From contig JAFGDH010000019.1 of the NCBI GenBank assembly GCA_016932215.1, positions 1,817 through 65,816 on the forward strand: a DNA stretch of 64,000 nt, given 5' to 3'. Source of the DNA: Candidatus Aenigmatarchaeota archaeon. GTDB lineage: Archaea > Aenigmatarchaeota > Aenigmatarchaeia > QMZP01 > QMZT01. The translations under genes were made by a program, and so were the position numbers. How positions within the stretch are numbered: position 1 is the stretch's first letter; the number at the start of each line of letters is the position of its first letter. The notes under the pieces are model-generated. The model was not told the origin of the DNA. It searched no databases and was given only the letters and a program-made list of their open reading frames with translations. Of the stretch, positions 1 through 64,000 are shown one piece after another.

Positions 1-300
1 GGGGGCTTCTTTTGCTTTCCCGTATAGCATTATTGTACGTATTACAAAGAACCTGTCCTGTGAGGATTCACTTCTTTCCAGTATTTCTTGAAAACGGTCT
101 TGAAAGCGTCTCCGGTGATAGCGATTCCGTTCGCGTGCCTGAAACAGCAGGAGGTGCCGAGATAAACATATTCATTCCCGCTTCCGAGATCAACATAACC
201 TTCCCATTCCAATGCCATGTTTAAACCATTAGATGCAAATTTTTTATACCTTTCTTTGGACAGGATTCTCTTTAAAACATTTTCTTACCAACTATAACCC

Positions 301-969
301 ATGATAGGTTTTGGGGACATGATCACTCGTCATCTCGCGAGGGAAAAACGGACGAAAGACGTTGGACGTTATTATCCCTCTGAAATAGGCGGATGCCTGC
401 GAAAGGTCTGGTTCTCTTACAGGTTTCCCAAGGATGTTGATCCTGAAGTGATCAAGATATTCCACCTTGGTAACATGATCCACGACTTCGTGGCGGAAGT
501 GATGAAGAGCGAGAAGAACCCGGAAGTCACACTCGTCGGGGAGGAGGTACCGTTTACCATAGAGGACGGCGATTTCACGATCTCCGGCAGGATCGACGAC
601 ATAGTCATGCTGGAAGGCGAAGATGAGAAGATACTCGTGGAAGTAAAATCCACGAAGATGACCGACATTCTCGACGGACCCAAGGACGAGCACGTCATGC
701 AGCTCCAGCTGTACATGTACGCCATGAAGATATTCCGGGGTATTGTCCTGTACATAGAGAAAAACACGCTCAAAACGAAGGAATTCGAGGTCAAATATGA
801 CCAGAATTCGGTCAACGAGGTGATGAAACGCTTCCGCGCGCTCCACGCCAACCTCAAGGCAGAGACCGTCCCTCCCGCCGAGGCGAAGGAGAACCCGGAC
901 AAGAGATGGATGTGCAAGTACTGCGACTATCTGGAAGAATGCCAGAGAGCCGAGATAGATGGAAATTAG
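301..969 (+). CDS. Cas4-family (DUF83/RecB-like) PD-(D/E)XK nuclease with 4-Cys Fe-S motif, stand-alone (no CRISPR array or other cas genes in window)
   Basis: All Cas4 motifs in order: N-terminal Cys (YYPSEIGGCLRK), G..H (GNMIHDF), hD (GRIDDIVM), EVK (LVEVKST), QxxxY (QLQLYMYA), C-terminal CX2CX5C (CKYCDYLEEC). Confidence 0.75.
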   Translation: MIGFGDMITRHLAREKRTKDVGRYYPSEIGGCLRKVWFSYRFPKDVDPEVIKIFHLGNMIHDFVAEVMKSEKNPEVTLVGEEVPFTIEDGDFTISGRIDDIVMLEGEDEKILVEVKSTKMTDILDGPKDEHVMQLQLYMYAMKIFRGIVLYIEKNTLKTKEFEVKYDQNSVNEVMKRFRALHANLKAETVPPAEAKENPDKRWMCKYCDYLEECQRAEIDGN

Positions 970-1011
970 GCTATTTTTATCATTTATAAATAGTAAAATA
1001 CTATATATTAT

Positions 1012-1794
1012 ATGGGTGTTAAGTTCACATCTTGCATCAGCGAAGGCTTCGGCAATTCAGTCGCCGGAATGGATGAAGCATTTAAGTACAAAGAAGTTGA
1101 CAGAATGAGCACTGCTTACTTCCACCCGGAAGGCGCAAGCTTTGTTTTCTCACTCACTTTTCCCGAAATGAACGTTTTCAGGGTGTTTCTCATCCCGAAA
1201 GGAAAGGACCCGGTGGATTACAGTTACGAGTGGCCCGTTATCACCGGAAGAGGAATGACACAGCATGATAATTTTTTCAGGGAGTCATCCGAAAAAATGA
1301 ATAATGGTTACGAAAACCTGGGTTCCCTTGTAGAAGAAGGATGGGATAGGGTATGGATGATGATAGGTCCGGGAATGGAAAAACTTACTCCCCATATCCT
1401 GACTGTAAAAAACGAAAGGGGTAGCTCAGCACCCGTTTTGGTTTCGGAACCCGTTGATTACGGTATTTTAGGGTCATCACTGATTGAAATGAGCCAAATT
1501 GTAAATGATATGGGATACAGTGAAATGAAACTGAACGGGGTTTATCCGGATAATTCTGTTAAAACCGCAATGGAAAGAATACAGATAATGACAGATAATC
1601 CGAGAATGATACACAGCAAATTCAGATTGGGTGAGGATCCAACACCGCCTGAGTTTTCCGGGTATTCCAAGAATGTTTTCGCTGCCGTGGACTGCCAGGC
1701 AGCCGGCCTGTACACTGAAGACGATAAGAACATCAGGAAAATACTTTCCGGTTTCATGCATCCTGACCATAAAAATAATATTTTCGTGATCTGA
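1012..1794 (+). CDS. hypothetical protein, paralog 1 of a tandem pair (no recognised family)
   Basis: 260-aa ORF. Shares HPEGA(S/D)F, WP(V/I)ITGR, GPGM(E/D)(K/Q)LTPH and PVL(V/I)SEP..YG blocks with the next ORF. TATA-like tttataaata about 25 nt upstream. Confidence 0.6.
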   Translation: MGVKFTSCISEGFGNSVAGMDEAFKYKEVDRMSTAYFHPEGASFVFSLTFPEMNVFRVFLIPKGKDPVDYSYEWPVITGRGMTQHDNFFRESSEKMNNGYENLGSLVEEGWDRVWMMIGPGMEKLTPHILTVKNERGSSAPVLVSEPVDYGILGSSLIEMSQIVNDMGYSEMKLNGVYPDNSVKTAMERIQIMTDNPRMIHSKFRLGEDPTPPEFSGYSKNVFAAVDCQAAGLYTEDDKNIRKILSGFMHPDHKNNIFVI

Positions 1795-1795
1795 T

Positions 1796-2569
1796 ATGAC
1801 CGTAAAACTCAATGCTTATCTTTTCGGAGAGCAAGTTCCTGATCTAAAGGAGGCGCTCCGGTACAAGAAATTAAATTACGATAGTCATCTCCTCATCCAT
1901 CCGGAAGGCGCTGATTTCATGTTCGTGAGCAGGAACGTCGGAAGGTACAGCAATTTCCTCATATACAGCATCCCTGAAGGGATGAGTATAAAGGATTTTG
2001 ATAACCTGACGTGGCCGATAATAACCGGCAGGGATATCAATGCATACGGGAAGCATTTCGTTTGCGCTCCCCGTTTCGGGCATAAAAAGTTCCTGAAGAA
2101 TATTCTTAAAAAAGGTGGCGACAAAACATGGTTCATTGTAGGCCCTGGGATGGATCAGCTGACTCCGCATCTGGCTGAAATCAAGGAAAGCAGCGGAAAC
2201 TATGGTCCTGTTCTGATATCAGAACCCCTGAATTACGGTCTTATGGATGATTCTCTCGTCACCCTGCGGGATTACATGGTTTCCAATGAATTCACGGAGC
2301 CTTATCTCATAGACGTCGATCCGGAGGGTACGGTGGACGAGGCCAGGAGAAGGATAAGGATCATAACCGAATCCCCGAAAATCGTCCGGTGGAAAGGCAG
2401 GTTCGGGATAAGCAGGCCTCCGGAAAGGATAAGAGAACATAAAGGCCATGTCTACGCCGTGGTCGATTTCCAGGCCGCGAAAGAGCATTCAATTGACCCC
2501 CGCGGGACCGAGGAGAAGCTTAAGAAGTTCCTCCACCCCGATTACAGCGACAATTTCTTCATCTTTTAG
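1796..2569 (+). CDS. hypothetical protein, paralog 2 of the tandem pair
   Basis: 257-aa ORF starting 1 nt after the stop of paralog 1 (translational coupling). Colinear conserved blocks with 1012..1794. Confidence 0.6.
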   Translation: MTVKLNAYLFGEQVPDLKEALRYKKLNYDSHLLIHPEGADFMFVSRNVGRYSNFLIYSIPEGMSIKDFDNLTWPIITGRDINAYGKHFVCAPRFGHKKFLKNILKKGGDKTWFIVGPGMDQLTPHLAEIKESSGNYGPVLISEPLNYGLMDDSLVTLRDYMVSNEFTEPYLIDVDPEGTVDEARRRIRIITESPKIVRWKGRFGISRPPERIREHKGHVYAVVDFQAAKEHSIDPRGTEEKLKKFLHPDYSDNFFIF

Positions 2570-2610
2570 CCGTCTTTGAACTTATAAAAGTTGCTTTTAA
2601 TTGTAATCCT

Positions 2611-2859
2611 ATGAGCAGAGGAAGACTGAAATTGTACCTGGAACCTGGCTGCGATCCGGGAGACGTTCTGGGATTCTTAGGGCTGCCAAAGACCTATCCG
2701 GTCGATTTCAAGAGCGGAATCAGCGGGGACGAGCCGAGGAGCATGACCGTTCCAAGCCAGTGGAGTCCGGGCGCTTTTGACGACGCAGAAGCAATGAGGG
2801 AAAGGGCCAATAAGTTCGGAATGGTTTATTCTGATAAGACGGAAATTCTCAGGTGTTAA
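2611..2859 (+). CDS. small hypothetical protein (82 aa)
   Basis: Complete ORF, same strand, directly downstream of the paralog pair. No motif recognised. Confidence 0.35.
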   Translation: MSRGRLKLYLEPGCDPGDVLGFLGLPKTYPVDFKSGISGDEPRSMTVPSQWSPGAFDDAEAMRERANKFGMVYSDKTEILRC

Positions 2860-2892
2860 AATTATATACCGGTTCTTTACGAATAATAAAGC

Positions 2893-4038
2893 ATGGAAAG
2901 GGACAGAAAGGGACTGATGGCTCCCGACATGATAGTATTTTTTAGCTCTGCTCTGTTCTTCATGGTGATGTGGTTCCTTCCGCTGCTGTTCGTCGACATA
3001 GGGCTGAGCGGCGTCCAGATAGGAATCCTTCTTTCGGTTTACATGTTCGTCTCCCTCTTCAGCTCCTTCCCGATAGGGGTGATAAACGACCGTTTCTCCA
3101 TCCGGGAGGTCATATTCGCCGGCCTGATACTCTCCTCCCTTTTCATGTTCGGGTTTTCCGTCCTGAAAGGGTTCTGGTTTTTTATGCTCTATTACGCCAT
3201 GGGCGGCCTGGGGCACAACATGGTCAACACATCCCTGAGAAGCCTTATATACAAGCTGTCCAGGAGAAGGAGCGAGGACATGAATCTTGGGGTTTTCCAG
3301 TTTTTCATGTCTTTTGGCGCCAGCATAGGGTATATTGTCGGGGGTTTCCTTATCTTCATTCTCGACTTTGACCTGACCCTTATAATCGGATCCCTTCTCA
3401 TATTTATCCTCTCATTTTTATCCTTTCTCGTGCCGAAGGTGGACATCAGGAAGTTTTCTTTCTGGGAATACAAGCACAGCCTCCTGAAGAAATCGGTCTT
3501 CCTTCTCCTGTTTCCGGTGTTCCTTTTCGGAACCCACTGGGGTGCTGAGCAGACGTCTTACAGCCTTTTCCTGAGGAATTTCCTCGGTCTTGACATCTTC
3601 TATTCCGGTCTTTACATGGGCTTCAGCCTGATGGCAATGGCGATAGGCGGGATTTACGCAGGGAAGCACATAAACAAGACCCGATACCCGAAAAAGCTAT
3701 TCCTTCTTGGCATCCTGATGTCCGGGGTTTTCAGCATCCTTATGGCAAACCCTAACCTTTATCTCTCTTTCCTTTCGAGGTTCCTTCACGAGATCGGCGA
3801 CGGCCTGATGATGGTCAGCTATTACATAATACTTGCTGACATATTCGACAAGAAGATAATAGCCGGGGAATCCAGCATCGCCTACATGGCCCTGGTTCTC
3901 GGTGCCATTGTGGGGGCACCGATATACGGTCACATAGGATTCGTTTATGGCTACCATTTCCCCTTCATAATTTCCGGTTTCGTGAGCCTTTTCTCCCTCA
4001 TGATCATCATGGCCAGGCAGAAACTTATCAAATTCTGA
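2893..4038 (+). CDS. polytopic membrane protein, MFS-transporter-like
   Basis: 381 aa, about 12 hydrophobic segments across the whole length, typical MFS architecture. Confidence 0.5.
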   Translation: MERDRKGLMAPDMIVFFSSALFFMVMWFLPLLFVDIGLSGVQIGILLSVYMFVSLFSSFPIGVINDRFSIREVIFAGLILSSLFMFGFSVLKGFWFFMLYYAMGGLGHNMVNTSLRSLIYKLSRRRSEDMNLGVFQFFMSFGASIGYIVGGFLIFILDFDLTLIIGSLLIFILSFLSFLVPKVDIRKFSFWEYKHSLLKKSVFLLLFPVFLFGTHWGAEQTSYSLFLRNFLGLDIFYSGLYMGFSLMAMAIGGIYAGKHINKTRYPKKLFLLGILMSGVFSILMANPNLYLSFLSRFLHEIGDGLMMVSYYIILADIFDKKIIAGESSIAYMALVLGAIVGAPIYGHIGFVYGYHFPFIISGFVSLFSLMIIMARQKLIKF

Positions 4039-4109
4039 TCTTGGCTCACTCTGGAAAACCCTGTCTTTTTAAATATAATTTTGAAACTAAGATTCAAGGC
4101 GGGATTTGG

Positions 4110-4901
4110 ATGAATTTTAGACTATTTTCCATAATATTTGTTTTTCTTTTCGTGCTGCCTGTTCTTGCTCAGTCGCTGGAGCTTGCAGGTTTCGAGAGCT
4201 TTCCCGTCTTCCTTGAGGCAGGCAAGCCGAAGGTTCTGGACGCGACCGGACCCGCTTCCGTCATGCTGGAGGTTTCCGTGAAGGAGAACGTCATCGACGG
4301 CGTCGTTTCCGTCGCTTCTTACACTGAGAACCCCGTGGAATACGGCGTCGAAGGCAAGAAATCTGCGAAATTCATAGGTGTCCACGTAAGCGACGACATA
4401 TACGGCAGTCTTGAATACATCGACCTCGAGATACATTACAATGAGGATGATGTGGCCGGCGAGGGGATAGACGAGAACACGCTCAGGATATACGAGTGGA
4501 ACGTGATGGAAAAGGAATGGAGGATGGTTTCGACGGAACTGGACCTCCACAACAACATCCTCAGGACGAGGATAAAGGAACCCGGCATGCTTTCCGTTTA
4601 CGGGAAGGAATTCCGGATGATTGACGAAAAATGTTTGGAAAGATGGATCTGCTCCGACTGGGGGGAATGCATGAACGGAGTCAGGGACAGGATATGCGAG
4701 GACATAAGCGGCTGCGGTACGCAGGATGATAAGCCCGAAGAATTCGAGGACTGCGTGGTGGAGATTGTTTCGGATGACAATCAGCCCACCGGTATGATAA
4801 TTACCGAGAGAACAAACTTGTTGGTTGTTGGGGTGGTGATCTTTCTCGTCATCGTGCTCGCTGTTCTGATCTATCTTTTCATGGTGACAGTAAAAACCTG
4901 A
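4110..4901 (+). CDS. secreted / C-terminally anchored Cys-rich protein
   Basis: Signal peptide MNFRLFSIIFVFLFVLPVLAQS. Cys-rich module near the C-terminus, then a TM segment and short basic tail. Confidence 0.5.
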   Translation: MNFRLFSIIFVFLFVLPVLAQSLELAGFESFPVFLEAGKPKVLDATGPASVMLEVSVKENVIDGVVSVASYTENPVEYGVEGKKSAKFIGVHVSDDIYGSLEYIDLEIHYNEDDVAGEGIDENTLRIYEWNVMEKEWRMVSTELDLHNNILRTRIKEPGMLSVYGKEFRMIDEKCLERWICSDWGECMNGVRDRICEDISGCGTQDDKPEEFEDCVVEIVSDDNQPTGMIITERTNLLVVGVVIFLVIVLAVLIYLFMVTVKT

Positions 4902-4920
4902 TCATCCGGGTTCTCCCGTA

Positions 4921-5247
4921 TCATTTCTTCTTCTTGCTACGGCCTTTCTGCCTCTTCCCGGCCTCTTTTGTCTTCGTTATCGTGTATCCCTTGTCGACCC
5001 CCGAAACCTCCATGGGATGCTTAACCACGTAATAGACGGCTACCAGAATAAGAACTATCACGTATATCGCCACGAACAGGAACACCGTTATGATTATGAA
5101 CGCAAGGACACCCATCCCGGCGATCGCGATGAACGGCAGAGAAGGCGCCAGGAATTCTATTATCGCGGATCCGTAGAAAAGCGTGATCATTGCTGAAATA
5201 ATAAGTATTATCATGGCCAGGATTGTCGCCCCGCCGAGTGTCAGCAA
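4921..5247 (-). CDS. small membrane protein with Lys-rich C-terminal tail
   Basis: 108 aa, two or three TM helices, KRQKGRSKKKK tail. Confidence 0.4.
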   Translation of the reverse strand: MLTLGGATILAMIILIISAMITLFYGSAIIEFLAPSLPFIAIAGMGVLAFIIITVFLFVAIYVIVLILVAVYYVVKHPMEVSGVDKGYTITKTKEAGKRQKGRSKKKK

Positions 5248-5269
5248 ATATCTTTTTTCAGGAATATCA

Positions 5270-6004
5270 TCACCTCTTGCCCATCGATCCGAGTATCGCT
5301 CCCGCGGCGAAACCTCCGGCCGCCCCGTGCCCCTGGGGCATGTACTCGGAAAGCTTCCCGGCGAGTTCGGATACCGGCATGCTCTGCACCCAGACCCTTC
5401 CCGGTCCCGTGCACGTCGCCAGGAACAGCCCTTCTCCGCCCCATATTATGTTCTTCACTCCCTTCACCCTTTCGACCGAATAGTCAACGGAAGCGTCGAA
5501 CATCGCAAGGTTTCCCGTGTCCACACGTATTTTTTGTCCGGGCTTGAGGTCTATAACGCTGACCTCCCCGCCCACGTTGAAGAATGACAGGCCCTGTCCA
5601 GTCAGCTTGATGAGTATCAGCCCTTCCCCTCCAAGGAATCCCGCCCCCATCTTCCTCGTCCACGTCGCGTCGAATGTGACGGACGTTTCCGAACAGAGGA
5701 ACGCGTCCTTCTGGGCTATTATCGCTTCTCCCCGCCTTATGTTGAGCGGTATTATCTTGCCGGGGAATTCGGAACCGAATGCCACTATCCCAGGCCCGGC
5801 GACCGGCGTGAATTCCACCAGGAAAAATGACTCACCGGCGAACTTCCTTTTTATCGCGGTCCAGAATCCTCCCTTCATCTTGGTGTCCATCTTGACGTTG
5901 TCGCTCATGAAAACAAGCCGGCCGCTCTCCGAAACGATCCTTTCTCCTTCGGCGAGCTCGGTGTTGAGAATCTGCATCGTTGTTCCCTGGAGATCGTACT
6001 TCAT
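5270..6004 (-). CDS. AIM24/DUF124 (TIGR00266) family protein
   Basis: MKYDLQG..MQIL..L..GE start, Gly-rich beta-rich body and an LSEYMPQ-type tail, typical of the AIM24/TIGR00266 family. Start taken at the internal MKYDL. Confidence 0.65.
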   Translation of the reverse strand: MKYDLQGTTMQILNTELAEGERIVSESGRLVFMSDNVKMDTKMKGGFWTAIKRKFAGESFFLVEFTPVAGPGIVAFGSEFPGKIIPLNIRRGEAIIAQKDAFLCSETSVTFDATWTRKMGAGFLGGEGLILIKLTGQGLSFFNVGGEVSVIDLKPGQKIRVDTGNLAMFDASVDYSVERVKGVKNIIWGGEGLFLATCTGPGRVWVQSMPVSELAGKLSEYMPQGHGAAGGFAAGAILGSMGKR

Positions 6005-6137
6005 GTGTAATCTTTGTTTTGTTTTATAATAAATTTTCAGGAAACAAAAAACCATTTAAAACTGAAATACCATTATAATTGACTGACAGCTTTTTTTATT
6101 CAGATTAAGCTGTCCTTCGAAACACTGGGTTGATTTT

Positions 6138-6338
6138 ATGGTGAGCTGGCTGAAGAACCTGCGGGTGATGTACCATCAGAGAAGGATACAGGACCTTTCC
6201 CACGTAATAAGGGTGCTGAGGGACATGAAGCACGTGGACAACATAAAGCACATACACGACGAGGACATCCTCTTCTTCACGGGAAAGATGATGGCCCACC
6301 TGGAAAAGATACGGGAGATCCGCGGGACGAAACTATAG
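6138..6338 (+). CDS. small hypothetical protein (66 aa)
   Basis: Complete ORF in a gap between genes, charged composition. No motif. Confidence 0.3.
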   Translation: MVSWLKNLRVMYHQRRIQDLSHVIRVLRDMKHVDNIKHIHDEDILFFTGKMMAHLEKIREIRGTKL

Positions 6339-6458
6339 GGAAAGAAGCATGCTTCGCATGTTTCGTGTACTCCGGGTCGACTTTAACTGTGCCTGTGTCA
6401 AGTACCCCGGTCCGGCCTTTCCCGATCTTATTTATTAATGAGAAGCTCATAATTAACC

Positions 6459-6992
6459 ATGGTCTGGAAAAGGATAATCATCCACACACTGATGCTGTTC
6501 GTGACTACGTGGGTGATCGGTGCGGTATTCTTCCCGGTTCATTCCGATCCATGGATCAGGTCATTTCCTCTGATAGGGGAGACGTCGGCTTATTTCGTGA
6601 TCCTCATAGTGCAGCTGGCGCTGGTTTGCGTGATAATACCGATATTCTACTCGTATTTCTTCGTGAAGACGTACGAAAAGAAGATGCTCCTGATACCGCT
6701 TGTTTACGTGATCCTTTCCTTCATGGTTTTCCTGTCTTTTTCGTACACCCAGGGAGCCAGCTTCGGCGAAGTAATGAAATTCGGGACCAACGAGACCATC
6801 GATTTCGGAACAGGCATCACGGCCAGCGTTCTCGCGTCGAACCCCATATCCACGTTCTCCTCGGCGGCCGAATACTCCTTCATGGAACGGAGCGAGGTCC
6901 TCCCGTGGTATTTCAGCATAATGGCGGCGGTGATGGGGCTGATAGCCTTTTTCCTCTCGTTCTATCTTGGATTCATAAGAACCGGGGAATGA
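6459..6992 (+). CDS. membrane protein (about 5 TM)
   Basis: Hydrophobic helices throughout. The overlapping Arg-rich frame 6365..7039 looks spurious. Confidence 0.45.
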   Translation: MVWKRIIIHTLMLFVTTWVIGAVFFPVHSDPWIRSFPLIGETSAYFVILIVQLALVCVIIPIFYSYFFVKTYEKKMLLIPLVYVILSFMVFLSFSYTQGASFGEVMKFGTNETIDFGTGITASVLASNPISTFSSAAEYSFMERSEVLPWYFSIMAAVMGLIAFFLSFYLGFIRTGE

Positions 6993-7583
6993 TTAAACCC
7001 TTTTTAGCGTTTCAATCAGAGGTTCCATTTCAGGTATGAACAGGTCAGGGGCGTCTTCTATTCTTCCTTTGTACAAGTTTTCCCCTGAAAGAGAAACGGA
7101 CATCTCGTTTTCATTCGTTCCGGCATTAAAACTAAAATTGGTGAGTGACCCGGGCGGACTCCACCTGATGTGCATATTTTCTTCAGGTATCCCGCTGTTT
7201 CTGACAATGTTCATGAACCTTTGTATCGATTTGAAATGTGTTTTTGCCATGGTCAGGTAGTCTGGTGCAATCTCTCTTTCCCCTAGTGACAGCCCTTCTA
7301 CAAAATTAAAGTAAAATTCCGGTGTTATTATACCGCCTATCGGAGCGTACAATATGAGATTTTCCGGGTTCCCCAGTCTGTTCAGTGCCCTGTCCAGAAA
7401 GACCAATGACCTTTTAGTTTTTGAGTACATGAAATGGCCGCCGTAAGCACCGTCTCCGTTTGCATTTTCCGGCGCTATTACCGCCCCTATGCAGGTATGA
7501 ATGGGCGTGAATCTTGCGGTGCTTCCGCTGGGAATGTATACTGCACAATCATCCTCAGTGATTTTGTATTCCGGCATGATCAC
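6993..7583 (-). CDS. hypothetical protein (196 aa)
   Basis: Complete ORF with protein-like composition. Its promoter region contains the shared inverted-repeat motif at 7606..7624. Confidence 0.5.
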   Translation of the reverse strand: MIMPEYKITEDDCAVYIPSGSTARFTPIHTCIGAVIAPENANGDGAYGGHFMYSKTKRSLVFLDRALNRLGNPENLILYAPIGGIITPEFYFNFVEGLSLGEREIAPDYLTMAKTHFKSIQRFMNIVRNSGIPEENMHIRWSPPGSLTNFSFNAGTNENEMSVSLSGENLYKGRIEDAPDLFIPEMEPLIETLKRV

Positions 7584-7605
7584 CTCACCCTCAACTTTCT
7601 AAATA

Positions 7606-7624
7606 TTAACTACTTAATAGTTAA
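7606..7624. promoter_or_regulatory. near-palindromic motif TTAACTACTTAATAGTTAA (site 1 of 3), candidate HTH-dimer operator
   Basis: Seen directly. Half-sites TTAACTA / TAGTTAA around CTTAA. Lies between divergent genes 6993..7583(-) and 7677..8009(+), next to a TATA-like ctttataaag. Confidence 0.5.
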
Positions 7625-7676
7625 AATTATCCTTTATAAAGCTTATTTTTATGCTTTTTGAGACAATATAGATAGT

Positions 7677-8009
7677 ATGGTTGACAAATACCTGAATTCC
7701 GGCGAGAGAGTGATCTTCGTGACAAAGAACGAGGTCAGGGTAGGCGAGGACAAGGGCTTCCAGGCTTTCGTGACCAACCAGCGCCTGATCTTCCTCAATC
7801 GCAGAGGTTTCGTGTTCAAGAAGGACAAGATGAAAGACGCCCTTCTCAAGAACGTCAACGGCGTCAATCTGGAGGAGAAGGGGTTCCTCCGGAAACGAAA
7901 AGAAATGGAGATCCGCTCCCATGGCGAGAACTTCAGGCTGTTCGGAGACCATTCCGACCTGACCGGCCTTCACCGGGTCATAAACGAGCGGCTTGCGGCA
8001 ATTGTCTAA
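7677..8009 (+). CDS. bacterial-type PH (bPH/YdbT-like) domain protein
   Basis: 110 aa. GERVIFVTKN..VTNQRLIFLNRRG pattern typical of bPH domains. Confidence 0.45.
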   Translation: MVDKYLNSGERVIFVTKNEVRVGEDKGFQAFVTNQRLIFLNRRGFVFKKDKMKDALLKNVNGVNLEEKGFLRKRKEMEIRSHGENFRLFGDHSDLTGLHRVINERLAAIV

Positions 8010-8413
8010 TGTCCCTGAACGCATTTTTCGGAGACATACAGTTCCACGCTGTCCTTTATTCTTCCGCTGTTCCTTTCTTCGACGCTTGCTGTCAAAATTA
8101 CATTCTTTCCCGCGAAGCTTTTCAGGTTAATCTCCTGATCGCACTTCATATAAGTAAGACCTGTTCCGGTGTTGTGCATGTATGAACAGTCCAGAGCGGA
8201 GCCCGTGGCAACGTTCGAACCCCTTTCCGTAATGCTGAAGTCCGCGTTTCTGAGATCGTAACCGGTTGCTGTAACCACGAGATTGGTGCTTGTTCCAGTT
8301 CTTTCCCCGTCTGCGGGTTCCAGTATTTCGATGGTTGGAACGTTGTCCTGTCCGAGTGCGTTCAGGGGCATGATAGCGAGCAAAAGGATAATTAACACGA
8401 AAGCGAATTTCAT
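8006..8413 (-). CDS. secreted protein
   Basis: Signal peptide MKFAFVLIILLLAIMPLNALGQD. 135 aa. Confidence 0.45.
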   Translation of the reverse strand: MKFAFVLIILLLAIMPLNALGQDNVPTIEILEPADGERTGTSTNLVVTATGYDLRNADFSITERGSNVATGSALDCSYMHNTGTGLTYMKCDQEINLKSFAGKNVILTASVEERNSGRIKDSVELYVSEKCVQGH

Positions 8414-8748
8414 CCTCCCACCTCCTGCTTGATGGTTGGAGGAAAGTCTTACCCGTGTTTCGGTTTTCTTCGGTTTTTACCGAAAAGAAATCTTCACCTG
8501 GTAATAAACGAACAGCTGCTTGTGAAGTGATAATCATTTCTTTACTGAGGCTCCGTTTTCCATGGGATTTCCGTGTAATTGGAGAAAACCCTGCAATAAA
8601 CGGAAGGAACCTCAATCTCGGCGCCTATTAACGTGGGTTTTCCGATGAACATGTAAAACAGCCTGGGTTCATCAGGAAAGTCTCCTATTAAATCCTTTAT
8701 TATTGCGCTTTTTGACATTTTCATTTCAATACCTTGAATAAATAGAAC

Positions 8749-9780
8749 TCAGCTATTTAACTGCTTCCCGTAGCACCCACCCGAGAAGTACTGGTCGTCC
8801 GTGCAGACCGATCCGTCCGGGAGGACACATACACCGTTAGAGTATTCACCATACCTGTCCATGCAATCGCCTTTCGCCGGCGGGAGCGTTCCGGGGTATA
8901 TCCTGGAATGGCACTCCCTCTCCCTGCAGATGTATTCCGGGTTCAGGTAGTCGCACTGCTCGTCCGTCTGGCAGCATGAGGCGCAGTAGCATTCCCCGAA
9001 TTCGCTGCATTTGGCGTTCGGGTAAAGATGCGTGCACCCCATCCCCCTGCAGTCCACGTTGAACTCGCATCCCCTCGTGAGCTGGTTTATCTTGATCGAT
9101 TCCACTTTACCGTTCTCCACGACCACTATCGCCTCGTACGTGTCCACCACGTCTTTCGTGCTTGAATCGGTCACGAAGCTGTATACGTATTCCCAGCAGA
9201 ACCTGCAATCCAGCTGCCTTACGTTCTGGAAGGTGATGTCCCTCCCGTTCTTCGTCAGGTACGTCTCGCTCTTCCTGATCTCCTTTTCAGCCGTGATCTT
9301 GGACAGTTCTGCTGTGTAGGTCTTGACGAATTCGCCCCCGGAGTATTCGCATCCGAGTATTCCGTACTGCAGGTCGCAGTCCATGGTGCACTCGTTCGTT
9401 TCCTTCGGCTCCTCGCCGCTCCTGTAGCATTCGCAGTCGCACCTCGAAAGCACCGGTTCCCTGAAAGATGTGCAAAGGTCAGCCTCGTCGCAGAATCCCG
9501 GCTGCATTGCCATTTTGCACGCATCGCTTTCCTGTCCCGGAGCGACGAGAGGGCAAGAAATGACGGAATCGTCGATCGCAATCAGCTCGAAACCCTTTCC
9601 GGGGGTCTCGTAAACGACCTTCAGATAATTATCAACGCACGCGTGCACGCTTGACACTTCAGCGTTCCCGCACAGCGGTTCCGCCCTCTGGATGAAATAT
9701 CCTGTGATACATCCGGAGTTGGCTATAATGAAGATCATGCCCAGAAGCACGAATATCCACAGGAATTTATGCGTTGCCAT
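8749..9780 (-). CDS. secreted cysteine-rich protein (343 aa)
   Basis: N-terminal signal/TM followed by more than 30 Cys in repeated C..C patterns. Confidence 0.5.
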   Translation of the reverse strand: MATHKFLWIFVLLGMIFIIANSGCITGYFIQRAEPLCGNAEVSSVHACVDNYLKVVYETPGKGFELIAIDDSVISCPLVAPGQESDACKMAMQPGFCDEADLCTSFREPVLSRCDCECYRSGEEPKETNECTMDCDLQYGILGCEYSGGEFVKTYTAELSKITAEKEIRKSETYLTKNGRDITFQNVRQLDCRFCWEYVYSFVTDSSTKDVVDTYEAIVVVENGKVESIKINQLTRGCEFNVDCRGMGCTHLYPNAKCSEFGECYCASCCQTDEQCDYLNPEYICRERECHSRIYPGTLPPAKGDCMDRYGEYSNGVCVLPDGSVCTDDQYFSGGCYGKQLNS

Positions 9781-10359
9781 ATCCTTTCTATGTGGGTAAA
9801 TTTTATATACTTTTCACCATATGATAGTAAATAAAAATATTATTTTTTATGGTTCAACCATGGTTTTTATTTGTTCGGTCCAATGAAGGGTATGGGAAGA
9901 GGATGGGTACCAGCCAGAGAAATATATGCTTTTCTTGAACAGGGCAACGCAGTGAAATTAACATATAAGATCCGTCTCTGCCTAAATACTTCAGGGTCAG
10001 GAAATTATACCAGATTCACGATGTAACCGAAGATTGTATTGTTCTCAGAGATGGTAATGGAAAAAAATATCATGTTAATTCTGCTTATCTCCAGGCCAAA
10101 CGACCTTCATGGATGCGTGGATGAATATGGCCGAAAATGAGCGTACTTCTGCGAAATATTTTATCGGCGGAATGCCGTATATATTCGCTGCAGTCCTTAT
10201 GGCAGGCGTAACGACGAATCTGAGCGAATTTTATGATCAAAAATCGGAAATCATCGGCAAGGCGATTAACGGGGTGCCTCTTTCTGTGGAAACTGATCAG
10301 AAATTATACAAAATGATCGGTGAACAAAATTTATATTAAGCCGGCATCAACATAATAAT

Positions 10360-10881
10360 ATGGCATATCGCATCAAAGCACTTATTATCTTCGTCATAGG
10401 CGTGATAATAGCAGCATCCGGGATAGTGATTTTGATCCAGTTCCCGGACCTTTTCCAGGAGAACACCAAGACATATTCCTTCGCGATAATGCTGGTGGGT
10501 CTCGTTTTTGTGGCCTTCGGCGCGGTGTGGGGGAAGAAGAGGATAGTAAAGGAAAAGAAGAAGGGCGACTTCTTTTCCCAGGCCATGAAGAAGTTCGACG
10601 ACAAGGGAAAGGGAAAGAAGGAAGAAAAACCCAAGGAAAAGAGGAAGGGCAGGGGATTTTTCGGCAGGATGAAGGACAAGAAGGAAAAGCCGGAAGAGCC
10701 CGCAAAGGAGGAGCTCTCCGGGAAAAAGCTGGATTCCTTCCTCAACACGGCGGAAAAAAACGTCGTCAAGATATACATATGCCCGGGATGCGGGTCGGAG
10801 AACCCGGAAGGGCACAAGTTCTGCTCCGAGTGCGGGAAGAAGCTGAAGTTTCTGAAACCCCCGAAAAAGGGAAAGAAATAG
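10360..10881 (+). CDS. membrane-anchored Lys/Glu-rich protein with C-terminal zinc ribbon
   Basis: Two N-terminal TM helices, a KKEEKPKEKRKG low-complexity linker, and CPGCGSEN..HKFCSECGKK. Confidence 0.5.
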   Translation: MAYRIKALIIFVIGVIIAASGIVILIQFPDLFQENTKTYSFAIMLVGLVFVAFGAVWGKKRIVKEKKKGDFFSQAMKKFDDKGKGKKEEKPKEKRKGRGFFGRMKDKKEKPEEPAKEELSGKKLDSFLNTAEKNVVKIYICPGCGSENPEGHKFCSECGKKLKFLKPPKKGKK

Positions 10882-10917
10882 GTCCGTTTTTATATTGTTT
10901 CGTTCCAACTATATTCT

Positions 10918-13623
10918 ATGCGTGGTGTCGGGCGGGTCATTTTAGCCGTTCTGGTGATATTTTTCGTGATACTTTCCATAGTCATGAGCATATACGCCGA
11001 CCTTTTCTGGTTCCTCATGCTGGGATACGAGAACGTTTTCCTCACGATCCTGTTCACCCGTCTGGAGCTGTGGTTCCTGTTCTTCTCGCTGTTCTTCATT
11101 TTTGCGCTGGTTAACATAGGCGTTGCCAAGAGAACGTGCATGGGGAAGGGGAAGAAGAAGAGGAAGACGAAGACCGAGGACAGGATAACGATAATGGTTT
11201 CGTTCTTCATTTCCGTCATAATAGGCTCGGTCTTCTCGAACTGGGAGGTCGTCCTCAGGTACCTCAACCAGGTCCCCTTCCAGGGGAACGATCCGGTATT
11301 CGGCCTGAACATAGGGTTTTACGTTTTCGATCTTCCGTTGTACTCGTTCCTTATAGGATTCGCGGCAGCGACCGTCGTCCTCACGCTCGTCATAACCTTC
11401 ATTTCCTACGCAGTCTATTCCCAGTCCTTCAGGAAGCAGGAGCCGGGCGAGAATGCCGTGCTCCAGATGCCTAATGTCCCTTCCTATACCATAGACATGA
11501 AGGCGATGGAGAAGAAGGTCGTCCCCCATGCCAGCTTCCTTATAGGGTTGCTATTTATTGTGATTTCCGTTGCCCTCTTCTTCGGGAGGTACGGTCTTCT
11601 GTTTTCCCCGGCCGGTGTCGTGTTCGGGGCGGGGTACACCGACATACACATAATGCTACCTCTGATCACGTTGCTTTCGGTCGTTGCCTTCATAGTCGGC
11701 ATACTGTTCATTCTCAACTTCAGGATGAACAGGACCGGCCTGATACTCAAGCTGATAGGAGGCTTCATAGCCATAGCGGTTCTCGGGATGATCGTCTCCG
11801 GAGTGACACAGGCGTTCATCGTGACACCGAACGAGTACAACCTCGAGAGCGAGTACATAGGGAGGAACATCAATTTCACGCTTGCCGCATACGGTCTCGA
11901 CAGCATGAACGAGAGGATATTCCCGATCTCCTACAACCTTTCCGGTTCTGACATAGAGAAGAATTCCGGGACAATAGACAACATCCGCCTGTGGGACTGG
12001 AGGCCGCTGATGATCACATACAACCAGCTCCAGCTTTTCCGTACATACTACAGCTTCTGGGACGTGGACATAGACAGGTACAAGATAAACGGCGGCTACA
12101 AGGAGGTCATGCTTTCCGCGAGGGGGCTGGACACGGGGAACCTCCCGGAAAAGGCAAAGACGTGGATAAACGAGCACATGGTTTACACGCATGGTTACGG
12201 GCTTGTCATGAACCCGGTGGATAAAGTCACCGCTGACGGCCAGCCCGAGTTCTACATGCAGGACATACCCCCCAAATCAGATTATTTCACGGTCGACAGG
12301 CCGGAGATATATTACGGCGAAGGGATGAATGAATACGCCCTGGTGAAAACGACGACAGAGGAATTCGATTACCCCAGCGGCGAGCAGAACATTTACACCA
12401 GCTACGAGGGGACCGGCGGCGTTCCGCTTTCCGACGGTTTCAGGCGGCTGGTCTATGCAGTCAATTTCGGTTCAATCGAGCTCCTGCTTTCGGGTTCGCT
12501 TACAGAAGAAAGCCGTGTCCTGATGTACAGGGACATAGGCGAGAGGGTATCGTCCATCGCTCCCTTCCTGTCGTACGACCGTGACCCTTACATAGTCCTT
12601 TCGAACGGGAGGCTGTACTGGATGCTTGACGCTTACACGACGACTGACATGTATCCATACTCCGAGCCGATGTACGTCGGCAAGAGGAGCTATTTCAACT
12701 ATATCAGGAACTCCGTTAAGGTGGTCGTGGACGCATACAACGGTGACGTCACATTTTACGTGATCGACAGCGACGACCCCGTGATCAAAGCATACGGGAA
12801 GATGTTCCCCGGGCTTTTCGAGAGCTTCGAGAGCATGGATCCGGACCTGAAGGACCACATTCGCTATCCTGAGGACCTTTTCAGCATACAGGCGGCCCTT
12901 TACTCCGAATATCACATGAACGATCCGAGGGTGTTCTACAACAAGGAAGACACCTGGGTTATTCCTAACGAGATATACAGGGGTTCCAGGCAGGAGATGC
13001 AGCCCTACTACGTTATAGTCAGGCTTCCCGGGTACGAGAAGGAGAAGTTCATATTGATGATACCGTTCATACCGAGGGGGAAGGAGAATCTCATCGGCTG
13101 GATGGCGGCTGTGTCGGACTTCCCGGACTACGGCAACCTGGTGGTCTACAAGTTTTCCAAACAGGAACTCACTTACGGTCCGATGCAGATAGAGGCCAGA
13201 ATCGATCAGGACACCGAGATATCCCAGCTCATCACACTCTGGTCCCAGGCCGGGTCCGACGTGATCAGGGGAAACACGCTGGTCATACCTATCGAAGACT
13301 CGATCGTCTACATAGAACCGTTGTATTTGGAAGCGACAGAAAAGGGAACCCTTCCCGAGCTGAAGAGGGTCATAGTGGTATACGGGAACGACCTGGTGAT
13401 GAAGGATACACTCGCTGACGCTCTGGCGGATGTGTTCGGAAGCGTGACCAGCGTCCCGCAGAAGCCTCCGGCAGGCCTTCCAACGACTTCAGACGAGACA
13501 CTGTCGCAGATATCCGATCTTTACGGCAGGGCCCAGTCATCCCTCAGGACGGGCGACCTGAAGACTTATGCAGAATACATGGAACAGATAGAGCAGCTTC
13601 TCGAGAACTGGAAATCCTCTTAA
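10918..13623 (+). CDS. large polytopic membrane protein, UPF0182/COG1615-like
   Basis: 901 aa. About 7 N-terminal TM helices, then a large soluble domain. Size and architecture fit UPF0182; family assignment from memory only. Confidence 0.5.
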   Translation: MRGVGRVILAVLVIFFVILSIVMSIYADLFWFLMLGYENVFLTILFTRLELWFLFFSLFFIFALVNIGVAKRTCMGKGKKKRKTKTEDRITIMVSFFISVIIGSVFSNWEVVLRYLNQVPFQGNDPVFGLNIGFYVFDLPLYSFLIGFAAATVVLTLVITFISYAVYSQSFRKQEPGENAVLQMPNVPSYTIDMKAMEKKVVPHASFLIGLLFIVISVALFFGRYGLLFSPAGVVFGAGYTDIHIMLPLITLLSVVAFIVGILFILNFRMNRTGLILKLIGGFIAIAVLGMIVSGVTQAFIVTPNEYNLESEYIGRNINFTLAAYGLDSMNERIFPISYNLSGSDIEKNSGTIDNIRLWDWRPLMITYNQLQLFRTYYSFWDVDIDRYKINGGYKEVMLSARGLDTGNLPEKAKTWINEHMVYTHGYGLVMNPVDKVTADGQPEFYMQDIPPKSDYFTVDRPEIYYGEGMNEYALVKTTTEEFDYPSGEQNIYTSYEGTGGVPLSDGFRRLVYAVNFGSIELLLSGSLTEESRVLMYRDIGERVSSIAPFLSYDRDPYIVLSNGRLYWMLDAYTTTDMYPYSEPMYVGKRSYFNYIRNSVKVVVDAYNGDVTFYVIDSDDPVIKAYGKMFPGLFESFESMDPDLKDHIRYPEDLFSIQAALYSEYHMNDPRVFYNKEDTWVIPNEIYRGSRQEMQPYYVIVRLPGYEKEKFILMIPFIPRGKENLIGWMAAVSDFPDYGNLVVYKFSKQELTYGPMQIEARIDQDTEISQLITLWSQAGSDVIRGNTLVIPIEDSIVYIEPLYLEATEKGTLPELKRVIVVYGNDLVMKDTLADALADVFGSVTSVPQKPPAGLPTTSDETLSQISDLYGRAQSSLRTGDLKTYAEYMEQIEQLLENWKSS

Positions 13624-13635
13624 ACAGTCAAAAAA

Positions 13636-14427
13636 TCAGGCCATGTGTTTCTTCACTATCTCTACCATCTTCTCATGATGGATGCCGTTGCTGGAGACGG
13701 CTGCAGGCCGTTCCTGCCCCCTCACCGGGACGTATGTGAACTTCCCGCCGGCTTCCCTTACTATCACGTCTCCCGCCGCTATGTCCCACGGCTTCGGGTC
13801 GTTGTGGAACCCGTAATCCATCCCGCCTTCCGCTATCATGCACAGTTCGATGGAACAGCAGTGGAGCATCTTCCTCCCGAGATGAGGGACTGTTTTGAAG
13901 AACTCCCTGATTATTTTCTGGCATTTTTCCACCCGCTTCTTGTCTGTATGCGAGTCAACCACGAGGCAGGGCAATCTCATACTTTCGTCTGAAACCCGGA
14001 GCCTTTTCGTTTTCCCTTCATGCTCGACGTATGCCCCGCTCCCCTCGGAGGCGAAATACAGTTTTTTGAAGAAAGGGGCGTAGACCACTCCTATTATCCC
14101 CTTCCCGTTGTGGCGAACGCCCATCGAAACGGCGAACACGGGATCCCCGCGAACGAAGTTGTTCGTCCCGTCCAGGGGATCGATCACCCATTCGTATTCG
14201 TTCCCCTTCTTGTCCGGGTTCTCCTCGCTCACTATCCCGTGGTCCGGGTACTTCTCATGTATCGCATTCCTTATGAAGCTGTCGCTTTCCATGTCCGCTT
14301 CCGAGACGAAGGAGTAATCTGCCTTCACTTCAGAATTCAGTTCCTCAGCCTCGAAATACTTCAGAAGTATTTCCCCCGCCTTCAGGGCTATCCCCTTCGC
14401 AAATTCGAGAAGCTCGGAATTGTCCAT
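13636..14427 (-). CDS. inositol monophosphatase / FBPase-IMPase family protein
   Basis: WVIDPLDGTNNFVRG metal-binding motif and downstream GG..D-rich active-site blocks. 263 aa. Confidence 0.85.
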   Translation of the reverse strand: MDNSELLEFAKGIALKAGEILLKYFEAEELNSEVKADYSFVSEADMESDSFIRNAIHEKYPDHGIVSEENPDKKGNEYEWVIDPLDGTNNFVRGDPVFAVSMGVRHNGKGIIGVVYAPFFKKLYFASEGSGAYVEHEGKTKRLRVSDESMRLPCLVVDSHTDKKRVEKCQKIIREFFKTVPHLGRKMLHCCSIELCMIAEGGMDYGFHNDPKPWDIAAGDVIVREAGGKFTYVPVRGQERPAAVSSNGIHHEKMVEIVKKHMA

Positions 14428-14538
14428 ATCATCACAATTAGAATAAATTCGGATTCAGATATAAAAATCCCGTTTTTAAAATAATAAATGGTTTTCGCGG
14501 GTCAACCTTTATGATCCCGCCTGGACCGGGGTGATTTT

Positions 14539-15210
14539 ATGGAAACAGAAAGAGTGGGTATTCCTCTTCTCGGAGAGAAATTTCCCGATATGACGGTCAA
14601 GACTACGCACGGTATTCTTGAGCTGCCGAAACATTTTGCGGGAAAATGGTTTGTGCTTTTCAGCCACCCGGGTGATTTTACGCCCGTTTGCACCACGGAA
14701 TTCGTCAGCTTCGCGAAGAAGAACAACGAATTCAGAAAACTCGGGAGCGAGCTAATCGGTCTTTCGATAGACCAGGTTTTTTCCCATATAAAGTGGGTGG
14801 AGTGGATAAAGGAGAACCTCAAGACCGAGATACCTTTTCCCGTTATAGCCGACGACATGGGAAACGTTTCAAAGAAGCTGGGTATGATACACCCGGGCAA
14901 GGGTACGAACACGGTGAGGGCGGTTTTCATAGTCGATCCGAATGGGTTCCTGAGGCTGATGGTTTATTACCCGCAGGAGATCGGGAGGAACATGGACGAG
15001 ATACTCAGGGCGCTTAAGGCTCTTCAGGTGTCCGACGCCAACAAGGTTGCCATGCCTGCGAACTGGCCGAAAAACGAGCTGATCGGTGATCAGGTCATAG
15101 TTCCCCCGGCGAGCGACGTGAAAACGGCCGAGATGAGAAAAAATCAGAAGGAATACAAATGTTATGACTGGTGGCTGTGCTACAAGAAGCTGCCGGAAAA
15201 TAGGAGGTGA
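14539..15210 (+). CDS. peroxiredoxin (AhpC/TSA, Prx6-like)
   Basis: [13 protein letters not shown] peroxidatic-Cys motif, 223 aa. GGTGA Shine-Dalgarno-like sequence upstream. Confidence 0.85.
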
Positions 15211-15503
15211 TTTGTGTGTTGTCTAAAATACCTATTGATTTGTCAAAAGTGAGAAAAGAGGATATTGATACCGAGATAATGCGTGCGGGCGTCATTGCCG
15301 AGCTGGATGCCATAAACCTTTACGAGCAGATGGCCGCGCTCGCCGGCGACGAGAACCTCAGGAAGGTGCTCCTTGCCATAGCCAAGGAAGAGAAGGAGCA
15401 CGTCGGCGAGTTCCAGACCCTTCTTCTAAGGGCGGACAAGGAGCAGGTAAAGGAGATGGAAGAGGGGAAGAAAGAGGTCGAGGAGATGACGGGGGTGTCC
15501 TGA
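15207..15503 (+). CDS. small ferritin-like / rubrerythrin-family diiron-like protein
   Basis: 98 aa. E..LYEQMA and [12 protein letters not shown] (E..H) pairs. GTG start overlaps the prx stop (GTGA). Confidence 0.45.
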
Positions 15504-15877
15504 TGACCGAATTCAGGCAAATATACAAGTGCGAGATATGCGGGAACATAGTTGAAGTCCTTCACACCGGCGTTGGAGAACTCGTATGCTGCGGGCAGCC
15601 CATGAAGCTTATGAAGGAGCAGACAGCTGACGAGGGAAAGGAGAAGCACGTCCCGGTCGTGGAAAGAAGGGAAAAAGTCCTGGACGTCAAGGTAGGTTCT
15701 GTTCCCCATCCCATGGAGGAGAAGCATTACATAGAGTGGGTCGAGATCTTTTCCGACGGGACGCTCTGCAGGAGGTTCCTGAAGCCGGGCAACAGGCCGG
15801 AGAGCGAATTCTGCCTGGTCTCCGAGAAGTTGGAATCGAGGGAATACTGCAACGTTCACGGCCTCTGGAAGTCGTAA
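15503..15877 (+). CDS. dfx: desulfoferrodoxin (2Fe superoxide reductase)
   Basis: N-terminal desulforedoxin site (CEICGN ... CCGQPM), EKHVPV motif, C-terminal YCNVHGLW. ATG overlaps the upstream stop (TGATG). Confidence 0.85.
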   Translation: MTEFRQIYKCEICGNIVEVLHTGVGELVCCGQPMKLMKEQTADEGKEKHVPVVERREKVLDVKVGSVPHPMEEKHYIEWVEIFSDGTLCRRFLKPGNRPESEFCLVSEKLESREYCNVHGLWKS

Positions 15878-15926
15878 ATGACTATGAACTGCCTGATTGA
15901 GTGAAGTCAGGCAGCCGGAATTTTTT

Positions 15927-16568
15927 TTATTCAAACAATTCCAGCACCTTTTTTGATATTTCTCCGGGTTTCAGTATGAAATCGTAATGCCCCGTTTCAA
16001 TCGCGTTTTCCGGTATTTTCGGATTGCTTGCGGTTTCCGGGTCCTGTATTATTACCTTCGCGCCCCTTTCCTTTGCCATTCCCAGCGCGAAAGATCCGTC
16101 ATCCCCGTTGCCGCTGAGAATAATCAGGACCATGTCCTCTCCGTAACCGCAATCCAGAAGGCTTCTTATCGAATAATTGAATTCCTGGCGCATATCCGCT
16201 GGTTCGGTGTTTACGTATTTTCTTGAAAAAACAATATTTCCGTTACTTTTCAACGGAACATATATGTTGGTTTCCCCCCTTGACAGTTCATGAACCGTAA
16301 CGTCATGACAATTATAAAACAGTTTTTTGCCCTCCAAAACCGTACCCTCTCTTGCATGATTTTTAGTCAGATTTTTTGCGAATCTCCTGCCAAGGGCGCT
16401 GCTGTCGTGACTGTGAGGTATGTGCTCAAGAAAATACACGGACCCCTTACTTTTCAGCCTTTTAAGATATCCGTCCACTGATTCGTAAAATGCCCTGTGG
16501 CCTCCTCTTGAACCCATGAAGAATGCCAGTCTGGGTCTTTCGTATTCCATAAAAATAAATGCCGGCAA
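15927..16568 (-). CDS. stand-alone CheB-type protein-glutamate methylesterase catalytic domain
   Basis: GSRGG (Ser), GNGDDGSFALGMAKERGAKVIIQDPETA and PKIPENAIETGHYDFIL match the CheB catalytic-domain blocks. No receiver domain and no che genes in window. Confidence 0.6.
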   Translation of the reverse strand: MPAFIFMEYERPRLAFFMGSRGGHRAFYESVDGYLKRLKSKGSVYFLEHIPHSHDSSALGRRFAKNLTKNHAREGTVLEGKKLFYNCHDVTVHELSRGETNIYVPLKSNGNIVFSRKYVNTEPADMRQEFNYSIRSLLDCGYGEDMVLIILSGNGDDGSFALGMAKERGAKVIIQDPETASNPKIPENAIETGHYDFILKPGEISKKVLELFE

Positions 16569-16648
16569 AAATTTTTATTTTGATCTTTCGGCGTTTGCCG
16601 AAGAAATCGGGATGGTTTATAAGGGGCCTAATGGAATAATATATTGAG

Positions 16649-17116
16649 GTGGTCTTCATGAAATTGCATTATCTGTGCGCTGTTTCTGTGATTTTGATGG
16701 TGGTCTTAATTTCCGGATGCGTGACCGAGCAGCCCATAGGCGGAGATACGGACGAGCACGGATGCCTGATAGCTGCCGGCTATAGCTGGTGCCAGAACAA
16801 GGAGAAGTGCCTGAGGGTATGGGAGGAGCCGTGCGTGACCAGCTTCGAAGAATGCGTGACGGAGGGGAATCCGGTGATGGAGAGCTACCCGAGGCAGTGC
16901 TCGACGCCTGAAGGCGAAACTTTCACCGAAGACACAGGCGGGGAGGCTGGTCTTGCAAACCCGGCTTCGGTGTACTGCCTGGAACAGGGAGGGACGACAG
17001 TCTTCCATGAAACTGCCGAAGGAACGGCAGGATACTGCGAGATAGCGGTGGGCGTTTTGTGCGAGGAATGGGAATACTTCAGGTCGAACGGGACCGTCTG
17101 CAACGGGATCGAATAG
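16649..17116 (+). CDS. Cys-rich secreted lipoprotein
   Basis: Signal peptide ending in lipobox-like LISGC. 10 Cys. 155 aa. Confidence 0.45.
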   Translation: MVFMKLHYLCAVSVILMVVLISGCVTEQPIGGDTDEHGCLIAAGYSWCQNKEKCLRVWEEPCVTSFEECVTEGNPVMESYPRQCSTPEGETFTEDTGGEAGLANPASVYCLEQGGTTVFHETAEGTAGYCEIAVGVLCEEWEYFRSNGTVCNGIE

Positions 17117-17359
17117 GTCCCTTCCCCTTCTTTCCCGTAAAACGGAAAGTATTTATTCTGCCGGCAAAATATTATATTATAAAAGAGGTGTCTGCATGGG
17201 ATGCTGTTGCGGGAGCAGTAAGAAAAAGAAGTGATAATAGGCCATAAGGGGTGTTTTAATGGGATTTGTTCAGAAAATCAGGGGTTTGTTCAAGAAAAAT
17301 AAAAAAGTTGCGGCAGAGCCTGCATAGGGTAATCCAATTGCTGACTTGGCGGGATCGGT

Positions 17360-17488
17360 ATGCCTGTAAAGTTCATGGGGGAAAGGTACAGATGTGAAAT
17401 CTGCGGTAACGAGGTTAGTGTTACCAAGGTCGGCGGGGGAATTCTTTCCTGCTGCGATCAGCCGATGACCCTCCTCGAAGAGGAATGA
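17360..17488 (+). CDS. desulforedoxin-like small protein (42 aa), not in supplied ORF track
   Basis: [42 protein letters not shown]. Same C-x2-C...CC pattern as the Dfx N-domain at 15503. It is antisense to the 17270..17518(-) ORF, which looks spurious. Confidence 0.6.
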
Positions 17489-17801
17489 AAAGACCATTGA
17501 CACTTGTTCATTTTTCATTATTCACTACTCCGGGTTAACATAAACGGCGTTATAATCAGGAAACAAAAACCGACATACAGCAATGATACAATCTCTGCAA
17601 AACCTATGTTCAAAAATATATTTTTTGACTTATTTTTTTGATCATGGATATGTATATAAACCCCTCTCCACATAACATTAAGTATTATTTGGTAGGTCGG
17701 GGTTGGGGTGTTTTTTCGATCTGGATTTGTATTGTTCCAGATCAGTTTTCTTTTCTTTCTGGGTAAGGATGCTGATTTAAAATTTATTTCTAAATACAGC
17801 T

Positions 17802-18044
17802 ATGTCTAAAATCCCGAGTTATTGCGTGACCGTGACCAAGGAGAGCGGAAATTTCGGTCCATCGGACGGATACCACATGAGGGACGTATCGACTGATCTT
17901 GGAATGACCATGGTTTTAATGGCAGAGCCCGTCTTTAAAGGCAAGGTAATGGTGGTTAACGTCATTGGGCAGATCGGAGAGAGCGAGCTCAAAGGTTATT
18001 TCTCAAGATTCGGGAAAGTCTACTGCGAATCTTTGGACGAATGA
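17802..18044 (+). CDS. small hypothetical protein (80 aa)
   Basis: Complete ORF after a 280-bp AT-rich leader. No motif. Confidence 0.3.
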   Translation: MSKIPSYCVTVTKESGNFGPSDGYHMRDVSTDLGMTMVLMAEPVFKGKVMVVNVIGQIGESELKGYFSRFGKVYCESLDE

Positions 18045-18090
18045 ATGCACTGTTCAAACTTATATTTTTTGCTCCCAATTTCTATGTATG

Positions 18091-18498
18091 GCCGGTCATA
18101 AGATACACGTCACGCTGGATTCCAAGCTTTCCTGGAACATCAATTCGCCCCATCCCGTGATAACTGCGCTCAAGGAGATGGAGAACGGGGGGATGGTGAA
18201 GATACATACAGCGGATTCCCTGATGGAAAGGCTGGAGAAGGTGGACCAGAGGACCTACGGGATGATACGGGACGTTACCCACTGGGGGCGCGGAGCGAAA
18301 ACGCTGGACGACCATACGGACATATGCCTGATGGCAGACCACCACGATTCGAAGAGGGACTATTTCCTGACGCTCAGCGAGGACAAGATCCTCCGGAGGA
18401 AGGATAAGCTCGCCAAGCTCGGGATCAACGCGAGGCTGCCTGACACCGAATTCCTTAAAGAGATAAGGGAACACGCCGAGAGGGAGTTCCCGGTTTAG
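18091..18498 (+). CDS. hypothetical protein (135 aa from the internal Met)
   Basis: Protein-like composition. Start chosen at MAGHKIHV; the upstream part of the frame overlaps the previous ORF. Confidence 0.4.
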   Translation, partial: AGHKIHVTLDSKLSWNINSPHPVITALKEMENGGMVKIHTADSLMERLEKVDQRTYGMIRDVTHWGRGAKTLDDHTDICLMADHHDSKRDYFLTLSEDKILRRKDKLAKLGINARLPDTEFLKEIREHAEREFPV

Positions 18499-18558
18499 TT
18501 TATTTTCGGCCAAGACCGAAACATTCCGAATGGTTTATAAACGGTCTTCTTTTAATAA

Positions 18559-19155
18559 TTGATTATGGCAGATGACAAGATCACCCTGGACAGGGATACT
18601 TTCAAGACGCTGGCTTCAGGGACCAGGGTCGATATCCTGAAGTCCCTGGACAGCCGGAGGAAGACGCTTTCGGAGCTTTCCAATCAGTTTTCGATGTCCG
18701 TCTCCACGATCAAGGAACACCTGGACAATCTGGTAAAGGCCGGCCTGATAGAACAGGAGGACGACGGCCACAAGTGGAAGTATTACGACCTGACGAAGAA
18801 GGGCAAGCGTATTTTACATCCAGAGGACGCCAGGATATGGATAATGCTCGCCGTATCGGCGTTCGCCCTTTTGGGGATAGGGTACGACATGATCTCGAGA
18901 TACATGTTCTCTCCGTTCTATTCCGCCGCAGCGAACGCTCCCGACGCGCTGATCAGGAGCACCGAAGCCGGGAAGGAGATCGCACAGGCGCCCATGGCCG
19001 GGGGAACGGCAGAAACCTTTGGCCAGGCCGCAGTCCAGACAATCCCCTGGCTGCACATAGCCGGAATAGTCGTCTTTGGCATACTTCTTGGCTTATGCGT
19101 GGGATACGTCATAATGGCCAGAAAAAGGACTTCCGGGATGTTCGAACAGGCGTGA
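18559..19155 (+). CDS. ArsR-type winged-helix regulator fused to C-terminal membrane segments
   Basis: ASGTRVDILKSL..LSELSNQFSMSVSTIKEHLDNLVKAGLI matches the ArsR HTH. Two C-terminal TM helices. Confidence 0.6.
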   Translation: MIMADDKITLDRDTFKTLASGTRVDILKSLDSRRKTLSELSNQFSMSVSTIKEHLDNLVKAGLIEQEDDGHKWKYYDLTKKGKRILHPEDARIWIMLAVSAFALLGIGYDMISRYMFSPFYSAAANAPDALIRSTEAGKEIAQAPMAGGTAETFGQAAVQTIPWLHIAGIVVFGILLGLCVGYVIMARKRTSGMFEQA

Positions 19156-19210
19156 TCTTTACAAAAATTTTATGTAAGAGTCGCTTAAATTATTAACCGG
19201 TTCATGATTA

Positions 19211-19603
19211 ATGATGAGTGACGGACAATGCCCCGGGAGCTATTTCATCGGACAGGGTCCGGTTTTTGATGAAGCCATGTACAGAAACGGCCTTAAATCC
19301 AAACTGGGTCATAATCCATTTTCCTTAGGAACAATCCAGCTTTTAGACTATTCTTTCGGGTGCTGCGCTGAGACAGAAACCCAGCTCATGGATGTTCTTA
19401 CGGGAAGAATGGCAGGCGTTCGTAAACTACTCGATCAGGAAACCCTGAGATTAGAAAACGACCAGTCCATCCAGGATTATAGCGAAAAGAAGAGACTCAG
19501 CAGAGAACTCCAGACGCTCAACGAGGCCGCGATGAATTTGAACATCGCCGGTTTCGATGGTTTTCTCGATTATGCCCAGAGAAACGGGCTTTTGACTGTA
19601 TGA
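19211..19603 (+). CDS. hypothetical protein (130 aa)
   Basis: ORF only. Confidence 0.35.
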   Translation: MMSDGQCPGSYFIGQGPVFDEAMYRNGLKSKLGHNPFSLGTIQLLDYSFGCCAETETQLMDVLTGRMAGVRKLLDQETLRLENDQSIQDYSEKKRLSRELQTLNEAAMNLNIAGFDGFLDYAQRNGLLTV

Positions 19604-19607
19604 TACC

Positions 19608-19979
19608 ATGCCAGGAAAATACCCTTCGTCCGGGACAAAGGACTACTTTTCAGGAGGCATGACAACGATTCACCCGTCTTTCGAGTTAATAATGGAAAAC
19701 CCGTTCGAACCGAAACTATACATTGAGGCCAGGCAAAAAACAGTCGGCCTGAGCAGGGATACCATAGCCGCGCACGCGAGGAAATCGATATCGAACTTCA
19801 TTGATTTCTGGGGGACCGAGATAGAATTATCGAGTAAAGGACAAAGCTTGCTGACGGAAGATGATATACAGAGAGTAATTAAAAGATATGATGAGGCAGT
19901 CAGGCTTCAGGGCATATTAATCACGCAGGGATACGGTCCTTTCCTGAAAGAGCTCCAGGAAAGCGAGCTCTCCGGATGA
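19608..19979 (+). CDS. hypothetical protein (123 aa)
   Basis: ORF only, 4 nt after the previous ORF. Confidence 0.35.
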   Translation: MPGKYPSSGTKDYFSGGMTTIHPSFELIMENPFEPKLYIEARQKTVGLSRDTIAAHARKSISNFIDFWGTEIELSSKGQSLLTEDDIQRVIKRYDEAVRLQGILITQGYGPFLKELQESELSG

Positions 19980-20008
19980 ATTTTTAATTCTTCTTTTCAA
20001 CTATTCTG

Positions 20009-21265
20009 ATGGAGGAATCCGGATTTTCTGATTTTACCATGGAGCTCGGCGAGTTCGAGGTCAAAAAAACAGGGAAGTTCGACCGGGTCTGGGAAATGAA
20101 ATACGGCGGGAGCTTCAGTTCCTCCCCGGTCATCTGTGACGGCATAATTTACGTCGGGAACCACGACAGCCACCTTTATGCCATAAAGACATCCGGCGAG
20201 CTTCTCTGGAAGACCAGGCTGAGCGGGAGGACCACGCTCTCAGAGCCCGTTATAGACGGGAAAAACATATTTATAGGGGACTGCGAGGGGAACCTTTACG
20301 TGATTGAAAAGGGAAGCGGTAAGGTCCTTAGAGAATACAAGGCGGGCGGTGCGATATTTTCTACCCCGTGCCTTTTCGAGAACCTGATAATTTTCGGATG
20401 CAAAGACGGTTTCGTTTATGCCATAGACAGAGGAAGTCTGTCCGAGGTCTGGAGGTTCGGGACGGGCGCGGAGATACTTTCCTCACCCACTCTTTACGGC
20501 GAAAGGATATACATAGGCTCGTTCGACGGCAATCTTTACTGCCTTGACCCGAAAACAGGGAACGAGCTTTGGAGGTTCCGCACGGGCGGGGAGGTTTTCG
20601 CGGCGTTCCCTTTCACGATCGAGGACGGCGTGATCTATTTCGGAAGCTTTGACAACTATCTTTATGCGCTGGATCTGGAAACGCGGAAGGTGGTATGGAA
20701 GTTCAGGACCGGGAAATACGGTAACGCCGGCGTCCCGGCCGTCCGCGATGGCGTGGTTTACCACGGGTGCAGGGACGGGATATTTTATGCCATAGACCAG
20801 AAAACGGGCCGGGAGATATGGAGGTTCCGGATAAGCGGCGAGGAGATCCTTACCATCAGGCCGGTAATAAACCAGGGCAGGATATACGTCGGGGCGGGTG
20901 ACGGGAACCTTTACGTGCTGGACATGGACGGAAAAGAGCTGTGGAGGTTCAAGACCGGGGACAGGATATACGAGTGCTTCGCTCTGCACGGAGATACCAT
21001 ATACCTGGGTTCGTACGACTGCAACATGTACGCAGTCGACATCAATACTCACGATACGAAGTGGATATTCCCGTCGAGCGTAAAAACCCCGACGCAGATC
21101 AAGCCGGCCTACCACTGTTGGGAGGTGGAGGTAAAGACCCCGACGAGAGAAGATGCGAAGGAAAACGAAGAGGAAAAATACAGCATCAACATGATGGATA
21201 CCGAGACAACAAGGGACGAATACTCCGTCAAGAGCGAATACGTCATAAAAAGCGAGTACGCCTGA
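20009..21265 (+). CDS. PQQ-like beta-propeller repeat protein (BamB-like fold)
   Basis: Eight repeats of the G.(I/V)Y.G..DG.LYA.D..TG...W.F type. No obvious signal peptide. Confidence 0.75.
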   Translation: MEESGFSDFTMELGEFEVKKTGKFDRVWEMKYGGSFSSSPVICDGIIYVGNHDSHLYAIKTSGELLWKTRLSGRTTLSEPVIDGKNIFIGDCEGNLYVIEKGSGKVLREYKAGGAIFSTPCLFENLIIFGCKDGFVYAIDRGSLSEVWRFGTGAEILSSPTLYGERIYIGSFDGNLYCLDPKTGNELWRFRTGGEVFAAFPFTIEDGVIYFGSFDNYLYALDLETRKVVWKFRTGKYGNAGVPAVRDGVVYHGCRDGIFYAIDQKTGREIWRFRISGEEILTIRPVINQGRIYVGAGDGNLYVLDMDGKELWRFKTGDRIYECFALHGDTIYLGSYDCNMYAVDINTHDTKWIFPSSVKTPTQIKPAYHCWEVEVKTPTREDAKENEEEKYSINMMDTETTRDEYSVKSEYVIKSEYA

Positions 21266-21266
21266 A

Positions 21267-21641
21267 CTATTCCAGCATTTCTTTCGGGACGAAAACGTGC
21301 ATGCCTGTGTATTCCCCGGCAACTGTTTTCGGCTTCAGCTCACCCTGCATGGTTCCGCTGTTGCCGTCGAACAATGTGAATGATGCTTCTGAATTGACGC
21401 CGTTGGTGGACGGGTCCTGGAGCCATACGTAATGCTTAAAGCGGGGGACGTCACCGATGTTCATTATGTCTATACCCCTTCCCCTTATGTCATCCAGCTC
21501 AACTGGTTCTGAAAGCTCGGAAAAATAGCGAAACAGCTTGTTTCTCGCGTAAACTTCCCTGTCATCGTAATCCCTGCCTGTTTGCCGAACTCTACTCTCA
21601 CTGCTAACGGGGTATGTTCCGATCATAAAAACACCTGCCAT
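21267..21641 (-). CDS. hypothetical protein (124 aa)
   Basis: ORF only. Confidence 0.35.
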   Translation of the reverse strand: MAGVFMIGTYPVSSESRVRQTGRDYDDREVYARNKLFRYFSELSEPVELDDIRGRGIDIMNIGDVPRFKHYVWLQDPSTNGVNSEASFTLFDGNSGTMQGELKPKTVAGEYTGMHVFVPKEMLE

Positions 21642-21736
21642 TATATCAAAAAAAATTTATTTATATTAAATTCAGAAATAATTTGTCAAAACGTAAAAAT
21701 ATTTATTAAATGTTTACCTTTTTGAAAAAAATAAAA

Positions 21737-22075
21737 TTATTTATGATTGTCAATATTAGAAATTTTTTCAGAATATTTGCTGAACAACGAGTTCACCTTC
21801 TCAAGTTCCCTGGCCCCGCTTTCCGTTATGGAATAGTATCCCCTCTCGGGCCCCCTGTCCTTGGAGACCCCCTCCTTCCGGACGAATCCGCCCACATCCA
21901 GCTTCTTGAGAACGATGTATGCGGTCACGTTCCCGGGGGAGAACCCGAATTCCTTCCTTATCTCCTTCCTGAGCTCGTAGGGGTACATCTTCCTTTTCCT
22001 GAGAAGGGAGAGGATGTATATCCAGAGATTGTCGCTGGTCATGCTCTTCTCAAACCTTTCGGAGGGCGAACGCAT
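21737..22075 (-). CDS. PadR-family transcriptional regulator
   Basis: WIYILSLLRKRKMYPYELRKEI...GNVTAYIVLKKLDVGGFV matches the PadR wHTH. 112 aa. Confidence 0.7.
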   Translation of the reverse strand: MRSPSERFEKSMTSDNLWIYILSLLRKRKMYPYELRKEIRKEFGFSPGNVTAYIVLKKLDVGGFVRKEGVSKDRGPERGYYSITESGARELEKVNSLFSKYSEKISNIDNHK

Positions 22076-22107
22076 GATTTACTATTGGAAGGATCCAATA
22101 TATTATT

Positions 22108-22647
22108 ATGGACATCCCTTCCATGGTCAAACTTTTGTTAACTGATCCCAAGGCCGCGTTTGCAGGAGAAAAGAAGACTGAGCTGCCAGTGATCGTGAAA
22201 TACTTCGCCGTCCTGAGCGTTTTCTATGCCGTGATGACCAGCGTGTGGAACCTGCTTTTCCCCGGGATTGCGTTCTTTTTCATTTCACTCGTCAGCAATT
22301 ACGTGATATTCTTCGTCGTAACTTCCATAGAAGGTCTCATAATTCATTTCTTCGCCTACGTGTTCGGGGCGAAAGGGGGGTTGAAAGTGACGCTGAAGGT
22401 CGTGTTTTACTCCATGACCCCGGTCATACTGCTTGGGTGGCTGCCATGGATAGGGGCGCTGTTCAGCATATGGGCGATCATGCTCCAGATCATCGGTCTG
22501 AAATCCCTTCATGAGATGAGCACGGAGAAAGCCACGCTAGCCGTGATCATCCCCATGGCGATCATGTTCGTGTTCTATTCCATGTTCTTGTTTATGTCGA
22601 TGTTCTGGTTTTTGATGAATCCGCAGATAATGACGGGAATGGTGTGA
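22108..22647 (+). CDS. Yip1-like polytopic membrane protein
   Basis: 179 aa, five TM helices after a short N-terminal soluble segment. Confidence 0.4.
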   Translation: MDIPSMVKLLLTDPKAAFAGEKKTELPVIVKYFAVLSVFYAVMTSVWNLLFPGIAFFFISLVSNYVIFFVVTSIEGLIIHFFAYVFGAKGGLKVTLKVVFYSMTPVILLGWLPWIGALFSIWAIMLQIIGLKSLHEMSTEKATLAVIIPMAIMFVFYSMFLFMSMFWFLMNPQIMTGMV

Positions 22648-22769
22648 TTTCCTGCTATTTCACGCCGTAAATTATATATACTAACTATTTCATACTATAA
22701 AATAGATAAGTTCATTGGCAACTCGGAACAACATACATGGTTGTCTTTCGCTGTTAGGGGGTTGAGTTT

Positions 22770-24086
22770 ATGAGTAATGATGCTATCGAGATAAGGCCGG
22801 CTGAAGGGAAATTGGGGATACTGCTACCGGGAATGGGAGCAGTCAGCACCACGTTTATGGCAGGGGTCGAGATGATAAGGAAGGGGTTGTCGCCTCCGTT
22901 CGGTTCGCTCACCCAGATGCAAACCATACGATTGGGCAGGAGGGACGAGAACAGGACGCCGATGATCAGGGATTTCGTTCCCCTCGCCGACCTTAACGAC
23001 ATCGTTTTCGGGGCATGGGACATATTCCCGGAGAACGCGTACGAGGCCGCAAAAAAAGCAGGCGTGCTTTCAGAGAAGCATCTGGAAGGGGTGAAGGAAT
23101 TCCTGGAGAAGATCAAGCCCATGCCCGCGGTCTTCGATCATAATTTCGTCAAGAACATAAGCGGCTCGAACATAAAGAGAGCCCATACCAAATCCGAACT
23201 GGCCGAGCAGATCAGGGAGGACATCCGGAGGTTCAAAGAGGAGAACGGGTGTTCCCGCCTGGTGGTCGTCTGGTGCGCCTCCACCGAGGTATACGTGGAG
23301 AGTTCGCCTGTTTACGAATCCATCGAAGCGTTTGAAAAAGGAATGAAGGAGAATCACCCTGACATATCCCCGTCCATGATGTACGCCTACGCGGCCATAA
23401 TGGAGAAAGTCCCTTTCGCGCACGGGTCGCCGCAGATGGCGGTCGACATCCCCGCCATGGTGGAGCTGGCCAGACGGGAGAACGTTCCCATCAGCGGGAA
23501 GGACTTCAAGACCGGCCAGACACTCATGAAGACCATACTCGCACCAGGGATAAAGGCGAGGATGCTGGGGGTGAGGGGATGGTTCTCTACCAACATACTC
23601 GGCAACAGGGACGGACTCGTGCTGGACGATCCTGGTTCCTTCAGGAGCAAAGAGATCAGCAAGAAATCCGTCCTTGAGTACATACTCCAGCCGGACAAAT
23701 ACCCCGATCTCTACAAGGACATGTACCACAAGGTCAGGATCAACTACTACCCTCCCAAGGGGGACGACAAGGAGGGATGGGACCACCTGGACATATTCGG
23801 GTGGCTGGGGTACCAGATGCAGATCAAGATCGATTTCCTCTGCAAGGATTCGATTCTCGCCGCGCCGGTCGTTCTGGACCTCGCGCTGTTCATGGATCTT
23901 GCCCAGAGGGCCGGGATGAAGGGTATACAGGAATGGCTGTCCTTCTACTTCAAGAGCCCCATCCACGCGCCTTCCGTCTACCCGGAGCACGACCTCTTCA
24001 TCCAGCTGATGAAGCTCAAGAACACGCTCAGGTGGATGATGGGAGAAGACCTGATCACGCACCTGGGACTGGAGTATTACGACTAA
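22770..24086 (+). CDS. ino1: myo-inositol-1-phosphate synthase (archaeal/short type)
   Basis: GILLPGMGAVSTTFMAGV (NAD-binding), SMMYAYAA, GKDFKTGQTLMKTILAP, GWFSTNILGNRDG and ILAAPVVLDLALFM blocks match archaeal MIPS. Confidence 0.85.
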   Translation: MSNDAIEIRPAEGKLGILLPGMGAVSTTFMAGVEMIRKGLSPPFGSLTQMQTIRLGRRDENRTPMIRDFVPLADLNDIVFGAWDIFPENAYEAAKKAGVLSEKHLEGVKEFLEKIKPMPAVFDHNFVKNISGSNIKRAHTKSELAEQIREDIRRFKEENGCSRLVVVWCASTEVYVESSPVYESIEAFEKGMKENHPDISPSMMYAYAAIMEKVPFAHGSPQMAVDIPAMVELARRENVPISGKDFKTGQTLMKTILAPGIKARMLGVRGWFSTNILGNRDGLVLDDPGSFRSKEISKKSVLEYILQPDKYPDLYKDMYHKVRINYYPPKGDDKEGWDHLDIFGWLGYQMQIKIDFLCKDSILAAPVVLDLALFMDLAQRAGMKGIQEWLSFYFKSPIHAPSVYPEHDLFIQLMKLKNTLRWMMGEDLITHLGLEYYD

Positions 24087-24597
24087 AGGCAGTCGAGAAT
24101 CCTCGAGGAACCGCATCCGTTGTACCTGAAGCATTTCCCGCTTAAGAGATTTCCCTTCAAGTTATTTTATGCACATTTTTCCCAGCTTCGGAAACATTGA
24201 AGTGATCTACGTTCCGGATTTAAAGGAAAGCATCTTTATTTCTGCCCCGGAAAGGGATACGGGATACTCGTTACCGATGACATAGACGATAGTCCAGAGA
24301 GGTTCGATCCGGAGGGATTTTTTGACCCGCTCTCGCTCCCCGGAGCGGTCAGCGGTCTTGCAAGCGGATACAAGTTCGACGAATTCCTGGGCTCTGTCCG
24401 CACCTTCGGGAACAGGTACAGGAGAGAGATCGATTCCAGCCTGGGGGTAAGGCGGAACATGGGAAATCAGACCACCGGAGAAAACACCGGAATGAAATAC
24501 GGACGTAATAACAGGCAAAGAAAAAAACGTCTGATGAGATGATATCCCTCTCCAGAAATAACAGCAGAATCCGCTTAAAAGATTTACTCTCATTAAT

Positions 24598-25260
24598 TTG
24601 GATATTATGACCCAGGACAGGTGCTTCAGGAAGACGTACGGGAACGTTTCGGCGATGGAAATCGACGGGAACTACCACCTTAATTTTAGCGACAGGAACC
24701 CCATCGCACTGCCTTCGGAATTCGTCAACCCGGCTTTGCTCAGGGGCGCTTCGAAAAATCTCATCGTCCACTGGAACGGTGACGATTCGCCGGAAAGCCT
24801 CGTGGCGGTTTATCTCAACGACGAAAAGCTCACGAGGATATATCCTTTCGAAAAGGATCAGAGGACTGAAACATTTAACGTATTCTCCGCCAGCGGCCTG
24901 TCCAAGAAGGAGAGGGGGGACCCGGCGCCCGAGATAGCCGGTGTGATCCCTGTGGTGAACCAGGTGGTCCCCGCCACTGCGGCCAATATCGCTCTTTACA
25001 TGGACCAGGGAAACGGGCTGATTCACAACGTCTTTTCCGACGGCAGCATTGCTTTGGGCATGGTTGTGGGCGTGCAGGCGTCTTCGAAGGAGATGCCTTT
25101 CTGGAAGAACGGCCTGATCGAAATAGAGGACGGCTACGGGCTGAGATTCGACAAAAGGTTCTTCTTCACGCCGGGGGATCCCCGTTACGCCACGATTTTC
25201 ATGGCCGATGACCTGTCCCAGATAAGGAACAGGTCGGGCAAGCTGGTGCCCCTCGAGTGA
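24598..25260 (+). CDS. hypothetical protein (220 aa)
   Basis: ORF only. The antisense ORF 24349..25281 was rejected. Confidence 0.4.
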   Translation: MDIMTQDRCFRKTYGNVSAMEIDGNYHLNFSDRNPIALPSEFVNPALLRGASKNLIVHWNGDDSPESLVAVYLNDEKLTRIYPFEKDQRTETFNVFSASGLSKKERGDPAPEIAGVIPVVNQVVPATAANIALYMDQGNGLIHNVFSDGSIALGMVVGVQASSKEMPFWKNGLIEIEDGYGLRFDKRFFFTPGDPRYATIFMADDLSQIRNRSGKLVPLE

Positions 25261-25310
25261 GATTTCTGAGCACAATAGCACGATATAAATTTTACTGTTA
25301 ATTCTAGATA

Positions 25311-25802
25311 TTGGTTGGTGTTCACATGCCGAGAATTTTCATTGCGCATAAAGACGGTGAAGTAGGCTGGTACGCGACCAATTTTCGTCCTCCCAGAGAT
25401 GATGTCGTTTTCAGGACATATGATGTTCCTGAAAAAAAATACGGAAAAACCCTCGCAATCGCCGGGAGGTTTGCTTCTACTCTTAACAATGATAAAGAAT
25501 TGAACGTAAATGAAACGATTTCCCCTTCTTTGTCTGAACTGGCTTTCACGACCAGATTCAGGGAGAAGTACCTGGATTTGATGAATTCAATGAAAGAACC
25601 CCTGCCGGATCATAATTATGTTTCTTTGTGGACCGATGCAATCAGGATCAGGCATGCTTTATGGCCGTTCAACAATTACGCGGTCGAAGTTGCGGGGAGA
25701 GGTGACTTTCCTGTGGAGTGCTGCCAGTCGAGCGACGGGGACTCCATCCCCGGAGAGGAATTTTTTAATGGTCGGGTCGTCGTCAAAAGGAAGTTCTTTT
25801 GA
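25311..25802 (+). CDS. hypothetical protein (163 aa)
   Basis: ORF only. Confidence 0.4.
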   Translation: MVGVHMPRIFIAHKDGEVGWYATNFRPPRDDVVFRTYDVPEKKYGKTLAIAGRFASTLNNDKELNVNETISPSLSELAFTTRFREKYLDLMNSMKEPLPDHNYVSLWTDAIRIRHALWPFNNYAVEVAGRGDFPVECCQSSDGDSIPGEEFFNGRVVVKRKFF

Positions 25803-25838
25803 ACTCAATAATTTTAATAGGGAGAACAATTCTTTATA

Positions 25839-27014
25839 ATGAGAAGGGAAACCATCATTTTATCTTTGTTTATTCTCGTCATCCTTTCAAGCGGCTGCGT
25901 CACCGAGACCCCCAGGAACGAGTCCTCTGTTCCCAGGATACAGGAGATGGGGATACTGGAGGAAAGCATACCGGAGAGGTACGACATAATCTTTTCTTCG
26001 GTAAGGCACGTACTGGACAAGGAAGAGTGCCTGCAGATGAACGGGAAACTGAAGGACAACTTCCTCCTTGACGCTTCCTGCAACCGTGCCATATACCAGT
26101 CCGGCGATCTCAGGGCAAGGAGGCAGCTTTACCTGATGGACATGGAAACCTCCGAAACAAAAAGAATCCTGGAAACCCAGTGCTTCCATCTGAGCGGCCA
26201 GGTTATAGACCCGCTGACCATAATGACGCCGGCTGCCTGCTCGGATACGGACAACGATCTCCTGATCAACGACAAGGATTTCGTTCATATTTACACGTAC
26301 AACGTGAGCTCGAAGACGATGGAATGCCTGACATGTGAAAAGGGAATGGAGGCGATAAACAACCCCGACTGGTCCCCTGCGCAGGGGAAGATCCTTTTCT
26401 CCGCGAGGAACGGCAGCTTCCCTAACAACAACCACCTCTTCACGATAGACCTGGAAAAGAACCTGGCCAGGATCACTAACGACCCGGAATACATGGACTT
26501 CGATTGCTCCTGGTCGGAGGACGGGACGAAGATCGTTTTCTCGAGGATGCCCGTCCCGGCGTTCGAGAAGCCTTCGGGGATATGGATAATGGATTCTGAC
26601 GGGACGAACCTCAGGCAGCTGACGAAGGGAGGGAATAATCCCGATAACGAGGAGAATTTCGGGCCCTTCCCGGTAGGGATAGACGTCGACCCTGACATCT
26701 CCCCGGACAACGGCAGGATCGTGTTCTCCCGGCTCATCACGGGTAAGAGGAACATCCCCTTCGGCGTGTGGCAGCTGGTCGTGATCAGCCTGGCTACCGG
26801 GACGGAAACGGTGTACGACTCCGAATACGCGAACATGGTGCCGGAATGGAAGGAGAATGGAATACTGTTCATCCGCCAGTCCTCCGGAGCGAAACCGATG
26901 GACATAAAGCAGTCCCTCTACTATTTCGACCCGTCCAGCGTGGAGTTCAGGGAGCTGGAGACCTACCCTTACAGCGTTTTCCCTGTAGGAGCAGCGGGAG
27001 CGAGCTGGGTTTAG
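25839..27014 (+). CDS. secreted lipoprotein with TolB-like (PD40/WD40-like) beta-propeller repeats
   Basis: Signal plus lipobox LSSGC. Repeats DWSPAQGKILFSAR, SWSEDGTKIVFSR, DISPDNGRIVFSR. Confidence 0.65.
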   Translation: MRRETIILSLFILVILSSGCVTETPRNESSVPRIQEMGILEESIPERYDIIFSSVRHVLDKEECLQMNGKLKDNFLLDASCNRAIYQSGDLRARRQLYLMDMETSETKRILETQCFHLSGQVIDPLTIMTPAACSDTDNDLLINDKDFVHIYTYNVSSKTMECLTCEKGMEAINNPDWSPAQGKILFSARNGSFPNNNHLFTIDLEKNLARITNDPEYMDFDCSWSEDGTKIVFSRMPVPAFEKPSGIWIMDSDGTNLRQLTKGGNNPDNEENFGPFPVGIDVDPDISPDNGRIVFSRLITGKRNIPFGVWQLVVISLATGTETVYDSEYANMVPEWKENGILFIRQSSGAKPMDIKQSLYYFDPSSVEFRELETYPYSVFPVGAAGASWV

Positions 27015-27029
27015 TTCTTTCCTCAGAAA

Positions 27030-27593
27030 TCACATAACAGATATCATGCCCCGGAGCATTCCCTGCAGAACGAGATACGCCACGAGGAACGTGGCGACGG
27101 GTATTACGTAATACAGCAGCTTCTTCCATTCCTTACCCCGGATGTACCCGAAGAAGAAGAATACCGAAAAGGAAAGGTAAGCCACGAAAAAGAGAAGAAC
27201 GGGATCCCCGACCTTCGGTATGCTGATCATCATAGCCTGCATGTACTGGGGGACTGCGACCGCTTCCATCTCCGCCCTGATCATGTTCTGGAATGCGATT
27301 ATCATCGAGTTTACGGCCATTATGAGGGATATGAAGAAACCCGCTATAAGGGAGAGAAGAAGGTTGTGCTCTTTCAGCACCCCCTTCCTTACCATAAGGA
27401 GCCATGCAACGAAACCGGAAACCAAGGAAAGAGCGAAGAAATACGCGTAAGAGAATATCTCGCCGTAACCCGCCGGCGAACAGAAAAGGAGCACGAGCGG
27501 CGAGACCATAAGGATCGAGATGTAAAATATTACGGTTATCACCCCGAACACGCTGGCGGCCATCTCCCCCGGACCCGCTTCCTTTTTCGCCAT
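27030..27593 (-). CDS. membrane protein (about 6 TM)
   Basis: 187 aa, hydrophobic throughout. Confidence 0.45.
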   Translation of the reverse strand: MAKKEAGPGEMAASVFGVITVIFYISILMVSPLVLLFCSPAGYGEIFSYAYFFALSLVSGFVAWLLMVRKGVLKEHNLLLSLIAGFFISLIMAVNSMIIAFQNMIRAEMEAVAVPQYMQAMMISIPKVGDPVLLFFVAYLSFSVFFFFGYIRGKEWKKLLYYVIPVATFLVAYLVLQGMLRGMISVM

Positions 27594-27617
27594 GAATAAT
27601 ATTGGGCTTCCCTGCTT

Positions 27618-28205
27618 TTAAGACTGCTCAACCGGGACTATGTTCCCGTAGAATGCGTTCACGACCAAACCCCTTTTTCCGCTCATGCTTTCAAGCTGCG
27701 TGCCCATCAGATTAAATTCGGTGTCTATAATACCGTTCCCGATCAGCGGAAGACCATCGGATTCTTCCGGCGCCCTGTGAACGAAAAAGAAGGGATCCGG
27801 TCTCTTTATTTCATCGTAGGCGATGTTCCCTATGTCTGTTATTTTAGGGTTTTCCACAACCAGCGAACTGCCTTCCGGTATTCTTTCAGTGATTTCCCTA
27901 AGGGGCTTCAGATTCCAGAGTAGATAATTCTCGTCTCCCATCCCCCTGAGGTAGAACGATTCTTCAATGTCTTCAGAAAACTGGCGGCTGGGTGAATTTC
28001 TGTTGTTTATGTATTCCCTGTAAATCGTTCCGATATCTCTCAGTGCCTTTCTGGCACTTTCCGGGTCTTCGTCGAACATGAACATCAGGACATGGTTAAG
28101 GTTCGCCCTGTACAATGGGCTCATGTAGGGTATCTGGTTCGCTTCCCTTGCCAGAGCTCTCCTGTTCCTTGCGCCCTCGTTGAAATACGGGAGTTTAATT
28201 TTCAT
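27618..28205 (-). CDS. hypothetical protein (195 aa)
   Basis: ORF only. Confidence 0.45.
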   Translation of the reverse strand: MKIKLPYFNEGARNRRALAREANQIPYMSPLYRANLNHVLMFMFDEDPESARKALRDIGTIYREYINNRNSPSRQFSEDIEESFYLRGMGDENYLLWNLKPLREITERIPEGSSLVVENPKITDIGNIAYDEIKRPDPFFFVHRAPEESDGLPLIGNGIIDTEFNLMGTQLESMSGKRGLVVNAFYGNIVPVEQS

Positions 28206-28342
28206 AGTAAAAAGAAGGTGAGTAAATCTTTTAAGTACTGACCGGCCTTGCCACGGTGCCTTTCATCATCCCTTCCTGTTTCGGCGGATGGCCACTGCCG
28301 ATATTCCGGATTCGGCAGCGTCGCGCGAGAAAAGACCCCCAA

Positions 28343-28684
28343 TCATATCATGTACCATCCGGTTTCAACATGGCGTTCCTTCAGCTTTTCCGACTCCATG
28401 AGCCTTTCCGTTATCTTCCTGTTGAACTTTCCCCTGAAAAAATCCTTGACAGCCTTGCCGGACCCCGCGTCAAGGGTTTCCATCATGTCGTGGAAATATG
28501 ATCCCCCGTAACTGAAGAAGGGTATGCTGAAAAAAGGATCTCCGTTCTCGATTGCATTAACGTACGAATCGATTATCATGCTCTTCTGCCGGTTGTAGGA
28601 ATTTATGTTGAACATCGTCCATGTGGCTGCGGAAAATACGGCCGGAATGCCCACGTACAGCAAGGCCTTCTGGTATCCCTTCAT
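28343..28684 (-). CDS. hypothetical protein with N-terminal TM (113 aa)
   Basis: ORF only. Confidence 0.35.
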   Translation of the reverse strand: MKGYQKALLYVGIPAVFSAATWTMFNINSYNRQKSMIIDSYVNAIENGDPFFSIPFFSYGGSYFHDMMETLDAGSGKAVKDFFRGKFNRKITERLMESEKLKERHVETGWYMI

Positions 28685-29025
28685 AATCTTTTACTTTGGG
28701 GGTAAATCTTTTATTGAAATACTCCGGAAAAAACTGTAAGCGCCCGGAAGTGTAAAATTATCTCTTTCTTGTGTATTCCGTATCTACCTTTGTTTTGTAC
28801 AGCTTCAGTGCCTGCCTGACCTCGCTGTCCAGTCCTGAGAATAGCCTTATGTACTGGTTTTCCCCGAGATCGTTTTTAATGTCATTCAAAATGGTGTCAA
28901 TAGCACCAAATTTCCCCAATATCTTCAGCTTTCCCATAACCTTACTTCGAATGAAAGAATTTAAACCGTTCCTTATCCATGATATTCTGTAAATGTTATA
29001 AAGAAAAAGTCTCTATTTTTATTCT

Positions 29026-30198
29026 ATGTACGAATTCGAAAAGCCGGACTACAGGGGAAACAGCATCATTAATTTGATGAGTTCCATTTCCGGTAATTTT
29101 GGAAAGAAGCATGATTATCCTGAACTTGGCTGCCTGAAGTCCGGGGACCTTGGAAAATTCAGGAATATAGTTTTGATAGTTATTGACGGGCTCGGGTACA
29201 ATTATCTGAAAACCAAAAAAAGGTCGTTTTTGCTGGATAACCTCAAGTCAAAGATGACTTCAACGTTTTTATCCAGCACGGTTTGCGCGAACACGTCATT
29301 CTCAGTGGGATATCCGCCGCAGCAGCACGCGCTTACAGGGTGGGACATTAACCTTAAAGAAGTCGGTGCGATCACCGCAATTCTCCCGTTTGTCCCCAAA
29401 TACGGATTCGAGTCACTCTCGAAGGCAAATTTTGATATGAATGGCATCATGGATATAAAATCTTTTCATGAGGGCTTCAAAGGAAAATGCTTTACCCTGA
29501 TTGACAAAAAGATATCAAACAGCCCCTTTACGAACTATGTTTCAAAGGACACTGAGATAATCCCAACTGGAAATTACAAGAACACGTTCACCAAGCTAAA
29601 AAAACTAATAAAAAAGAGATCCAGAAAAAGAAGGCTGATTCACGCTTATATCCTCGAACTGGATTCCATGACGCATAGGGAAGGAGTTAAAAGCAGAAAG
29701 GTAAATGAAATTTTCTGGGATTTGGACAACAGGATTAAATCTTTATCCGAATCGGTTAAGGGGACAAATTCACTGATACTCGTAGTATCCGACCACGGCC
29801 TGACTGACACGTCCCCGAAGAATGAGATATGGATTGAAAATATTGCCGGGCTGAAGGAATGCCTGACGATTCCCCTGGCGGGTGAGCCAAGGGCGAGGGA
29901 CGTTTTCATAAGGCCCGGGAAGGTGAAAGAGTTTGAAAGGATAGTTAAGACAAAACTGTCAAAATTTTGCTGGTGTTTCAGGGGAGAGCAGCTGATAAAG
30001 GACAATTTCTATGGATTGGGAAAACCGAACAAAAAACTTCTTGAAAGGGTCGGGGATTATGTCTTAATCATGAAAGAGAATTATATCTTAAGAGATAAGC
30101 TGGCGAATTACGAAAAACCAGAGAAATTCGATAAAGGGCAGCATGGCGGCGTAAGCGATGATGAGATGTTCGTTCCTTTGATTTCCATTGAATGCTAA
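29026..30198 (+). CDS. alkaline-phosphatase-superfamily metalloenzyme (type I phosphodiesterase / phosphomutase-like)
   Basis: VLIVIDGLGYNYL near the N-terminus, LILVVSDHGLTD and QHGGVSDDEMFVPLI near the C-terminus match AlkP-core metal-ligand motifs. Confidence 0.6.
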   Translation: MYEFEKPDYRGNSIINLMSSISGNFGKKHDYPELGCLKSGDLGKFRNIVLIVIDGLGYNYLKTKKRSFLLDNLKSKMTSTFLSSTVCANTSFSVGYPPQQHALTGWDINLKEVGAITAILPFVPKYGFESLSKANFDMNGIMDIKSFHEGFKGKCFTLIDKKISNSPFTNYVSKDTEIIPTGNYKNTFTKLKKLIKKRSRKRRLIHAYILELDSMTHREGVKSRKVNEIFWDLDNRIKSLSESVKGTNSLILVVSDHGLTDTSPKNEIWIENIAGLKECLTIPLAGEPRARDVFIRPGKVKEFERIVKTKLSKFCWCFRGEQLIKDNFYGLGKPNKKLLERVGDYVLIMKENYILRDKLANYEKPEKFDKGQHGGVSDDEMFVPLISIEC

Positions 30199-30246
30199 AT
30201 ACCATTCCAGAAAGAAATATTCTATAAATTTGTCCAAATATATCAT

Positions 30247-31434
30247 ATGGATCCGGTAAAGAAGATGGAAACGATCTACAACATCCGGAAGTATTACGTG
30301 TACAACTTCCTGATAAACGCCATGTTCCACACCCCGGTGTTCGTCCTTTTGTTCCAGGGAATGGGCCTAAGCCTGACTTCCATCATGTTCTTGCAGTCGA
30401 TCGCCTTCGTTACTGTCTTCCTTTTCGAAGTGCCTTCAGGCGCTCTGGCCGACCTCTGGGGACGAAAGAAGACGATAATGCTGGGAGCGGGGCTGATGGC
30501 TCTCGCCTATCTCACCCTCTATACTGTGGGCAATTTCTGGCTCCTCCTTGCGGGATTCTTCCTCCTGGGAACGGGAAGGTCGTTCTGTTCAGGAGCGGAT
30601 ACGGCGTTCATATACGATTCCCTCAGCCAGGATGACATGGAGCCGGTCTTCAAGAAGGTGAAAGGGACCGGGTTCGCGATGTTCCTCTTCGGGTCAGTGG
30701 TCGCAGCCGTAATAGGAGGGTACGCCGGCTCCTTCGATCTCCGAATACCATATCTCTTCACCGCCGCAGCGATGGCCCTCGCTTTCGTGGTCATTATCAC
30801 CTTCAAAGAGCCCAAGAACCTCAAGAACCTCACGGTGAAGCACTACTTCCTCCAGATAAGGGACGGCGTCTCGTTCGCCTTCCACCACCCCAGGGTCATG
30901 TGGCTCACCCTGTTCTCGGGCTTCGTCCTTTCCTTTTACATCTCCCGCCTGCTCCTCCAGCAGCCCTTCATGGGGAACATGGGGATAGACATCGCCTGGT
31001 TCGGGTGGATTTACGCCGTCCTTTTCCTGGTCTCCGGCGTCGTCTCGCATTACGCCCAGGAGATAGAGCAAAGGATCGGGGAGGAGAGGTCGTTCGTCCT
31101 CATCGGCGGACTGATGGTGATATCGTTCATCGTCCTGGGACTCTTCCCCTCGTACCTGTGGGTCATCTCCTTTTTATTCCTCCAGCAGTTCGTGATCGGC
31201 TATTACGACCCGGTCTTCTCGGATTACATAAACAGGCTGGTCACCTTCGACAAAAGAGCCACTGTCCTCTCGGTCAGGAGCCTTGTGGGGACGGTGATAG
31301 GGTTCTTCGTGCTCGTGGGGACCGGCCTGCTTTCGGACGTCTACGGGATAGGAAACACCTTCGTCTTCTCCGGTCTCGTCCTTCTCGCGGTCTTCGCCGG
31401 ACTGATCTGGTCGCAGAAGAGGATGGAAGTGTAG
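30247..31434 (+). CDS. MFS transporter
   Basis: 395 aa, 12 TM. GRKK-type loop (LWGRKKTIMLGAG) after TM2. Confidence 0.6.
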   Translation: MDPVKKMETIYNIRKYYVYNFLINAMFHTPVFVLLFQGMGLSLTSIMFLQSIAFVTVFLFEVPSGALADLWGRKKTIMLGAGLMALAYLTLYTVGNFWLLLAGFFLLGTGRSFCSGADTAFIYDSLSQDDMEPVFKKVKGTGFAMFLFGSVVAAVIGGYAGSFDLRIPYLFTAAAMALAFVVIITFKEPKNLKNLTVKHYFLQIRDGVSFAFHHPRVMWLTLFSGFVLSFYISRLLLQQPFMGNMGIDIAWFGWIYAVLFLVSGVVSHYAQEIEQRIGEERSFVLIGGLMVISFIVLGLFPSYLWVISFLFLQQFVIGYYDPVFSDYINRLVTFDKRATVLSVRSLVGTVIGFFVLVGTGLLSDVYGIGNTFVFSGLVLLAVFAGLIWSQKRMEV

Positions 31435-31499
31435 GATAACAAATAAATTGTACTATAGGGAAATCTTTATAAGGACAATTTCCCAAATATACAATAAAT

Positions 31500-33209
31500 A
31501 TGAGAAAAACAGAAATCAGGGTTTTCAGGGAACTGGGGAGTGGAGGGAAAATAATTAGCGATATCTCCAGGGTTCTGTCTCTCGGGAAACCGTCGATTTC
31601 CAAGGCGGTGAATCTCCTCGAGAAAAAAAACCTCGTGAAAAAGACAAGAAAAGGAAAAAACGTGTCCGCAGAGATGGAAAAGAACCCAAAATGTCTTCTT
31701 TTCAGGAAACTTGTGAAAGAATATGATCCTGATCTGATGTTTTCCGGGAACAGGGAACGACTGTTACCGGAGCTTCTTTCGCCCGTGAGGGTCTCGGAAA
31801 TAGCCGAAAGGCTGGGAATATCCGAAAAGGAAACGTACAAGATGCTTAACGGCCTGAAATCCCTTGGGCTTCTCGAAACGGAGGACAAAAAGTACTGCAT
31901 AAAGCCCGGATCCGGCCTGCTGGATTATGCCAAAATGCTGGCGGATGAATTCAGGCAGGAGGGTGTGGAAGCGTGCTCGGAGGTGGTGTGGAGGAAAGGG
32001 GGAGAAATCCTTAAAAAGGCTCCGAATGGGTGTGATGTCTCCGGAACGGAAACGGCTTTTTCCGCGTTTTCCGGGCATGGTATAGAAATAACCCCCAAAG
32101 AACGTCATATTTATCAACCGGGAAGGAATCTCTCTCCGGGGGAAATATTCGTCCACTCGCTCGTATTCGCAAAAACGATGCAGGACAGGACACTTAGTGT
32201 GATCTTTTACCTGAAAAACAAAGAAGGGATGGACATCGAAAAGATAAAGAACCTCTGCGAACATTTTGATGTGAAAGACGTTTTTTTTGACATTCTGGCC
32301 TTTCTGGACGGACATGAAACCAAGAACAGGGATATGTTCCTTCCCACGGACGAGTTCAATGAAAAGGCAAGATTATACGATGTCAGGCTAAGGAAAAAAT
32401 TCGGCATGGAAAAGATAGGGGAGGTTCTCTCTGAGTTGGGAAGGAACCTGAAAGACCCCTTTGACATCTACCTGATAGGTGGAGGAAACATGATGATGAG
32501 GGGACTCAAAAACGCCACTAAAGATCTGGATGTGATAGTGGAAAAAAAGGAGGATTTCAGGAAACTGGCGGGGGTTTTGCGCAGTCTTGGCTTCCGTGAA
32601 AAAAGCATGACCGGGGAGTATGAAAAGATGAACCCCTCCGGGATAATGGAGAGGGGCGCGTTCAGGATAGATATATTTACCGGTCTGGTGTGCAATGCCC
32701 TCCACCTCAGCGAGGATATGAAGAAAAGATCGGAATCCAGAAAAACGGGGAATTTCAGCATGCATCTGGTCTCCCTGGGGGATATTTTCCTTTTCAAAAG
32801 CATTACGGGCAGAGAAGGAGACCTGGAAGACTGCAGCATAATATCGCGCCAGCCCGGAATAAAATGGGAGAAAGTGATGGAGGAAATAGAAACGCAGGGG
32901 AGGCTTACGAAGAGATTCTTCTCTTTCTCGGTTCTGGATACCCTTGAAATCCTGAAAGAAAGACATGGCATCGAAATACCCATATTCAGGAGGCTGGATT
33001 CCCATTGCATGGGGATCGCCCTGCTGATGTCCCTCAGAAAACCGAAAACCATGAAGGAGCTAAAAGAAGAGATAGACGTCCCGGAATACAAGATATACAA
33101 CACGCTCAAAAGGCTGGAAAAGGACGGCAAGATAAAGGTTGACCGTAATGGAAAGCTCAACGTCTATTCCTCCGGGGCCCGTGTAAAAGAATCCAAGTCT
33201 TTCGATTGA
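31500..33209 (+). CDS. winged-helix / nucleotidyltransferase-fold / winged-helix multidomain protein
   Basis: N-terminal MarR-like wHTH (ISDISRVLSLGKPSISKAVNLLEKKNLV). NTase signature LIGGGNMMMRGLKNATKDLDVIV followed by RIDIF. C-terminal wH (MKELKEEI..YKIYNTLKRLEKDGKI). Confidence 0.5.
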   Translation: MRKTEIRVFRELGSGGKIISDISRVLSLGKPSISKAVNLLEKKNLVKKTRKGKNVSAEMEKNPKCLLFRKLVKEYDPDLMFSGNRERLLPELLSPVRVSEIAERLGISEKETYKMLNGLKSLGLLETEDKKYCIKPGSGLLDYAKMLADEFRQEGVEACSEVVWRKGGEILKKAPNGCDVSGTETAFSAFSGHGIEITPKERHIYQPGRNLSPGEIFVHSLVFAKTMQDRTLSVIFYLKNKEGMDIEKIKNLCEHFDVKDVFFDILAFLDGHETKNRDMFLPTDEFNEKARLYDVRLRKKFGMEKIGEVLSELGRNLKDPFDIYLIGGGNMMMRGLKNATKDLDVIVEKKEDFRKLAGVLRSLGFREKSMTGEYEKMNPSGIMERGAFRIDIFTGLVCNALHLSEDMKKRSESRKTGNFSMHLVSLGDIFLFKSITGREGDLEDCSIISRQPGIKWEKVMEEIETQGRLTKRFFSFSVLDTLEILKERHGIEIPIFRRLDSHCMGIALLMSLRKPKTMKELKEEIDVPEYKIYNTLKRLEKDGKIKVDRNGKLNVYSSGARVKESKSFD

Positions 33210-33225
33210 TCCTTCAGTTTCTCTT

Positions 33226-33912
33226 TTATTTCCTCGCGAGGAAGACGTACCTGTTTTCATCGAACCTCGTTCTTCCTGTTATCACTTTATACCCGTTTGC
33301 TGCAAAATGCTCTTCTATGATAGGTTCAATCGGCTGATTTTTATCGAATCCCGTGCCGATGAACGTGAAATCATGCTTTTTTACGAGCTCTTTCCAGTAT
33401 TGGTTTACGGCCTGGTCCGGGTGCGTTACGATAATGATCGAATCTGATGATATCCCCGCCTTTCCGAAATAACCTTTGGCCTCCCTGCGGATGTGCGCGA
33501 CCGGCACGTTCAATTTATCCGAAAGAATTGATGCCCTGGTGATTTCTTCCCCGCTTTTGTCTATGTTTATGGCGGGATAACCTGTCAGCAGGGCGAATGT
33601 ATGTGAGGGAAACGCGAGAGCCCCGCCCATTTCGAACACCACTCCCTTCCCGTCGTGCACCTGCGCCGCCAGGCCGCCCACCTTGGCGAGAAGCTCCAGT
33701 TCCCTGTGGACGTAATCCCTGAAATCCTTTCTTTCGTCGTACAGAACCGGCACAAGGCCATCCACGTTCCTTCCGTGCGATTCGAACAGGCACCTGGAAA
33801 GGATGTGCGTATGTTCGCCGAACAGCGGTATCTCCCCTGTCTCGTCCCACGGGTCGAGCGTCAGACTTTCCGCGTATTCCGGTATCATCCCGTCCAGATC
33901 CACTGCTTTCAT
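33226..33912 (-). CDS. hypothetical protein (228 aa), possible Rossmann-like enzyme
   Basis: ORF with a Gly-rich VVFEMGGALAF segment. No confident family. Confidence 0.45.
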   Translation of the reverse strand: MKAVDLDGMIPEYAESLTLDPWDETGEIPLFGEHTHILSRCLFESHGRNVDGLVPVLYDERKDFRDYVHRELELLAKVGGLAAQVHDGKGVVFEMGGALAFPSHTFALLTGYPAINIDKSGEEITRASILSDKLNVPVAHIRREAKGYFGKAGISSDSIIIVTHPDQAVNQYWKELVKKHDFTFIGTGFDKNQPIEPIIEEHFAANGYKVITGRTRFDENRYVFLARK

Positions 33913-34011
33913 ATTATCCGGTCGCGTTTTGATTTATATTTTTATCCTAAATACCGACTTTTCCGTGGTGAAAATGGTTATATTTATATGATTTCCGGCC
34001 ATGATTAACTC

Positions 34012-34338
34012 ATGAGAAGGATAAGTCCGAACGAATTACGAATGAGAGGTGTATTCGAGGACAGGACCGGCATGGGGGAATACCTGAAGAGATATCTGGG
34101 GGCGTTCACCAGGGTTTCCGGATACCCCGAAGGTGACGTGCTGGACGTTGAAATAAGCATGGAAAACGGCCACCCGGAGAACTCCATGAAGACCAGGATG
34201 CCTGTGCTGAACAGTGGTGACCAGCCGGCAATCGCCAGTTGCATACGTCAAAGCCTGGAAAGCGGAAGATATCAGCCAGCGGACGAGATAGGGATAACCG
34301 TGAAGATAAAGAACAGCTGGTGCCCGCTGTTTTCCTGA
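34012..34338 (+). CDS. hypothetical protein (108 aa)
   Basis: Charged composition. The overlapping antisense ORF 34036..34659 is His-rich and is antisense to the ICMT-like gene at 34381..34890, so it was rejected. Confidence 0.3.
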   Translation: MRRISPNELRMRGVFEDRTGMGEYLKRYLGAFTRVSGYPEGDVLDVEISMENGHPENSMKTRMPVLNSGDQPAIASCIRQSLESGRYQPADEIGITVKIKNSWCPLFS

Positions 34339-34380
34339 GAGGGATATTAAATTTTTTAAGCCCCGATCCAATCTTATAGC

Positions 34381-34890
34381 ATGTACCATCTGTTCTTCGT
34401 GATAGCGCTGGGGTGCTTCGGCTATCATACCATCATACACGTCCTGGAGTATTTCGGACTCTTCAAGGCAAACGAGCGGGTGCATTTCTCCATAGGGATA
34501 GCCATGTTCTTTGGCTGGCTTTCGTATTTCTACATGTCCTTCTTCGACCCGTTCATGACCGGGATAAGCGCCTACATAGTGTTCGGCGTCCCCATGCTGA
34601 TCGCAGGCTTCTGCCTCTTCTTCGAGTCCCACAGGAAGGTCCATAAAAGGATGCACCACGGGAAAGGCCCGTTAGTCAGGGACGGCGTCTACAAATACCT
34701 CCGCCACCCCATGTACCTGGGCGAGATACTCATGTTCCTGGGGGCTCCGATCCTCGGAGGGAGCATGCTGACCCTGATGATATCGTCGGTCTTCATAATG
34801 ATGGTCCTGATCTGGCGGTATTTCGAGGAGAGCGAGCTCATGGAAAGGTATCCGGAATACGAGGAATACAGGAAGAAGACGATATTCTAG
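34381..34890 (+). CDS. isoprenylcysteine carboxyl methyltransferase (ICMT)/PEMT-family membrane methyltransferase
   Basis: Four TM helices, then GVYKYLRHPMYLGEILMFLG..W...EE..L, the ICMT-family C-terminal signature. Confidence 0.7.
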   Translation: MYHLFFVIALGCFGYHTIIHVLEYFGLFKANERVHFSIGIAMFFGWLSYFYMSFFDPFMTGISAYIVFGVPMLIAGFCLFFESHRKVHKRMHHGKGPLVRDGVYKYLRHPMYLGEILMFLGAPILGGSMLTLMISSVFIMMVLIWRYFEESELMERYPEYEEYRKKTIF

Positions 34891-34926
34891 TCACTTATTT
34901 ATTTCCGCATCCACAAATCTGAACAC

Positions 34927-35667
34927 ATGGACAAAGATCACGTCAAAAAAATAGTCAAAGAGAACTACGGAAGGATAGCTGAGAACAGGGGATGCTGCAG
35001 GTGCGGATGCTCCAAGGGAACGGAGCAGGTATCCAAAGAAATAGGATACTCCGACGACGACCTGGCGAAATTCCCCGAGGCGAACATGGGCCTGGGGTGC
35101 GGGAACCCGACGGCAATAGCAAACATAAGGCCGGGAGACACCGTTCTCGATCTGGGAAGCGGGGCAGGTTTCGACGCCTTCCTGGCCGCTGACAAGACGG
35201 GTAAAGCCGGTAAGGTCATAGGAGTGGACATGACCGAAAAGATGATCGAGAAGGCAAGGACGCTCGCACTGAAGCACGGCCATTCGAATGTTGAATTCAG
35301 GCTAGGTGACATAGAATCCCTTCCAGTCGAAAGCGGAACCATAGACGTGATAATCAGCAACTGCGTGATAAACCTCGCCCCGGACAAATCAGCCGTCTTC
35401 GGTGAGGCGCACATGGTCCTCAGGCCCTCCGGGAGGATGTTCGTCTCCGATATCGTGCTTTTGGAGGAGATCACGGGAGAGCAGAGGAACGACCATCGCC
35501 TTCTGACCGGTTGCGTGGCGGGCGCCCTGCTCAAGGACGATTACATACGCCTGATAGAAAAGGCCGGTTTCGAGGTCCGTGTAATCAGCGAGAACAAGGG
35601 CATAAGCAAGGAACAATATCAGGGCATTCCCCTGGAGAGTCTCGCGGTAGAGGCGACCAAAAAATAA
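34927..35667 (+). CDS. ArsM-like class I SAM-dependent methyltransferase
   Basis: Motif I VLDLGSGAGFD, motif II KVIGVDMT, Cys cluster GCCRCGCS near the N-terminus. Confidence 0.7.
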   Translation: MDKDHVKKIVKENYGRIAENRGCCRCGCSKGTEQVSKEIGYSDDDLAKFPEANMGLGCGNPTAIANIRPGDTVLDLGSGAGFDAFLAADKTGKAGKVIGVDMTEKMIEKARTLALKHGHSNVEFRLGDIESLPVESGTIDVIISNCVINLAPDKSAVFGEAHMVLRPSGRMFVSDIVLLEEITGEQRNDHRLLTGCVAGALLKDDYIRLIEKAGFEVRVISENKGISKEQYQGIPLESLAVEATKK

Positions 35668-35668
35668 T

Positions 35669-35863
35669 TCATTCTTCGAACACGAACAGTTCTTCTATCT
35701 TGGCCCCGAGAGCCTTAGCTATGTCATGAGCCAGCCGAAGCGACGGGTTGTACTTACCCTTCTCCAAAAAGACGATGGTCTCCCTCCTGACCCCGACCTT
35801 ACGGGCGAGATCCTCCTGGGTCATCCCGTGCTTCGCCCGGAACTCCTTTATCCTGGTCTTCAC
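35669..35863 (-). CDS. XRE-family (Cro/CI-type) helix-turn-helix regulator, 64 aa
   Basis: [50 protein letters not shown] start preceded by AGGTGA. Confidence 0.7.
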
Positions 35864-35873
35864 TAATTCACCT

Positions 35874-35951
35874 TCATTCCCCTTTCCTCCCGAACCAGAA
35901 GTACATGATGAAGAAGAACAGCGAGGACCCGAGTATAACCCCGATCGTCAT
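35874..35951 (-). CDS. 25-aa single-TM peptide ORF immediately upstream of the XRE gene (not in ORF track)
   Basis: [25 protein letters not shown]. Its stop lies 10 nt before the XRE GTG, with AGGTGA between them. Resembles the widespread small-TM plus XRE two-gene arrangement. Confidence 0.3.
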
Positions 35952-36040
35952 GTAGGTCCCGACAATGCTCCAGTCCCCAGTCCTCTCCGCTATCTCGTTG
36001 ACTTCCCTTTGGCGGAAAATAACCTTTATATACCAATAAA

Positions 36041-36058
36041 TTAACTACTTAATAGTGG
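36041..36058. promoter_or_regulatory. shared motif TTAACTACTTAATAGTGG (site 2 of 3), flanked by TATA-like boxes
   Basis: Seen directly. Lies between the divergent XRE operon and the HExxH gene at 36103. ctttatatacc is upstream and tttatatataat downstream. Confidence 0.5.
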
Positions 36059-36102
36059 TTTATATATAATAGGTCTATAGTGGGGTTTGGGAGTCAGTTG
36101 AA

Positions 36103-36975
36103 ATGAGAAGATATGGTACCGGGGACATGACCGAAGAGGTATACAGGAACGAAATAAGCAGATACGGGAACGTGGGTGAATTTATAAAAAACAGGCCCGA
36201 TCTTGCTCCCGCTTTCGTGAAGTGTTTCGAAGACTGGATTAATTCAGATGTTTCCCTCGTTATAGAAGAGAGGTCAGGGAAAAAGGCGGGTCCGGCTGAG
36301 ATATTTATTCATGTTGGAAACAGGGCTTATACTGACGGGAAAAAAGAAATTTACATACCGGTTTCATATACCTTTCCTTTGATGACGGGGGCTTCCGTCC
36401 ATGAAAGGTTGCATTTCTATCCGGAAGTAAATGAGAGCGCTTTATCGTATCATGAAGAGAAAATAAGGGAATCAAAAACTATTCTTGAAAATGGCGGAAA
36501 GATAGGAAGGGAGTATATTTTGCATTTTTTTAAAACCCTTACAGGAAAGCATTTCGATTCATTAGTTGGTCATATCATATCCGAACTGATAGCTTACACT
36601 GAAACAGGGCCCGTTTTGAATGAGGCAAAAGTTCCGTTCGGGATAGATCCGAAGCCCTATTTTGATATGTGGGAAAAAAATCTGAAAAATGAAAAAAATA
36701 CTTTTGAAAGATATGAGGAAAGGGAACTTTTAATCACACCTGAAAGCTTTTATAATGAACTGATAAAATGGTACCAGTATTATTCTTTTGCTCGTCGCCC
36801 GAACGACGTCATGAAAGGGAATATCATTCCTTTAGTCTCGACACAATTTTCCCATTACGCTAAAATCGTGAACGGTTTTGACGAGATGCCCCCGTCCGAA
36901 TTATGGTCGCTGGAACCCGAGAAATTCGTTGAAGAATACAACAGGAAGGTAAGGAAACTGAAGTCGGGGAAATAG
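36103..36975 (+). CDS. HExxH-motif protein (putative zinc metallopeptidase), 290 aa
   Basis: GASVHERLHFYPE. Divergent from the XRE regulator. Confidence 0.45.
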   Translation: MRRYGTGDMTEEVYRNEISRYGNVGEFIKNRPDLAPAFVKCFEDWINSDVSLVIEERSGKKAGPAEIFIHVGNRAYTDGKKEIYIPVSYTFPLMTGASVHERLHFYPEVNESALSYHEEKIRESKTILENGGKIGREYILHFFKTLTGKHFDSLVGHIISELIAYTETGPVLNEAKVPFGIDPKPYFDMWEKNLKNEKNTFERYEERELLITPESFYNELIKWYQYYSFARRPNDVMKGNIIPLVSTQFSHYAKIVNGFDEMPPSELWSLEPEKFVEEYNRKVRKLKSGK

Positions 36976-37001
36976 ATTGTTTTTCCTATCCTTCCCCCGA
37001 C

Positions 37002-38051
37002 CTATAACCCCCAGTCCTCTCCGCTATCTTCGGATAAAAATTCCCGCCAGTGTCTTTTTTTGATGAAGTCGGACATCTCCTTCCTTCTCTCCGCTTCTTC
37101 CCGGTATTCCTTTATGCGGTCTCTTAAGGTGGGCATTATAAATTCTATCTCGCGCCCATAGTGATTGAACCTGTCAATGTCCGCGAAAGCCAGATTTTCA
37201 GGGTACTCGTTTGCATATCCGCGCATCATGGAAATCAGGTGATTTGCATGCCTGATTTCAGGTGCATATATTATTTTATCTGGCAGCTCCTGCTCTAAAA
37301 GAGAGATTTCCCTTTCTGCATTTTCAATACTCGTCTCGTATTTGCTTATGGTAATGAACATCCTGTTCATCATTACCGGGGTTTTCCACCACATTATGTC
37401 AAGGTATCTCTTCCAGTCGTCTATTTTTGAATCTTCCCCTGATAATCTGGGGCATGTCCTTATGTTGTATCCGGTTATGGGGCTTCCGTTTTCCCACCAG
37501 AACAGATCCGGATGCTCTTTTATCACCACTGAAAACACTTCTTCCATTTCCGGGATGAGTATCTCTTCCTTTGTCTTCAGGTTCAGGCCGGGGAAATCCT
37601 TCCTGTAATCGTAGGAATGGATAAGGACCAGATTTTTATCCGGGTATTGCTCTGTGAACATGGCAAGCTTCATGAGCGCAACAGTACTGATTGATTTGTT
37701 TCTCCATGAACCCTTGACTTCGATGTAATCTCCGGTACTTGGTATGAAAAAGTCAGGGGTATAATTCGTTATTCCCGAATTGGTTATCTCTTTTTTCATG
37801 GTCACCGTTAACGGGAAATACTCTTTCTCGTAAACATAATCGAACCCTGCGACTTTGAGACATCTCGCAATGTTTGCCTCCTGCATGGACCTTACGCTGT
37901 GACCCAGGTCATACCTGTATCCCGCCAGCGGGGTCCCCGTGTTTCCTGACAAAAAAGCACCGTCAACCTGGTTAGGAGCACTGCCTTCAGCCAGCTCAAT
38001 GTCTCCGAAACCGGGATGTCTCATATATCCCTCGATGAAAGGTTTGCTCAT
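37002..38051 (-). CDS. PD-(D/E)XK nuclease-fold domain protein with uncharacterised C-terminal domain, 349 aa
   Basis: E(ANIA)...YTPDFFIPSTGDYIEVKG fits the E / PD / D-x-(E)VK arrangement of restriction-endonuclease-like nucleases. Last gene of a 4-gene minus-strand operon. Confidence 0.5.
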   Translation of the reverse strand: MSKPFIEGYMRHPGFGDIELAEGSAPNQVDGAFLSGNTGTPLAGYRYDLGHSVRSMQEANIARCLKVAGFDYVYEKEYFPLTVTMKKEITNSGITNYTPDFFIPSTGDYIEVKGSWRNKSISTVALMKLAMFTEQYPDKNLVLIHSYDYRKDFPGLNLKTKEEILIPEMEEVFSVVIKEHPDLFWWENGSPITGYNIRTCPRLSGEDSKIDDWKRYLDIMWWKTPVMMNRMFITISKYETSIENAEREISLLEQELPDKIIYAPEIRHANHLISMMRGYANEYPENLAFADIDRFNHYGREIEFIMPTLRDRIKEYREEAERRKEMSDFIKKRHWREFLSEDSGEDWGL

Positions 38052-38155
38052 GTTTTATAAATAGACATAAATTTTTTAACTGGAGAATTCATTCATTCCC
38101 GACATATAAGCCCCCACCTTCTTAGCTATCTCATTGACCTCTTTTTAGTGTAGAT

Positions 38156-39019
38156 TTACAATAAGAGCTTTTCAATATTTTCCTTAACGACATCGATTTT
38201 TGCGAAATCCTGGATAAAATTATTCCCAACCTGATAGTTAAATGTTATTCTATGACAATTTTTTATTTTCCTGGCTAATTCATGGATCGGGTATGAAAAA
38301 AACAATCTTCCCGCGGGATTTTTTTTCATTTCATTCATCACCGCATCTTTAGATGTATCATAACCAAGCCTGGAAAGAACGGTATCTTCAAGCCTGAGCG
38401 CAATTGCTTCGTCAAAAATACCCATTGTTCCGAGTAATGCTAACATATCCTCAGCAAAATCCCTCCTTTCACGGGTAGTTTTCTTAAATTTCAATTTCAG
38501 GTTTCCCCTCTTATTAACCAGTTTTGCAGGAAAATCATCTCCATTTATAATGTTGCTCAATATTCCCTCTGCGACAACTAATGGGTGATTCTGAAGGGCA
38601 AACCCGATAAAATGATTATATTCATGAATATATGGTGCAATAAAACTGGGGTAATTCGGGTTTCTTGATTTTTCCTTGACAAATCCCTTTTCCGGAAACG
38701 AGAATAACGGATATGATGTTATGGCATTTTGGTAATTTATTCTCCCGTCAGATGAAATTTCAAGGCTTCTGTCATAAGTGGTGGAAGCAGTGAACATGGC
38801 ATCATCAAAACCCCCAAAAAATATGCCGGTACCTATTTTATTTAGTTCCCTGACAGTTTTTTCATCCGTGAAGCTGGACGGCCCAAGTAATCTCTTAGAT
38901 TCGCTATCCAGAAGATGAATATCATCCATTAAAATATCAGAATAGATTTGCATCAATTGATTTCTATATTTTTCCAGTTCTTCTTTTAAGCCCGTGCTGT
39001 TTCCAAAGTATTCTAGCAT
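38156..39019 (-). CDS. HExxH-motif protein (putative metallopeptidase), 287 aa
   Basis: APYIHEYNHFIGF. 20-nt gap to the upstream gene. Confidence 0.45.
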   Translation of the reverse strand: MLEYFGNSTGLKEELEKYRNQLMQIYSDILMDDIHLLDSESKRLLGPSSFTDEKTVRELNKIGTGIFFGGFDDAMFTASTTYDRSLEISSDGRINYQNAITSYPLFSFPEKGFVKEKSRNPNYPSFIAPYIHEYNHFIGFALQNHPLVVAEGILSNIINGDDFPAKLVNKRGNLKLKFKKTTRERRDFAEDMLALLGTMGIFDEAIALRLEDTVLSRLGYDTSKDAVMNEMKKNPAGRLFFSYPIHELARKIKNCHRITFNYQVGNNFIQDFAKIDVVKENIEKLLL

Positions 39020-39038
39020 AATGCATAACCTCTTTAGC

Positions 39039-40826
39039 CTAAACGTCTTCCCAGACGAAGTCCTGCCATCTTCTGTCGATTATCTTTTGAAGGTGGAATT
39101 CCTTGAGCATTTTATAAACGTCATTTCTTGTCAAATAAAATACGCCGGGGTTTTTCTCCATACTATTCAGTTCACTGATTGTTTTCTCATCGCCGAATTT
39201 TTCGATGTATTCCCTCCCTGAAATTAATTTATCCATTTTTCTATGTGTCACTGGATCGAAACCCATTTTCATGGACTGACTTATTTCGTCAGAAAAAAAC
39301 AAGCCACCCTCATAACTCATCCCTATCATATTCAGCCCAATCCCGTACCGATTTTCTATCAGCTCAGCTTCCTCTCTCAGACGCAATTGATTAATCACCT
39401 TATCTATCTTGGACGGGTCTTCTGCCCCGACAATCAGAACTCGGCGCCCGTCGGGAAATATGCGAGGCTCGGTCCCCGGTCTTTGGAAATTCGAGGTATC
39501 TTTTACGACTTTCGTATAAAACTCTCTTGCTTTTGCAAGATACCGGAAAACTCTTTCCGGAATGGCTTTGTGTATCCTGTAATATACTTCCAGAAGGTTG
39601 GCTGAGGTTCCGCTCGAATACCTGAACTGTGAATCCATTCCCCGGTCCAAAAAGCCCTTCCTCACGGCCTCCCTGAATTTCTGCACGTCTTCATTTTCAA
39701 AATTACGCCAGAAACCTATCCCCGTGCCCTTTTCAAGATATTTCATGAAATCGTCAATATCCTCGTCGAAACATCTTAGTATTGTGGGCAATATTCTTGT
39801 TGAAATGGCATGCCTCCAGAACCTGTTGGATGTTACATGACCGGACGGCAATACTATGTTATCGTCTTCTGAAATCCTGTAATCGAAATCCTCAACGAAC
39901 GAACATATCATGCTTTCTAACATTTCATCGTATTCCATGACATCCTTGTAGCTCTTTAGCAGTTCCAGCATGTTTTTCATTTCCCCCGACACGATACCTT
40001 CCCCCAAAAATTCGTTCGTCTTTTTAACGTGTTCCATCTGATGCCTTTTCAGTATCTTTTGTATTTCCGTGACTCTTGCGGTTGCATGGGTTTCGTTTCT
40101 GTCGCTCATGAAATGCTGAAACACTATCGCATATTCCGGGCTCAGTGATATGTGCGGTTCCTCTTTTGGCTGGTTTTCGAAGGTGCGGGTGGTTCCCCTG
40201 CAGTCATTAAGATAACGCATTATTCCGCGCCTGATATTCACATAGAGCTGGTAATTGAAATACATGCTTTTCGGGTCGTCTTCATATTCCCTGAAGTCAT
40301 TGAACTCCGGGTTTATTTCTCTTCCGAGAACATTGAATATTTCCCAGTCCCTGGGAGCGAGGGTTTCTCCTCTCAGCCAGTTTTCAACAGTGCTTACGTG
40401 CCTCTTTTTACCGTTCCTTTCAAGCGCATTAACTACCCATTCGGCCATCATCTCATAGTCTTCTTTAGCGAAATCATCAGTTTCATAGAGCGCCCTAGAA
40501 TCAATATCAGAATCGTCTATCACACCTTTTTCCGATAATCCCTTCAGAAGCAGGGTCCTTAATCTCGGAATGAAATCTCCCCTTGAATTCTGTTCGTGTA
40601 TCATCTCTTTTGAAAAGTGATATCTGGGGCTTTTGTCAAGATGTGGCTCAACATCCTCAAGATCCGTCTTTGCATAAGGCTTCTGGAATAAGACCATATC
40701 CCCGACATTGACATCGGCTACTTTCTTCTTAAGATAACTTGAAGGGGATACCTGAACATACACGTCTCCGGTTGGATCCAGAAATGAATCTCCCATTGTT
40801 GTTGATATCAAATATTTAGCTACCAT
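39039..40826 (-). CDS. large hypothetical protein, 595 aa
   Basis: Long ORF, no Walker or DDE motifs. 67-nt gap to the upstream rSAM gene. Confidence 0.55.
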   Translation of the reverse strand: MVAKYLISTTMGDSFLDPTGDVYVQVSPSSYLKKKVADVNVGDMVLFQKPYAKTDLEDVEPHLDKSPRYHFSKEMIHEQNSRGDFIPRLRTLLLKGLSEKGVIDDSDIDSRALYETDDFAKEDYEMMAEWVVNALERNGKKRHVSTVENWLRGETLAPRDWEIFNVLGREINPEFNDFREYEDDPKSMYFNYQLYVNIRRGIMRYLNDCRGTTRTFENQPKEEPHISLSPEYAIVFQHFMSDRNETHATARVTEIQKILKRHQMEHVKKTNEFLGEGIVSGEMKNMLELLKSYKDVMEYDEMLESMICSFVEDFDYRISEDDNIVLPSGHVTSNRFWRHAISTRILPTILRCFDEDIDDFMKYLEKGTGIGFWRNFENEDVQKFREAVRKGFLDRGMDSQFRYSSGTSANLLEVYYRIHKAIPERVFRYLAKAREFYTKVVKDTSNFQRPGTEPRIFPDGRRVLIVGAEDPSKIDKVINQLRLREEAELIENRYGIGLNMIGMSYEGGLFFSDEISQSMKMGFDPVTHRKMDKLISGREYIEKFGDEKTISELNSMEKNPGVFYLTRNDVYKMLKEFHLQKIIDRRWQDFVWEDV

Positions 40827-40892
40827 AATATAGTAAAAACAGTTAATTTTTTATATTAATTTATTAATGTTTCAGGCATATCAACCAAAAGA

Positions 40893-42038
40893 TTACCCAT
40901 CTGCAGACTTGTAAGCTCCCGTCCTCTTGGCTATCTCATTAACTTCCTTAGGATGGGAGAACAATGCACATGGGGTCCCCTCGTTTTCCAGAAGATGTTC
41001 GCTTTCGCGGATTTCCCTGAAGAGCTTGCTGGAGAAGGCTTCCCTGATTGTTGATTTCAGGAGGTTGTGGGTGGCGATGTTGGAGACCGGGCAGGGTGTC
41101 AGATCGCCGGTCGGGGTGACGTGAGCGAAGCCCTTGCCTGCCGAGACGCATCCTCCAAAGTATTCTTCGTCCCCTGGCGAGTGAATGAGGTAGATCTTCT
41201 TGGTTTCCCTGATCCTGAGGACGAAATCCCTGAACTCTTTCCTTTCCTCACTGGTGAGCATGAGCCTGTGATCATTGCCCCTCTGGGTGACCGGGATGTA
41301 TTCGATGAGGGCAGCGATCTTTATTCCCTTCGCTATGAGGGAATCGATGAGCTTTTCGTCCATCCAGTGGCGGAAGTTGTTCTTGGTTATTGTTGCGGAT
41401 ATTCCTGTTGGAATGCCTGCCTTTATTAGGGCCTGGATGGTCTTTTGTGCCTTTTCGTGGACACCATCGCCTCGTCTCTGGTCGGTCATTTCCTTCGTTC
41501 CTTCCATGCTGACCAGTACACACGTGTTTTTGCAGGATTTGAGTGTATTGATCTCTTTTTCCTGGATTGCTGTGCCATTGGTTAGTATTATGAACAGTCG
41601 GTCGGAGAAGTCTTTGCATATATGGGAGAGGTTGTCTGTAAGGAATGGCTCCCCTCCTGCTATTACGAAGCCAAAAACCCCTGCTTCCGATGACTTTTTG
41701 ATTATTTCTTTCCACTTGCTGCGGGATAGTTGTTTTTTCTCCTTTTTGGAGACGGTTCCTGCCGCCGAGGCATAGCAGCCCGCGCAGGCTAGGTTGCACA
41801 TGGAGGTTATGCTAAGAATCAGGAACGGGGGTATCTTGATCCCTTCCTTCTTTAGCCTGTCCCTGGTTTCGCTGGCCTTTTTGCAGGACTTCATCAATCC
41901 GAGGAAGGAACGGAAGTGGCCTGGATGAGCGACTGCCCATTTGAAGAAGACTTTCGTGAGGTTAGGATCGAGAGTGTTAAGGTATTTTCGGAAGGAGATG
42001 ACCCTTTTCAGAAGGCAGAAGTCTGAGATTTTCGCCAT
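40893..42038 (-). CDS. radical SAM protein with C-terminal SPASM/twitch-like Cys cluster
   Basis: CNLACAGC (CX3CX2C) at about residue 80, G-rich VIAGGEPF, and C-terminal GGC...C.....C cluster. Confidence 0.75.
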   Translation of the reverse strand: MAKISDFCLLKRVISFRKYLNTLDPNLTKVFFKWAVAHPGHFRSFLGLMKSCKKASETRDRLKKEGIKIPPFLILSITSMCNLACAGCYASAAGTVSKKEKKQLSRSKWKEIIKKSSEAGVFGFVIAGGEPFLTDNLSHICKDFSDRLFIILTNGTAIQEKEINTLKSCKNTCVLVSMEGTKEMTDQRRGDGVHEKAQKTIQALIKAGIPTGISATITKNNFRHWMDEKLIDSLIAKGIKIAALIEYIPVTQRGNDHRLMLTSEERKEFRDFVLRIRETKKIYLIHSPGDEEYFGGCVSAGKGFAHVTPTGDLTPCPVSNIATHNLLKSTIREAFSSKLFREIRESEHLLENEGTPCALFSHPKEVNEIAKRTGAYKSADG

Positions 42039-42124
42039 TTGAATAATGTGGATGTGATAATTTAAACGGTTTCCTTCGTTTGGCTCAGTTATGTCTTAAA
42101 AATAATAAACGATAATAACTGGAT

Positions 42125-42298
42125 ATGGATAACCCTGAGATCAGCTTCAGGAGTAAACTGCTAAAATACGGGGAAATTGTGATTCTGGGGGCAGCCATAG
42201 GAACTGGTCTGTTCCTTACGTGCAGGCAGGGTTATAGTCTGGCAAAAGGATATCTGACAGAGATCGAACGGTCGGTAGAAAATATGTACAGACCATAG
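42125..42298 (+). CDS. 57-aa ORF with one TM segment (not in ORF track)
   Basis: MDNPEISFRSKLLKYGEIVILGAAIGTGLFLTCRQGY... in the rSAM / DUF1704 intergenic region. Confidence 0.25.
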   Translation: MDNPEISFRSKLLKYGEIVILGAAIGTGLFLTCRQGYSLAKGYLTEIERSVENMYRP

Positions 42299-42323
42299 TC
42301 AAAATCACGTTTATAAAGAATAA

Positions 42324-42341
42324 TTAACTACTTTTAAGTGG
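42324..42341. promoter_or_regulatory. shared motif TTAACTACTTTTAAGTGG (site 3 of 3), between TATA-like gtttataaag and the ATG
   Basis: Seen directly. 7 nt upstream of the 42348 start, an operator-like position. Confidence 0.5.
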
Positions 42342-42347
42342 ATATTT

Positions 42348-43493
42348 ATGTCTGATAATTCCGATCTCGTTCGCCTGCAGGGTTTCGACCGGCAGATAGG
42401 GGAAATAGAGATGTGCGTGGGCGATCTTTTTACCCATCTGGACAGCACGGTTTCCGGCGAAAAGAAGGGGAATCCGCAGTATTCTTACGACAGGCCCGGT
42501 TACATAAGCAACTACGTGCACAGGCTCGTCGACATGGAAGGGCAGTTCGAAAGCGAAAGTCCCCTCGGCAAGATACTGGAAGGCAGGAGAAAGGCATCCA
42601 TACAGAAGCTCGTTGCGATATCGAGGATAGGGACGTCCGATTTCACCGGAGCCGCGGAGAGATACTACCGGAACGCTGTCCCTAGCAAGGAAGACGTGAT
42701 GACCGCCGTCGAGGTCATCGGAAGGACGGAATCGTCGGTCGACTGTGATACATTATGCGTTAACGCGGAAGGCCTCGGGGAGAGGATGACGGAGTATCTG
42801 GCCAGGAAGGGCGTTTCCGGGAAAAGGCTGTGGAAGGTCACGGTAGAGTCCCCCGGCCCCATGGAAAGGATGCCCGCACTTTCCCTCAACAAAACAACGA
42901 AGACCGTTAGGATAAGGGACGATTACGTGAAGCCGGAAAGGAAGGCGGAGACGTCCGTCCTCCACGAGGGCTCCCACATAATGCAGTGGGAGAACGGCCT
43001 GAGGCAGCCGCTTCCCAACACCTTTTACCACGGGACGGACGGAAGGTCCGTCGCTACGCAGGAGGGCCTGGCGAGCATAATAACGGAAAAGGAGGGATTC
43101 CCCGGCAACATGAGGAAATACGCCGCCTACGTCATAGCGGTCGATTCCGCTCTCAAAGGAGCGACATACATGGACATATTCCAGTCCATGCAGAAGGATT
43201 ACAGGTTCTCCGAGAAGGACGCGAAGGAGATCGCCCACAGGGTGAAAAGGGGGCTTTCCGACACCTCCCAGCCAGGGGGCTTCGTCAAGGATGCGGTCTA
43301 CATGCTCGGAAGGTGGAGGATACATGATCACGTCGGAAGGCACGGCGAAAGCAACGAACAGGAAACTTTGAAGGATTTCTATATCGGAAATGTCGCCGTG
43401 GAGGACATGGATTCCGCCTATAAATGGCTCCTGAGGGACGGGATCATCAGGCCGGCCGGGTATCTGCCGGACTGCCTGGAAAAGAAGGACTGA
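42348..43493 (+). CDS. DUF1704 / QEGLA-motif (MATCAP-like) putative zinc metallocarboxypeptidase
   Basis: HEGSH (HExxH) followed by the family-defining QEGLA motif (SVATQEGLASIITE). Confidence 0.65.
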   Translation: MSDNSDLVRLQGFDRQIGEIEMCVGDLFTHLDSTVSGEKKGNPQYSYDRPGYISNYVHRLVDMEGQFESESPLGKILEGRRKASIQKLVAISRIGTSDFTGAAERYYRNAVPSKEDVMTAVEVIGRTESSVDCDTLCVNAEGLGERMTEYLARKGVSGKRLWKVTVESPGPMERMPALSLNKTTKTVRIRDDYVKPERKAETSVLHEGSHIMQWENGLRQPLPNTFYHGTDGRSVATQEGLASIITEKEGFPGNMRKYAAYVIAVDSALKGATYMDIFQSMQKDYRFSEKDAKEIAHRVKRGLSDTSQPGGFVKDAVYMLGRWRIHDHVGRHGESNEQETLKDFYIGNVAVEDMDSAYKWLLRDGIIRPAGYLPDCLEKKD

Positions 43494-43533
43494 CCGGAAA
43501 ACTATTTCTTAAGGGAAGCCCAATATTATTAAT

Positions 43534-44142
43534 ATGTTCTATGCGAACAGGAGCAGGTTCAAGAAACTGAGCATAAAGACCGGGATATTCTTCGCGAGGT
43601 TCCATCTCTCGCCGAACCAGTGGACCTTCGTCACCCTCATCCCCGTCGCGGTCACCATGCTCTGCATACTGTACCAGAGCTTCCTCCTGGCGGCCGTTTT
43701 CCTTATAATAACGGCATTCATTGACATGATAGACGGCGCCGTGGCCAGGATACTGGGAGAGGTGAGCAGGCTCGGGGCCTACCTGGACACGGTGATGGAC
43801 CGCTACGTGGAGTTCCTGATCATCGCCGCTCTCATTTTCGCCGGGCTTCCGGACTTCTACCTCCCGGTCACCTTATGGCTGTTCCTGTACCTCTTCGGGG
43901 CGATGATGACCACCTACGCCAAGGCAGCGGCCAAGGAGAAGGACATAGTCATGAACGAGGAGCTTAAGGGCGGGCTGATGGAGAGGGCGGAAAGGCTCAT
44001 AATACTCTTCGCGGGCCTCCTACTCGCGGGCCTGGACAGCGTCATGTTCCTGTCCTACGCCATAGTCATTCTCGCGGTCGGGAGCAATTTCACAGCCTTC
44101 CAGAGGATGTGGAAGGCGGTCAGGAAGGTCAGGGCGTTCTGA
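43534..44142 (+). CDS. CDP-alcohol phosphatidyltransferase (archaetidylinositol-phosphate / phosphatidylinositol-phosphate synthase-like)
   Basis: DG..AR.{8}G...D...D present as DMIDGAVARILGEVSRLGAYLDTVMD. 202 aa, 6 TM. Confidence 0.8.
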   Translation: MFYANRSRFKKLSIKTGIFFARFHLSPNQWTFVTLIPVAVTMLCILYQSFLLAAVFLIITAFIDMIDGAVARILGEVSRLGAYLDTVMDRYVEFLIIAALIFAGLPDFYLPVTLWLFLYLFGAMMTTYAKAAAKEKDIVMNEELKGGLMERAERLIILFAGLLLAGLDSVMFLSYAIVILAVGSNFTAFQRMWKAVRKVRAF

Positions 44143-44169
44143 ACCTGGTACTGCTCGATTTTTTAAAAT

Positions 44170-44805
44170 TTGTTGCCAATTCAATTAATGGCGGATTACA
44201 GGAAGATAAACGGGTATTTCAAGAGGGCGGAGGACGTGCTTCTCGCCTCGGCTGGGCTCATTCTGGCCGTCCCGGCGTTCGTCATAGTGCCTATTCTTTC
44301 GAAAATCGAAAATCCCCGCGGGAAGGTCTATTTTAAGCACAAAAGGGTCGGTAACAGGGGGGAATTTTACGCGCTCAAGTTCAGGACAATGGACGAAGCA
44401 GAAGGCAACGACCAGTACTGGGAAAACGACAGCGACATGTACGTTTTCACGGACAGGACCAGGATAACGAAGCTGGGGAGATTCCTGAGGAAATACAGCA
44501 TAGATGAGCTTCCCCAGTTCATAAACATCATCAGGGGGGAAATGTCGTTCGTCGGGCCCAGGCCGGTCACCCCGAAGGAGAAGGAAAGGATGACCGGGGC
44601 CGGATACGGAAAACGCTTCGAATGCCCGCAGGGACTGACGGGGCTCGCCCAGACTGATCCCAGATGGAAAGTAAAGAGCGACCTCACCCTGTCGCTGGAT
44701 ATCGAATACGTCAACAGGTATGAGAACGGTTTCATCGGGCCGGCCGACGCGGGGATAGTTTTCGATACCCTGATGAGCCTGACGGAAGGCGTGGGCAAAA
44801 GCTGA
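44170..44805 (+). CDS. PglC/WbaP-type polyprenyl-phosphate sugar-phosphotransferase (bacterial sugar transferase family)
   Basis: DELPQFINIIRGEMSFVGPRP signature. Single N-terminal re-entrant helix. Confidence 0.8.
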   Translation: MLPIQLMADYRKINGYFKRAEDVLLASAGLILAVPAFVIVPILSKIENPRGKVYFKHKRVGNRGEFYALKFRTMDEAEGNDQYWENDSDMYVFTDRTRITKLGRFLRKYSIDELPQFINIIRGEMSFVGPRPVTPKEKERMTGAGYGKRFECPQGLTGLAQTDPRWKVKSDLTLSLDIEYVNRYENGFIGPADAGIVFDTLMSLTEGVGKS

Positions 44806-44966
44806 AAACAGCTAAAAATCTTTTTTTAGGCACCCTTTAAATAGGTTCGCGGCCAATTAAAGGTTCAACGTGATCCTTCGGTGATTGTGTACGAAATGTG
44901 AAATAGCGATATATTGCCCGCAATGAATCAGCATATTGGAGGATCAAGAGGTAAAGGTGATTTGAT

Positions 44967-45215
44967 ATGTCAACAGAAATAACTGAAAGAGACAGAACGC
45001 ATGGAGTAAGCCTGAACAGGGGAATATATCTGTTCTGCAAGACCGTGGAAGGCGACGGCGCCCATAAAGAAGGATCAGAGACATATGCATGCCGGCCCGG
45101 CTGCAGCTTTTATCCTGACGTTTGCGGAGGAACGAGATTAAAGGATCTCAACGGCAGGACAGATGAAGTAAAAAGGCTGATAGAGAACTCCATCGGACTA
45201 ACCGTGAACATCTAG
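44967..45215 (+). CDS. small hypothetical protein (82 aa)
   Basis: ORF only. Confidence 0.3.
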   Translation: MSTEITERDRTHGVSLNRGIYLFCKTVEGDGAHKEGSETYACRPGCSFYPDVCGGTRLKDLNGRTDEVKRLIENSIGLTVNI

Positions 45216-45958
45216 ATTTTTCTTATTTTCCCGGGCGTGGGCTCGTAACAGATTCCCTCGCTCAGGAGCTCGTTTATAACCGACTCTATCTCGGTTTCCT
45301 TGGCCTTGACCTTTCCCATCAGCGCGGAATAGACTATCCCGTCCTTTCCGGCCTCTATCACCTTGAGTATCTCCTTCCTCAGGCTGTTCTTGTCGGCCTC
45401 CGGCGTCCCTCCGGCGGAAGTCGCGGACTTGCTCTTGGTATTGAGGAAAATGTCTATCCAGCAGGCTTCTATTCCTTGGTCTGTCAGGAATTTCTTAAGC
45501 TCCTCTGAATTCGAATATTTGGAGCGGTTCTGCTCGACCATCTCCTTCGCCCTTTTGAGGCCCCTTATTTTTTTGATGATCTCCAGCCTCCTGAGGAGCT
45601 CCGCGTTCGGGTCGTCGACCTTCCTGATGGACTCGGGGATCATGTATATCTCCCCGGTGTATTCCCTCACCTTCCCGACAACGTCTATCATGTCTCCGGG
45701 CCGGAGCTTCTCCAGTATCTTTATCTCCTTGAAGGCCTTCACCCTGACCGTGTCAGAGCCGTCGTCTACCGTGACGGAAGAATAGTTGCCGTCCTCGGAA
45801 TCGAACCTCGCGACGACCGTCCCCAGGATCCGCGCCCGGGAGATGTTCTCGCCGAGAGCGGTGGTGACGAAGCTGGGCTCCATCCCTTCCTTCTTCACCC
45901 AGCTGCCTTTCATCAGATGGCTCAATGCCGTTTTCTTTGCCGTCTGTCTCGCGATCAT
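45212..45958 (-). CDS. OB-fold nucleic-acid-binding protein with C-terminal winged helix (RPA32-like architecture)
   Basis: ARILGTVV..YSSVTVDDGSDTVRVKAF..GDMIDVVGKVREYTGEIYMIPESI fits an RPA-type OB fold. C-terminal LRKEILKVIEAGKDGIVYSAL is wH-like. Start ambiguous (45958, 45913 or 45883). Confidence 0.45.
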   Translation of the reverse strand: MIARQTAKKTALSHLMKGSWVKKEGMEPSFVTTALGENISRARILGTVVARFDSEDGNYSSVTVDDGSDTVRVKAFKEIKILEKLRPGDMIDVVGKVREYTGEIYMIPESIRKVDDPNAELLRRLEIIKKIRGLKRAKEMVEQNRSKYSNSEELKKFLTDQGIEACWIDIFLNTKSKSATSAGGTPEADKNSLRKEILKVIEAGKDGIVYSALMGKVKAKETEIESVINELLSEGICYEPTPGKIRKI

Positions 45959-46066
45959 CCAAAAACACCTTTGAATAAAATTAATATCTAAATTATTTAA
46001 AAGCAGAGTGAAACCAGATTTCGAAAGACAACTTGAATCAATGCACATAAGTTGTCATACGCTGGT

Positions 46067-46675
46067 TCAGAGTGTCTGTGCGAGCGTCTCCATGCTGAAC
46101 TTCGTCCCTGAACACCCGTTCTTCACGAGAGGGACGGCCTGGGAAGGGTATCCGATCGGTTCGAGCATGCTGTTTGCCAGCTTGATCTCCTCGGTGCAGG
46201 CGACCCCCACCACGCCGTCATGCATGGTCAGGATATTCTTTACGCATGATCCCCCGGGAAGGACGTAGACCTTGTAGCCCTTCTTCTTGGCCAGCTTCGT
46301 TGCCTGGTTGACCAGGCAGTCAGGGGAGCAGTGCATGCACTCGTATGAAGATGTTTTGGTGTTGAACTTCGCCTTGCAACGGCTATCCATGTATTTTCTT
46401 GAACAATGGGGAAGGAGAAGGGCACGCTTCTTCGTCTTGAGGAACTTCTCCCTGTTCGTTATGTTCTTGACCGAGGAGTCTATGAAATCTTCTATGACCG
46501 TGAAGGCGTCCGATATGGGGAGGCCCGTTAGCTCGTGTATCTTGAACTTCTTAACTATCTCCCTCGCGCTCTGGCCTATCTTCCTGTGTATCCCCTTCCT
46601 TTCCGAGAACCTGGCGATGTCCCTGAAAAAGGTCTGTGAAATCTGCGAAAGGTCAAAGGTGAATTTGTACGCCAT
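46067..46675 (-). CDS. cysteine-rich protein, DUF116-like
   Basis: LLLPHCSRK...C..C..C pattern with 7 Cys. 202 aa. Confidence 0.4.
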   Translation of the reverse strand: MAYKFTFDLSQISQTFFRDIARFSERKGIHRKIGQSAREIVKKFKIHELTGLPISDAFTVIEDFIDSSVKNITNREKFLKTKKRALLLPHCSRKYMDSRCKAKFNTKTSSYECMHCSPDCLVNQATKLAKKKGYKVYVLPGGSCVKNILTMHDGVVGVACTEEIKLANSMLEPIGYPSQAVPLVKNGCSGTKFSMETLAQTL

Positions 46676-46768
46676 ATCAATACTAATTTAGAATTGGGCG
46701 AAATCATATAAAAGCATGGGTTCGGAAAGGGCCTGTTTTTGTTATAAATTATAGGAAAAGACCATGAC

Positions 46769-47023
46769 TCATAAATTCTTCCATCTCTCTTCCCCGTCTA
46801 CTATTTCGACGTCTTTCTCGCTTAATCCGTATCGTTTTATCGCCTTCAGGACATTCCCCCTGGCCTGAGAGAAAGTCTCGCGTCTGGGTTTAAATAAACT
46901 TTCACTTACGTCACCAATGAAAGGAGGAAGAGCCTCGACACCTGATTCGTCGCCTTGGATAGAGCATTCAGTATAAAAATCAAGCCCGTCCTTGCTTAAC
47001 GTTATTTTCGGTTTGTAAGACAT
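46769..47023 (-). CDS. small hypothetical protein (84 aa)
   Basis: ORF only. Confidence 0.35.
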   Translation of the reverse strand: MSYKPKITLSKDGLDFYTECSIQGDESGVEALPPFIGDVSESLFKPRRETFSQARGNVLKAIKRYGLSEKDVEIVDGEERWKNL

Positions 47024-47099
47024 ATGAATTGATTAAAAGTAAATCTTAAAAGCTCGTCCTGTCGCATGATTTATTATAAATTATAGGATAATATTCATT

Positions 47100-47627
47100 A
47101 TGGCGAAAAACCCGGGGGTTTTCGAGAGGTTCCCCGCCAGCACGGTCCTTATCTTCAACCTGGTCAATCTATCGGTGTTCGCCTGCGGTATATACCTCCT
47201 TTACCTGATATGGCCGGTTCTTGCGGTTCTTTTCGCGGTATACATAGCTGCAATGGAATCCATGGTCTACAGGGAAGGCTGCAGGAACTGCTGGTATTAC
47301 GGGAAGAGGTGCATGTCCGGACGAGGGTGTCTGGCAAAGATGTTCATGAAGAAGGGCGATCCGAAAAAGTTCAGCGAGAAGGATGTGAGCGCGAAAGCCT
47401 TCATCCCGAGCTCCCTCATAAGCGTGGTCCCCGTGATAGCCGGCATATACCTTTTCCTGCAGGGATTCGATTTCGTGCTCCTGGGGATAGGCGTATGGCC
47501 GATAATAGTGATGTTCCTGGGGAACCCGGTGATATACGGGGAATTATCCTGTCCCCACTGCAAGCAGTCGGAACTGGGCTGCCCCGTGAGCGAGTTCTTC
47601 ATGAAGAAGGCGAAAAAGAAGAAATGA
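47100..47627 (+). CDS. membrane protein with two Cys clusters
   Basis: TM helices plus GCRNCWYYGKRC and SCPHCKQSELGCP. Confidence 0.45.
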   Translation: MAKNPGVFERFPASTVLIFNLVNLSVFACGIYLLYLIWPVLAVLFAVYIAAMESMVYREGCRNCWYYGKRCMSGRGCLAKMFMKKGDPKKFSEKDVSAKAFIPSSLISVVPVIAGIYLFLQGFDFVLLGIGVWPIIVMFLGNPVIYGELSCPHCKQSELGCPVSEFFMKKAKKKK

Positions 47628-47633
47628 CCATTC

Positions 47634-48341
47634 TTATTTACCGAAGCGCCTTTGCCTCGATTCGAAGTCCCTTATCGCCTTCGAGAAGTCCCTTTTGTCC
47701 ATCTCCGGCCAGAACACGTCCATGAACACCAGTTCAGAGTACACCGACTGGTACGGGAGGAAGTTGCTTAACCTTCGCTCTCCCCCCGTCCTTATTATCA
47801 GGTCCGGGTCCCCGTAGCCGTTCGTGTACAGGTATGACCTTATCAGGGGATCATTTACCTCGGAAGGGGCGAACTTCCCTTTCTTAACGTCTTCCGCTAT
47901 CCTTTCCATGGCCTGGGTGATCTCCTGCCTGCCGCCATAGGCGATAGCCAGGTTCAGGATGTGGTCGTCGTACCCTTCGGTCATCTTCGCGACCTTTAAT
48001 ATGATGGCCTGAAGGTCCTCCGGGAGGACGTCCAGCTTTCCGATGAAATTGATCCTGGTACGGTTCTTGTGTGCTATGTGTTCCGGGTTGTTGAGGACAT
48101 CGTTCAGCTCCTTCTTCGCGAGGGAAAAGAGGTAGTTGAGCTCCCTTTTGGGGCGCTTCTCGAGGTTCTCGAGCGATAACACATAGAATGTGAGCGTGCG
48201 GATTTTAAGGTCCTTGCACCAGTCCATCACGTCCCTGATCTTCTCTATCCCCCACTCGTGGCCCTTCCATGGGGTCTTCATTAGCCTTTTGGCCAGCCTC
48301 CTGTTGCCGTCCGGTATTATTCCTACGTGTGCTGGGATCAT
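47634..48341 (-). CDS. uppS: cis-prenyltransferase, undecaprenyl-diphosphate synthase family
   Basis: HVGIIPDGNRRLAKR and downstream ..RTLTFYVLS.EN. 235 aa. Confidence 0.85.
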   Translation of the reverse strand: MIPAHVGIIPDGNRRLAKRLMKTPWKGHEWGIEKIRDVMDWCKDLKIRTLTFYVLSLENLEKRPKRELNYLFSLAKKELNDVLNNPEHIAHKNRTRINFIGKLDVLPEDLQAIILKVAKMTEGYDDHILNLAIAYGGRQEITQAMERIAEDVKKGKFAPSEVNDPLIRSYLYTNGYGDPDLIIRTGGERRLSNFLPYQSVYSELVFMDVFWPEMDKRDFSKAIRDFESRQRRFGK

Positions 48342-48456
48342 CCAAAACCACCTGTCAAGATATAATAATATTCTTAAGTTATTTAAAATACTATTGTCCG
48401 GCCTTTTCCCCTGCGGAAACTGTCAGATATATATATTAATTCATGAAAATATAGGT

Positions 48457-49281
48457 ATGAAATTCGAATTGCACTGCCACTCTTTCCACTCGAGGGGAAG
48501 CAAGATAAAATGGGAATGCCTTTCCTCCCCCAAAGACGTTATCCGGACAGCCAGATGGAAGGGTCTCGACGCCATCGCCCTCACCGACCACAGGACGACG
48601 AAGGGCTGGAAGGAGGCCGAAATGGAGGCGAAGAAGGAAGGGATCATATTCATCCCGGGCCAGGAGGTCCACACGAGGGAAGGCCATCTCCTGGCGCTCG
48701 GAATAAAGAGGCAGATAACGAACGGAAGGCCGCTGAAGGAGACGGTAGACGAGATCCACGCCCAGGACGGCGTTGCGGTGGCTTCCCACCCCTTCGACAT
48801 AAGGGATGAAGGCGTAGGCGAGGGGATAAGGTACGCCGACGCCGTCGAGGTGTTCAATTCTCTCAACCTGGACCGCCTGAGCAACAAGCTCGCCTGGAAG
48901 AAGGCGAAGAGGCTCGGGAAGCCCATGGTAGCGGGCTCCGACGCCCATTCGATGGGAATGATAGGGACGTCTGTGAACCACGCGAAGGCGAAGGACCTGG
49001 AGGGCATACTGGATGCCATAAGAAAGGGCCAAATTTCGATGGAGAGGCGTTATATTTCTACACGGGTTCTTGTGGAGTGGGTCAGGGAAAGGTTCCTCAG
49101 ATCGTATTATGAGGTCATTGAATACATAAACAGGAACTATAACCCCGTGAAGGCAGCTTTCGCGAGGTTCATGCTCAACAAGTTCCTCAAGTACAGGAAG
49201 ATCCCGTGGGCCTTCCTGGCTAACATAAGCCTCCTGCTGACAGGGGCGTATTCTTTGATAAAATATATAGTGAGAAGCTAG
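48457..49281 (+). CDS. PHP-domain metal-dependent phosphoesterase
   Basis: MKFELHCHSFHS..., ALTDH, SHP and GSDAHS His/Asp motifs. Start set at the internal ATG, with a TATA-like box upstream. Confidence 0.75.
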   Translation: MKFELHCHSFHSRGSKIKWECLSSPKDVIRTARWKGLDAIALTDHRTTKGWKEAEMEAKKEGIIFIPGQEVHTREGHLLALGIKRQITNGRPLKETVDEIHAQDGVAVASHPFDIRDEGVGEGIRYADAVEVFNSLNLDRLSNKLAWKKAKRLGKPMVAGSDAHSMGMIGTSVNHAKAKDLEGILDAIRKGQISMERRYISTRVLVEWVRERFLRSYYEVIEYINRNYNPVKAAFARFMLNKFLKYRKIPWAFLANISLLLTGAYSLIKYIVRS

Positions 49282-49301
49282 AAACGTCAGTTTCCCTGCG
49301 T

Positions 49302-49529
49302 TTAATCCACCAGATGGTTCTCGATCATGTATTCGTGGGCTTCAGGGGATTCCTTTTTGCACCCCCCGCACATAACGAATATGGAGGTCTGATGCAGATC
49401 GCTTCCTGTAGAGTCAATAAGTTCATTTCTGGCCTTCATCGCTTCGTCGTATTTCCCCATGCGGTATTTCTCGAAGCAGCTCCTGCACAATTCCGACTTT
49501 CTGATGTACCCGTCTTCGCTGACACCCAT
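49302..49529 (-). CDS. small zinc-ribbon-like protein (CxxC...CGGC)
   Basis: 75 aa with LCRSC and MCGGCKK. Confidence 0.4.
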   Translation of the reverse strand: MGVSEDGYIRKSELCRSCFEKYRMGKYDEAMKARNELIDSTGSDLHQTSIFVMCGGCKKESPEAHEYMIENHLVD

Positions 49530-49542
49530 ACATGATCACTAA

Positions 49543-49803
49543 TTATAAGAGTTTATTCTCTTCGATATATTTTTTCGCCCTTTTCCCTGTCCTTCCGTTC
49601 ACGCAGCAGCCCCCGCAGGCATCGATCAATCCCTCCCTGTGGGTCGTTTCACCGGGAGAGTTCCCAAACGCGTAAAGAACGGCATGGTTCACGTCGCCCC
49701 TGTATTTATCTGACTTTTCAGGATCGCCTAACATGGAATGGAAACTGCACCACCCGCACGAATCCGCTGCTTTCTTCAATATTGACTTGTCCATACCCAT
49801 CAC
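49543..49803 (-). CDS. small zinc-ribbon-like protein (CxxC...CGGCC), paralog of 49302..49529
   Basis: 86 aa with SCGWC and DACGGCC. Confidence 0.4.
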   Translation of the reverse strand: MMGMDKSILKKAADSCGWCSFHSMLGDPEKSDKYRGDVNHAVLYAFGNSPGETTHREGLIDACGGCCVNGRTGKRAKKYIEENKLL

Positions 49804-49850
49804 TCAATATTGAATAAAAATAAAGAGAAAGGGATAAAAAATAATCCCTC

Positions 49851-51953
49851 TTATTTAACGAACATCACGAACTTGACCGCCAGTATGATTATTATCACCA
49901 GCACGATCAGCGCAAGCACGAGAACCTTCACGGAGTCCGCGCTCAGCTCCCCCGCGAATATCTGCGCGCTGGGAAGAGTTATGTTTATCGTCATCTCCGG
50001 CTCTCCCTGGCCCGTCACGTTCTCCGGCCATACAGACTCCACTGTTATGTAGAACGTGTAGCTGTCGCTCGCGTAGTTCGATGCTCCCTTAACGGTCACC
50101 GTGTACGTACCTGAAGTCACGAAGTAGTCCGGTGAGATGTACACGTAGAACTCCTTCATGTCCTCCGGGTCCATTACGGCATCGCTGGAGCTCAGGTAGG
50201 TCCATTCAGGCCCTTCCAGAGTCACCTCGTAGGCGTCCTTCCTCTCGCCCGTGTTCGTGAGCTTGAGGCGGACGGCCTTGCCGTAACCCACGTCGGAATC
50301 GACTTCCATGACCTCGCTGTCGCGAAGGTCGACCGCGAAACACTCCGCATTCGGCCTTACCGCAACCTTCATCACGTTTTCCTCGAAAACGTGCGCAGAA
50401 ACCAGCCTGAACGGTATCTCGTATGTCTGGTCCTGCGGGAAGAATGCGTTAAGCACCTTCTGGAACGTTATTTCCTCGCCAGGTTCGAGCGTGAATTCCT
50501 CCATGACCTCCTTCACTATCTGAAGCGAATAGGAGTCCCGGAACTCACCAGTGTTCCTGACGGTTATCTCGTAGAGGATCTCGTCCCCCACGCAGACGTT
50601 CCTTTCCATGGGATTTATCCGGAAATCCACCGAATAGCAGTTCTTTGCAAAAAGATCCACCGTGGTCCTGTCCTGCACCTCGCCGCTCTTTGCCTGGACC
50701 GTTAATTCCCTTTCCTCTCCCGGCTGCAGAGCGGACGTGTCGACCGTCAATTTCACCCTTTTTACCTCTCCCGGCGATACGGCCACTACGCCTTCCTCGA
50801 ATGTCCCGAGGTCGCTGGAGAGCTCATACATGTCGTCGACTGTGCCCGTGTTCTTCACGACCACCTCGTATTCTGCTTCCATTCCGTGGCAGAGAGCCTG
50901 GTCAGTCGGGTAAACCACGACTGCGACGTCCCTGCACTCTATTCCCTCGATGGAGGCTTGTACGTTCTTCTTTATTGCCGGAAGGCTCTGGGAACTTATC
51001 GTTACCTCGAAGTTCTTCCTTCCGAGCACGTTCGGCTTTACAAAAAGATCTATAATTCCCTCTTCGTTCGGCTCCAGGGATATGCTCTCTCTCTCCGGAG
51101 TGACGAAATCAGGGACGAAAATGTTGTATGTGTCTCCTTCCAGACCCACGTTGTCGATTATAAGCTTGTACTTGGTCGTCTTGCCCAAGCATACGACACC
51201 GTCAGAAGGCTTCACGTCGGCGTTGAAGTCGTAGCAGTTGATTATCCCCAGAGGAATGCTCTGGGAGTCCTTGGCGTACGAATCCTTCGATACGACATCA
51301 ACCAGTACCGCGAAATTCCCCGTGAGATCCGGCGGAAGTATGGAGAACTCCATCGCTTCGGTGTCCTGGGAGTCTATCCTCTTTTCGCCCTCGAAAAGAA
51401 CGTCCCCCCATGATGTCCGGATGGAAACGTCGAAATTCTCCTTTATTTTACCGTAGTTCGTGAGAGCCACGGTGAAATCAACATCGCTTCCCCTGCAGGA
51501 CTGTATCCTGTCCTCTGTCTCGATCTGCACGTAATGGCACGGCAGGACCTCGACGTCGAACGTCTTTATTGTGGACTGTCCCGTGGTGGAAACCTTTACC
51601 TTTATCTCATATATACCGGGCTTGGTATCACACGAAGGTGTGACATATATCTGCATGGGCTCGCTCGACTCGCCCGGGTCAAGCACCTTCTTGGCGTTAA
51701 CTGTGGTAACGTCAAGCGCAGAATGCATCTCAGGATGCCCTGTCCAGTCGGCAGGCATCTCGAGCTCGATGACATAACTGTGAGGAATGTCATCCAGATT
51801 CATTACATCCACCTGTACTTCTGTTACAGGCGTGCACGGACAAACAGAAACGAATTCCGTGGAAAGACTAACGTCCATATTGTAGGTCTGCGCGCTCACT
51901 ACCGGAGCCAGCATGACCGCCAATACAAGAGCAAACAATATTTTTTTGAACAT
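49851..51953 (-). CDS. cell-surface protein with CARDB/DUF11-like repeats, C-terminal TM anchor
   Basis: Signal MFKKILFALVLAVMLAPVVSAQT. Repeated V.(V/N)TG...D.Y motifs. C-terminal TM plus KFVMFVK. Confidence 0.7.
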   Translation of the reverse strand: MFKKILFALVLAVMLAPVVSAQTYNMDVSLSTEFVSVCPCTPVTEVQVDVMNLDDIPHSYVIELEMPADWTGHPEMHSALDVTTVNAKKVLDPGESSEPMQIYVTPSCDTKPGIYEIKVKVSTTGQSTIKTFDVEVLPCHYVQIETEDRIQSCRGSDVDFTVALTNYGKIKENFDVSIRTSWGDVLFEGEKRIDSQDTEAMEFSILPPDLTGNFAVLVDVVSKDSYAKDSQSIPLGIINCYDFNADVKPSDGVVCLGKTTKYKLIIDNVGLEGDTYNIFVPDFVTPERESISLEPNEEGIIDLFVKPNVLGRKNFEVTISSQSLPAIKKNVQASIEGIECRDVAVVVYPTDQALCHGMEAEYEVVVKNTGTVDDMYELSSDLGTFEEGVVAVSPGEVKRVKLTVDTSALQPGEERELTVQAKSGEVQDRTTVDLFAKNCYSVDFRINPMERNVCVGDEILYEITVRNTGEFRDSYSLQIVKEVMEEFTLEPGEEITFQKVLNAFFPQDQTYEIPFRLVSAHVFEENVMKVAVRPNAECFAVDLRDSEVMEVDSDVGYGKAVRLKLTNTGERKDAYEVTLEGPEWTYLSSSDAVMDPEDMKEFYVYISPDYFVTSGTYTVTVKGASNYASDSYTFYITVESVWPENVTGQGEPEMTINITLPSAQIFAGELSADSVKVLVLALIVLVIIIILAVKFVMFVK

Positions 51954-52085
51954 ACGTACCCTCCATTAATGCTTTTAAATTGGGAATAAGTTTTTTATAT
52001 TTATCGCTTTTCAGTGGTGATTTTCCCATCATTTATTTATATTTGATTTTTTTCTCCTTTATTTTCTAGTAGTGACGCGTAGTCA

Positions 52086-55000
52086 CTATCTATATATCTC
52101 GTTTATTCCAGGCTCCCTTAGGTGCCTGAACCCGTAGTGCAAGACTACGAGGAATATGATTGTAACCACGAATGCCCCCACGAGTATCATGGATGCGGGC
52201 GATCCTATGAACATGCCCGACATGCCGCCGTATCCGTAGGTGTCCATCTCGCCCTCAGGCACGACGTACAAGTGAAGCATCTTGCTGTACCTGAAGCTGC
52301 CTGAGCTGACCGTGACGTTCATGGTGTACTTTCCGAGGTCTTTCGGGACCACGTAAGCGTAAACGACCTTCCTCCCCTTTACCGTGGTGTTGTCCGGGTA
52401 GTTTACCCAGTTGTCCGGCACACCTTCGATATGAAGGTCGAACACCCTCTCGTCTGGTGAATTTATCAGTATCGAAAATGACTTCCCCGTCTGCCATGGT
52501 ATGTCGAGGAATGTCTGGAGTATCTCGACGTACGTCCCATCCGTCGGGCCGGGTGTCGGTCCGGGGGGCTGGGGTGGCTGAGGCGGTTCTGTATAAGGAT
52601 AAACGGTTATCTGGCCGTACTTGTTGGCTGTCTTCCCGCATCGTATGAACGCTTCCGCCCTTATGTTATGGCTTCCGGCAGGAAGAGTGAAGTATATCCT
52701 TCCGGTCTTGGAATTGCCTGTCGAGATGAAGAAGCTTTCCCTCTTCTCGAAGGAGTTGCCGGAATATATGCTCAGGTCAACGGTTCCGGATACGCTTCCG
52801 CTGTTCCTTATAGTGTAGTCCACCCATGCGCTGCTGCCCACGTATACCGATGAGGGGTAGCTGAACTGGGTGAATTCTATGTTACAAGTGCTCGGAGGCG
52901 AGCCGTATCCTATGAAGACGCTGTCCGACGCGCTGTCGCTGTTGTCCTCGTGGTCGTATACCGTTACCTCGCACCTGACGTTGTCCCCGTCGTCCGTGTA
53001 CGAGGACGAAAGGTCGTCCGTCAGCGAAGCCGAGTATCCTGAAATGTACCTGGTCTCCGTTCGCTCGAGCATCCCTTCCACGAACCACCTGAACACGACC
53101 CTTCTGAGGTCTCCGTCATCGTCTTCAACCCTTACCCTGCATTCGAGGGTGTCGTATTCGTCCGGGTCGTCCGGGGTTATCCCGATGCTGTCTACAAAAG
53201 GATCATCATCGTGGCTTCCGGTCCCTACCTCTACCCTTACGGTATCGCTCCAGTCGCTGACCCTTCCGTCGTCGTCCCTTACTTTAAGCCTTGCGTAGTA
53301 GACGCCGTCGTCGTCATACGAGTGGCGGACGTAATCGTTGTCTATCCATCCGGAAGTTTCGCCATCGTCAAAATCAAAATAATATTCCTCCACAGTGCCG
53401 TCGGGATCCCACGAGGCGTCCCCGTCGAACCTGACGTTCTCGTCAACGTCCGGGTAGCTGTCGTCGACGTCCAGCTCTGCCCTGGGTGTCTGGTCGTCTT
53501 CCTCTTCCCCGACAGTGACCGATTCGGAGTACTTCATGTCGCTCTGCTGGTCCGTGTCGTACACTGTCACCCTGCACTGTACCCTGTCGCCGTCATACGT
53601 GTATCCGTCGTCGAGTATGTCCGTCGCCGTGTCGTATCCGCCGTTCACCTCCTTCGTGCTGGTCCTGGAAAGAAGGCCGTCTATGAACCAGTCGAAGATA
53701 ACATAATCAAGATTATCATCCATGTCCGAGAAAGAACCCGAACATGTCAAATCTTGTTGGGTGTTGGGGTGTCTTGGGGTGATCTCCACAGCTACAGAAA
53801 TAGGTGGAGCATTAGTTCCTGAGGAAACCATCACAGAATCGAAATCGCTGTGATGGTTCCCGTCGGAATCATAAACCGTTACCTGGCATCGTACGTTCTG
53901 CCCGTTGCTCGTGTAGGACGAGTCGAGCGTGTCGGCCGCGAAGTCCATGGTGTTCACCACGTTCTTGTCCACGGACTTCCTTATCACGCCGTTAACGTAC
54001 CATTCGAAGGTAACATAATCAAGATTACCGTCAACGTCCTGAACCTGCGCCGTGCAGGTAAGGGAATCTGTACTTCTCGGGCTTGCAGGTGTTATGCCGA
54101 CAGACAAGACCTGAGGCAATTCGCTTCCGTCAGGTCCTGCCGTGCCGACAGTCGTTGAAACATAATCAAACGCGTTTTCGTTGTCGATGTCATATACCCA
54201 TACTTCGCACTTCACCACGTCACCATCACTGGTGTACGCCTGGCCGAGGTCGTCGTACTGCGTCGAGGTCGAACCGGATATGTACCTCGTGGTCGAACGG
54301 ACCGAAACGTCGTTAACGAACCACTTGAAGGTTACCCTGTTCAGCCCGCCGTTCGGATCTCTCACGTCTGCGGTGCATCTTATCGTCTGGTTGTCGAGAG
54401 GATTGAACGGCGTGAGCGTGATGGAATCTATCCTCGGAAGCTCGTTGCTCGGATCGGAAATGTCAACTGCGATCATCCCCTGCGTGTTGCCGCCGTCGGA
54501 CGTTATGCTGACTATAGCCGAGCTGTGGCTTGTCAGGGACTGCGTGTCCACCGTAGCCGTAACGTAGCTTATACCTCCCTCTGCGGTCGTTCCGCCTGAA
54601 GGCAAAATTGTTAACCATCCCCTGTCGTCGGAGATGCTCCACGTAAGGCTTCCCGTCCCTGTATTTCGGATGCTGAAGGTCCACTGCCTCACCGCTCCCT
54701 GCGGCAACGCTCCGAAATCATGGTTGGGGTCGGCCTGGAGAACGGGCTCGTCTTCTGTGACCTCGCCCACGTTGATCTCCATGAAACCGGAATCCGTTCC
54801 GGCATTGTCCTGCGTGGCTATCGATATCGTTCCCGTGTACCTTCCGTTCATGTTTGATGTATCAACTACGGATACGGTCACGTAGTCGGGCTCGCCCGTG
54901 CTAGTCCCCGCGGACGGGGAGACCTGAAGCCAGTTCGGGCTCGAGCTGACATACCAGGAAAGCGTTCCCGCACCGGTGTTCTGGACGTAGAACTGGTACT

Positions 55001-56306
55001 GGAACGGAGAACTGCCCTGGTTAACGTTACCAAAATTATGATCGCCCAGGTTCGAAGTCATCAGGGGCATGTTCACCGAAGGCCCGGAGAACGTTCCGGA
55101 GCTCGGCAGACGGACGGAATTTCCCTGCCCGTCGTTGAATACAAAATAATAATTGTGGTTCCCGTTGGCGCTGAACGTCCTGCTGTAGGTGAACTGAACG
55201 CCTGAAACGTAACCTGTTCCCTGGTTCGTCATAGGATATGCGCCGCCGTTGTCAAGGTATACGAGAGCTTCCGTGGGAGCGTCTCCGTCAGCGTCCCTGT
55301 AATTCACGCTGTAAGTGAACGTGTCTCCCGGCTCCCCCGCGTTGGGGGTGACTATCCCGCCGGAAAGGACCGGCTTGGCGTTGGTCACAGCCTGCACGTT
55401 TACGAGGACGGTTACCCATGAGCTCCACTGGTTATCATTATCCTTTACCCTCAGCTGGGCGTTGTAGTAGCCTGCGCTTGTGTAGGCGTGCTGGACCGAG
55501 GACTGCGATGTAGGACCGGCGGTGACCCCGTCGCCGAAGTTGAATTCATACTGCGTTACGATCCCGTCAGGATCAGTGCTCCCGGCTCCGCTGAACGTTA
55601 TTATTGTACCAGGCTGGGGGTTAGGGTTGCTGACCGTAAGGCTGGCGGTCGGGTAATCCTGCTGCTGGCTTCCCTCGCTCTCGGTCGTGAACGACCATAC
55701 CGGTCCCTGGCTCTCCCCTCCGTTGTCGTCTTTTGCCGCGATCCTCCAGTAGTATGTCGTGTCGTAGGAAAGCGTCGGGAGGGTATAGGAGGTTGCCGAC
55801 TGGCCATTCGAATATAAAGTGGGACTCGCTGAAGTCCCGAAATAAACATCATACGTTACCGTATCCCCGTCCGGATCCGTTACGGAATTCCAGACAAGGG
55901 ATGAACCCGTCCTGGGAACGTTTGTTGCCCCGTTAGTCGGGCTTATGTACGACGGCACGTTCGGCGGGTTGTTCTGCGCCTCGTTGATATATATGCTGTC
56001 CGAACCGCTCTGCGCGCCCCCTCCGCCCGGGAGGTAAGTGATGCAGCTCCACGTGTCTCCTCCTGTCGTGTATGAGCTGGCCAGAACGTTCCTTCCAGCG
56101 CCCGCTACCGCGTCTGTCTGCGCGCCGGTCTTTCTCCACCTGAAGAACCAGTTGGTCGGGTTGGAAATTCCTGCGATGTTGCAAGTAAGAGCATCATTGT
56201 CGTACGCCGGATCGGGCGTTATGTAAACGTTAACCGTCTGAGCTTCCCCTATTACAGAAAGCATCAGAAACATCAAAACGAATCCTAAAATTATCAATTT
56301 TTTCAT
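52086..56306 (-). CDS. giant cell-surface protein: FN3-like + PKD + 4 copies of a ~100-aa repeat + PKD + C-terminal TM anchor
   Basis: Signal peptide. PKD signatures (TFSGAGSTDPDG...FNFGDG and FDGDASWDPDG..FDFDDG). Repeats sharing (T/L)C....V.D.DGNL..V.F.W(F/Y)(V/I).G and V.C.V.VYD.D. C-terminal TM. Confidence 0.8.
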   Translation of the reverse strand: MKKLIILGFVLMFLMLSVIGEAQTVNVYITPDPAYDNDALTCNIAGISNPTNWFFRWRKTGAQTDAVAGAGRNVLASSYTTGGDTWSCITYLPGGGGAQSGSDSIYINEAQNNPPNVPSYISPTNGATNVPRTGSSLVWNSVTDPDGDTVTYDVYFGTSASPTLYSNGQSATSYTLPTLSYDTTYYWRIAAKDDNGGESQGPVWSFTTESEGSQQQDYPTASLTVSNPNPQPGTIITFSGAGSTDPDGIVTQYEFNFGDGVTAGPTSQSSVQHAYTSAGYYNAQLRVKDNDNQWSSWVTVLVNVQAVTNAKPVLSGGIVTPNAGEPGDTFTYSVNYRDADGDAPTEALVYLDNGGAYPMTNQGTGYVSGVQFTYSRTFSANGNHNYYFVFNDGQGNSVRLPSSGTFSGPSVNMPLMTSNLGDHNFGNVNQGSSPFQYQFYVQNTGAGTLSWYVSSSPNWLQVSPSAGTSTGEPDYVTVSVVDTSNMNGRYTGTISIATQDNAGTDSGFMEINVGEVTEDEPVLQADPNHDFGALPQGAVRQWTFSIRNTGTGSLTWSISDDRGWLTILPSGGTTAEGGISYVTATVDTQSLTSHSSAIVSITSDGGNTQGMIAVDISDPSNELPRIDSITLTPFNPLDNQTIRCTADVRDPNGGLNRVTFKWFVNDVSVRSTTRYISGSTSTQYDDLGQAYTSDGDVVKCEVWVYDIDNENAFDYVSTTVGTAGPDGSELPQVLSVGITPASPRSTDSLTCTAQVQDVDGNLDYVTFEWYVNGVIRKSVDKNVVNTMDFAADTLDSSYTSNGQNVRCQVTVYDSDGNHHSDFDSVMVSSGTNAPPISVAVEITPRHPNTQQDLTCSGSFSDMDDNLDYVIFDWFIDGLLSRTSTKEVNGGYDTATDILDDGYTYDGDRVQCRVTVYDTDQQSDMKYSESVTVGEEEDDQTPRAELDVDDSYPDVDENVRFDGDASWDPDGTVEEYYFDFDDGETSGWIDNDYVRHSYDDDGVYYARLKVRDDDGRVSDWSDTVRVEVGTGSHDDDPFVDSIGITPDDPDEYDTLECRVRVEDDDGDLRRVVFRWFVEGMLERTETRYISGYSASLTDDLSSSYTDDGDNVRCEVTVYDHEDNSDSASDSVFIGYGSPPSTCNIEFTQFSYPSSVYVGSSAWVDYTIRNSGSVSGTVDLSIYSGNSFEKRESFFISTGNSKTGRIYFTLPAGSHNIRAEAFIRCGKTANKYGQITVYPYTEPPQPPQPPGPTPGPTDGTYVEILQTFLDIPWQTGKSFSILINSPDERVFDLHIEGVPDNWVNYPDNTTVKGRKVVYAYVVPKDLGKYTMNVTVSSGSFRYSKMLHLYVVPEGEMDTYGYGGMSGMFIGSPASMILVGAFVVTIIFLVVLHYGFRHLREPGINEIYR

Positions 56307-56307
56307 A

Positions 56308-57744
56308 CTAAAATCCTCCCCTTATGGTCAAGCCACCCTTTATGAACTGGGTCCTTTCCTTGTAGCCCATGTCAAGCTCTTCCTGCCCCAGTTTCAAATA
56401 TAACCCGATATTCGGGTTGAAATAGAATTCGGCGCCCGCCCCGAGTGATCGCGAATTTGCTGCCATCGTTCCGCCTTCGAAGGCGAGAGGATCATTTATT
56501 GTCCTGTTCATCCCGCTGCCAAAAACGAAAAGGGATGCCCTGTACATGGGCTGGCCGCCCGCTTCTCCGAGCTTCTGGATGTAAAGGCCAAGCTTTGCCT
56601 CGCCTCCCACGCCTCCTTTAACGTCATAGCTTCCTATCGGGATGAAATAGTGCACTCCGGCTTCGGCCCCGAGGCCGGTACCGTCAGGCATTATCCCGAG
56701 GTTTACGAGGGCTGTCATCTGCTTCTCGTCTATGTTGAAAGGAACGTTGTCGAATGTGTCCGTTATCCTCTTAAGATCATAATCAAGGCCGAACTCGTAG
56801 AAAGCCGGCTTGCTGACCCTTCCCGCACCAAGCAGCATCTCTGCGCTGAATCCGCTCTGGCTGTGGTCTCCAAGATCGATGTCGCCGTCCGTGTGCTTTC
56901 CGCCGAAACTGGTCCCGTAGCCCAGCGCAAGCGTGAGGTAAAGGTTTTCGGCCACCTGGAAAAGTGTCTTGGCGTCGAAATCCCCGAGGTACCTGGACCT
57001 CATGTTGGTCCCGAGTCCCGGGAACGTCATCTCGTCCTGCCCGGCCTTTATAGTCAGTTCGCCGTAGTTCACGGCGTTAATCATTTCCCTCGGCGTCTTG
57101 GGCTTCTTCTGCGGTTGGACCGGTTCTGTCGGCCTGTCCTGCTTCTTGTCCAGCTCTCCCTGAAGCCTTTCGATTTCGAGCCTCAGGTTGATTATGTCCT
57201 GGGTGTGATCTGGACCCTTTTCCCTTTCGAGCCTCTGCGCATAATCCTCGAGCTGCTCTATCCTGTAGGATACGAACTGGTTGAGGCACGGGGCACGAAG
57301 GATGGAACCCCTCTTTATGTGCTGTCCGTCAGGCTCAACGTAAGTATTGATGTCAACACCGTACCTCTCCTGCATGTACTGCCTGGTTATCGACCATATC
57401 TGGTCGTTGCTCATGCTGCTGGTATTCGATTTGTCGAGCCATTTCTGGATCATCCCGGTGAATCCCGCCTTCGTGTCTGAAGGGAGGTTCGCCCTGATCG
57501 GCTCGTGGCTTGCCATGACATATCTGGAGTTGCTGTCTGAAATTATCGGAAGAGGTATCATCCCCCTCTCTATCTGAGCATTAACGTATTTCATGTGCGC
57601 AAGGTTCGAGCTTGCGGACTCGAAAGCGTTCGCCTGATTTGCGAGTAAAACCACTGCTCCCGCGGTCAGGGGCAAAACAAAAGGTGCTGCGGCGTTCATG
57701 AAATTTACCCATCCGGATGGTTTGACATTTTCGAGGTTTTCCAT
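56308..57744 (-). CDS. secreted Gly-rich protein with beta-rich C-terminal half ending in Phe
   Basis: Internal signal-like MNAAAPFVLPLTAGAVVLLANQANA. C-terminus ...KGGLTIRGGF. True start uncertain; the ORF extends to 58152. Confidence 0.45.
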   Translation of the reverse strand: MENLENVKPSGWVNFMNAAAPFVLPLTAGAVVLLANQANAFESASSNLAHMKYVNAQIERGMIPLPIISDSNSRYVMASHEPIRANLPSDTKAGFTGMIQKWLDKSNTSSMSNDQIWSITRQYMQERYGVDINTYVEPDGQHIKRGSILRAPCLNQFVSYRIEQLEDYAQRLEREKGPDHTQDIINLRLEIERLQGELDKKQDRPTEPVQPQKKPKTPREMINAVNYGELTIKAGQDEMTFPGLGTNMRSRYLGDFDAKTLFQVAENLYLTLALGYGTSFGGKHTDGDIDLGDHSQSGFSAEMLLGAGRVSKPAFYEFGLDYDLKRITDTFDNVPFNIDEKQMTALVNLGIMPDGTGLGAEAGVHYFIPIGSYDVKGGVGGEAKLGLYIQKLGEAGGQPMYRASLFVFGSGMNRTINDPLAFEGGTMAANSRSLGAGAEFYFNPNIGLYLKLGQEELDMGYKERTQFIKGGLTIRGGF

Positions 57745-58309
57745 GTCAATTTCTTCCGGTAAAACGTCCGAAAAGTCGGGGGTAACGAATATCCCCCTTC
57801 CCTCATCGATGAGCTTTAAAACATGAGCAGGGTCAAGATCGTTCCTCTTTATCGTGCTGGTGACGAGCCCGATCTGCTTTTCCCTTTTCCTCTTGAGCTG
57901 TTCCCTCGGGCTGTTGGGCCCGATCATCTGGTCCGCTGTCGCGTGCGCGGCCTGAGCCCCGAGAACCTGTATCTGTTCATCGTATCTGGAGAAACTCCTT
58001 ATCGTCCTGTAAGGAACCTGAGAAACATCAACGACGTCTTTGACGAGTGTCGCATCGGGAGAAACGGCATTACACACATCTTCTCCTAAGTGTAAAAAAG
58101 CTTCTCTTTTGCTACCCGAATGAACCCGCGTCATTTTTATCCAACACTCCAAATCAAAACCGATATTTGAAGTTATTTTTACTATTTATGAGTAAATAAT
58201 ACACAATAAGATTTATAAAGATATCGTTTCTTACCGGTAGTAAAAAATCTTTTTTTAATAATACAAAATAATTGTAAATTATATATACAGAAGGGGTGCA
58301 ATTTCTATT

Positions 58310-58570
58310 ATGGGAGACATGTACGGGAGGAGGCAGTGGATCGAGAGGAGGAGCCCGAAGAAGTGCGGAGGCTACAAGAAAGGGAACTGTCCTGTCAGGA
58401 AGGGGCAGATACTTACGGTGGATATAGATGACATCTCCCCCAGGGGGGATGGTATAGCCAAAATAAGGGATTTCGCGGTTTTCGTTCCCGGCACCAGTGT
58501 CGGCGACAGGGTAACCATACAGATAACGGAGATAAAGACCACGTGCGCCGAGGCGAAAATAATCGGCTGA
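58310..58570 (+). CDS. stand-alone TRAM-domain protein
   Basis: GQILTVDIDDISPRGDGIAKIRDFAVFVPGTSVGDRVTIQITEIK matches the TRAM beta-barrel pattern. 86 aa. Confidence 0.7.
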   Translation: MGDMYGRRQWIERRSPKKCGGYKKGNCPVRKGQILTVDIDDISPRGDGIAKIRDFAVFVPGTSVGDRVTIQITEIKTTCAEAKIIG

Positions 58571-58942
58571 TTATATATCAATGATTTCCGCGTCCTGGTA
58601 CGTTGTGTCCGTGGTGTCTGTTTCCGCCGGTATTCCCATGTCTTTCAAAAGAGAATCGAGCGGGACTATTATTGAATCGTAAGGCAAGAAACTGAAAAGG
58701 CTGTCCAGATTGAGCGGCGGTGCGTTCGGGTCTATCCCCAGGGAATCAATTTCCGCCTGCGTTAAAATATGAACACCGGGGTCCTTTTCCTCGTATTTGA
58801 GACCGGTTGTAAGGGTCGGGGCCCTTATCATCCTGGAGCATTCCAGGCCGGCTGCCGCGACAGGAACGACCAGACCAAGCTTCCTGTACTCCCATAAGGT
58901 TTCCAGGTACCTTTTGGCGGTTTCCAGATAATTCTTTTTCAT
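58571..58942 (-). CDS. hypothetical protein (123 aa)
   Basis: ORF only. Confidence 0.4.
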   Translation of the reverse strand: MKKNYLETAKRYLETLWEYRKLGLVVPVAAAGLECSRMIRAPTLTTGLKYEEKDPGVHILTQAEIDSLGIDPNAPPLNLDSLFSFLPYDSIIVPLDSLLKDMGIPAETDTTDTTYQDAEIIDI

Positions 58943-58997
58943 AATACCCTAGAAGTACAGTTAGAAATAAAAGGATAAAATAATGCGTACGCCGTTT

Positions 58998-59492
58998 TCA
59001 GTGCTTCTTCATGTATTCCCCGACCCCGATGAGGGGAACGCCGAACGCGATCGCCAGGAAAAGGAACTCGAAGTCGATCATCCCGGTTATTCCGAATAAT
59101 ATGACTCCGGCTATCACCCAGATGATCCCCAGTATCATCTCGGGGTTCTTCTTCACGCTGAATCCCTCGGTCAGCGCGCCCAGGCCAAGCAATATCAGCC
59201 ATATCGAACCCAGGTACCACTGGTCTATAAGGAGAAACCCTGTCACTATGGACGTGGTCATTATGAACCCTATGCCCACGAACAGTAACCATAAGAGTCC
59301 TTCCTTGCTGTTGCTCCCGTAGCTGGTCTTGACCGACATCACCCCGAAGCCTATCAGGACGAGGATCACCCAGATTATGGGGATGAAAAGGTACCACCCG
59401 CCGTAAACGACGAACTGGGTGATAATGAAGCCTATCAGAATGATGAAACCCCATATCGAAAGGAACCTTTTTTCGTCCAGCATGACACCCAC
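58998..59492 (-). CDS. membrane protein (5 TM)
   Basis: 164 aa, hydrophobic. Confidence 0.5.
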   Translation of the reverse strand: MGVMLDEKRFLSIWGFIILIGFIITQFVVYGGWYLFIPIIWVILVLIGFGVMSVKTSYGSNSKEGLLWLLFVGIGFIMTTSIVTGFLLIDQWYLGSIWLILLGLGALTEGFSVKKNPEMILGIIWVIAGVILFGITGMIDFEFLFLAIAFGVPLIGVGEYMKKH

Positions 59493-59577
59493 TGATTAAG
59501 AATTGGTTGGAATACCTTAATATTGTTTTGCGGAAATGGAAATAAAATAAAGAAAAAGTCACCGGATTTCCCGTTTC

Positions 59578-59895
59578 TTACTTCTTGTCTATTGCTATCT
59601 GAGATCCTCCGGTTTTGGAAGTGTCCGGGTTCGCGTCCGCCATCTCGTAAAGCCATTTCGCATGCTCAGGATCAAGAACTCTTCCGAGATCTTCTGCCAG
59701 CATCTCTCGCCTTACAGATGGTGTGTCAACCAGTGTTGCCCGCGCAGAAGGCGGTATCAGTTTCGTTCCGTCCCCCATGTCCAGGTCAGCCTTCAGTCCC
59801 TTAAGTCCGCTGTAAGGACCAGCGCAACCTGTTATAAGATACAATCCCAGTCCGGCCAAACTAAATGCATATTTTTTATTCATATTATTCACCAA
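59578..59895 (-). CDS. small lipoprotein
   Basis: MNKKYAFSLAGLGLYLITGC lipobox. Confidence 0.45.
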   Translation of the reverse strand: MVNNMNKKYAFSLAGLGLYLITGCAGPYSGLKGLKADLDMGDGTKLIPPSARATLVDTPSVRREMLAEDLGRVLDPEHAKWLYEMADANPDTSKTGGSQIAIDKK

Positions 59896-60277
59896 TAAGT
59901 CAATACAATATTTGGAACAGAAATTCTTATAAAGGGTTATTGTGCCAAGGTTTTGTTTGGGTTATGCAAATTATAAAAAATTAACAACCAATTAAGAAAA
60001 GTGATATTATGACAGATGCGGAATGCGCTAATTGTTGGAGGTATCATCTTACAATGGAGAGGGAAGGTTACGCACACATAAGATGCGGTAAAGGCTATTT
60101 CGATTTCTTTGCCGGGCCAGACGAAACATTCGAATGAAAAGGTGCTGAGGGCAGAAGCGGTGTTTCCAAGTACAGCCTCATTCCTTGTCCTTGTGGTGGT
60201 GAAGAATTCAGGCTCAACAAGAGAAAGGAAAGAGAAATGTTTGAATCCATGAAAGGCGAGCAGTTCGTTTGAATAAA

Positions 60278-63004
60278 TCATTCCACCTCTATCCCAGGCT
60301 TCCCGGGAAGGGCGTTGTTAGCCTTCGGTGACTTGGAATCCTCTGCCTTGATGATAACGAACGAGCAGCCGAACTCCTTCTCCAGCGAACCCTTCGTATC
60401 GTTCAGCATCTTGAACTCTGATGGCTGGTCGGTTGCTTCAGGGACCTGGCCCGCCTTTATGAACCTGGGGAGCATCCTGGTGATCTCGTTGCCGTGCTGC
60501 TTCAGGTCGGATTTCATTACCTCCCCGATTATCTCCCTGAAGTCCCTGGTCTTCGATAAAAGGGATGAGAGCGTTCTGAAGAACTCGTACTTCCAGGCAG
60601 GGGAAACGTAAAGGGATATCTTCTTCGGTTTCCCTATCTTCGCGAGCTTCAGGACCTCCGCGACATCGGACTTGGTCCGCTCGAGCGATTCCTCCCCCAG
60701 CTCCATGTCTTTTCTTATCTTCTTCTCGTCGTGTTTGGGCCATTTCTGCGTGGAGACGAACGGCTCGTTCCCGATGATCTCCCACGCCTCCTCGCACACA
60801 TGGGGAGCGAATGGCGAAAACATGATTACCAGGGATTCCGTCGCCTCCCTGAATACGTCCTTGTGAGGCTTTTGAGGGACTTTCGAGTACTTCAGAAGGG
60901 CGTTGAAGAAGTCCATGAGCGTCCCTATGGTCATGTTGAACCGGAAGCCGTCGATGCTTTCAGTGACCTTCCTCATGGTCGAGTGGAGCCTGGATTCCAT
61001 CATCAGGTCCGCTGTCTCTTTCGTTCCTGCCCTCGTCTTGACGGATTTGAAATCATTTACCATCTTCCAGAACCTGAGGACGAACCTGTGCGCGCCAATC
61101 ACGCCTTCGTCGCTCCATTCCAGCTGGCTGTCAGGCGAAGCCACGAATAGCAGGAACACCCTGGCAGTGTCTATCCCGTACCTCTTCGACATCTCCTCCT
61201 GGGTTACGACGTTCCCGAAGGACTTGCTCATTTTGTGTCCGTCCTTGTAGACTATCCCCTGGTTGAAGAGCCTGGTGAACGGCTCGTCGAAATCGAGCAG
61301 CCCTTCATCCCTCAGGACGCGGGTAAAGAATCGTGCGTACAGCAGATGCATGACAGCGTGCTCCGCCCCTCCTATGTACTGGTCAACAGGCAGCCAGTAC
61401 TTCACGCTTTCTTTGTCGAACATGTTATCGCTTTTCGGGTCGCAGTAGCGGAGGAAGTACCATGAGGAATCGACAAACGTATCCATTGTATCTGTCTCCC
61501 TCTTCGCCTTTCCTCCGCATTTAGGGCATTTTGTCTCGACGAAGTCCTTCCTCTCGGCCAGCGGGTTGCCGTGGCCGGTGAACCTGACGTCGATCGGAAG
61601 GGCAACCGGAAGCTCTTTTTCAGGCACGGGAACCGTTCCGCACTTCCCGCAATATACGATCGGTATCGGGGTGCCCCAGTACCTCTGCCTGGATATCCCC
61701 CAGTCACGGAGCTTGTAGTTCACGACCTTCTTCCCCATTCCCTTCTTCTCCATCCAGTCGGCCATCTTGACCAGGGCCTCTCTGTTCGGAAGGCCGTTGA
61801 ACTGGCCTGAACCGAATATTATACCGTCGTCGGTGAACGCGTCATCATAATCCTTCGGGTCGATCGGCTTCCCGTCTTTGCTGATCACGAACTTCAGCGG
61901 CAGGCCGTACTTCCTGGCGAACCTGAAGTCCCTCTTGTCGTGGGCGTCGCACATCACTATGCCGCTCCCGTACATCACGGCGAAGTTGGCCACCCATAAC
62001 GGGACCTTCTCGCCGTTTACCGGGTTTATCGCGTATTTTCCCGTGAACACCCCTTCCTTTTCCTTCTCCTCGTTCGTCCTGTCGATAATCGTCTCCTTCT
62101 TCGCCTTCTTTACGAACTCCTTCACCTTCTGCTCGTATTTCGTTCCCTTCACGAGATCATTTATCATGGGATGCTCGGGCGCTATGGCAAGAAATGTCAC
62201 GCTGAACGTGGTGTCGCATCGTGTCGTGAACGTGGGTAACGTCTGGTCAGTCCCCTCCAGCTTGAAATAGATGTCGACGCCGTGGCTCTTGCCTATCCAG
62301 TTCTCCTGCATTATTCGTATTCGCTCCGGCCAGCCTTCCAGCGTCTTCAGCCCGTCCAGTAATTCGTCAGCATACTGGGTGATCCTGAGGAACCATTGTT
62401 CTATCTGCTTCTCCTCTACCTCGCTCTTGCATCTCCAGCACTTGCCGTCTTCGACCTGCTCGTTCGCAAGTACGGTCTCGCAGCCGGGGCACCAGTTGAC
62501 CGGGGCCTTCTTCTTGTAGGCGAGACCCTTCTCCAGCATGCGGAGGAATATCCACTGGTTCCATTTGTAGTATTCCGGATAGCACGTGGCCAGCTCCCTG
62601 GCCCAGTCGTACGATAATCCCATCGCCTTCTGGTTCTTCTTGATGCCGGCTATCGCCTTCTCCGTGTATTCCTTGGGATGGGTGTTGTGCTTGATCGCGG
62701 CGTTCTCCGCCGGAAGGCCGAAGGCGTCATATCCCATCGGGTAGAGGACGTTGAATCCCCTCATCCGCTTGAAGCGGGCGTAGGCGTCGCCCATGGAATA
62801 ATTACGTATGTGGCCCATGTGCAGGCCGGCTGCGGAGGGATAGGGGAACATCTCCAGGACGTACATTTTCGGCTTTTTCGAGTCATCAGAAACCCTGAAT
62901 ATGCCGTCCCTGGCCCATTTTTCCTGCCATTTCTTCTCGATCCTGACAAAATTAACTTTCATACATTCACTGCAAAGTTTCGACTGACTGCTTGATCCAA
63001 CCAA
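60278..63004 (-). CDS. leuS: leucyl-tRNA synthetase, bacterial-type
   Basis: FPYPSAAGLHMGHIRNY (HMGH), DAFGLPAENAA, and KMSKSFGN near the C-terminal third. 908 aa. Confidence 0.95.
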   Translation of the reverse strand: MVGSSSQSKLCSECMKVNFVRIEKKWQEKWARDGIFRVSDDSKKPKMYVLEMFPYPSAAGLHMGHIRNYSMGDAYARFKRMRGFNVLYPMGYDAFGLPAENAAIKHNTHPKEYTEKAIAGIKKNQKAMGLSYDWARELATCYPEYYKWNQWIFLRMLEKGLAYKKKAPVNWCPGCETVLANEQVEDGKCWRCKSEVEEKQIEQWFLRITQYADELLDGLKTLEGWPERIRIMQENWIGKSHGVDIYFKLEGTDQTLPTFTTRCDTTFSVTFLAIAPEHPMINDLVKGTKYEQKVKEFVKKAKKETIIDRTNEEKEKEGVFTGKYAINPVNGEKVPLWVANFAVMYGSGIVMCDAHDKRDFRFARKYGLPLKFVISKDGKPIDPKDYDDAFTDDGIIFGSGQFNGLPNREALVKMADWMEKKGMGKKVVNYKLRDWGISRQRYWGTPIPIVYCGKCGTVPVPEKELPVALPIDVRFTGHGNPLAERKDFVETKCPKCGGKAKRETDTMDTFVDSSWYFLRYCDPKSDNMFDKESVKYWLPVDQYIGGAEHAVMHLLYARFFTRVLRDEGLLDFDEPFTRLFNQGIVYKDGHKMSKSFGNVVTQEEMSKRYGIDTARVFLLFVASPDSQLEWSDEGVIGAHRFVLRFWKMVNDFKSVKTRAGTKETADLMMESRLHSTMRKVTESIDGFRFNMTIGTLMDFFNALLKYSKVPQKPHKDVFREATESLVIMFSPFAPHVCEEAWEIIGNEPFVSTQKWPKHDEKKIRKDMELGEESLERTKSDVAEVLKLAKIGKPKKISLYVSPAWKYEFFRTLSSLLSKTRDFREIIGEVMKSDLKQHGNEITRMLPRFIKAGQVPEATDQPSEFKMLNDTKGSLEKEFGCSFVIIKAEDSKSPKANNALPGKPGIEVE

Positions 63005-63157
63005 TACAAGCAGTCTTACGTTTCATACATTTATGCATCAATATTATAGAATTAATCAGAGCCATATTTATATCATTAATCTTCAGATTTCGCTGGAGAG
63101 GCAATGTTCGGTTTTGGAACAATCAGCCTATAAATAATAATTTGGCTAACAATTAAG

Positions 63158-64000
63158 ATGCCAAAAGGATACGGTGAATTGCCTTCTGATCTGGTCCAAC
63201 GGGGCGCCATCACAAGAGGAGAAGTGATGGAACAAATCGGCATGAACCCAAAAGCCGGACGGCAAATTTCTTTGTTACACGGAGAGTATGCCAGCATTTT
63301 CGGCTGGCAGACATCCGATAACGGCATAGAATACACAACAAAGGATCGCGTTAACGCTTTTTTGTCCCTGCATCAGGAATATAGCGGAAAGGGTGAACAA
63401 AAGCCAAAAAGCGTTTCTGGCCCTAAACCGGGGAAAAAATCATCCGGTCAGGACTATCAGCTGCAGGGAGACGATATGCCTTTCCAGGAGTTCATGGCCC
63501 AGATTAATGAGCTGAAGCCCGAAGGAGTACCATTGTCTCAGGCCGCGTTGAACAGAGCAGTAAGATTTGGTCATGAAAAGCTGCCTGATTATGTCAGAGC
63601 GGAAACTGTGAAAACCTCAACCACACGCACCAAAAGGATGTCAGTTGTCCACGGCGGGGCAAAATACATTGCCTCCCTGAAAGGAGAAGAAACGAAAGAA
63701 CCGGATTTAAGCGAACAGTCTGCACATGTTTTGAATGAAAGCGTAGGGGAAACCGGAGATTTGGTTATAAAAATGCCGAATGAAATTTTGACCCTAGTTG
63801 CTAACCGCATACAGGAGATGGACCCCGATGATTTGGAAAAGGACGAGAAAGGGAGAGTAGTGATAAGAGGGTTCGTAAGCAAGTATACTGAAATAACAAT
63901 TCATACTGATTACAAACAAATGGTAGTTGATGAAATACGCAATTCTTGTAAAACTGTAGGAAACGCATTCAGAGAAGACGTAAAAAAAAAGGATATGACA
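63158..64000 (+). CDS. hypothetical protein, 3'-truncated by the window edge (at least 281 codons)
   Basis: ATG at 63158 is open to the window end. Absent from the ORF track because it has no stop. Noticeably A/T-richer and with fewer AGG Arg codons than the neighbouring genes. Confidence 0.45.
   Translation, partial: MPKGYGELPSDLVQRGAITRGEVMEQIGMNPKAGRQISLLHGEYASIFGWQTSDNGIEYTTKDRVNAFLSLHQEYSGKGEQKPKSVSGPKPGKKSSGQDYQLQGDDMPFQEFMAQINELKPEGVPLSQAALNRAVRFGHEKLPDYVRAETVKTSTTRTKRMSVVHGGAKYIASLKGEETKEPDLSEQSAHVLNESVGETGDLVIKMPNEILTLVANRIQEMDPDDLEKDEKGRVVIRGFVSKYTEITIHTDYKQMVVDEIRNSCKTVGNAFREDVKKKDMT

Follow-up and report, generated by a model that had tools for sequence, protein, structure and literature searches.

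The locus near the start of the window (the whole stretch of 64,000 nucleotides that was analysed) probably consists of two units standing side by side: a core solo-Cas4 nuclease gene, and a separately transcribed pair of genes, here called A and B, for orphan cofactor enzymes located in a variable slot. The window is chromosomal DNA of a Candidatus Aenigmarchaeota member, a DPANN archaeon, with LeuRS, MIPS, UPF0182 and other genes. The original prediction described four open reading frames (ORFs), at 301–969, 1012–1794, 1796–2569 and 2611–2859, and all of them are present in the ORF list. The 1-nt gap reported between A and B (TGATATG) is correct, while the gap between Cas4 and A is 42 nt (970–1011) rather than the claimed 43; B and the 82-aa ORF are 41 nt apart. 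The features of the locus are as follows.

42–218, minus strand: conserved 58-aa ORF, divergent from Cas4 (ORF list; orthologue in the contig L001 of a close relative at 6262–6441, minus strand).
301–969, plus strand: solo-Cas4, 222 aa, predicted PD-(D/E)XK nuclease with four cysteines for a [4Fe-4S] cluster (family scores, motifs, homologues).
970–1011, plus strand: spacer and putative promoter of A and B, 12% GC, with a T5 run just past the Cas4 stop.
1012–1794, plus strand: paralogue A, 260 aa, predicted N-terminal beta domain and Rossmann-like alpha/beta domain (alignment, AF2 model).
1796–2569, plus strand: paralogue B, 257 aa, starting 1 nt past the stop of A and keeping all family-invariant residues.
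2611–2859, plus strand: putative 82-aa orphan ORF (ORF list), preceded by the TATA-like CTTATAAAAG and lying within the segment deleted in the relative.
2893–4038, plus strand: MFS transporter, the conserved right-hand border of the slot (MFS_1, 4e-41).

The product of ORF 301–969 belongs to the solo-Cas4 clade conserved in DPANN, the kind that most DPANN archaea carry. It scores 66.8 bits against NCBIfam TIGR00372 cas4 (cutoff 65) and 40.4 bits against Pfam Cas_Cas4 (PF01930; 4e-10, cutoff 22.7), and it is also matched by PDDEXK_1 (1e-11), by the PADLOC Cas4 model (1.6e-20) and by phrog_1706 (1e-38). The solved Cas4 SSO0001 (PDB 4ic1) matches at 3e-8, with the catalytic motifs aligned to it. 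The complete Cas4 motif set that had been read from the letters is borne out by an alignment with 19 DPANN orthologues, in which the PD-(D/E)XK and QhxxY residues D99, E114, K116, Q134 and Y138 are invariant in all 20 sequences, as are the cysteines C32, C205, C208 and C214, one of them N-terminal and the others forming a C-terminal C-x2-C-x5-C arrangement. These motifs, together with family membership, predict Fe-S cluster binding and DNA nuclease activity; for the Solo-Cas4 of M. mazei, nuclease activity has been demonstrated (PMC12501428). At least 341 homologues, about 50–56% identical across phyla, are named from Aenigmarchaeota, Pacearchaeota, Nanoarchaeota and Micrarchaeota, and in IMG/VR matches were found only at 23% identity. 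The GC3 of the gene (0.695) is typical of core genes, and its high conservation among orthologues fits vertical inheritance.

The description of this Cas4 as stand-alone also holds. No Cas1 or other cas family was detected by Pfam in 51 ORFs of the window, a set that included every non-overlapped ORF of at least 280 aa and left out small ORFs of Cas2 size; the window contains no CRISPR-like repeat family and no tandem repeats of that kind, and Rfam gave no match. A CRISPR-Cas locus just upstream of the window had been named beforehand as the finding that would make this an ordinary cas4. The 582 nt on that side (Logan contig L002) carry a 58-aa ORF and a non-cas gene, with no cas gene among them, and the 6.5 kb upstream of Cas4 in L001 hold neither cas genes nor an array. 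Within the window and these 582 nt, the hallmarks of a CRISPR-associated Cas4 (an adjacent cas1/cas2 or a fusion, plus an array) are absent. As with the solo-Cas4 genes delineated by Hudaiberdiev 2017, the gene lies outside CRISPR-cas and mobile-element contexts, and its orthologues are named from DPANN phyla. Such a protein would be a vertically inherited, metal-dependent DNA nuclease of the PD-(D/E)XK type, its Fe-S cluster bound by four cysteines, and most likely active in DNA repair or end-processing of a general kind, independently of CRISPR, or in an uncharacterised defence role.

The fixed partnership of Cas4 with the two paralogues, which was the central claim of the original prediction, is not retained across divergent genomes in either direction. 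Seven distinct genomic contexts of Cas4 were compared, the window counted, and an A-like gene stands beside Cas4 in two of them, namely the window and one close relative (the L001/L013/L015 lineage, Cas4 84% identical). The remaining five contexts lack A and B: in more distant Aenigmarchaeota (L016/L017) the synteny of Cas4 with the MFS gene is kept and an MNT-HEPN pair occupies the slot, and three contexts are unrelated, with other housekeeping genes. Likewise, Cas4 is absent from the neighbourhood of all four distant A/B homologues; distant homologues occur as single genes among housekeeping genes, and the locus of one family member is a bacterial-looking polysaccharide gene cluster. The borders of the slot are recognisable in relatives, with MFS orthologues following it in L001 (75% identity, truncated) and L016 (49%), and the 58-aa ORF has a tblastn match in L015 (45% identity, 4e-11). 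The slot itself shows indels between close relatives, and searches for flanking repeats and att sites around it returned chance-level matches, with no integrase in the window. A and B are lineage-specific cargo of this variable Cas4...MFS slot and no fixed partner of Cas4.

A nuclease or nuclease-like gene was observed near three of the four distant homologues (Endo_dU, DUF763/DHH and Hjc).

The spacer before A contains a palindrome (I2) at 975–998 and a TATA-like TTTATAAATA at 984–993, which is 19–28 nt before the ATG of A. The 40 nt upstream of A, including this box, are identical at 38 of 40 positions to L001 7521–7561, where the element lies 320 nt further from Cas4 and the insertion carries another ORF. 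Because these 40 nt are conserved and travel with A despite the insertion, A and B appear to have a promoter of their own; its function is putative and is judged by the general position of archaeal TATA elements. In consequence, only part of the proposed co-transcription of Cas4, A and B stands: Cas4 and A are unlikely to share a transcript, given the T5 run past the Cas4 stop, the TATA-like element and the 320-nt insertion, whereas B, at a gap of 1 nt, is plausibly and indeed probably co-transcribed with A. The gene calls of the Logan contig include the 82-aa ORF, which has no match in Pfam, NCBIfam, PHROG or PADLOC (the last at E <= 1). Its identification with a 93-aa ORF of L001 was rejected, as the two share no similarity.

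The paralogy of A and B, already proposed, is confirmed by 33% identity over the full length (E 5e-52). Both genes are fast-evolving, atypical in GC3 and separate from Cas4 in rate: GC3 is 0.475 in A and 0.585 in B against 0.65–0.77 in the flanking core genes, and A is 55% identical to its orthologue in the relative, where neighbouring genes reach 75–86%. L001 keeps the first 16 codons of B, with seven synonymous and no nonsynonymous differences, after which the sequence resumes at MFS codon ~152; the same junction recurs in an independent metagenome (L014). Since this deletion scar retains the start of B, the A-B tandem appears to be ancestral and B to have been lost recently in the L001 lineage. 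The remnant of B shows signs of long-term purifying selection, as fits any functional gene.

A and B form an extremely rare, fast-evolving orphan family. An exhaustive profile search of ~15 billion proteins returned only six real representative clusters, and a word search added the close homologue P0002, giving seven members in total; the six members that were looked up are all singleton clusters. The long repeat proteins P0004, P0006 and P0007 were rejected as homologues, their multi-stretch matches being spurious. Profile and structure searches agree with the earlier statement that the pair matches no recognised family, and they place it in no known housekeeping family. Neither protein has a match in Pfam, NCBIfam, PHROG or PADLOC (E <= 1), and a Pfam scan of the seven members, taken to E <= 10, yielded no usable match, the best being Methyltransf_28 at E 0.15, seen in a single member. 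Neither the family profile nor individual members retrieved a sequence match from the PDB, the family was not found in phage, plasmid and IMG/VR collections, and a literature search by its protein accessions found no mention of it.

As regards the fold, a first AlphaFold model built from three sequences was unusable (pLDDT 36). An AF2 model of A from a shallow alignment of seven sequences reached pLDDT 73 and pTM 0.77, with pLDDT ~50 in the C-terminal third, and it places beta1 at 115–118, a helix at 125–136, beta2 at 142–144 and another helix at 150–166. The modelled beta-alpha-beta unit agrees with the alignment, which runs through a hydrophobic strand, G119-P-G, a helix and a second hydrophobic strand to an acidic residue, always E or D, at position 146; in A, beta2 ends in E146-P-x-D-Y150. 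The family invariants are T78-G79-R80, W115, G119, P127, P147, Y150, R189 and D227. With medium confidence, the model suggests an N-terminal beta domain joined to a cofactor-binding domain of Rossmann-like type. Sites for SAM or dinucleotides typically show a glycine-rich loop following beta1 and an acidic residue closing beta2, a combination that fits NAD(P)-binding Rossmann folds too.

The evidence for a particular enzyme class is limited, and a methyltransferase role of A and B is a weak lead. Foldseek of the A model against PDB and BFVD gave nothing at E <= 0.001 and no methyltransferase among the top 50 PDB matches; the BFVD match of highest probability was a methyltransferase domain (prob 0.72, E 0.06). 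The top PDB matches, MDR reductases and OMP decarboxylase, were rejected as meaningless (TM < 0.3). Against a verified KsgA/Erm mini-profile, the motif I region could be aligned over 24 columns at 8% probability, a circular comparison because KsgA was picked after the motif had been seen; when the family was compared by hhalign with methyltransferases of the loci and with negative controls, no signal appeared. No significant profile or structure match to class I SAM-dependent methyltransferases was found for A or B. From the sequence pattern and the model, we infer a Rossmann cofactor site, enzymatic activity and possibly a heterodimer of A and B, which would act on a substrate unrelated to Cas4. 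The pair would thus be cofactor-dependent modifying enzymes, with SAM-dependent methyltransferase as the single most likely kind, and would represent an ancient tandem duplicate transcribed from its own conserved TATA-containing promoter.

A single DNA-processing or defence module made up of Cas4, A, B and perhaps the 82-aa ORF, restriction-modification-like for example if A and B methylate DNA, is very unlikely. The common strand and short gaps, the Cas4-A adjacency kept in a related lineage, the weak methyltransferase-like motif I and the nuclease genes near three distant homologues all point towards such a module. So does the literature: according to PMC5704561, some DPANN genomes have solo-Cas4 adjoining restriction-modification genes, and PMC12094033 presents Cas4-family nucleases as able to partner with other immune proteins. 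However, five further Cas4 contexts lack A and B and the distant homologues lack Cas4, the insertion with its ORF parts Cas4 from A in the relative while the sequence upstream of A is preserved, and B is deleted there while Cas4 and A persist; GC3 and evolutionary rate also differ between Cas4 and the pair, and PADLOC has no match for the latter. A link of A and B to DNA metabolism may exist, given the nearby nuclease genes and the Cas4 adjacency in two lineages. It is nevertheless highly improbable that they are new SAM- or nucleotide-dependent nucleic-acid modifiers working with nearby nucleases (solo-Cas4 here, Endo dU and DUF763/RecJ-like elsewhere) in a DPANN-specific repair or restriction-modification-like self/non-self system.

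The variability of the slot raises the question of whether A and B are its accessory cargo in a narrower sense, a defence, toxin-antitoxin-like or conflict-related pair independent of Cas4. We consider this unlikely, even though the same slot holds MNT and HEPN in L016/L017, differs by indels between close relatives, and in the window carries genes of atypical GC3 and fast evolution whose patchy, extremely sparse family extends to a bacterial-looking polysaccharide gene cluster. The absence of matches in PADLOC, PHROGs and the phage, plasmid and IMG/VR collections, the lack of flanking repeats or an integrase in the window, and the occurrence of distant homologues as single genes amid housekeeping genes all argue against it; moreover, A and B are equal-sized paralogues, unlike typical toxin-antitoxin pairs, and the B remnant bears the mark of long-term purifying selection, which would fit any functional gene. 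The enzymatic part of the preferred reading faces a different objection, namely that the Rossmann appearance is an artefact of the shallow seven-sequence model and that the true fold of A and B is novel, their role being structural, regulatory or one of binding. Such an explanation, which is quite unlikely, draws on the missing significant Foldseek matches in PDB and BFVD, on the unusable three-sequence model and the low-confidence C-terminal third of the second one, and on the lack of an HMM match to any Rossmann family. Yet the strand-G-P-G-helix-strand-acidic pattern is visible in the alignment itself and coincides with the model, whose pTM is respectable. The reading of a core solo-Cas4 next to a separately transcribed pair of cofactor enzymes is preferred.

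What solo-Cas4 does in DPANN archaea that lack CRISPR is a question that a conserved partner would have made testable, and this locus provides none; if cooperation between A/B and nucleases were true, it would supply a functional partner for the long-enigmatic solo-Cas4. The interest of the locus lies in a genuinely orphan family whose ancient duplication has been retained and whose putative promoter region is strongly conserved, and in the Cas4...MFS slot, which in Aenigmarchaeota exchanges one two-gene unit for another (A/B, MNT-HEPN). The family and the slot are modest leads for research on DPANN accessory genes.

Among known systems, class I methyltransferases (KsgA/Dim1/Erm; MidA/Methyltransf_28) have a motif I of the form E-h-G-P-G-h-G/A-x-L, which is resembled in A, B and their homologues by W-x-E/x-h-G-P-G-x-x-E-L-x-P past a predicted strand; an acidic residue (E/D-P-L-D-Y) closes a second strand ~25 residues further on. 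In contrast to these enzymes, A and B have no N/D-P-P-Y-type motif IV, and the residues beyond D227 are too few for a seven-strand fold, which disfavours a canonical class I methyltransferase if D227 stands for motif IV; the extra N-terminal beta domain and the invariant T-G-R have no counterpart there. The MNT-HEPN toxin-antitoxin pair (NTP_transf_2 + HEPN) is, like A/B, a two-gene same-strand unit in the Cas4...MFS slot, but the two units share no sequence similarity, and MNT and HEPN have unrelated folds whereas A and B are paralogous.

Other Cas4-family nucleases with non-CRISPR partners, namely the DPANN solo-Cas4 adjacent to restriction-modification genes (PMC5704561) and the pAgo-associated ACE1 (PMC12094033), have same-strand non-cas neighbours, as is the case here. 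Their linkage is conserved in many genomes, whereas here only two close lineages have it and all the others examined do not. The closest correspondence is that of ORF 301–969 with archaeal and DPANN solo-Cas4 (COG1468/PF01930; PMC5704561; PMC12501428; 4ic1), from which it shows no essential difference: it agrees with them in length, RecB motifs, QhxxY and the four cysteines, and it shares their setting outside a CRISPR-cas locus in a DPANN archaeon with a small genome.

Genes A and B are a genuine, ancient tandem duplicate kept by selection; they belong to an orphan family of extreme rarity and occupy a variable slot between a Cas4 gene and an MFS transporter gene. The four-ORF arrangement originally predicted for this locus is borne out by the ORF list, which supplies the first four features below.

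Features of the locus (window positions)
301-969 (+), Cas4-like ORF, 222 aa
1012-1794 (+), gene A, 260 aa
1796-2569 (+), gene B, 257 aa
2611-2859 (+), small ORF, 82 aa
2893-4038, MFS transporter gene, 3' of the 82-aa ORF
4041-4901, gene for a secreted or membrane protein, 3' of the MFS gene
Opposite strand, AIM24-family gene, beyond the secreted or membrane protein gene

All four ORFs lie on one strand, with successive gaps of 42 nt, 1 nt and 41 nt; the predicted 1-nt gap between A and B is exact, while that between Cas4 and A measures 42 nt, not 43. Identical protein sequences are deposited under JW754_02570 and JW754_02575 (MAG: Candidatus Aenigmarchaeota archaeon, DPANN). The remainder of the window is ordinary chromosome, with genes for LeuRS, myo-inositol-1-phosphate synthase, UPF0182, inositol monophosphatase, peroxiredoxin, transporters and large surface proteins.

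Several other features of the window were also recorded. The stretch at 36000-41000 has a low GC content (0.40-0.43) and is possibly a foreign island. It carries ORFs without a Pfam match, namely 290 aa at 36103-36975 (+), 287 aa at 38156-39019 (-) and 595 aa at 39039-40826 (-; GC3 0.49), together with a 349-aa ORF weakly matching Phage_endo_I (37002-38051, -); a radical-SAM gene (40893-42038, -) adjoins it. Additionally, a MATCAP/DUF1704-type metallopeptidase homologue lies at 42348-43493, a CheB-methylesterase-like protein is encoded at 15927-16568, where the surroundings hold no evident chemotaxis genes, and 49851-58152 encodes a cluster of very large surface proteins with PKD/BACON/Ig domains (700, 1406 and 614 aa).

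The partnership between Cas4 and the paralogues had been proposed to be fixed. Among seven distinct Cas4-orthologue contexts, the window counted as one, an A-like gene occurs only in the window and in a close-relative lineage (L001, L012, L013 and L015; Cas4 84% identical), where the order is Cas4, a 93-aa ORF and the A orthologue (55% identical). A more distant relative (L016 and L017; Cas4 56%) retains the order Cas4 ... MFS (49%), secreted protein (28%) and 343-aa protein (40%), with an NTP_transf_2 (MNT) gene and a HEPN gene in the slot in place of A/B (L016 5832-6906; L017 4428-5502). In L018/L019, Cas4 is flanked by an ABC transporter and DUF4430; in L020/L021 and L022, purA, DUF72, rhomboid and ScpA/B lie near it. 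In the L016/L017 relative, the region 5' of Cas4 carries a Phage_integrase gene as well as numerous small ORFs, possibly representing an integrated element. Nor is the arrangement conserved around the distant A/B homologues: of the four that an exhaustive search found, none has a Cas4 neighbour. A fixed Cas4-paralogue module is thus not supported.

Contexts of the four distant A/B homologues
P0009, 3' of two membrane paralogues, between an Hjc-type resolvase and an Sm protein
P0005, 3' of Endo_dU, within purine-biosynthesis genes
P0008, 3' of DUF763, with DHH phosphoesterase and PEP synthase nearby
P0010, within a polysaccharide gene cluster with glycosyltransferases and Wzm/Wzt

Archaeal family members occur near genes of the DNA nuclease or repair type: in L004 (637-1200) Endo_dU lies immediately 5', in L005-L007 DUF763 does so with a DHH phosphoesterase close by, and the Hjc-type resolvase (L003 526-927) lies about 2 kb from the family member. 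In total, a nuclease or nuclease-like gene is near 3/4 distant homologues, and the window pair adjoins Cas4, the categories having been picked post hoc. A connection of the family to DNA metabolism is a residual possibility; given gene-dense small genomes, this proximity may reflect chance. The membrane paralogues directly 5' of P0009 (L003 1688-3012; 221 and 218 aa, both beginning MSLDDKV; gaps of 2-5 nt) are a second tandem duplication adjoining an A/B family member.

The history of the pair can be read from the close-relative lineage. A resembles the L001 protein (55% identical) more than it resembles B (33-35%), and the duplication is therefore older than the divergence of the two lineages. 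Alignment of the DNA shows that in L001 the first 16 codons of B are kept directly 3' of the A stop and are followed by the MFS gene from about codon 152. This deletion scar (L001 8379-8431; compare window 1796-1843 and 3346 onward) fuses B codons out of frame to MFS, of which half a gene is left, starting at GTG. The 1.5-kb deletion, equivalent to window 1844-3345, took out the 82-aa ORF together with most of B and the 5' portion of MFS, and the identical junction is present in L014, an independent metagenome contig. Because the 16 kept codons show 7 synonymous and 0 nonsynonymous differences from the window, purifying selection acted on B through most of the divergence time, and its loss in the L001 lineage is recent. 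The slot is dynamic, as illustrated by the 93-aa ORF indel, the loss of B and the MNT-HEPN genes in a relative. A and B stand apart from the surrounding genes: GC3 is 0.475 in A and 0.585 in B, and 0.65-0.77 in Cas4, MFS and housekeeping genes; between the two lineages, A (55%) is less conserved than Cas4 (84%), AIM24 (86%), the secreted protein (77%) and MFS (75%).

Co-transcription of the genes had also been proposed. The Cas4-A spacer (12% GC) contains a T5 run immediately 3' of the Cas4 stop, a palindrome at 975-998 and a TATA-like box, TTTATAAATA, 19-28 nt 5' of A's ATG. The 40 nt preceding A, which include the palindrome TTTTATCATTTATAAATAGTAAAA and the TATA-like box, are 38/40 identical between the window (975-1011) and L001 (7521-7561), compared with about 68% in coding DNA. 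Since they are kept in L001 despite lying 320 nt further from Cas4, past the inserted 93-aa ORF, the element belongs to A and not to Cas4. Its conservation suggests a promoter or operator, the putative promoter role resting on the location of the box, which is where archaeal TATA elements usually lie. A and B are probably co-transcribed, as predicted, across their TGATATG junction (1-nt gap), while Cas4 and A are read as separate units, the conserved element travelling with A. TATA-like boxes are also found 5' of the MFS gene and of the 82-aa ORF.

The description of A and B as unlike known proteins was upheld. Searches gave no match in Pfam, NCBIfam, PHROGs or PADLOC, none among PDB sequences with the family profile or single members, and none in phages, plasmids or IMG/VR. 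When 1.84 billion cluster representatives were searched with a profile of the family, the accepted hits were confined to A, B and four remote proteins of comparable length (E 6e-9 to 6e-5); three long repeat proteins were discarded as spurious. With the close homologue P0002, added through word search, the family has seven members, and 6/6 members checked are singleton clusters.

In the seven-sequence alignment, G41, T78-G79-R80, W115, G119, P127, P147, Y150, R189 and D227 are invariant, and position 146 is acidic in all members. AlphaFold was unusable with three sequences (pLDDT 36) and reached pLDDT 73 and pTM 0.77 with seven, giving a beta-rich N-terminal domain (1-60) and an alpha/beta domain. 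In the latter, strand 115-118, a G119-P-G loop and helix 125-136 are followed by strand 142-144, terminating at E146-P-x-D-Y150. A strand, glycine-rich loop, helix and strand ending in an acidic residue form the classical Rossmann cofactor-binding signature, and the most defensible reading of the model is that A and B would be Rossmann-like cofactor-binding enzymes. Methyltransferase activity is a lead, not a result: Foldseek returned nothing significant in PDB or BFVD, the BFVD match of highest probability being a methyltransferase domain (prob 0.72, E 0.06), and one family member matched Methyltransf_28 at E 0.15. The motif I W-x-E-V-G-P-G-L-x-E-L-x-P resembles the KsgA/Erm E-I-G-P-G-L-G/A-A-L-T; in hhalign, a mini-profile of PDB-verified KsgA/Erm sequences could be aligned over no more than 24 columns, with 8% probability, a circular comparison, as KsgA was picked after the motif was seen.

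The Cas4 ORF itself scores 66.8 bits against the curated NCBIfam cas4 threshold of 65, matches Pfam Cas_Cas4 and PDDEXK_1 as well as PADLOC Cas4 models, and aligns with the solved Cas4 SSO0001 (4ic1) at 3e-8. Its motif set is complete, as had been stated, since C32, C205, C208, C214, D99, E114, K116, Q134 and Y138 are invariant in an alignment with 19 orthologues. The reported lack of cas1 and arrays was likewise confirmed: scanning 51 window ORFs (every candidate of at least 280 aa included) revealed neither cas1 nor any other cas family, no CRISPR-like repeats were found in the window, and Rfam gave no match. Upstream, an overlapping Logan contig (L002) adds 582 nt with a conserved 58-aa ORF and one non-cas gene, and no cas gene was seen in 6.5 kb 5' of Cas4 in a related genome. 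The 58-aa ORF (window 42-218, -) is divergent from Cas4, without a recorded family match, and kept in the related lineage (L001 6262-6441, L015; 45% identity). The partial gene at L002 1-609, just 5' of the window, has an I-I-D-L-G-C-G motif and resembles a class I methyltransferase, with no Pfam match and no A/B family similarity by hhalign.

Homologues of this Cas4 number at least 341 at E <= 1e-20; the best 120 of the 341 share 47-84% identity across nearly full length, and the source names listed include Aenigm-, Pace-, Nano- and Micrarchaeota. IMG/VR relatives reach only 23% identity. The window Cas4 is an ordinary DPANN solo-Cas4, a kind already well described. Fe-S, metal-dependent DNA nuclease activity was demonstrated for a solo-Cas4 (PMC12501428), and the DPANN spread of the homologues agrees with the account of solo-Cas4 by Hudaiberdiev et al.

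Follow-up and report, generated by a model that had tools for sequence, protein, structure and literature searches.

A candidate operator shared by three unlinked promoters in a genome fragment of the Aenigmatarchaeota

A short, partly palindromic sequence recurs beside three genes in a 64,000-nucleotide stretch of DNA (the whole of which was analyzed and is here called the window), raising the question of whether the copies are binding sites of a common regulator and, if so, whether that regulator is the XRE protein encoded beside one of them. The element is of an ordinary kind, in an uncultured archaeon of an unstudied lineage (Aenigmatarchaeota, DPANN), for which a literature search found no characterized regulon. 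Here, we report that the three copies probably represent one operator for a dimeric, trans-encoded factor, most plausibly a repressor, under which at least three unlinked genes would be coregulated.

The string TTAACTACTT occurs exactly at positions 7606, 36041, and 42324, and re-reading the window letters returned the same three coordinates and sequences that a first-pass annotation of this DNA had given (7606-7624, TTAACTACTTAATAGTTAA; 36041-36058, TTAACTACTTAATAGTGG; 42324-42341, TTAACTACTTTTAAGTGG). As judged from these letters, the core is a 19-bp, 7-N5-7 dyad, TTAACYA-N5-TAGTKRW. At site 1, the inverted repeat TTAACTA-N5-TAGTTAA described earlier is borne out, with 7-bp arms that pair perfectly across a 5-nt spacer and can be extended to 11 nt at 91%. 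Among the three window copies, perfect symmetry is found at site 1 only; at sites 2 and 3, a search for inverted repeats of at least 10 nt found none, the dyads are much weaker, and another register (AACYACT-N4-AGTRRTT) gives 5 to 6 paired positions out of 7. The difference between the half-sites (left, TTAAC; right, GTGRT) is conserved, and the right half could partly reflect an initiator or Shine-Dalgarno-like constraint (GTGAT) rather than protein contact.

Each copy lies in a promoter next to a TATA-like box, as had been noted on first reading, and the boxes were located at all three sites (Table 1). The motif starts 16, 16, and 14 nt past the TATA start at sites 1, 2, and 3, respectively (site 1 being read on the minus strand), and this distance is fixed, whereas the ATG lies at varying distances past the motif (28 nt for the 194-amino-acid [aa] gene, 43 nt for the 290-aa gene, and 5 nt for the MATCAP/DUF1704 gene). 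A motif so placed past the TATA start should overlap the expected transcription start. The palindromic box of site 1 is identical in two related contigs (L004 and L007), and TATA box 1 of site 2 is conserved as CTTATATA in L002 and L003. The second TATA-like box, after site 2, is also conserved (TTTATATATG in L002 and TTTAGATATG in L003); it may be an alternative TATA box for the 290-aa gene or serve minus-strand transcription toward the XRE remnant, and, given this conserved box downstream, the motif at site 2 could lie upstream of the functional TATA box. The motif is present in only 3 of about 45 window promoters, and most of the others carry a CCAA(A/C)TAT-like element at the corresponding place.

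Table 1. Sites, TATA boxes, and genes considered in the window
Feature	Position	Strand	Description
Site 1	7606..7624	.	TTAACTA-CTTAA-TAGTTAA, perfect dyad
Site 2	36041..36059	+	19-bp dyad form, TTAACTA-CTTAA-TAGTGGT
Site 3	42324..42342	+	19-bp dyad form, TTAACTA-CTTTT-AAGTGGA
Possible weaker site	9813..9831	.	TTCACCA-TATGA-TAGTAAA; adjoins TATA box; divergent region upstream of 8749-9780(-)
Possible weaker site	58178..58196	.	TTTACTA-TTTAT-GAGTAAA; 23 nt past TATA start; upstream of 56308-58152(-)
TATA box, site 1	7633..7640	.	TTTATAAA; palindrome, can serve both strands; 93-bp divergent intergenic region
TATA box 1, site 2	36025..36032	+	TTTATATA; 16 nt upstream of site 2
Second TATA-like box	36059..36069	.	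TTTATATATAA; directly after site 2
TATA box, site 3	42310..42317	+	TTTATAAA; 14 nt upstream of site 3
Target gene 1	6993..7577	-	194-aa orphan protein JW754_02615
Divergent neighbor	7677..8009	+	110-aa bacterial-PH-domain (bPH) protein; bPH_3, E = 3.9e-07
Target gene 2	36103..36975	+	290-aa orphan protein JW754_02820; invariant HERLH
Target gene 3	42348..43493	+	MATCAP/DUF1704 metallopeptidase family; 381 aa; PF08014, E = 3.9e-33
XRE/HTH_3 gene	35669..35863	-	64 aa; adjoins site 2, judged not to be its regulator
Membrane-protein gene remnant	35880..35996	-	Residues 107-145 of 147; XRE linked

The gene behind site 1 has a strong Shine-Dalgarno sequence (GGTGATC) directly before its ATG, and its 194-aa product matched no family in a Pfam search and falls into only three clusters among 5.8 billion proteins. 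The bPH gene uses the TATA region in common with site 1, which lies upstream of the TATA box on the plus strand, and may be coregulated with gene 1; this divergent arrangement is kept in three related contigs (L004, L005, and L006). The entire intergenic region, and not the motif alone, is highly conserved in L004, a contig about 81% identical in DNA overall, which counts against reading the L004 site as a selective footprint. Two of the downstream genes had been described as HExxH/QEGLA metallopeptidase-like, a description that fits the gene behind site 3, a clear MATCAP/DUF1704 member in which HExxH and EGLA are invariant. For the 290-aa protein behind site 2, it stands as far as the invariant HERLH, but no match to Pfam, no relation to MATCAP detectable with hhalign (probability, 0.1%), and no credible match to PDB sequences (best E value, 0.056) were found. 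The 290-aa gene lies inside a low-GC cassette with 21-bp perfect direct repeats at its bounds.

A weight matrix was built from the three window sites only and scored on 63 to 100 nt upstream of orthologous genes, with 1,288 AT-rich 100-nt windows as a control (maximum, 14.1 bits). Orthologous promoters in five related contigs scored above this maximum throughout, at 20.8 bits in L002 (62% protein identity), 22.5 bits in L003 (54%), L004 (67%), and L007 (60%), and 15.8 bits in L009 (50%). Site 1 carries a single change in L004, in the spacer, and one in L007, at the first base (TTAAC to ATAAC), while the orthologues of site 2 (TTAACCACTTAATAGTGAT in L002 and TTAACTACTTTTTAGTGAT in L003) have spacer changes together with substitutions at positions 6 and 18 of the half-sites. 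The orthologue of site 3 reads ACCACTA-TTATG-TAGTGAT at an unchanged position in L009, L010, and L011; the L009 site has 6/7 dyad symmetry (ACCACTA/ATCACTA), and its non-TATA surroundings diverge from the window while the motif is kept. In L008, another Aenigmatarchaeota genome, the motif is missing at the MATCAP orthologue (3.4 bits). The shared, promoter-embedded, operator-like element proposed in the first-pass annotation is thus upheld by its retention at orthologous promoters.

Within the window, the degenerate 16-mer TTAACTACTTWWWAGT was observed 3 times (0.00 expected). The exact-word statistic is weak there after look-elsewhere correction: 636 different 10-mers are present at least three times, and an 11-mer common to at least three intergenic regions, of which ATTAACTACTT is the sole real case, arises in 16% of dinucleotide shuffles. 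The motif stands above chance because of its common TATA-adjoining position and its conservation in orthologous promoters. The relaxed dyad TTNACYA-N5-TRGTNAA (up to 2 mismatches) was found 16 times (expected, 6.6 ± 2.6; 0 of 100 shuffles reached 16), two further promoter sites being among these matches, and the weaker site at 9813..9831 is conserved as ATTACTATAATATGGTGAA in L004, L005, and L006. Nor does the motif belong to a longer repeat family, as had been considered at the outset, as far as the 20 largest direct-repeat families, out of at least 60, were listed, and the similarity of the three promoters stops at the TATA box and motif. Beyond the window, chance could explain most of the at least 120 metagenome matches, which lie on AT-rich contigs. 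The TATA-N5-10-motif arrangement is present in 33 metagenomic contigs (GC of at least 0.385, archaeal BRE/TATA context), several with two sites each (L136, L138, and L153); the ATG often follows 3 to 6 nt past the motif, and in many metagenomic examples, AAC-ATG comes directly after the right half, AGTGAT. A viral collection yielded six matches, all but one (L217, 0.42) low in GC, and the archaeal promoter context was convincing for none of them.

The 64-aa XRE protein had been put forward as the repressor of all three sites, with possible autoregulation through the divergent promoter that site 2 covers. The protein is a genuine HTH_3 member (E = 6.7e-17), its gene lies 178 nt away from site 2 and on the other strand, and a minus-strand TATA-like box precedes the motif there; its relatives, however, use another operator. 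Homologues 72 to 89% identical occur at 80 loci spread over many phyla of archaea and bacteria (L014, the closest homologue examined, has an identical recognition helix), and the operator derived here from those loci, GTTAKA-N4-TMTAAC, is present at 68 of them, mostly ahead of a membrane-protein and XRE operon, with 100 of 141 matches at -1000 to -400 and 34 pairs exactly 21 bp apart. A TTAACTAC-type site of at least 17 bits occurs at none of the 80. Both elements are AT-rich palindromes of HTH-type dimer logic, and an XRE gene lies near site 2, but they differ in half-site sequence (motif, TTAACTACTTAATAGTKRW; XRE-family operator, GTTATAAATATATAAC), in half-site orientation (TAAC...GTTA, at site 1 only, versus the reversed GTTA...TAAC), and in layout (7-N5-7 versus 6-N4-6), and the family operator, which is repeated in tandem with 21-bp phasing well upstream of the XRE gene, is absent from the three sites. 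No GTTAKA-N4-TMTAAC operator was found near the window's XRE gene, whose operon is 5' truncated at about 35996, with the breakpoint adjoining site 2; the 5' part of the membrane-protein gene, the native operon promoter, and the operators are gone, and the XRE gene is therefore close to site 2 through a rearrangement. Autoregulation from site 2 is likewise unsupported, and the motif-bearing promoter of L003 has no divergent XRE gene. The motif is independent of the XRE gene, and the XRE protein as its regulator is largely refuted and extremely improbable.

Three other accounts bear on what the element does. It might be a variant core-promoter/leader composite (promoter-proximal element, initiator, and GTGAT Shine-Dalgarno-like box) of a short-leader gene subclass, as its seat between TATA box and start codon, the conserved asymmetry of its halves, the fit of GTGAT to the archaeal Shine-Dalgarno core, and the AAC-ATG context of many metagenomic examples would suggest. 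Its rarity among window promoters, the others of which have a different proximal element, its fixed distance from the TATA box and not from the ATG, the perfect palindrome at site 1, and the separate strong Shine-Dalgarno sequence further downstream in gene 1 make this unlikely. Archaeal activators act directly upstream of TATA/BRE, and the bound factor might be an activator or dual regulator for the bPH gene, whose shared TATA box has site 1 on its upstream side, and for the 290-aa gene, should the conserved box immediately after site 2 be the functional one; the weak site at 9813 likewise abuts a TATA box, on the upstream side relative to 8749-9780. At site 3, however, the sole TATA box is upstream and the ATG is 5 nt downstream, so the factor would have to cover the transcription start; most metagenomic examples are arranged in the same way, and the constant offset runs to the upstream TATA box, leaving activation unlikely. 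If AT-rich promoters resembled one another by chance or through common descent (as duplicated promoter cassettes) and were not regulated together, this would account for TTTATAAAG(G/A)ATAAT upstream of the motif at both site 1 (minus strand) and site 3, for the repeat-bounded cassette at site 2, and for the weak exact-word statistic. Against it, the proteins encoded behind the three sites are not related to one another, each site is retained at orthologous promoters at 50 to 67% protein identity while the non-TATA surroundings have diverged (L009 versus the window), and the motif's weight-matrix scores were never reached in the control windows; we consider such an origin very unlikely.

A small regulon under one dimeric regulator, as first suggested, therefore remains the best reading, on the shared site and its orthologous conservation. 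We infer that the 19-bp dyad is bound by a dimeric transcription factor whose gene lies elsewhere in the genome. Counted from the expected transcription start, the dyad would extend from about -16 to +4. Loading of TBP and TFB on the factor-bound promoter would probably remain feasible, and repression would result from blocked recruitment of RNA polymerase. The regulon would comprise at least the 194-aa orphan (perhaps with its bPH neighbor), the 290-aa HExxH orphan, and the MATCAP/DUF1704 peptidase.

As a lead only, the motif may be compared with HxlR/YodB-type (MarR-like) operators that have ACTA...TAGT cores; Bacillus YodB boxes have a TACT..AGTA core, with a spacing about 1 nt off. In the metagenomic contig L154, a perfect TTAACTATAATATAGTTAA palindrome stands directly ahead of a protein-coding gene, the product of which we take, from its sequence alone, to be of the HxlR family; this contig looks bacterial (GGAGG Shine-Dalgarno on the neighboring gene; GC, 0.34), and the related sequences examined contained no HxlR gene. 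Among archaea, Phr (Pyrococcus furiosus), MDR1 (Archaeoglobus fulgidus), LrpA, and TrmB/TrmBL1 are repressors with operators placed after the TATA box and before the transcription start. In sequence, the motif is not known to match any of these operators: the Phr/HSR1 type is TAAC-N5-GTTA, versus TAAC-N9-GTTA at site 1 and no GTTA at the other sites, and the TrmBL1 motif is TATCAC-N5-GTGATA, versus a CAC-N9-GTG spacing here. In design, it is like them, a short dyad that lies just past the TATA box and over the expected start at several unlinked promoters, as would suit a dimeric repressor of the winged-helix or HTH type that blocks RNA polymerase recruitment.

A 19-bp element of 7-N5-7 form (TTAACYA-N5-TAGTKRW) occupies three promoters of the window, ahead of a 194-aa orphan gene (gene 1), a 290-aa orphan gene (gene 2), and a 381-aa MATCAP/DUF1704 gene (gene 3). 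The sequences lie exactly where the first-pass annotation had placed them. The window, from an 81.5-kb contig of a MAG labelled Candidatus Aenigmarchaeota (locus tags JW754_), has a GC content of ~0.49 and typical archaeal promoters, with a (G/C)TTTATAWA box 25 to 45 nt upstream of the start codon; many of its genes have short leaders. A separate element, CCAA(A/C)TAT(A/T), is common to many promoters of the window (16 upstream regions), ~8 to 15 nt before the start codon, and appears to be a generic promoter-proximal element of this organism.

Coordinates of the motif sites and of other dyads, repeats, and elements in the window
Feature	Position	TATA box	TATA-to-motif offset	Gap to ATG	Gene or remark
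Motif, site 1	7606-7624 (motif start 7624)	TTTATAAA, 7640-7633 (minus)	16 nt	28 nt	6993-7577 (minus), gene 1
Motif, site 2	36041-36059 (motif start 36041)	TTTATATA, 36025-36032	16 nt	43 nt	36103-36975 (plus), gene 2
Motif, site 3	42324-42342 (motif start 42324)	TTTATAAA, 42310-42317	14 nt	5 nt	42348-43493 (plus), gene 3
Weaker dyad a, TTCACCA-TATGA-TAGTAAA	9813-9831	adjoining			
Weaker dyad b, TTTACTA-TTTAT-GAGTAAA	58178-58196	adjoining			
TTCGG-N6-CCGAA, copy a	16587-16602				
TTCGG-N6-CCGAA, copy b	18505-18520				
TTCGG-N6-CCGAA, copy c	8469-8484	none obvious			
~45-50 bp repeat, copy 1	about 35960-36010				
~45-50 bp repeat, copy 2	about 36995-37030				
~45-50 bp repeat, copy 3	about 38085-38150				
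~45-50 bp repeat, copy 4	about 40890-40955				
Other cassette					349-aa gene with sub-threshold Phage_endo_I match
Other cassette					287-aa plus 595-aa genes
CCAA(A/C)TAT(A/T), example	10890-10917				
CCAA(A/C)TAT(A/T), example	31470-31499				
CCAA(A/C)TAT(A/T), example	43505-43533				

The exact word TTAACTACTT was found three times on the plus strand of the window and nowhere else in it, and the degenerate 16-mer TTAACTACTTWWWAGT three times against 0.00 expected in the window. Across ~9 kb classed as intergenic or uncertain, ATTAACTACTT was the sole 11-mer common to at least three regions. The exact word alone is weak evidence, because 636 different 10-mers are present at least three times in the window and 16% of dinucleotide shuffles contain an 11-mer shared by at least three regions. 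Likeness among the three promoters stops at the TATA box plus motif. A dispersed repeat or mobile-element family, the refuting case that the first-pass annotation had set, is not supported: there are only three exact copies, all located in promoters, and the motif falls in none of the direct-repeat families listed (20 out of at least 60, taken by size).

Read on the strand of the downstream gene, the offset from TATA box to motif is nearly constant. Archaeal TATA boxes are centred near -26/-27, so the element would cover about -16 to +4 and thus overlap the start site, with starts placed from this usual TATA position. Site 1 (TTAACTA-CTTAA-TAGTTAA) has a perfect dyad; at sites 2 and 3 only 4 to 5 of 7 positions pair (right halves TAGTGGT and AAGTGGA), and the asymmetry is conserved. 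An alternative register, AACYACT-N4-AGTRRTT, pairs 6 of 7 positions at site 2. The TATA box of site 1, a palindrome, is oriented towards a divergent bPH-domain gene (7677-8009) as well, and a second TATA-like box (36059-36069) directly follows site 2. Two weaker 7-N5-7 dyads elsewhere in the window adjoin TATA boxes, dyad a being kept in three contigs that carry gene 1 orthologues (L004, L005, and L006); both may be bound by the same factor with low affinity, or by a paralogue of it.

Sequence comparison supplies the decisive evidence for the element, namely its conservation at orthologous promoters. Orthologues of gene 2 (62% and 54% protein identity) have a TATA box, 8 nt, and then TTAACCACTTAATAGTGAT (contig L002) or TTAACTACTTTTTAGTGAT (contig L003). 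Those of gene 1 (67% and 60% identity) have TTAACTATAAAGTAGTTAA in L004, L005, and L006, with a single change, located in the spacer, and ATAACTATTAAGTAGTTAA in L007. An orthologue of gene 3 (50% identity; contigs L009, L010, and L011) is preceded by TTTATAAA, 9 nt, ACCACTA-TTATG-TAGTGAT, and 3 nt to the ATG, and its dyad pairs at 6 of 7 positions. The TATA-to-motif offset is 16 to 17 nt in L002, L003, L004, L007, and L009. A weight matrix built from the three window sites alone scored 15.8 to 22.5 bits in the five positive promoters, versus a maximum of 14.1 over 1288 AT-rich 100-nt control windows. The promoter of a second 50% orthologue of gene 3, in another Aenigmatarchaeota genome (L008), lacked the motif (3.4 bits). 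L004 is the least informative comparison, because it shares ~78 to 81% DNA identity with the window overall; divergence is much greater in L002, L003, L007, and L009. The first-pass idea of a small regulon stands.

The regulator that had been proposed for it, the 64-aa HTH_3 XRE protein encoded beside site 2 (35669-35863, minus strand) and thought to repress its own gene, fared differently. Its family (72 to 89% identity) was recovered in 80 loci, including Methanocella, Bathyarchaeota, Woesearchaeota, Thermoplasmatota, and some bacteria, with the XRE gene downstream of a membrane-protein gene; none of the 80 had a weight-matrix match to the motif of at least 17 bits. A different, strongly conserved palindrome, T-GTTAKA-WATA-TMTAAC-A, occurred in 68 of them, mostly ahead of the membrane-protein and XRE operon. 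Its matches fell largely (100 of 141) at -1000 to -400 from the XRE start, where the operon promoter lies (e.g., at 512-527 and 554-569 of L014), and adjacent matches were spaced by exactly 21 bp in 34 pairs. We know of no description of this putative operator, GTTATAAATATATAAC (GTTAKA-N4-TMTAAC type). The recognition helix of the window protein is identical to that in L014, the closest homologue examined, so the window protein should bind the XRE-family operator and not TTAACTAC. No XRE-family operator was found near the window's XRE gene.

The window's XRE operon has lost its 5' part and native promoter, since only residues 107 to 145 of the 147-aa membrane protein survive (35996-35880, minus strand; 79% identity). 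The break point (35996) is ~45 nt from site 2, and the relative of this promoter in L003 has no divergent XRE gene; its upstream gene, which we take by eye to encode an excisionase-like HTH protein, is on the same strand as the motif-bearing promoter. The divergent regulator-target arrangement is not conserved, and neither the XRE protein as regulator nor autoregulation is supported. The proximity of the XRE gene to site 2 is a product of rearrangement, an origin that L003 confirms by carrying the same promoter without a divergent XRE gene.

Site 2 itself stands in a low-GC block (36.0 to 40.9 kb; GC, 0.40 to 0.43) bounded by four copies of a ~45-50 bp repeat, including a 21-bp stretch shared without mismatch by 35975-35995 and 37009-37029. 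The repeats split the block into three cassettes, the first of which is gene 2 plus its promoter. Minus-strand translation of the repeat gives (K)EVNEIA(E/K)..G.., homologous to the break point of the membrane-protein gene, and this match to the truncation point suggests that one att-like site was used for integration repeatedly.

The first-pass annotation had also counted two metallopeptidase-like genes among the targets, which held for gene 3 (PF08014; E = 3.9e-33; 115.4 bits versus a gathering cut-off of 27) and is not supported for gene 2. In gene 3, HExxH and EGLA are invariant (H206, E207, H210, E239, and G240); searching the genome contigs with the MATCAP protein returned no relative. 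Gene 2 conserves only an invariant HERLH, with no peptidase-family homology and no confident zincin fold: it had no Pfam match, hhalign against MATCAP gave a probability of 0.1%, its profile found nothing credible among PDB sequences (best E, 0.056, Dispersin), and its AlphaFold2 model is unusable (mean pLDDT, 40.8). An exhaustive HMM search of 1.84 billion representatives recovered no more than 3 clusters for the gene 2 family. For gene 1, the AlphaFold2 model had a mean pLDDT of 49.0 and the family profile found nothing credible among PDB sequences. The three products are mutually unrelated. In a separate observation, the MATCAP/DUF1704 orthologue of L009 (10001-14460; likewise in L010 and L011) has two RimK-type ATP-grasp ligase genes two genes away, a mechanosensitive-channel gene in the interval, and then a RimB-like aspartic protease gene, a neighbourhood that hints at a system for both adding and removing C-terminal amino acids. 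The window's MATCAP gene has no RimK-type, mechanosensitive-channel, or RimB-like neighbours.

Metagenomes were scanned with the pattern TTATAWA-N5-10-TTAACYAYWWWDWAGTKRW, which matched at least 120 loci, most in AT-rich contigs and compatible with chance. Among the matches listed, 33 were on contigs of GC ≥0.385 with archaeal BRE/TATA context (AAAGCTTTATAAA), a continuation AGTGAT-AAC-ATG was frequent in these 33, three contigs (L136, L138, and L153) had two sites each, and the downstream genes were mostly orphans. Pfam searches of ten proteins downstream of metagenomic sites mostly gave none, with one GGDEF, one metallophosphoesterase, and one sub-threshold Rbsn match. By a rough estimate, archaeal promoters of such composition should yield a few matches by chance, so the excess on archaeal-looking contigs is suggestive, though uncontrolled. 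Clustering of all open reading frames within 3 kb of the motif on the 33 higher-GC contigs revealed no recurrent neighbouring regulator. One low-GC, bacterial-looking contig (L154) carried a perfect palindrome, TTAACTATAATATAGTTAA (229-260), directly ahead of a gene for a 110-aa protein (280-612) that we take by eye to be of the HxlR family, next to what look like msrB and mscL. As a lead only, this palindrome points to a MarR/HxlR-type factor; no HxlR counterpart was found in any related sequence examined.

Of the explanations for the element, we consider a factor-binding operator probable. A trans-encoded dimeric factor would bind the dyad over the transcription start. That such a factor represses rather than activates is plausible but held with less confidence, because for the divergent gene site 1 precedes the TATA box, and site 2 has a TATA-like box on either side. 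A function at the RNA level was rejected: Rfam gave no family above threshold across the whole window, the two arms are short (7 bp) and A/T-rich, and transcription is expected to start downstream of most of the motif. Viral origin fared no better, with six matches in a viral collection, five at GC ≤0.35 and one (L217) at 0.42, none with promoter surroundings that look convincingly archaeal.

Apart from the XRE gene, a single transcription-factor gene was recognised in the window. Its product is a winged-helix protein, ArsR-like and with transmembrane segments (18559-19155), which was set aside as the regulator: its own promoter has a different dyad (TTCGGC-N5-CCGAA), also present in the promoter at 16587, and no copy of the motif. 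As a second shared dyad, TTCGG-N6-CCGAA was observed 3 times versus 0.15 expected in the window. Copies a and b lie ~29 nt before the TATA start, in promoter segments of 44 nt with 70% identity; the ArsR-like gene owns one of these two promoters, which may indicate an autoregulated mini-regulon.

The motif at sites 1 to 3 is real and conserved, an ordinary type of cis-regulatory element whose lineage is unstudied. In a broader reading, the dyad would be the operator through which one clade-wide regulator co-controls lineage-specific orphan genes across Aenigmatarchaeota, and perhaps in neighbouring DPANN also. This reading draws on dozens of archaeal-looking metagenomic contigs on which the order TATA box, operator, ATG recurs, with two sites on several of them, and we regard it as rather unlikely. 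Its gene set would comprise peptidase-like proteins, a GGDEF-like protein, a metallophosphoesterase, and small membrane proteins, and the regulator could possibly be a redox- or electrophile-sensing HxlR-like factor. DPANN archaea are uncultured, with reduced genomes and many orphan genes; our literature searches found almost nothing published on their transcription regulation, and nothing relevant on DPANN or Aenigmarchaeota regulons or on archaeal DUF1704. If true, the broader reading would be the first description of a cis-regulatory code in a DPANN lineage, and would offer a way into otherwise uncharacterised genes.

Within the window, the conserved, probable operator would group three unrelated genes, including that of a MATCAP-type carboxypeptidase, by co-regulation, and it could be used as bait to find its regulator. 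A tempting guilt-by-association call is also corrected, since the XRE gene next to site 2 is a remnant left by truncation and its family uses a different operator. Among known systems, the Phr/HSR1 heat-shock operator differs from the motif: its half-sites are TAAC-N5-GTTA, whereas site 1 has TAAC-N9-GTTA and sites 2 and 3 lack GTTA. Archaeal repressors that bind downstream of the TATA box (MDR1, Phr, LrpA, and TrmB) block polymerase recruitment, and by analogy the factor bound here would repress in the same way.
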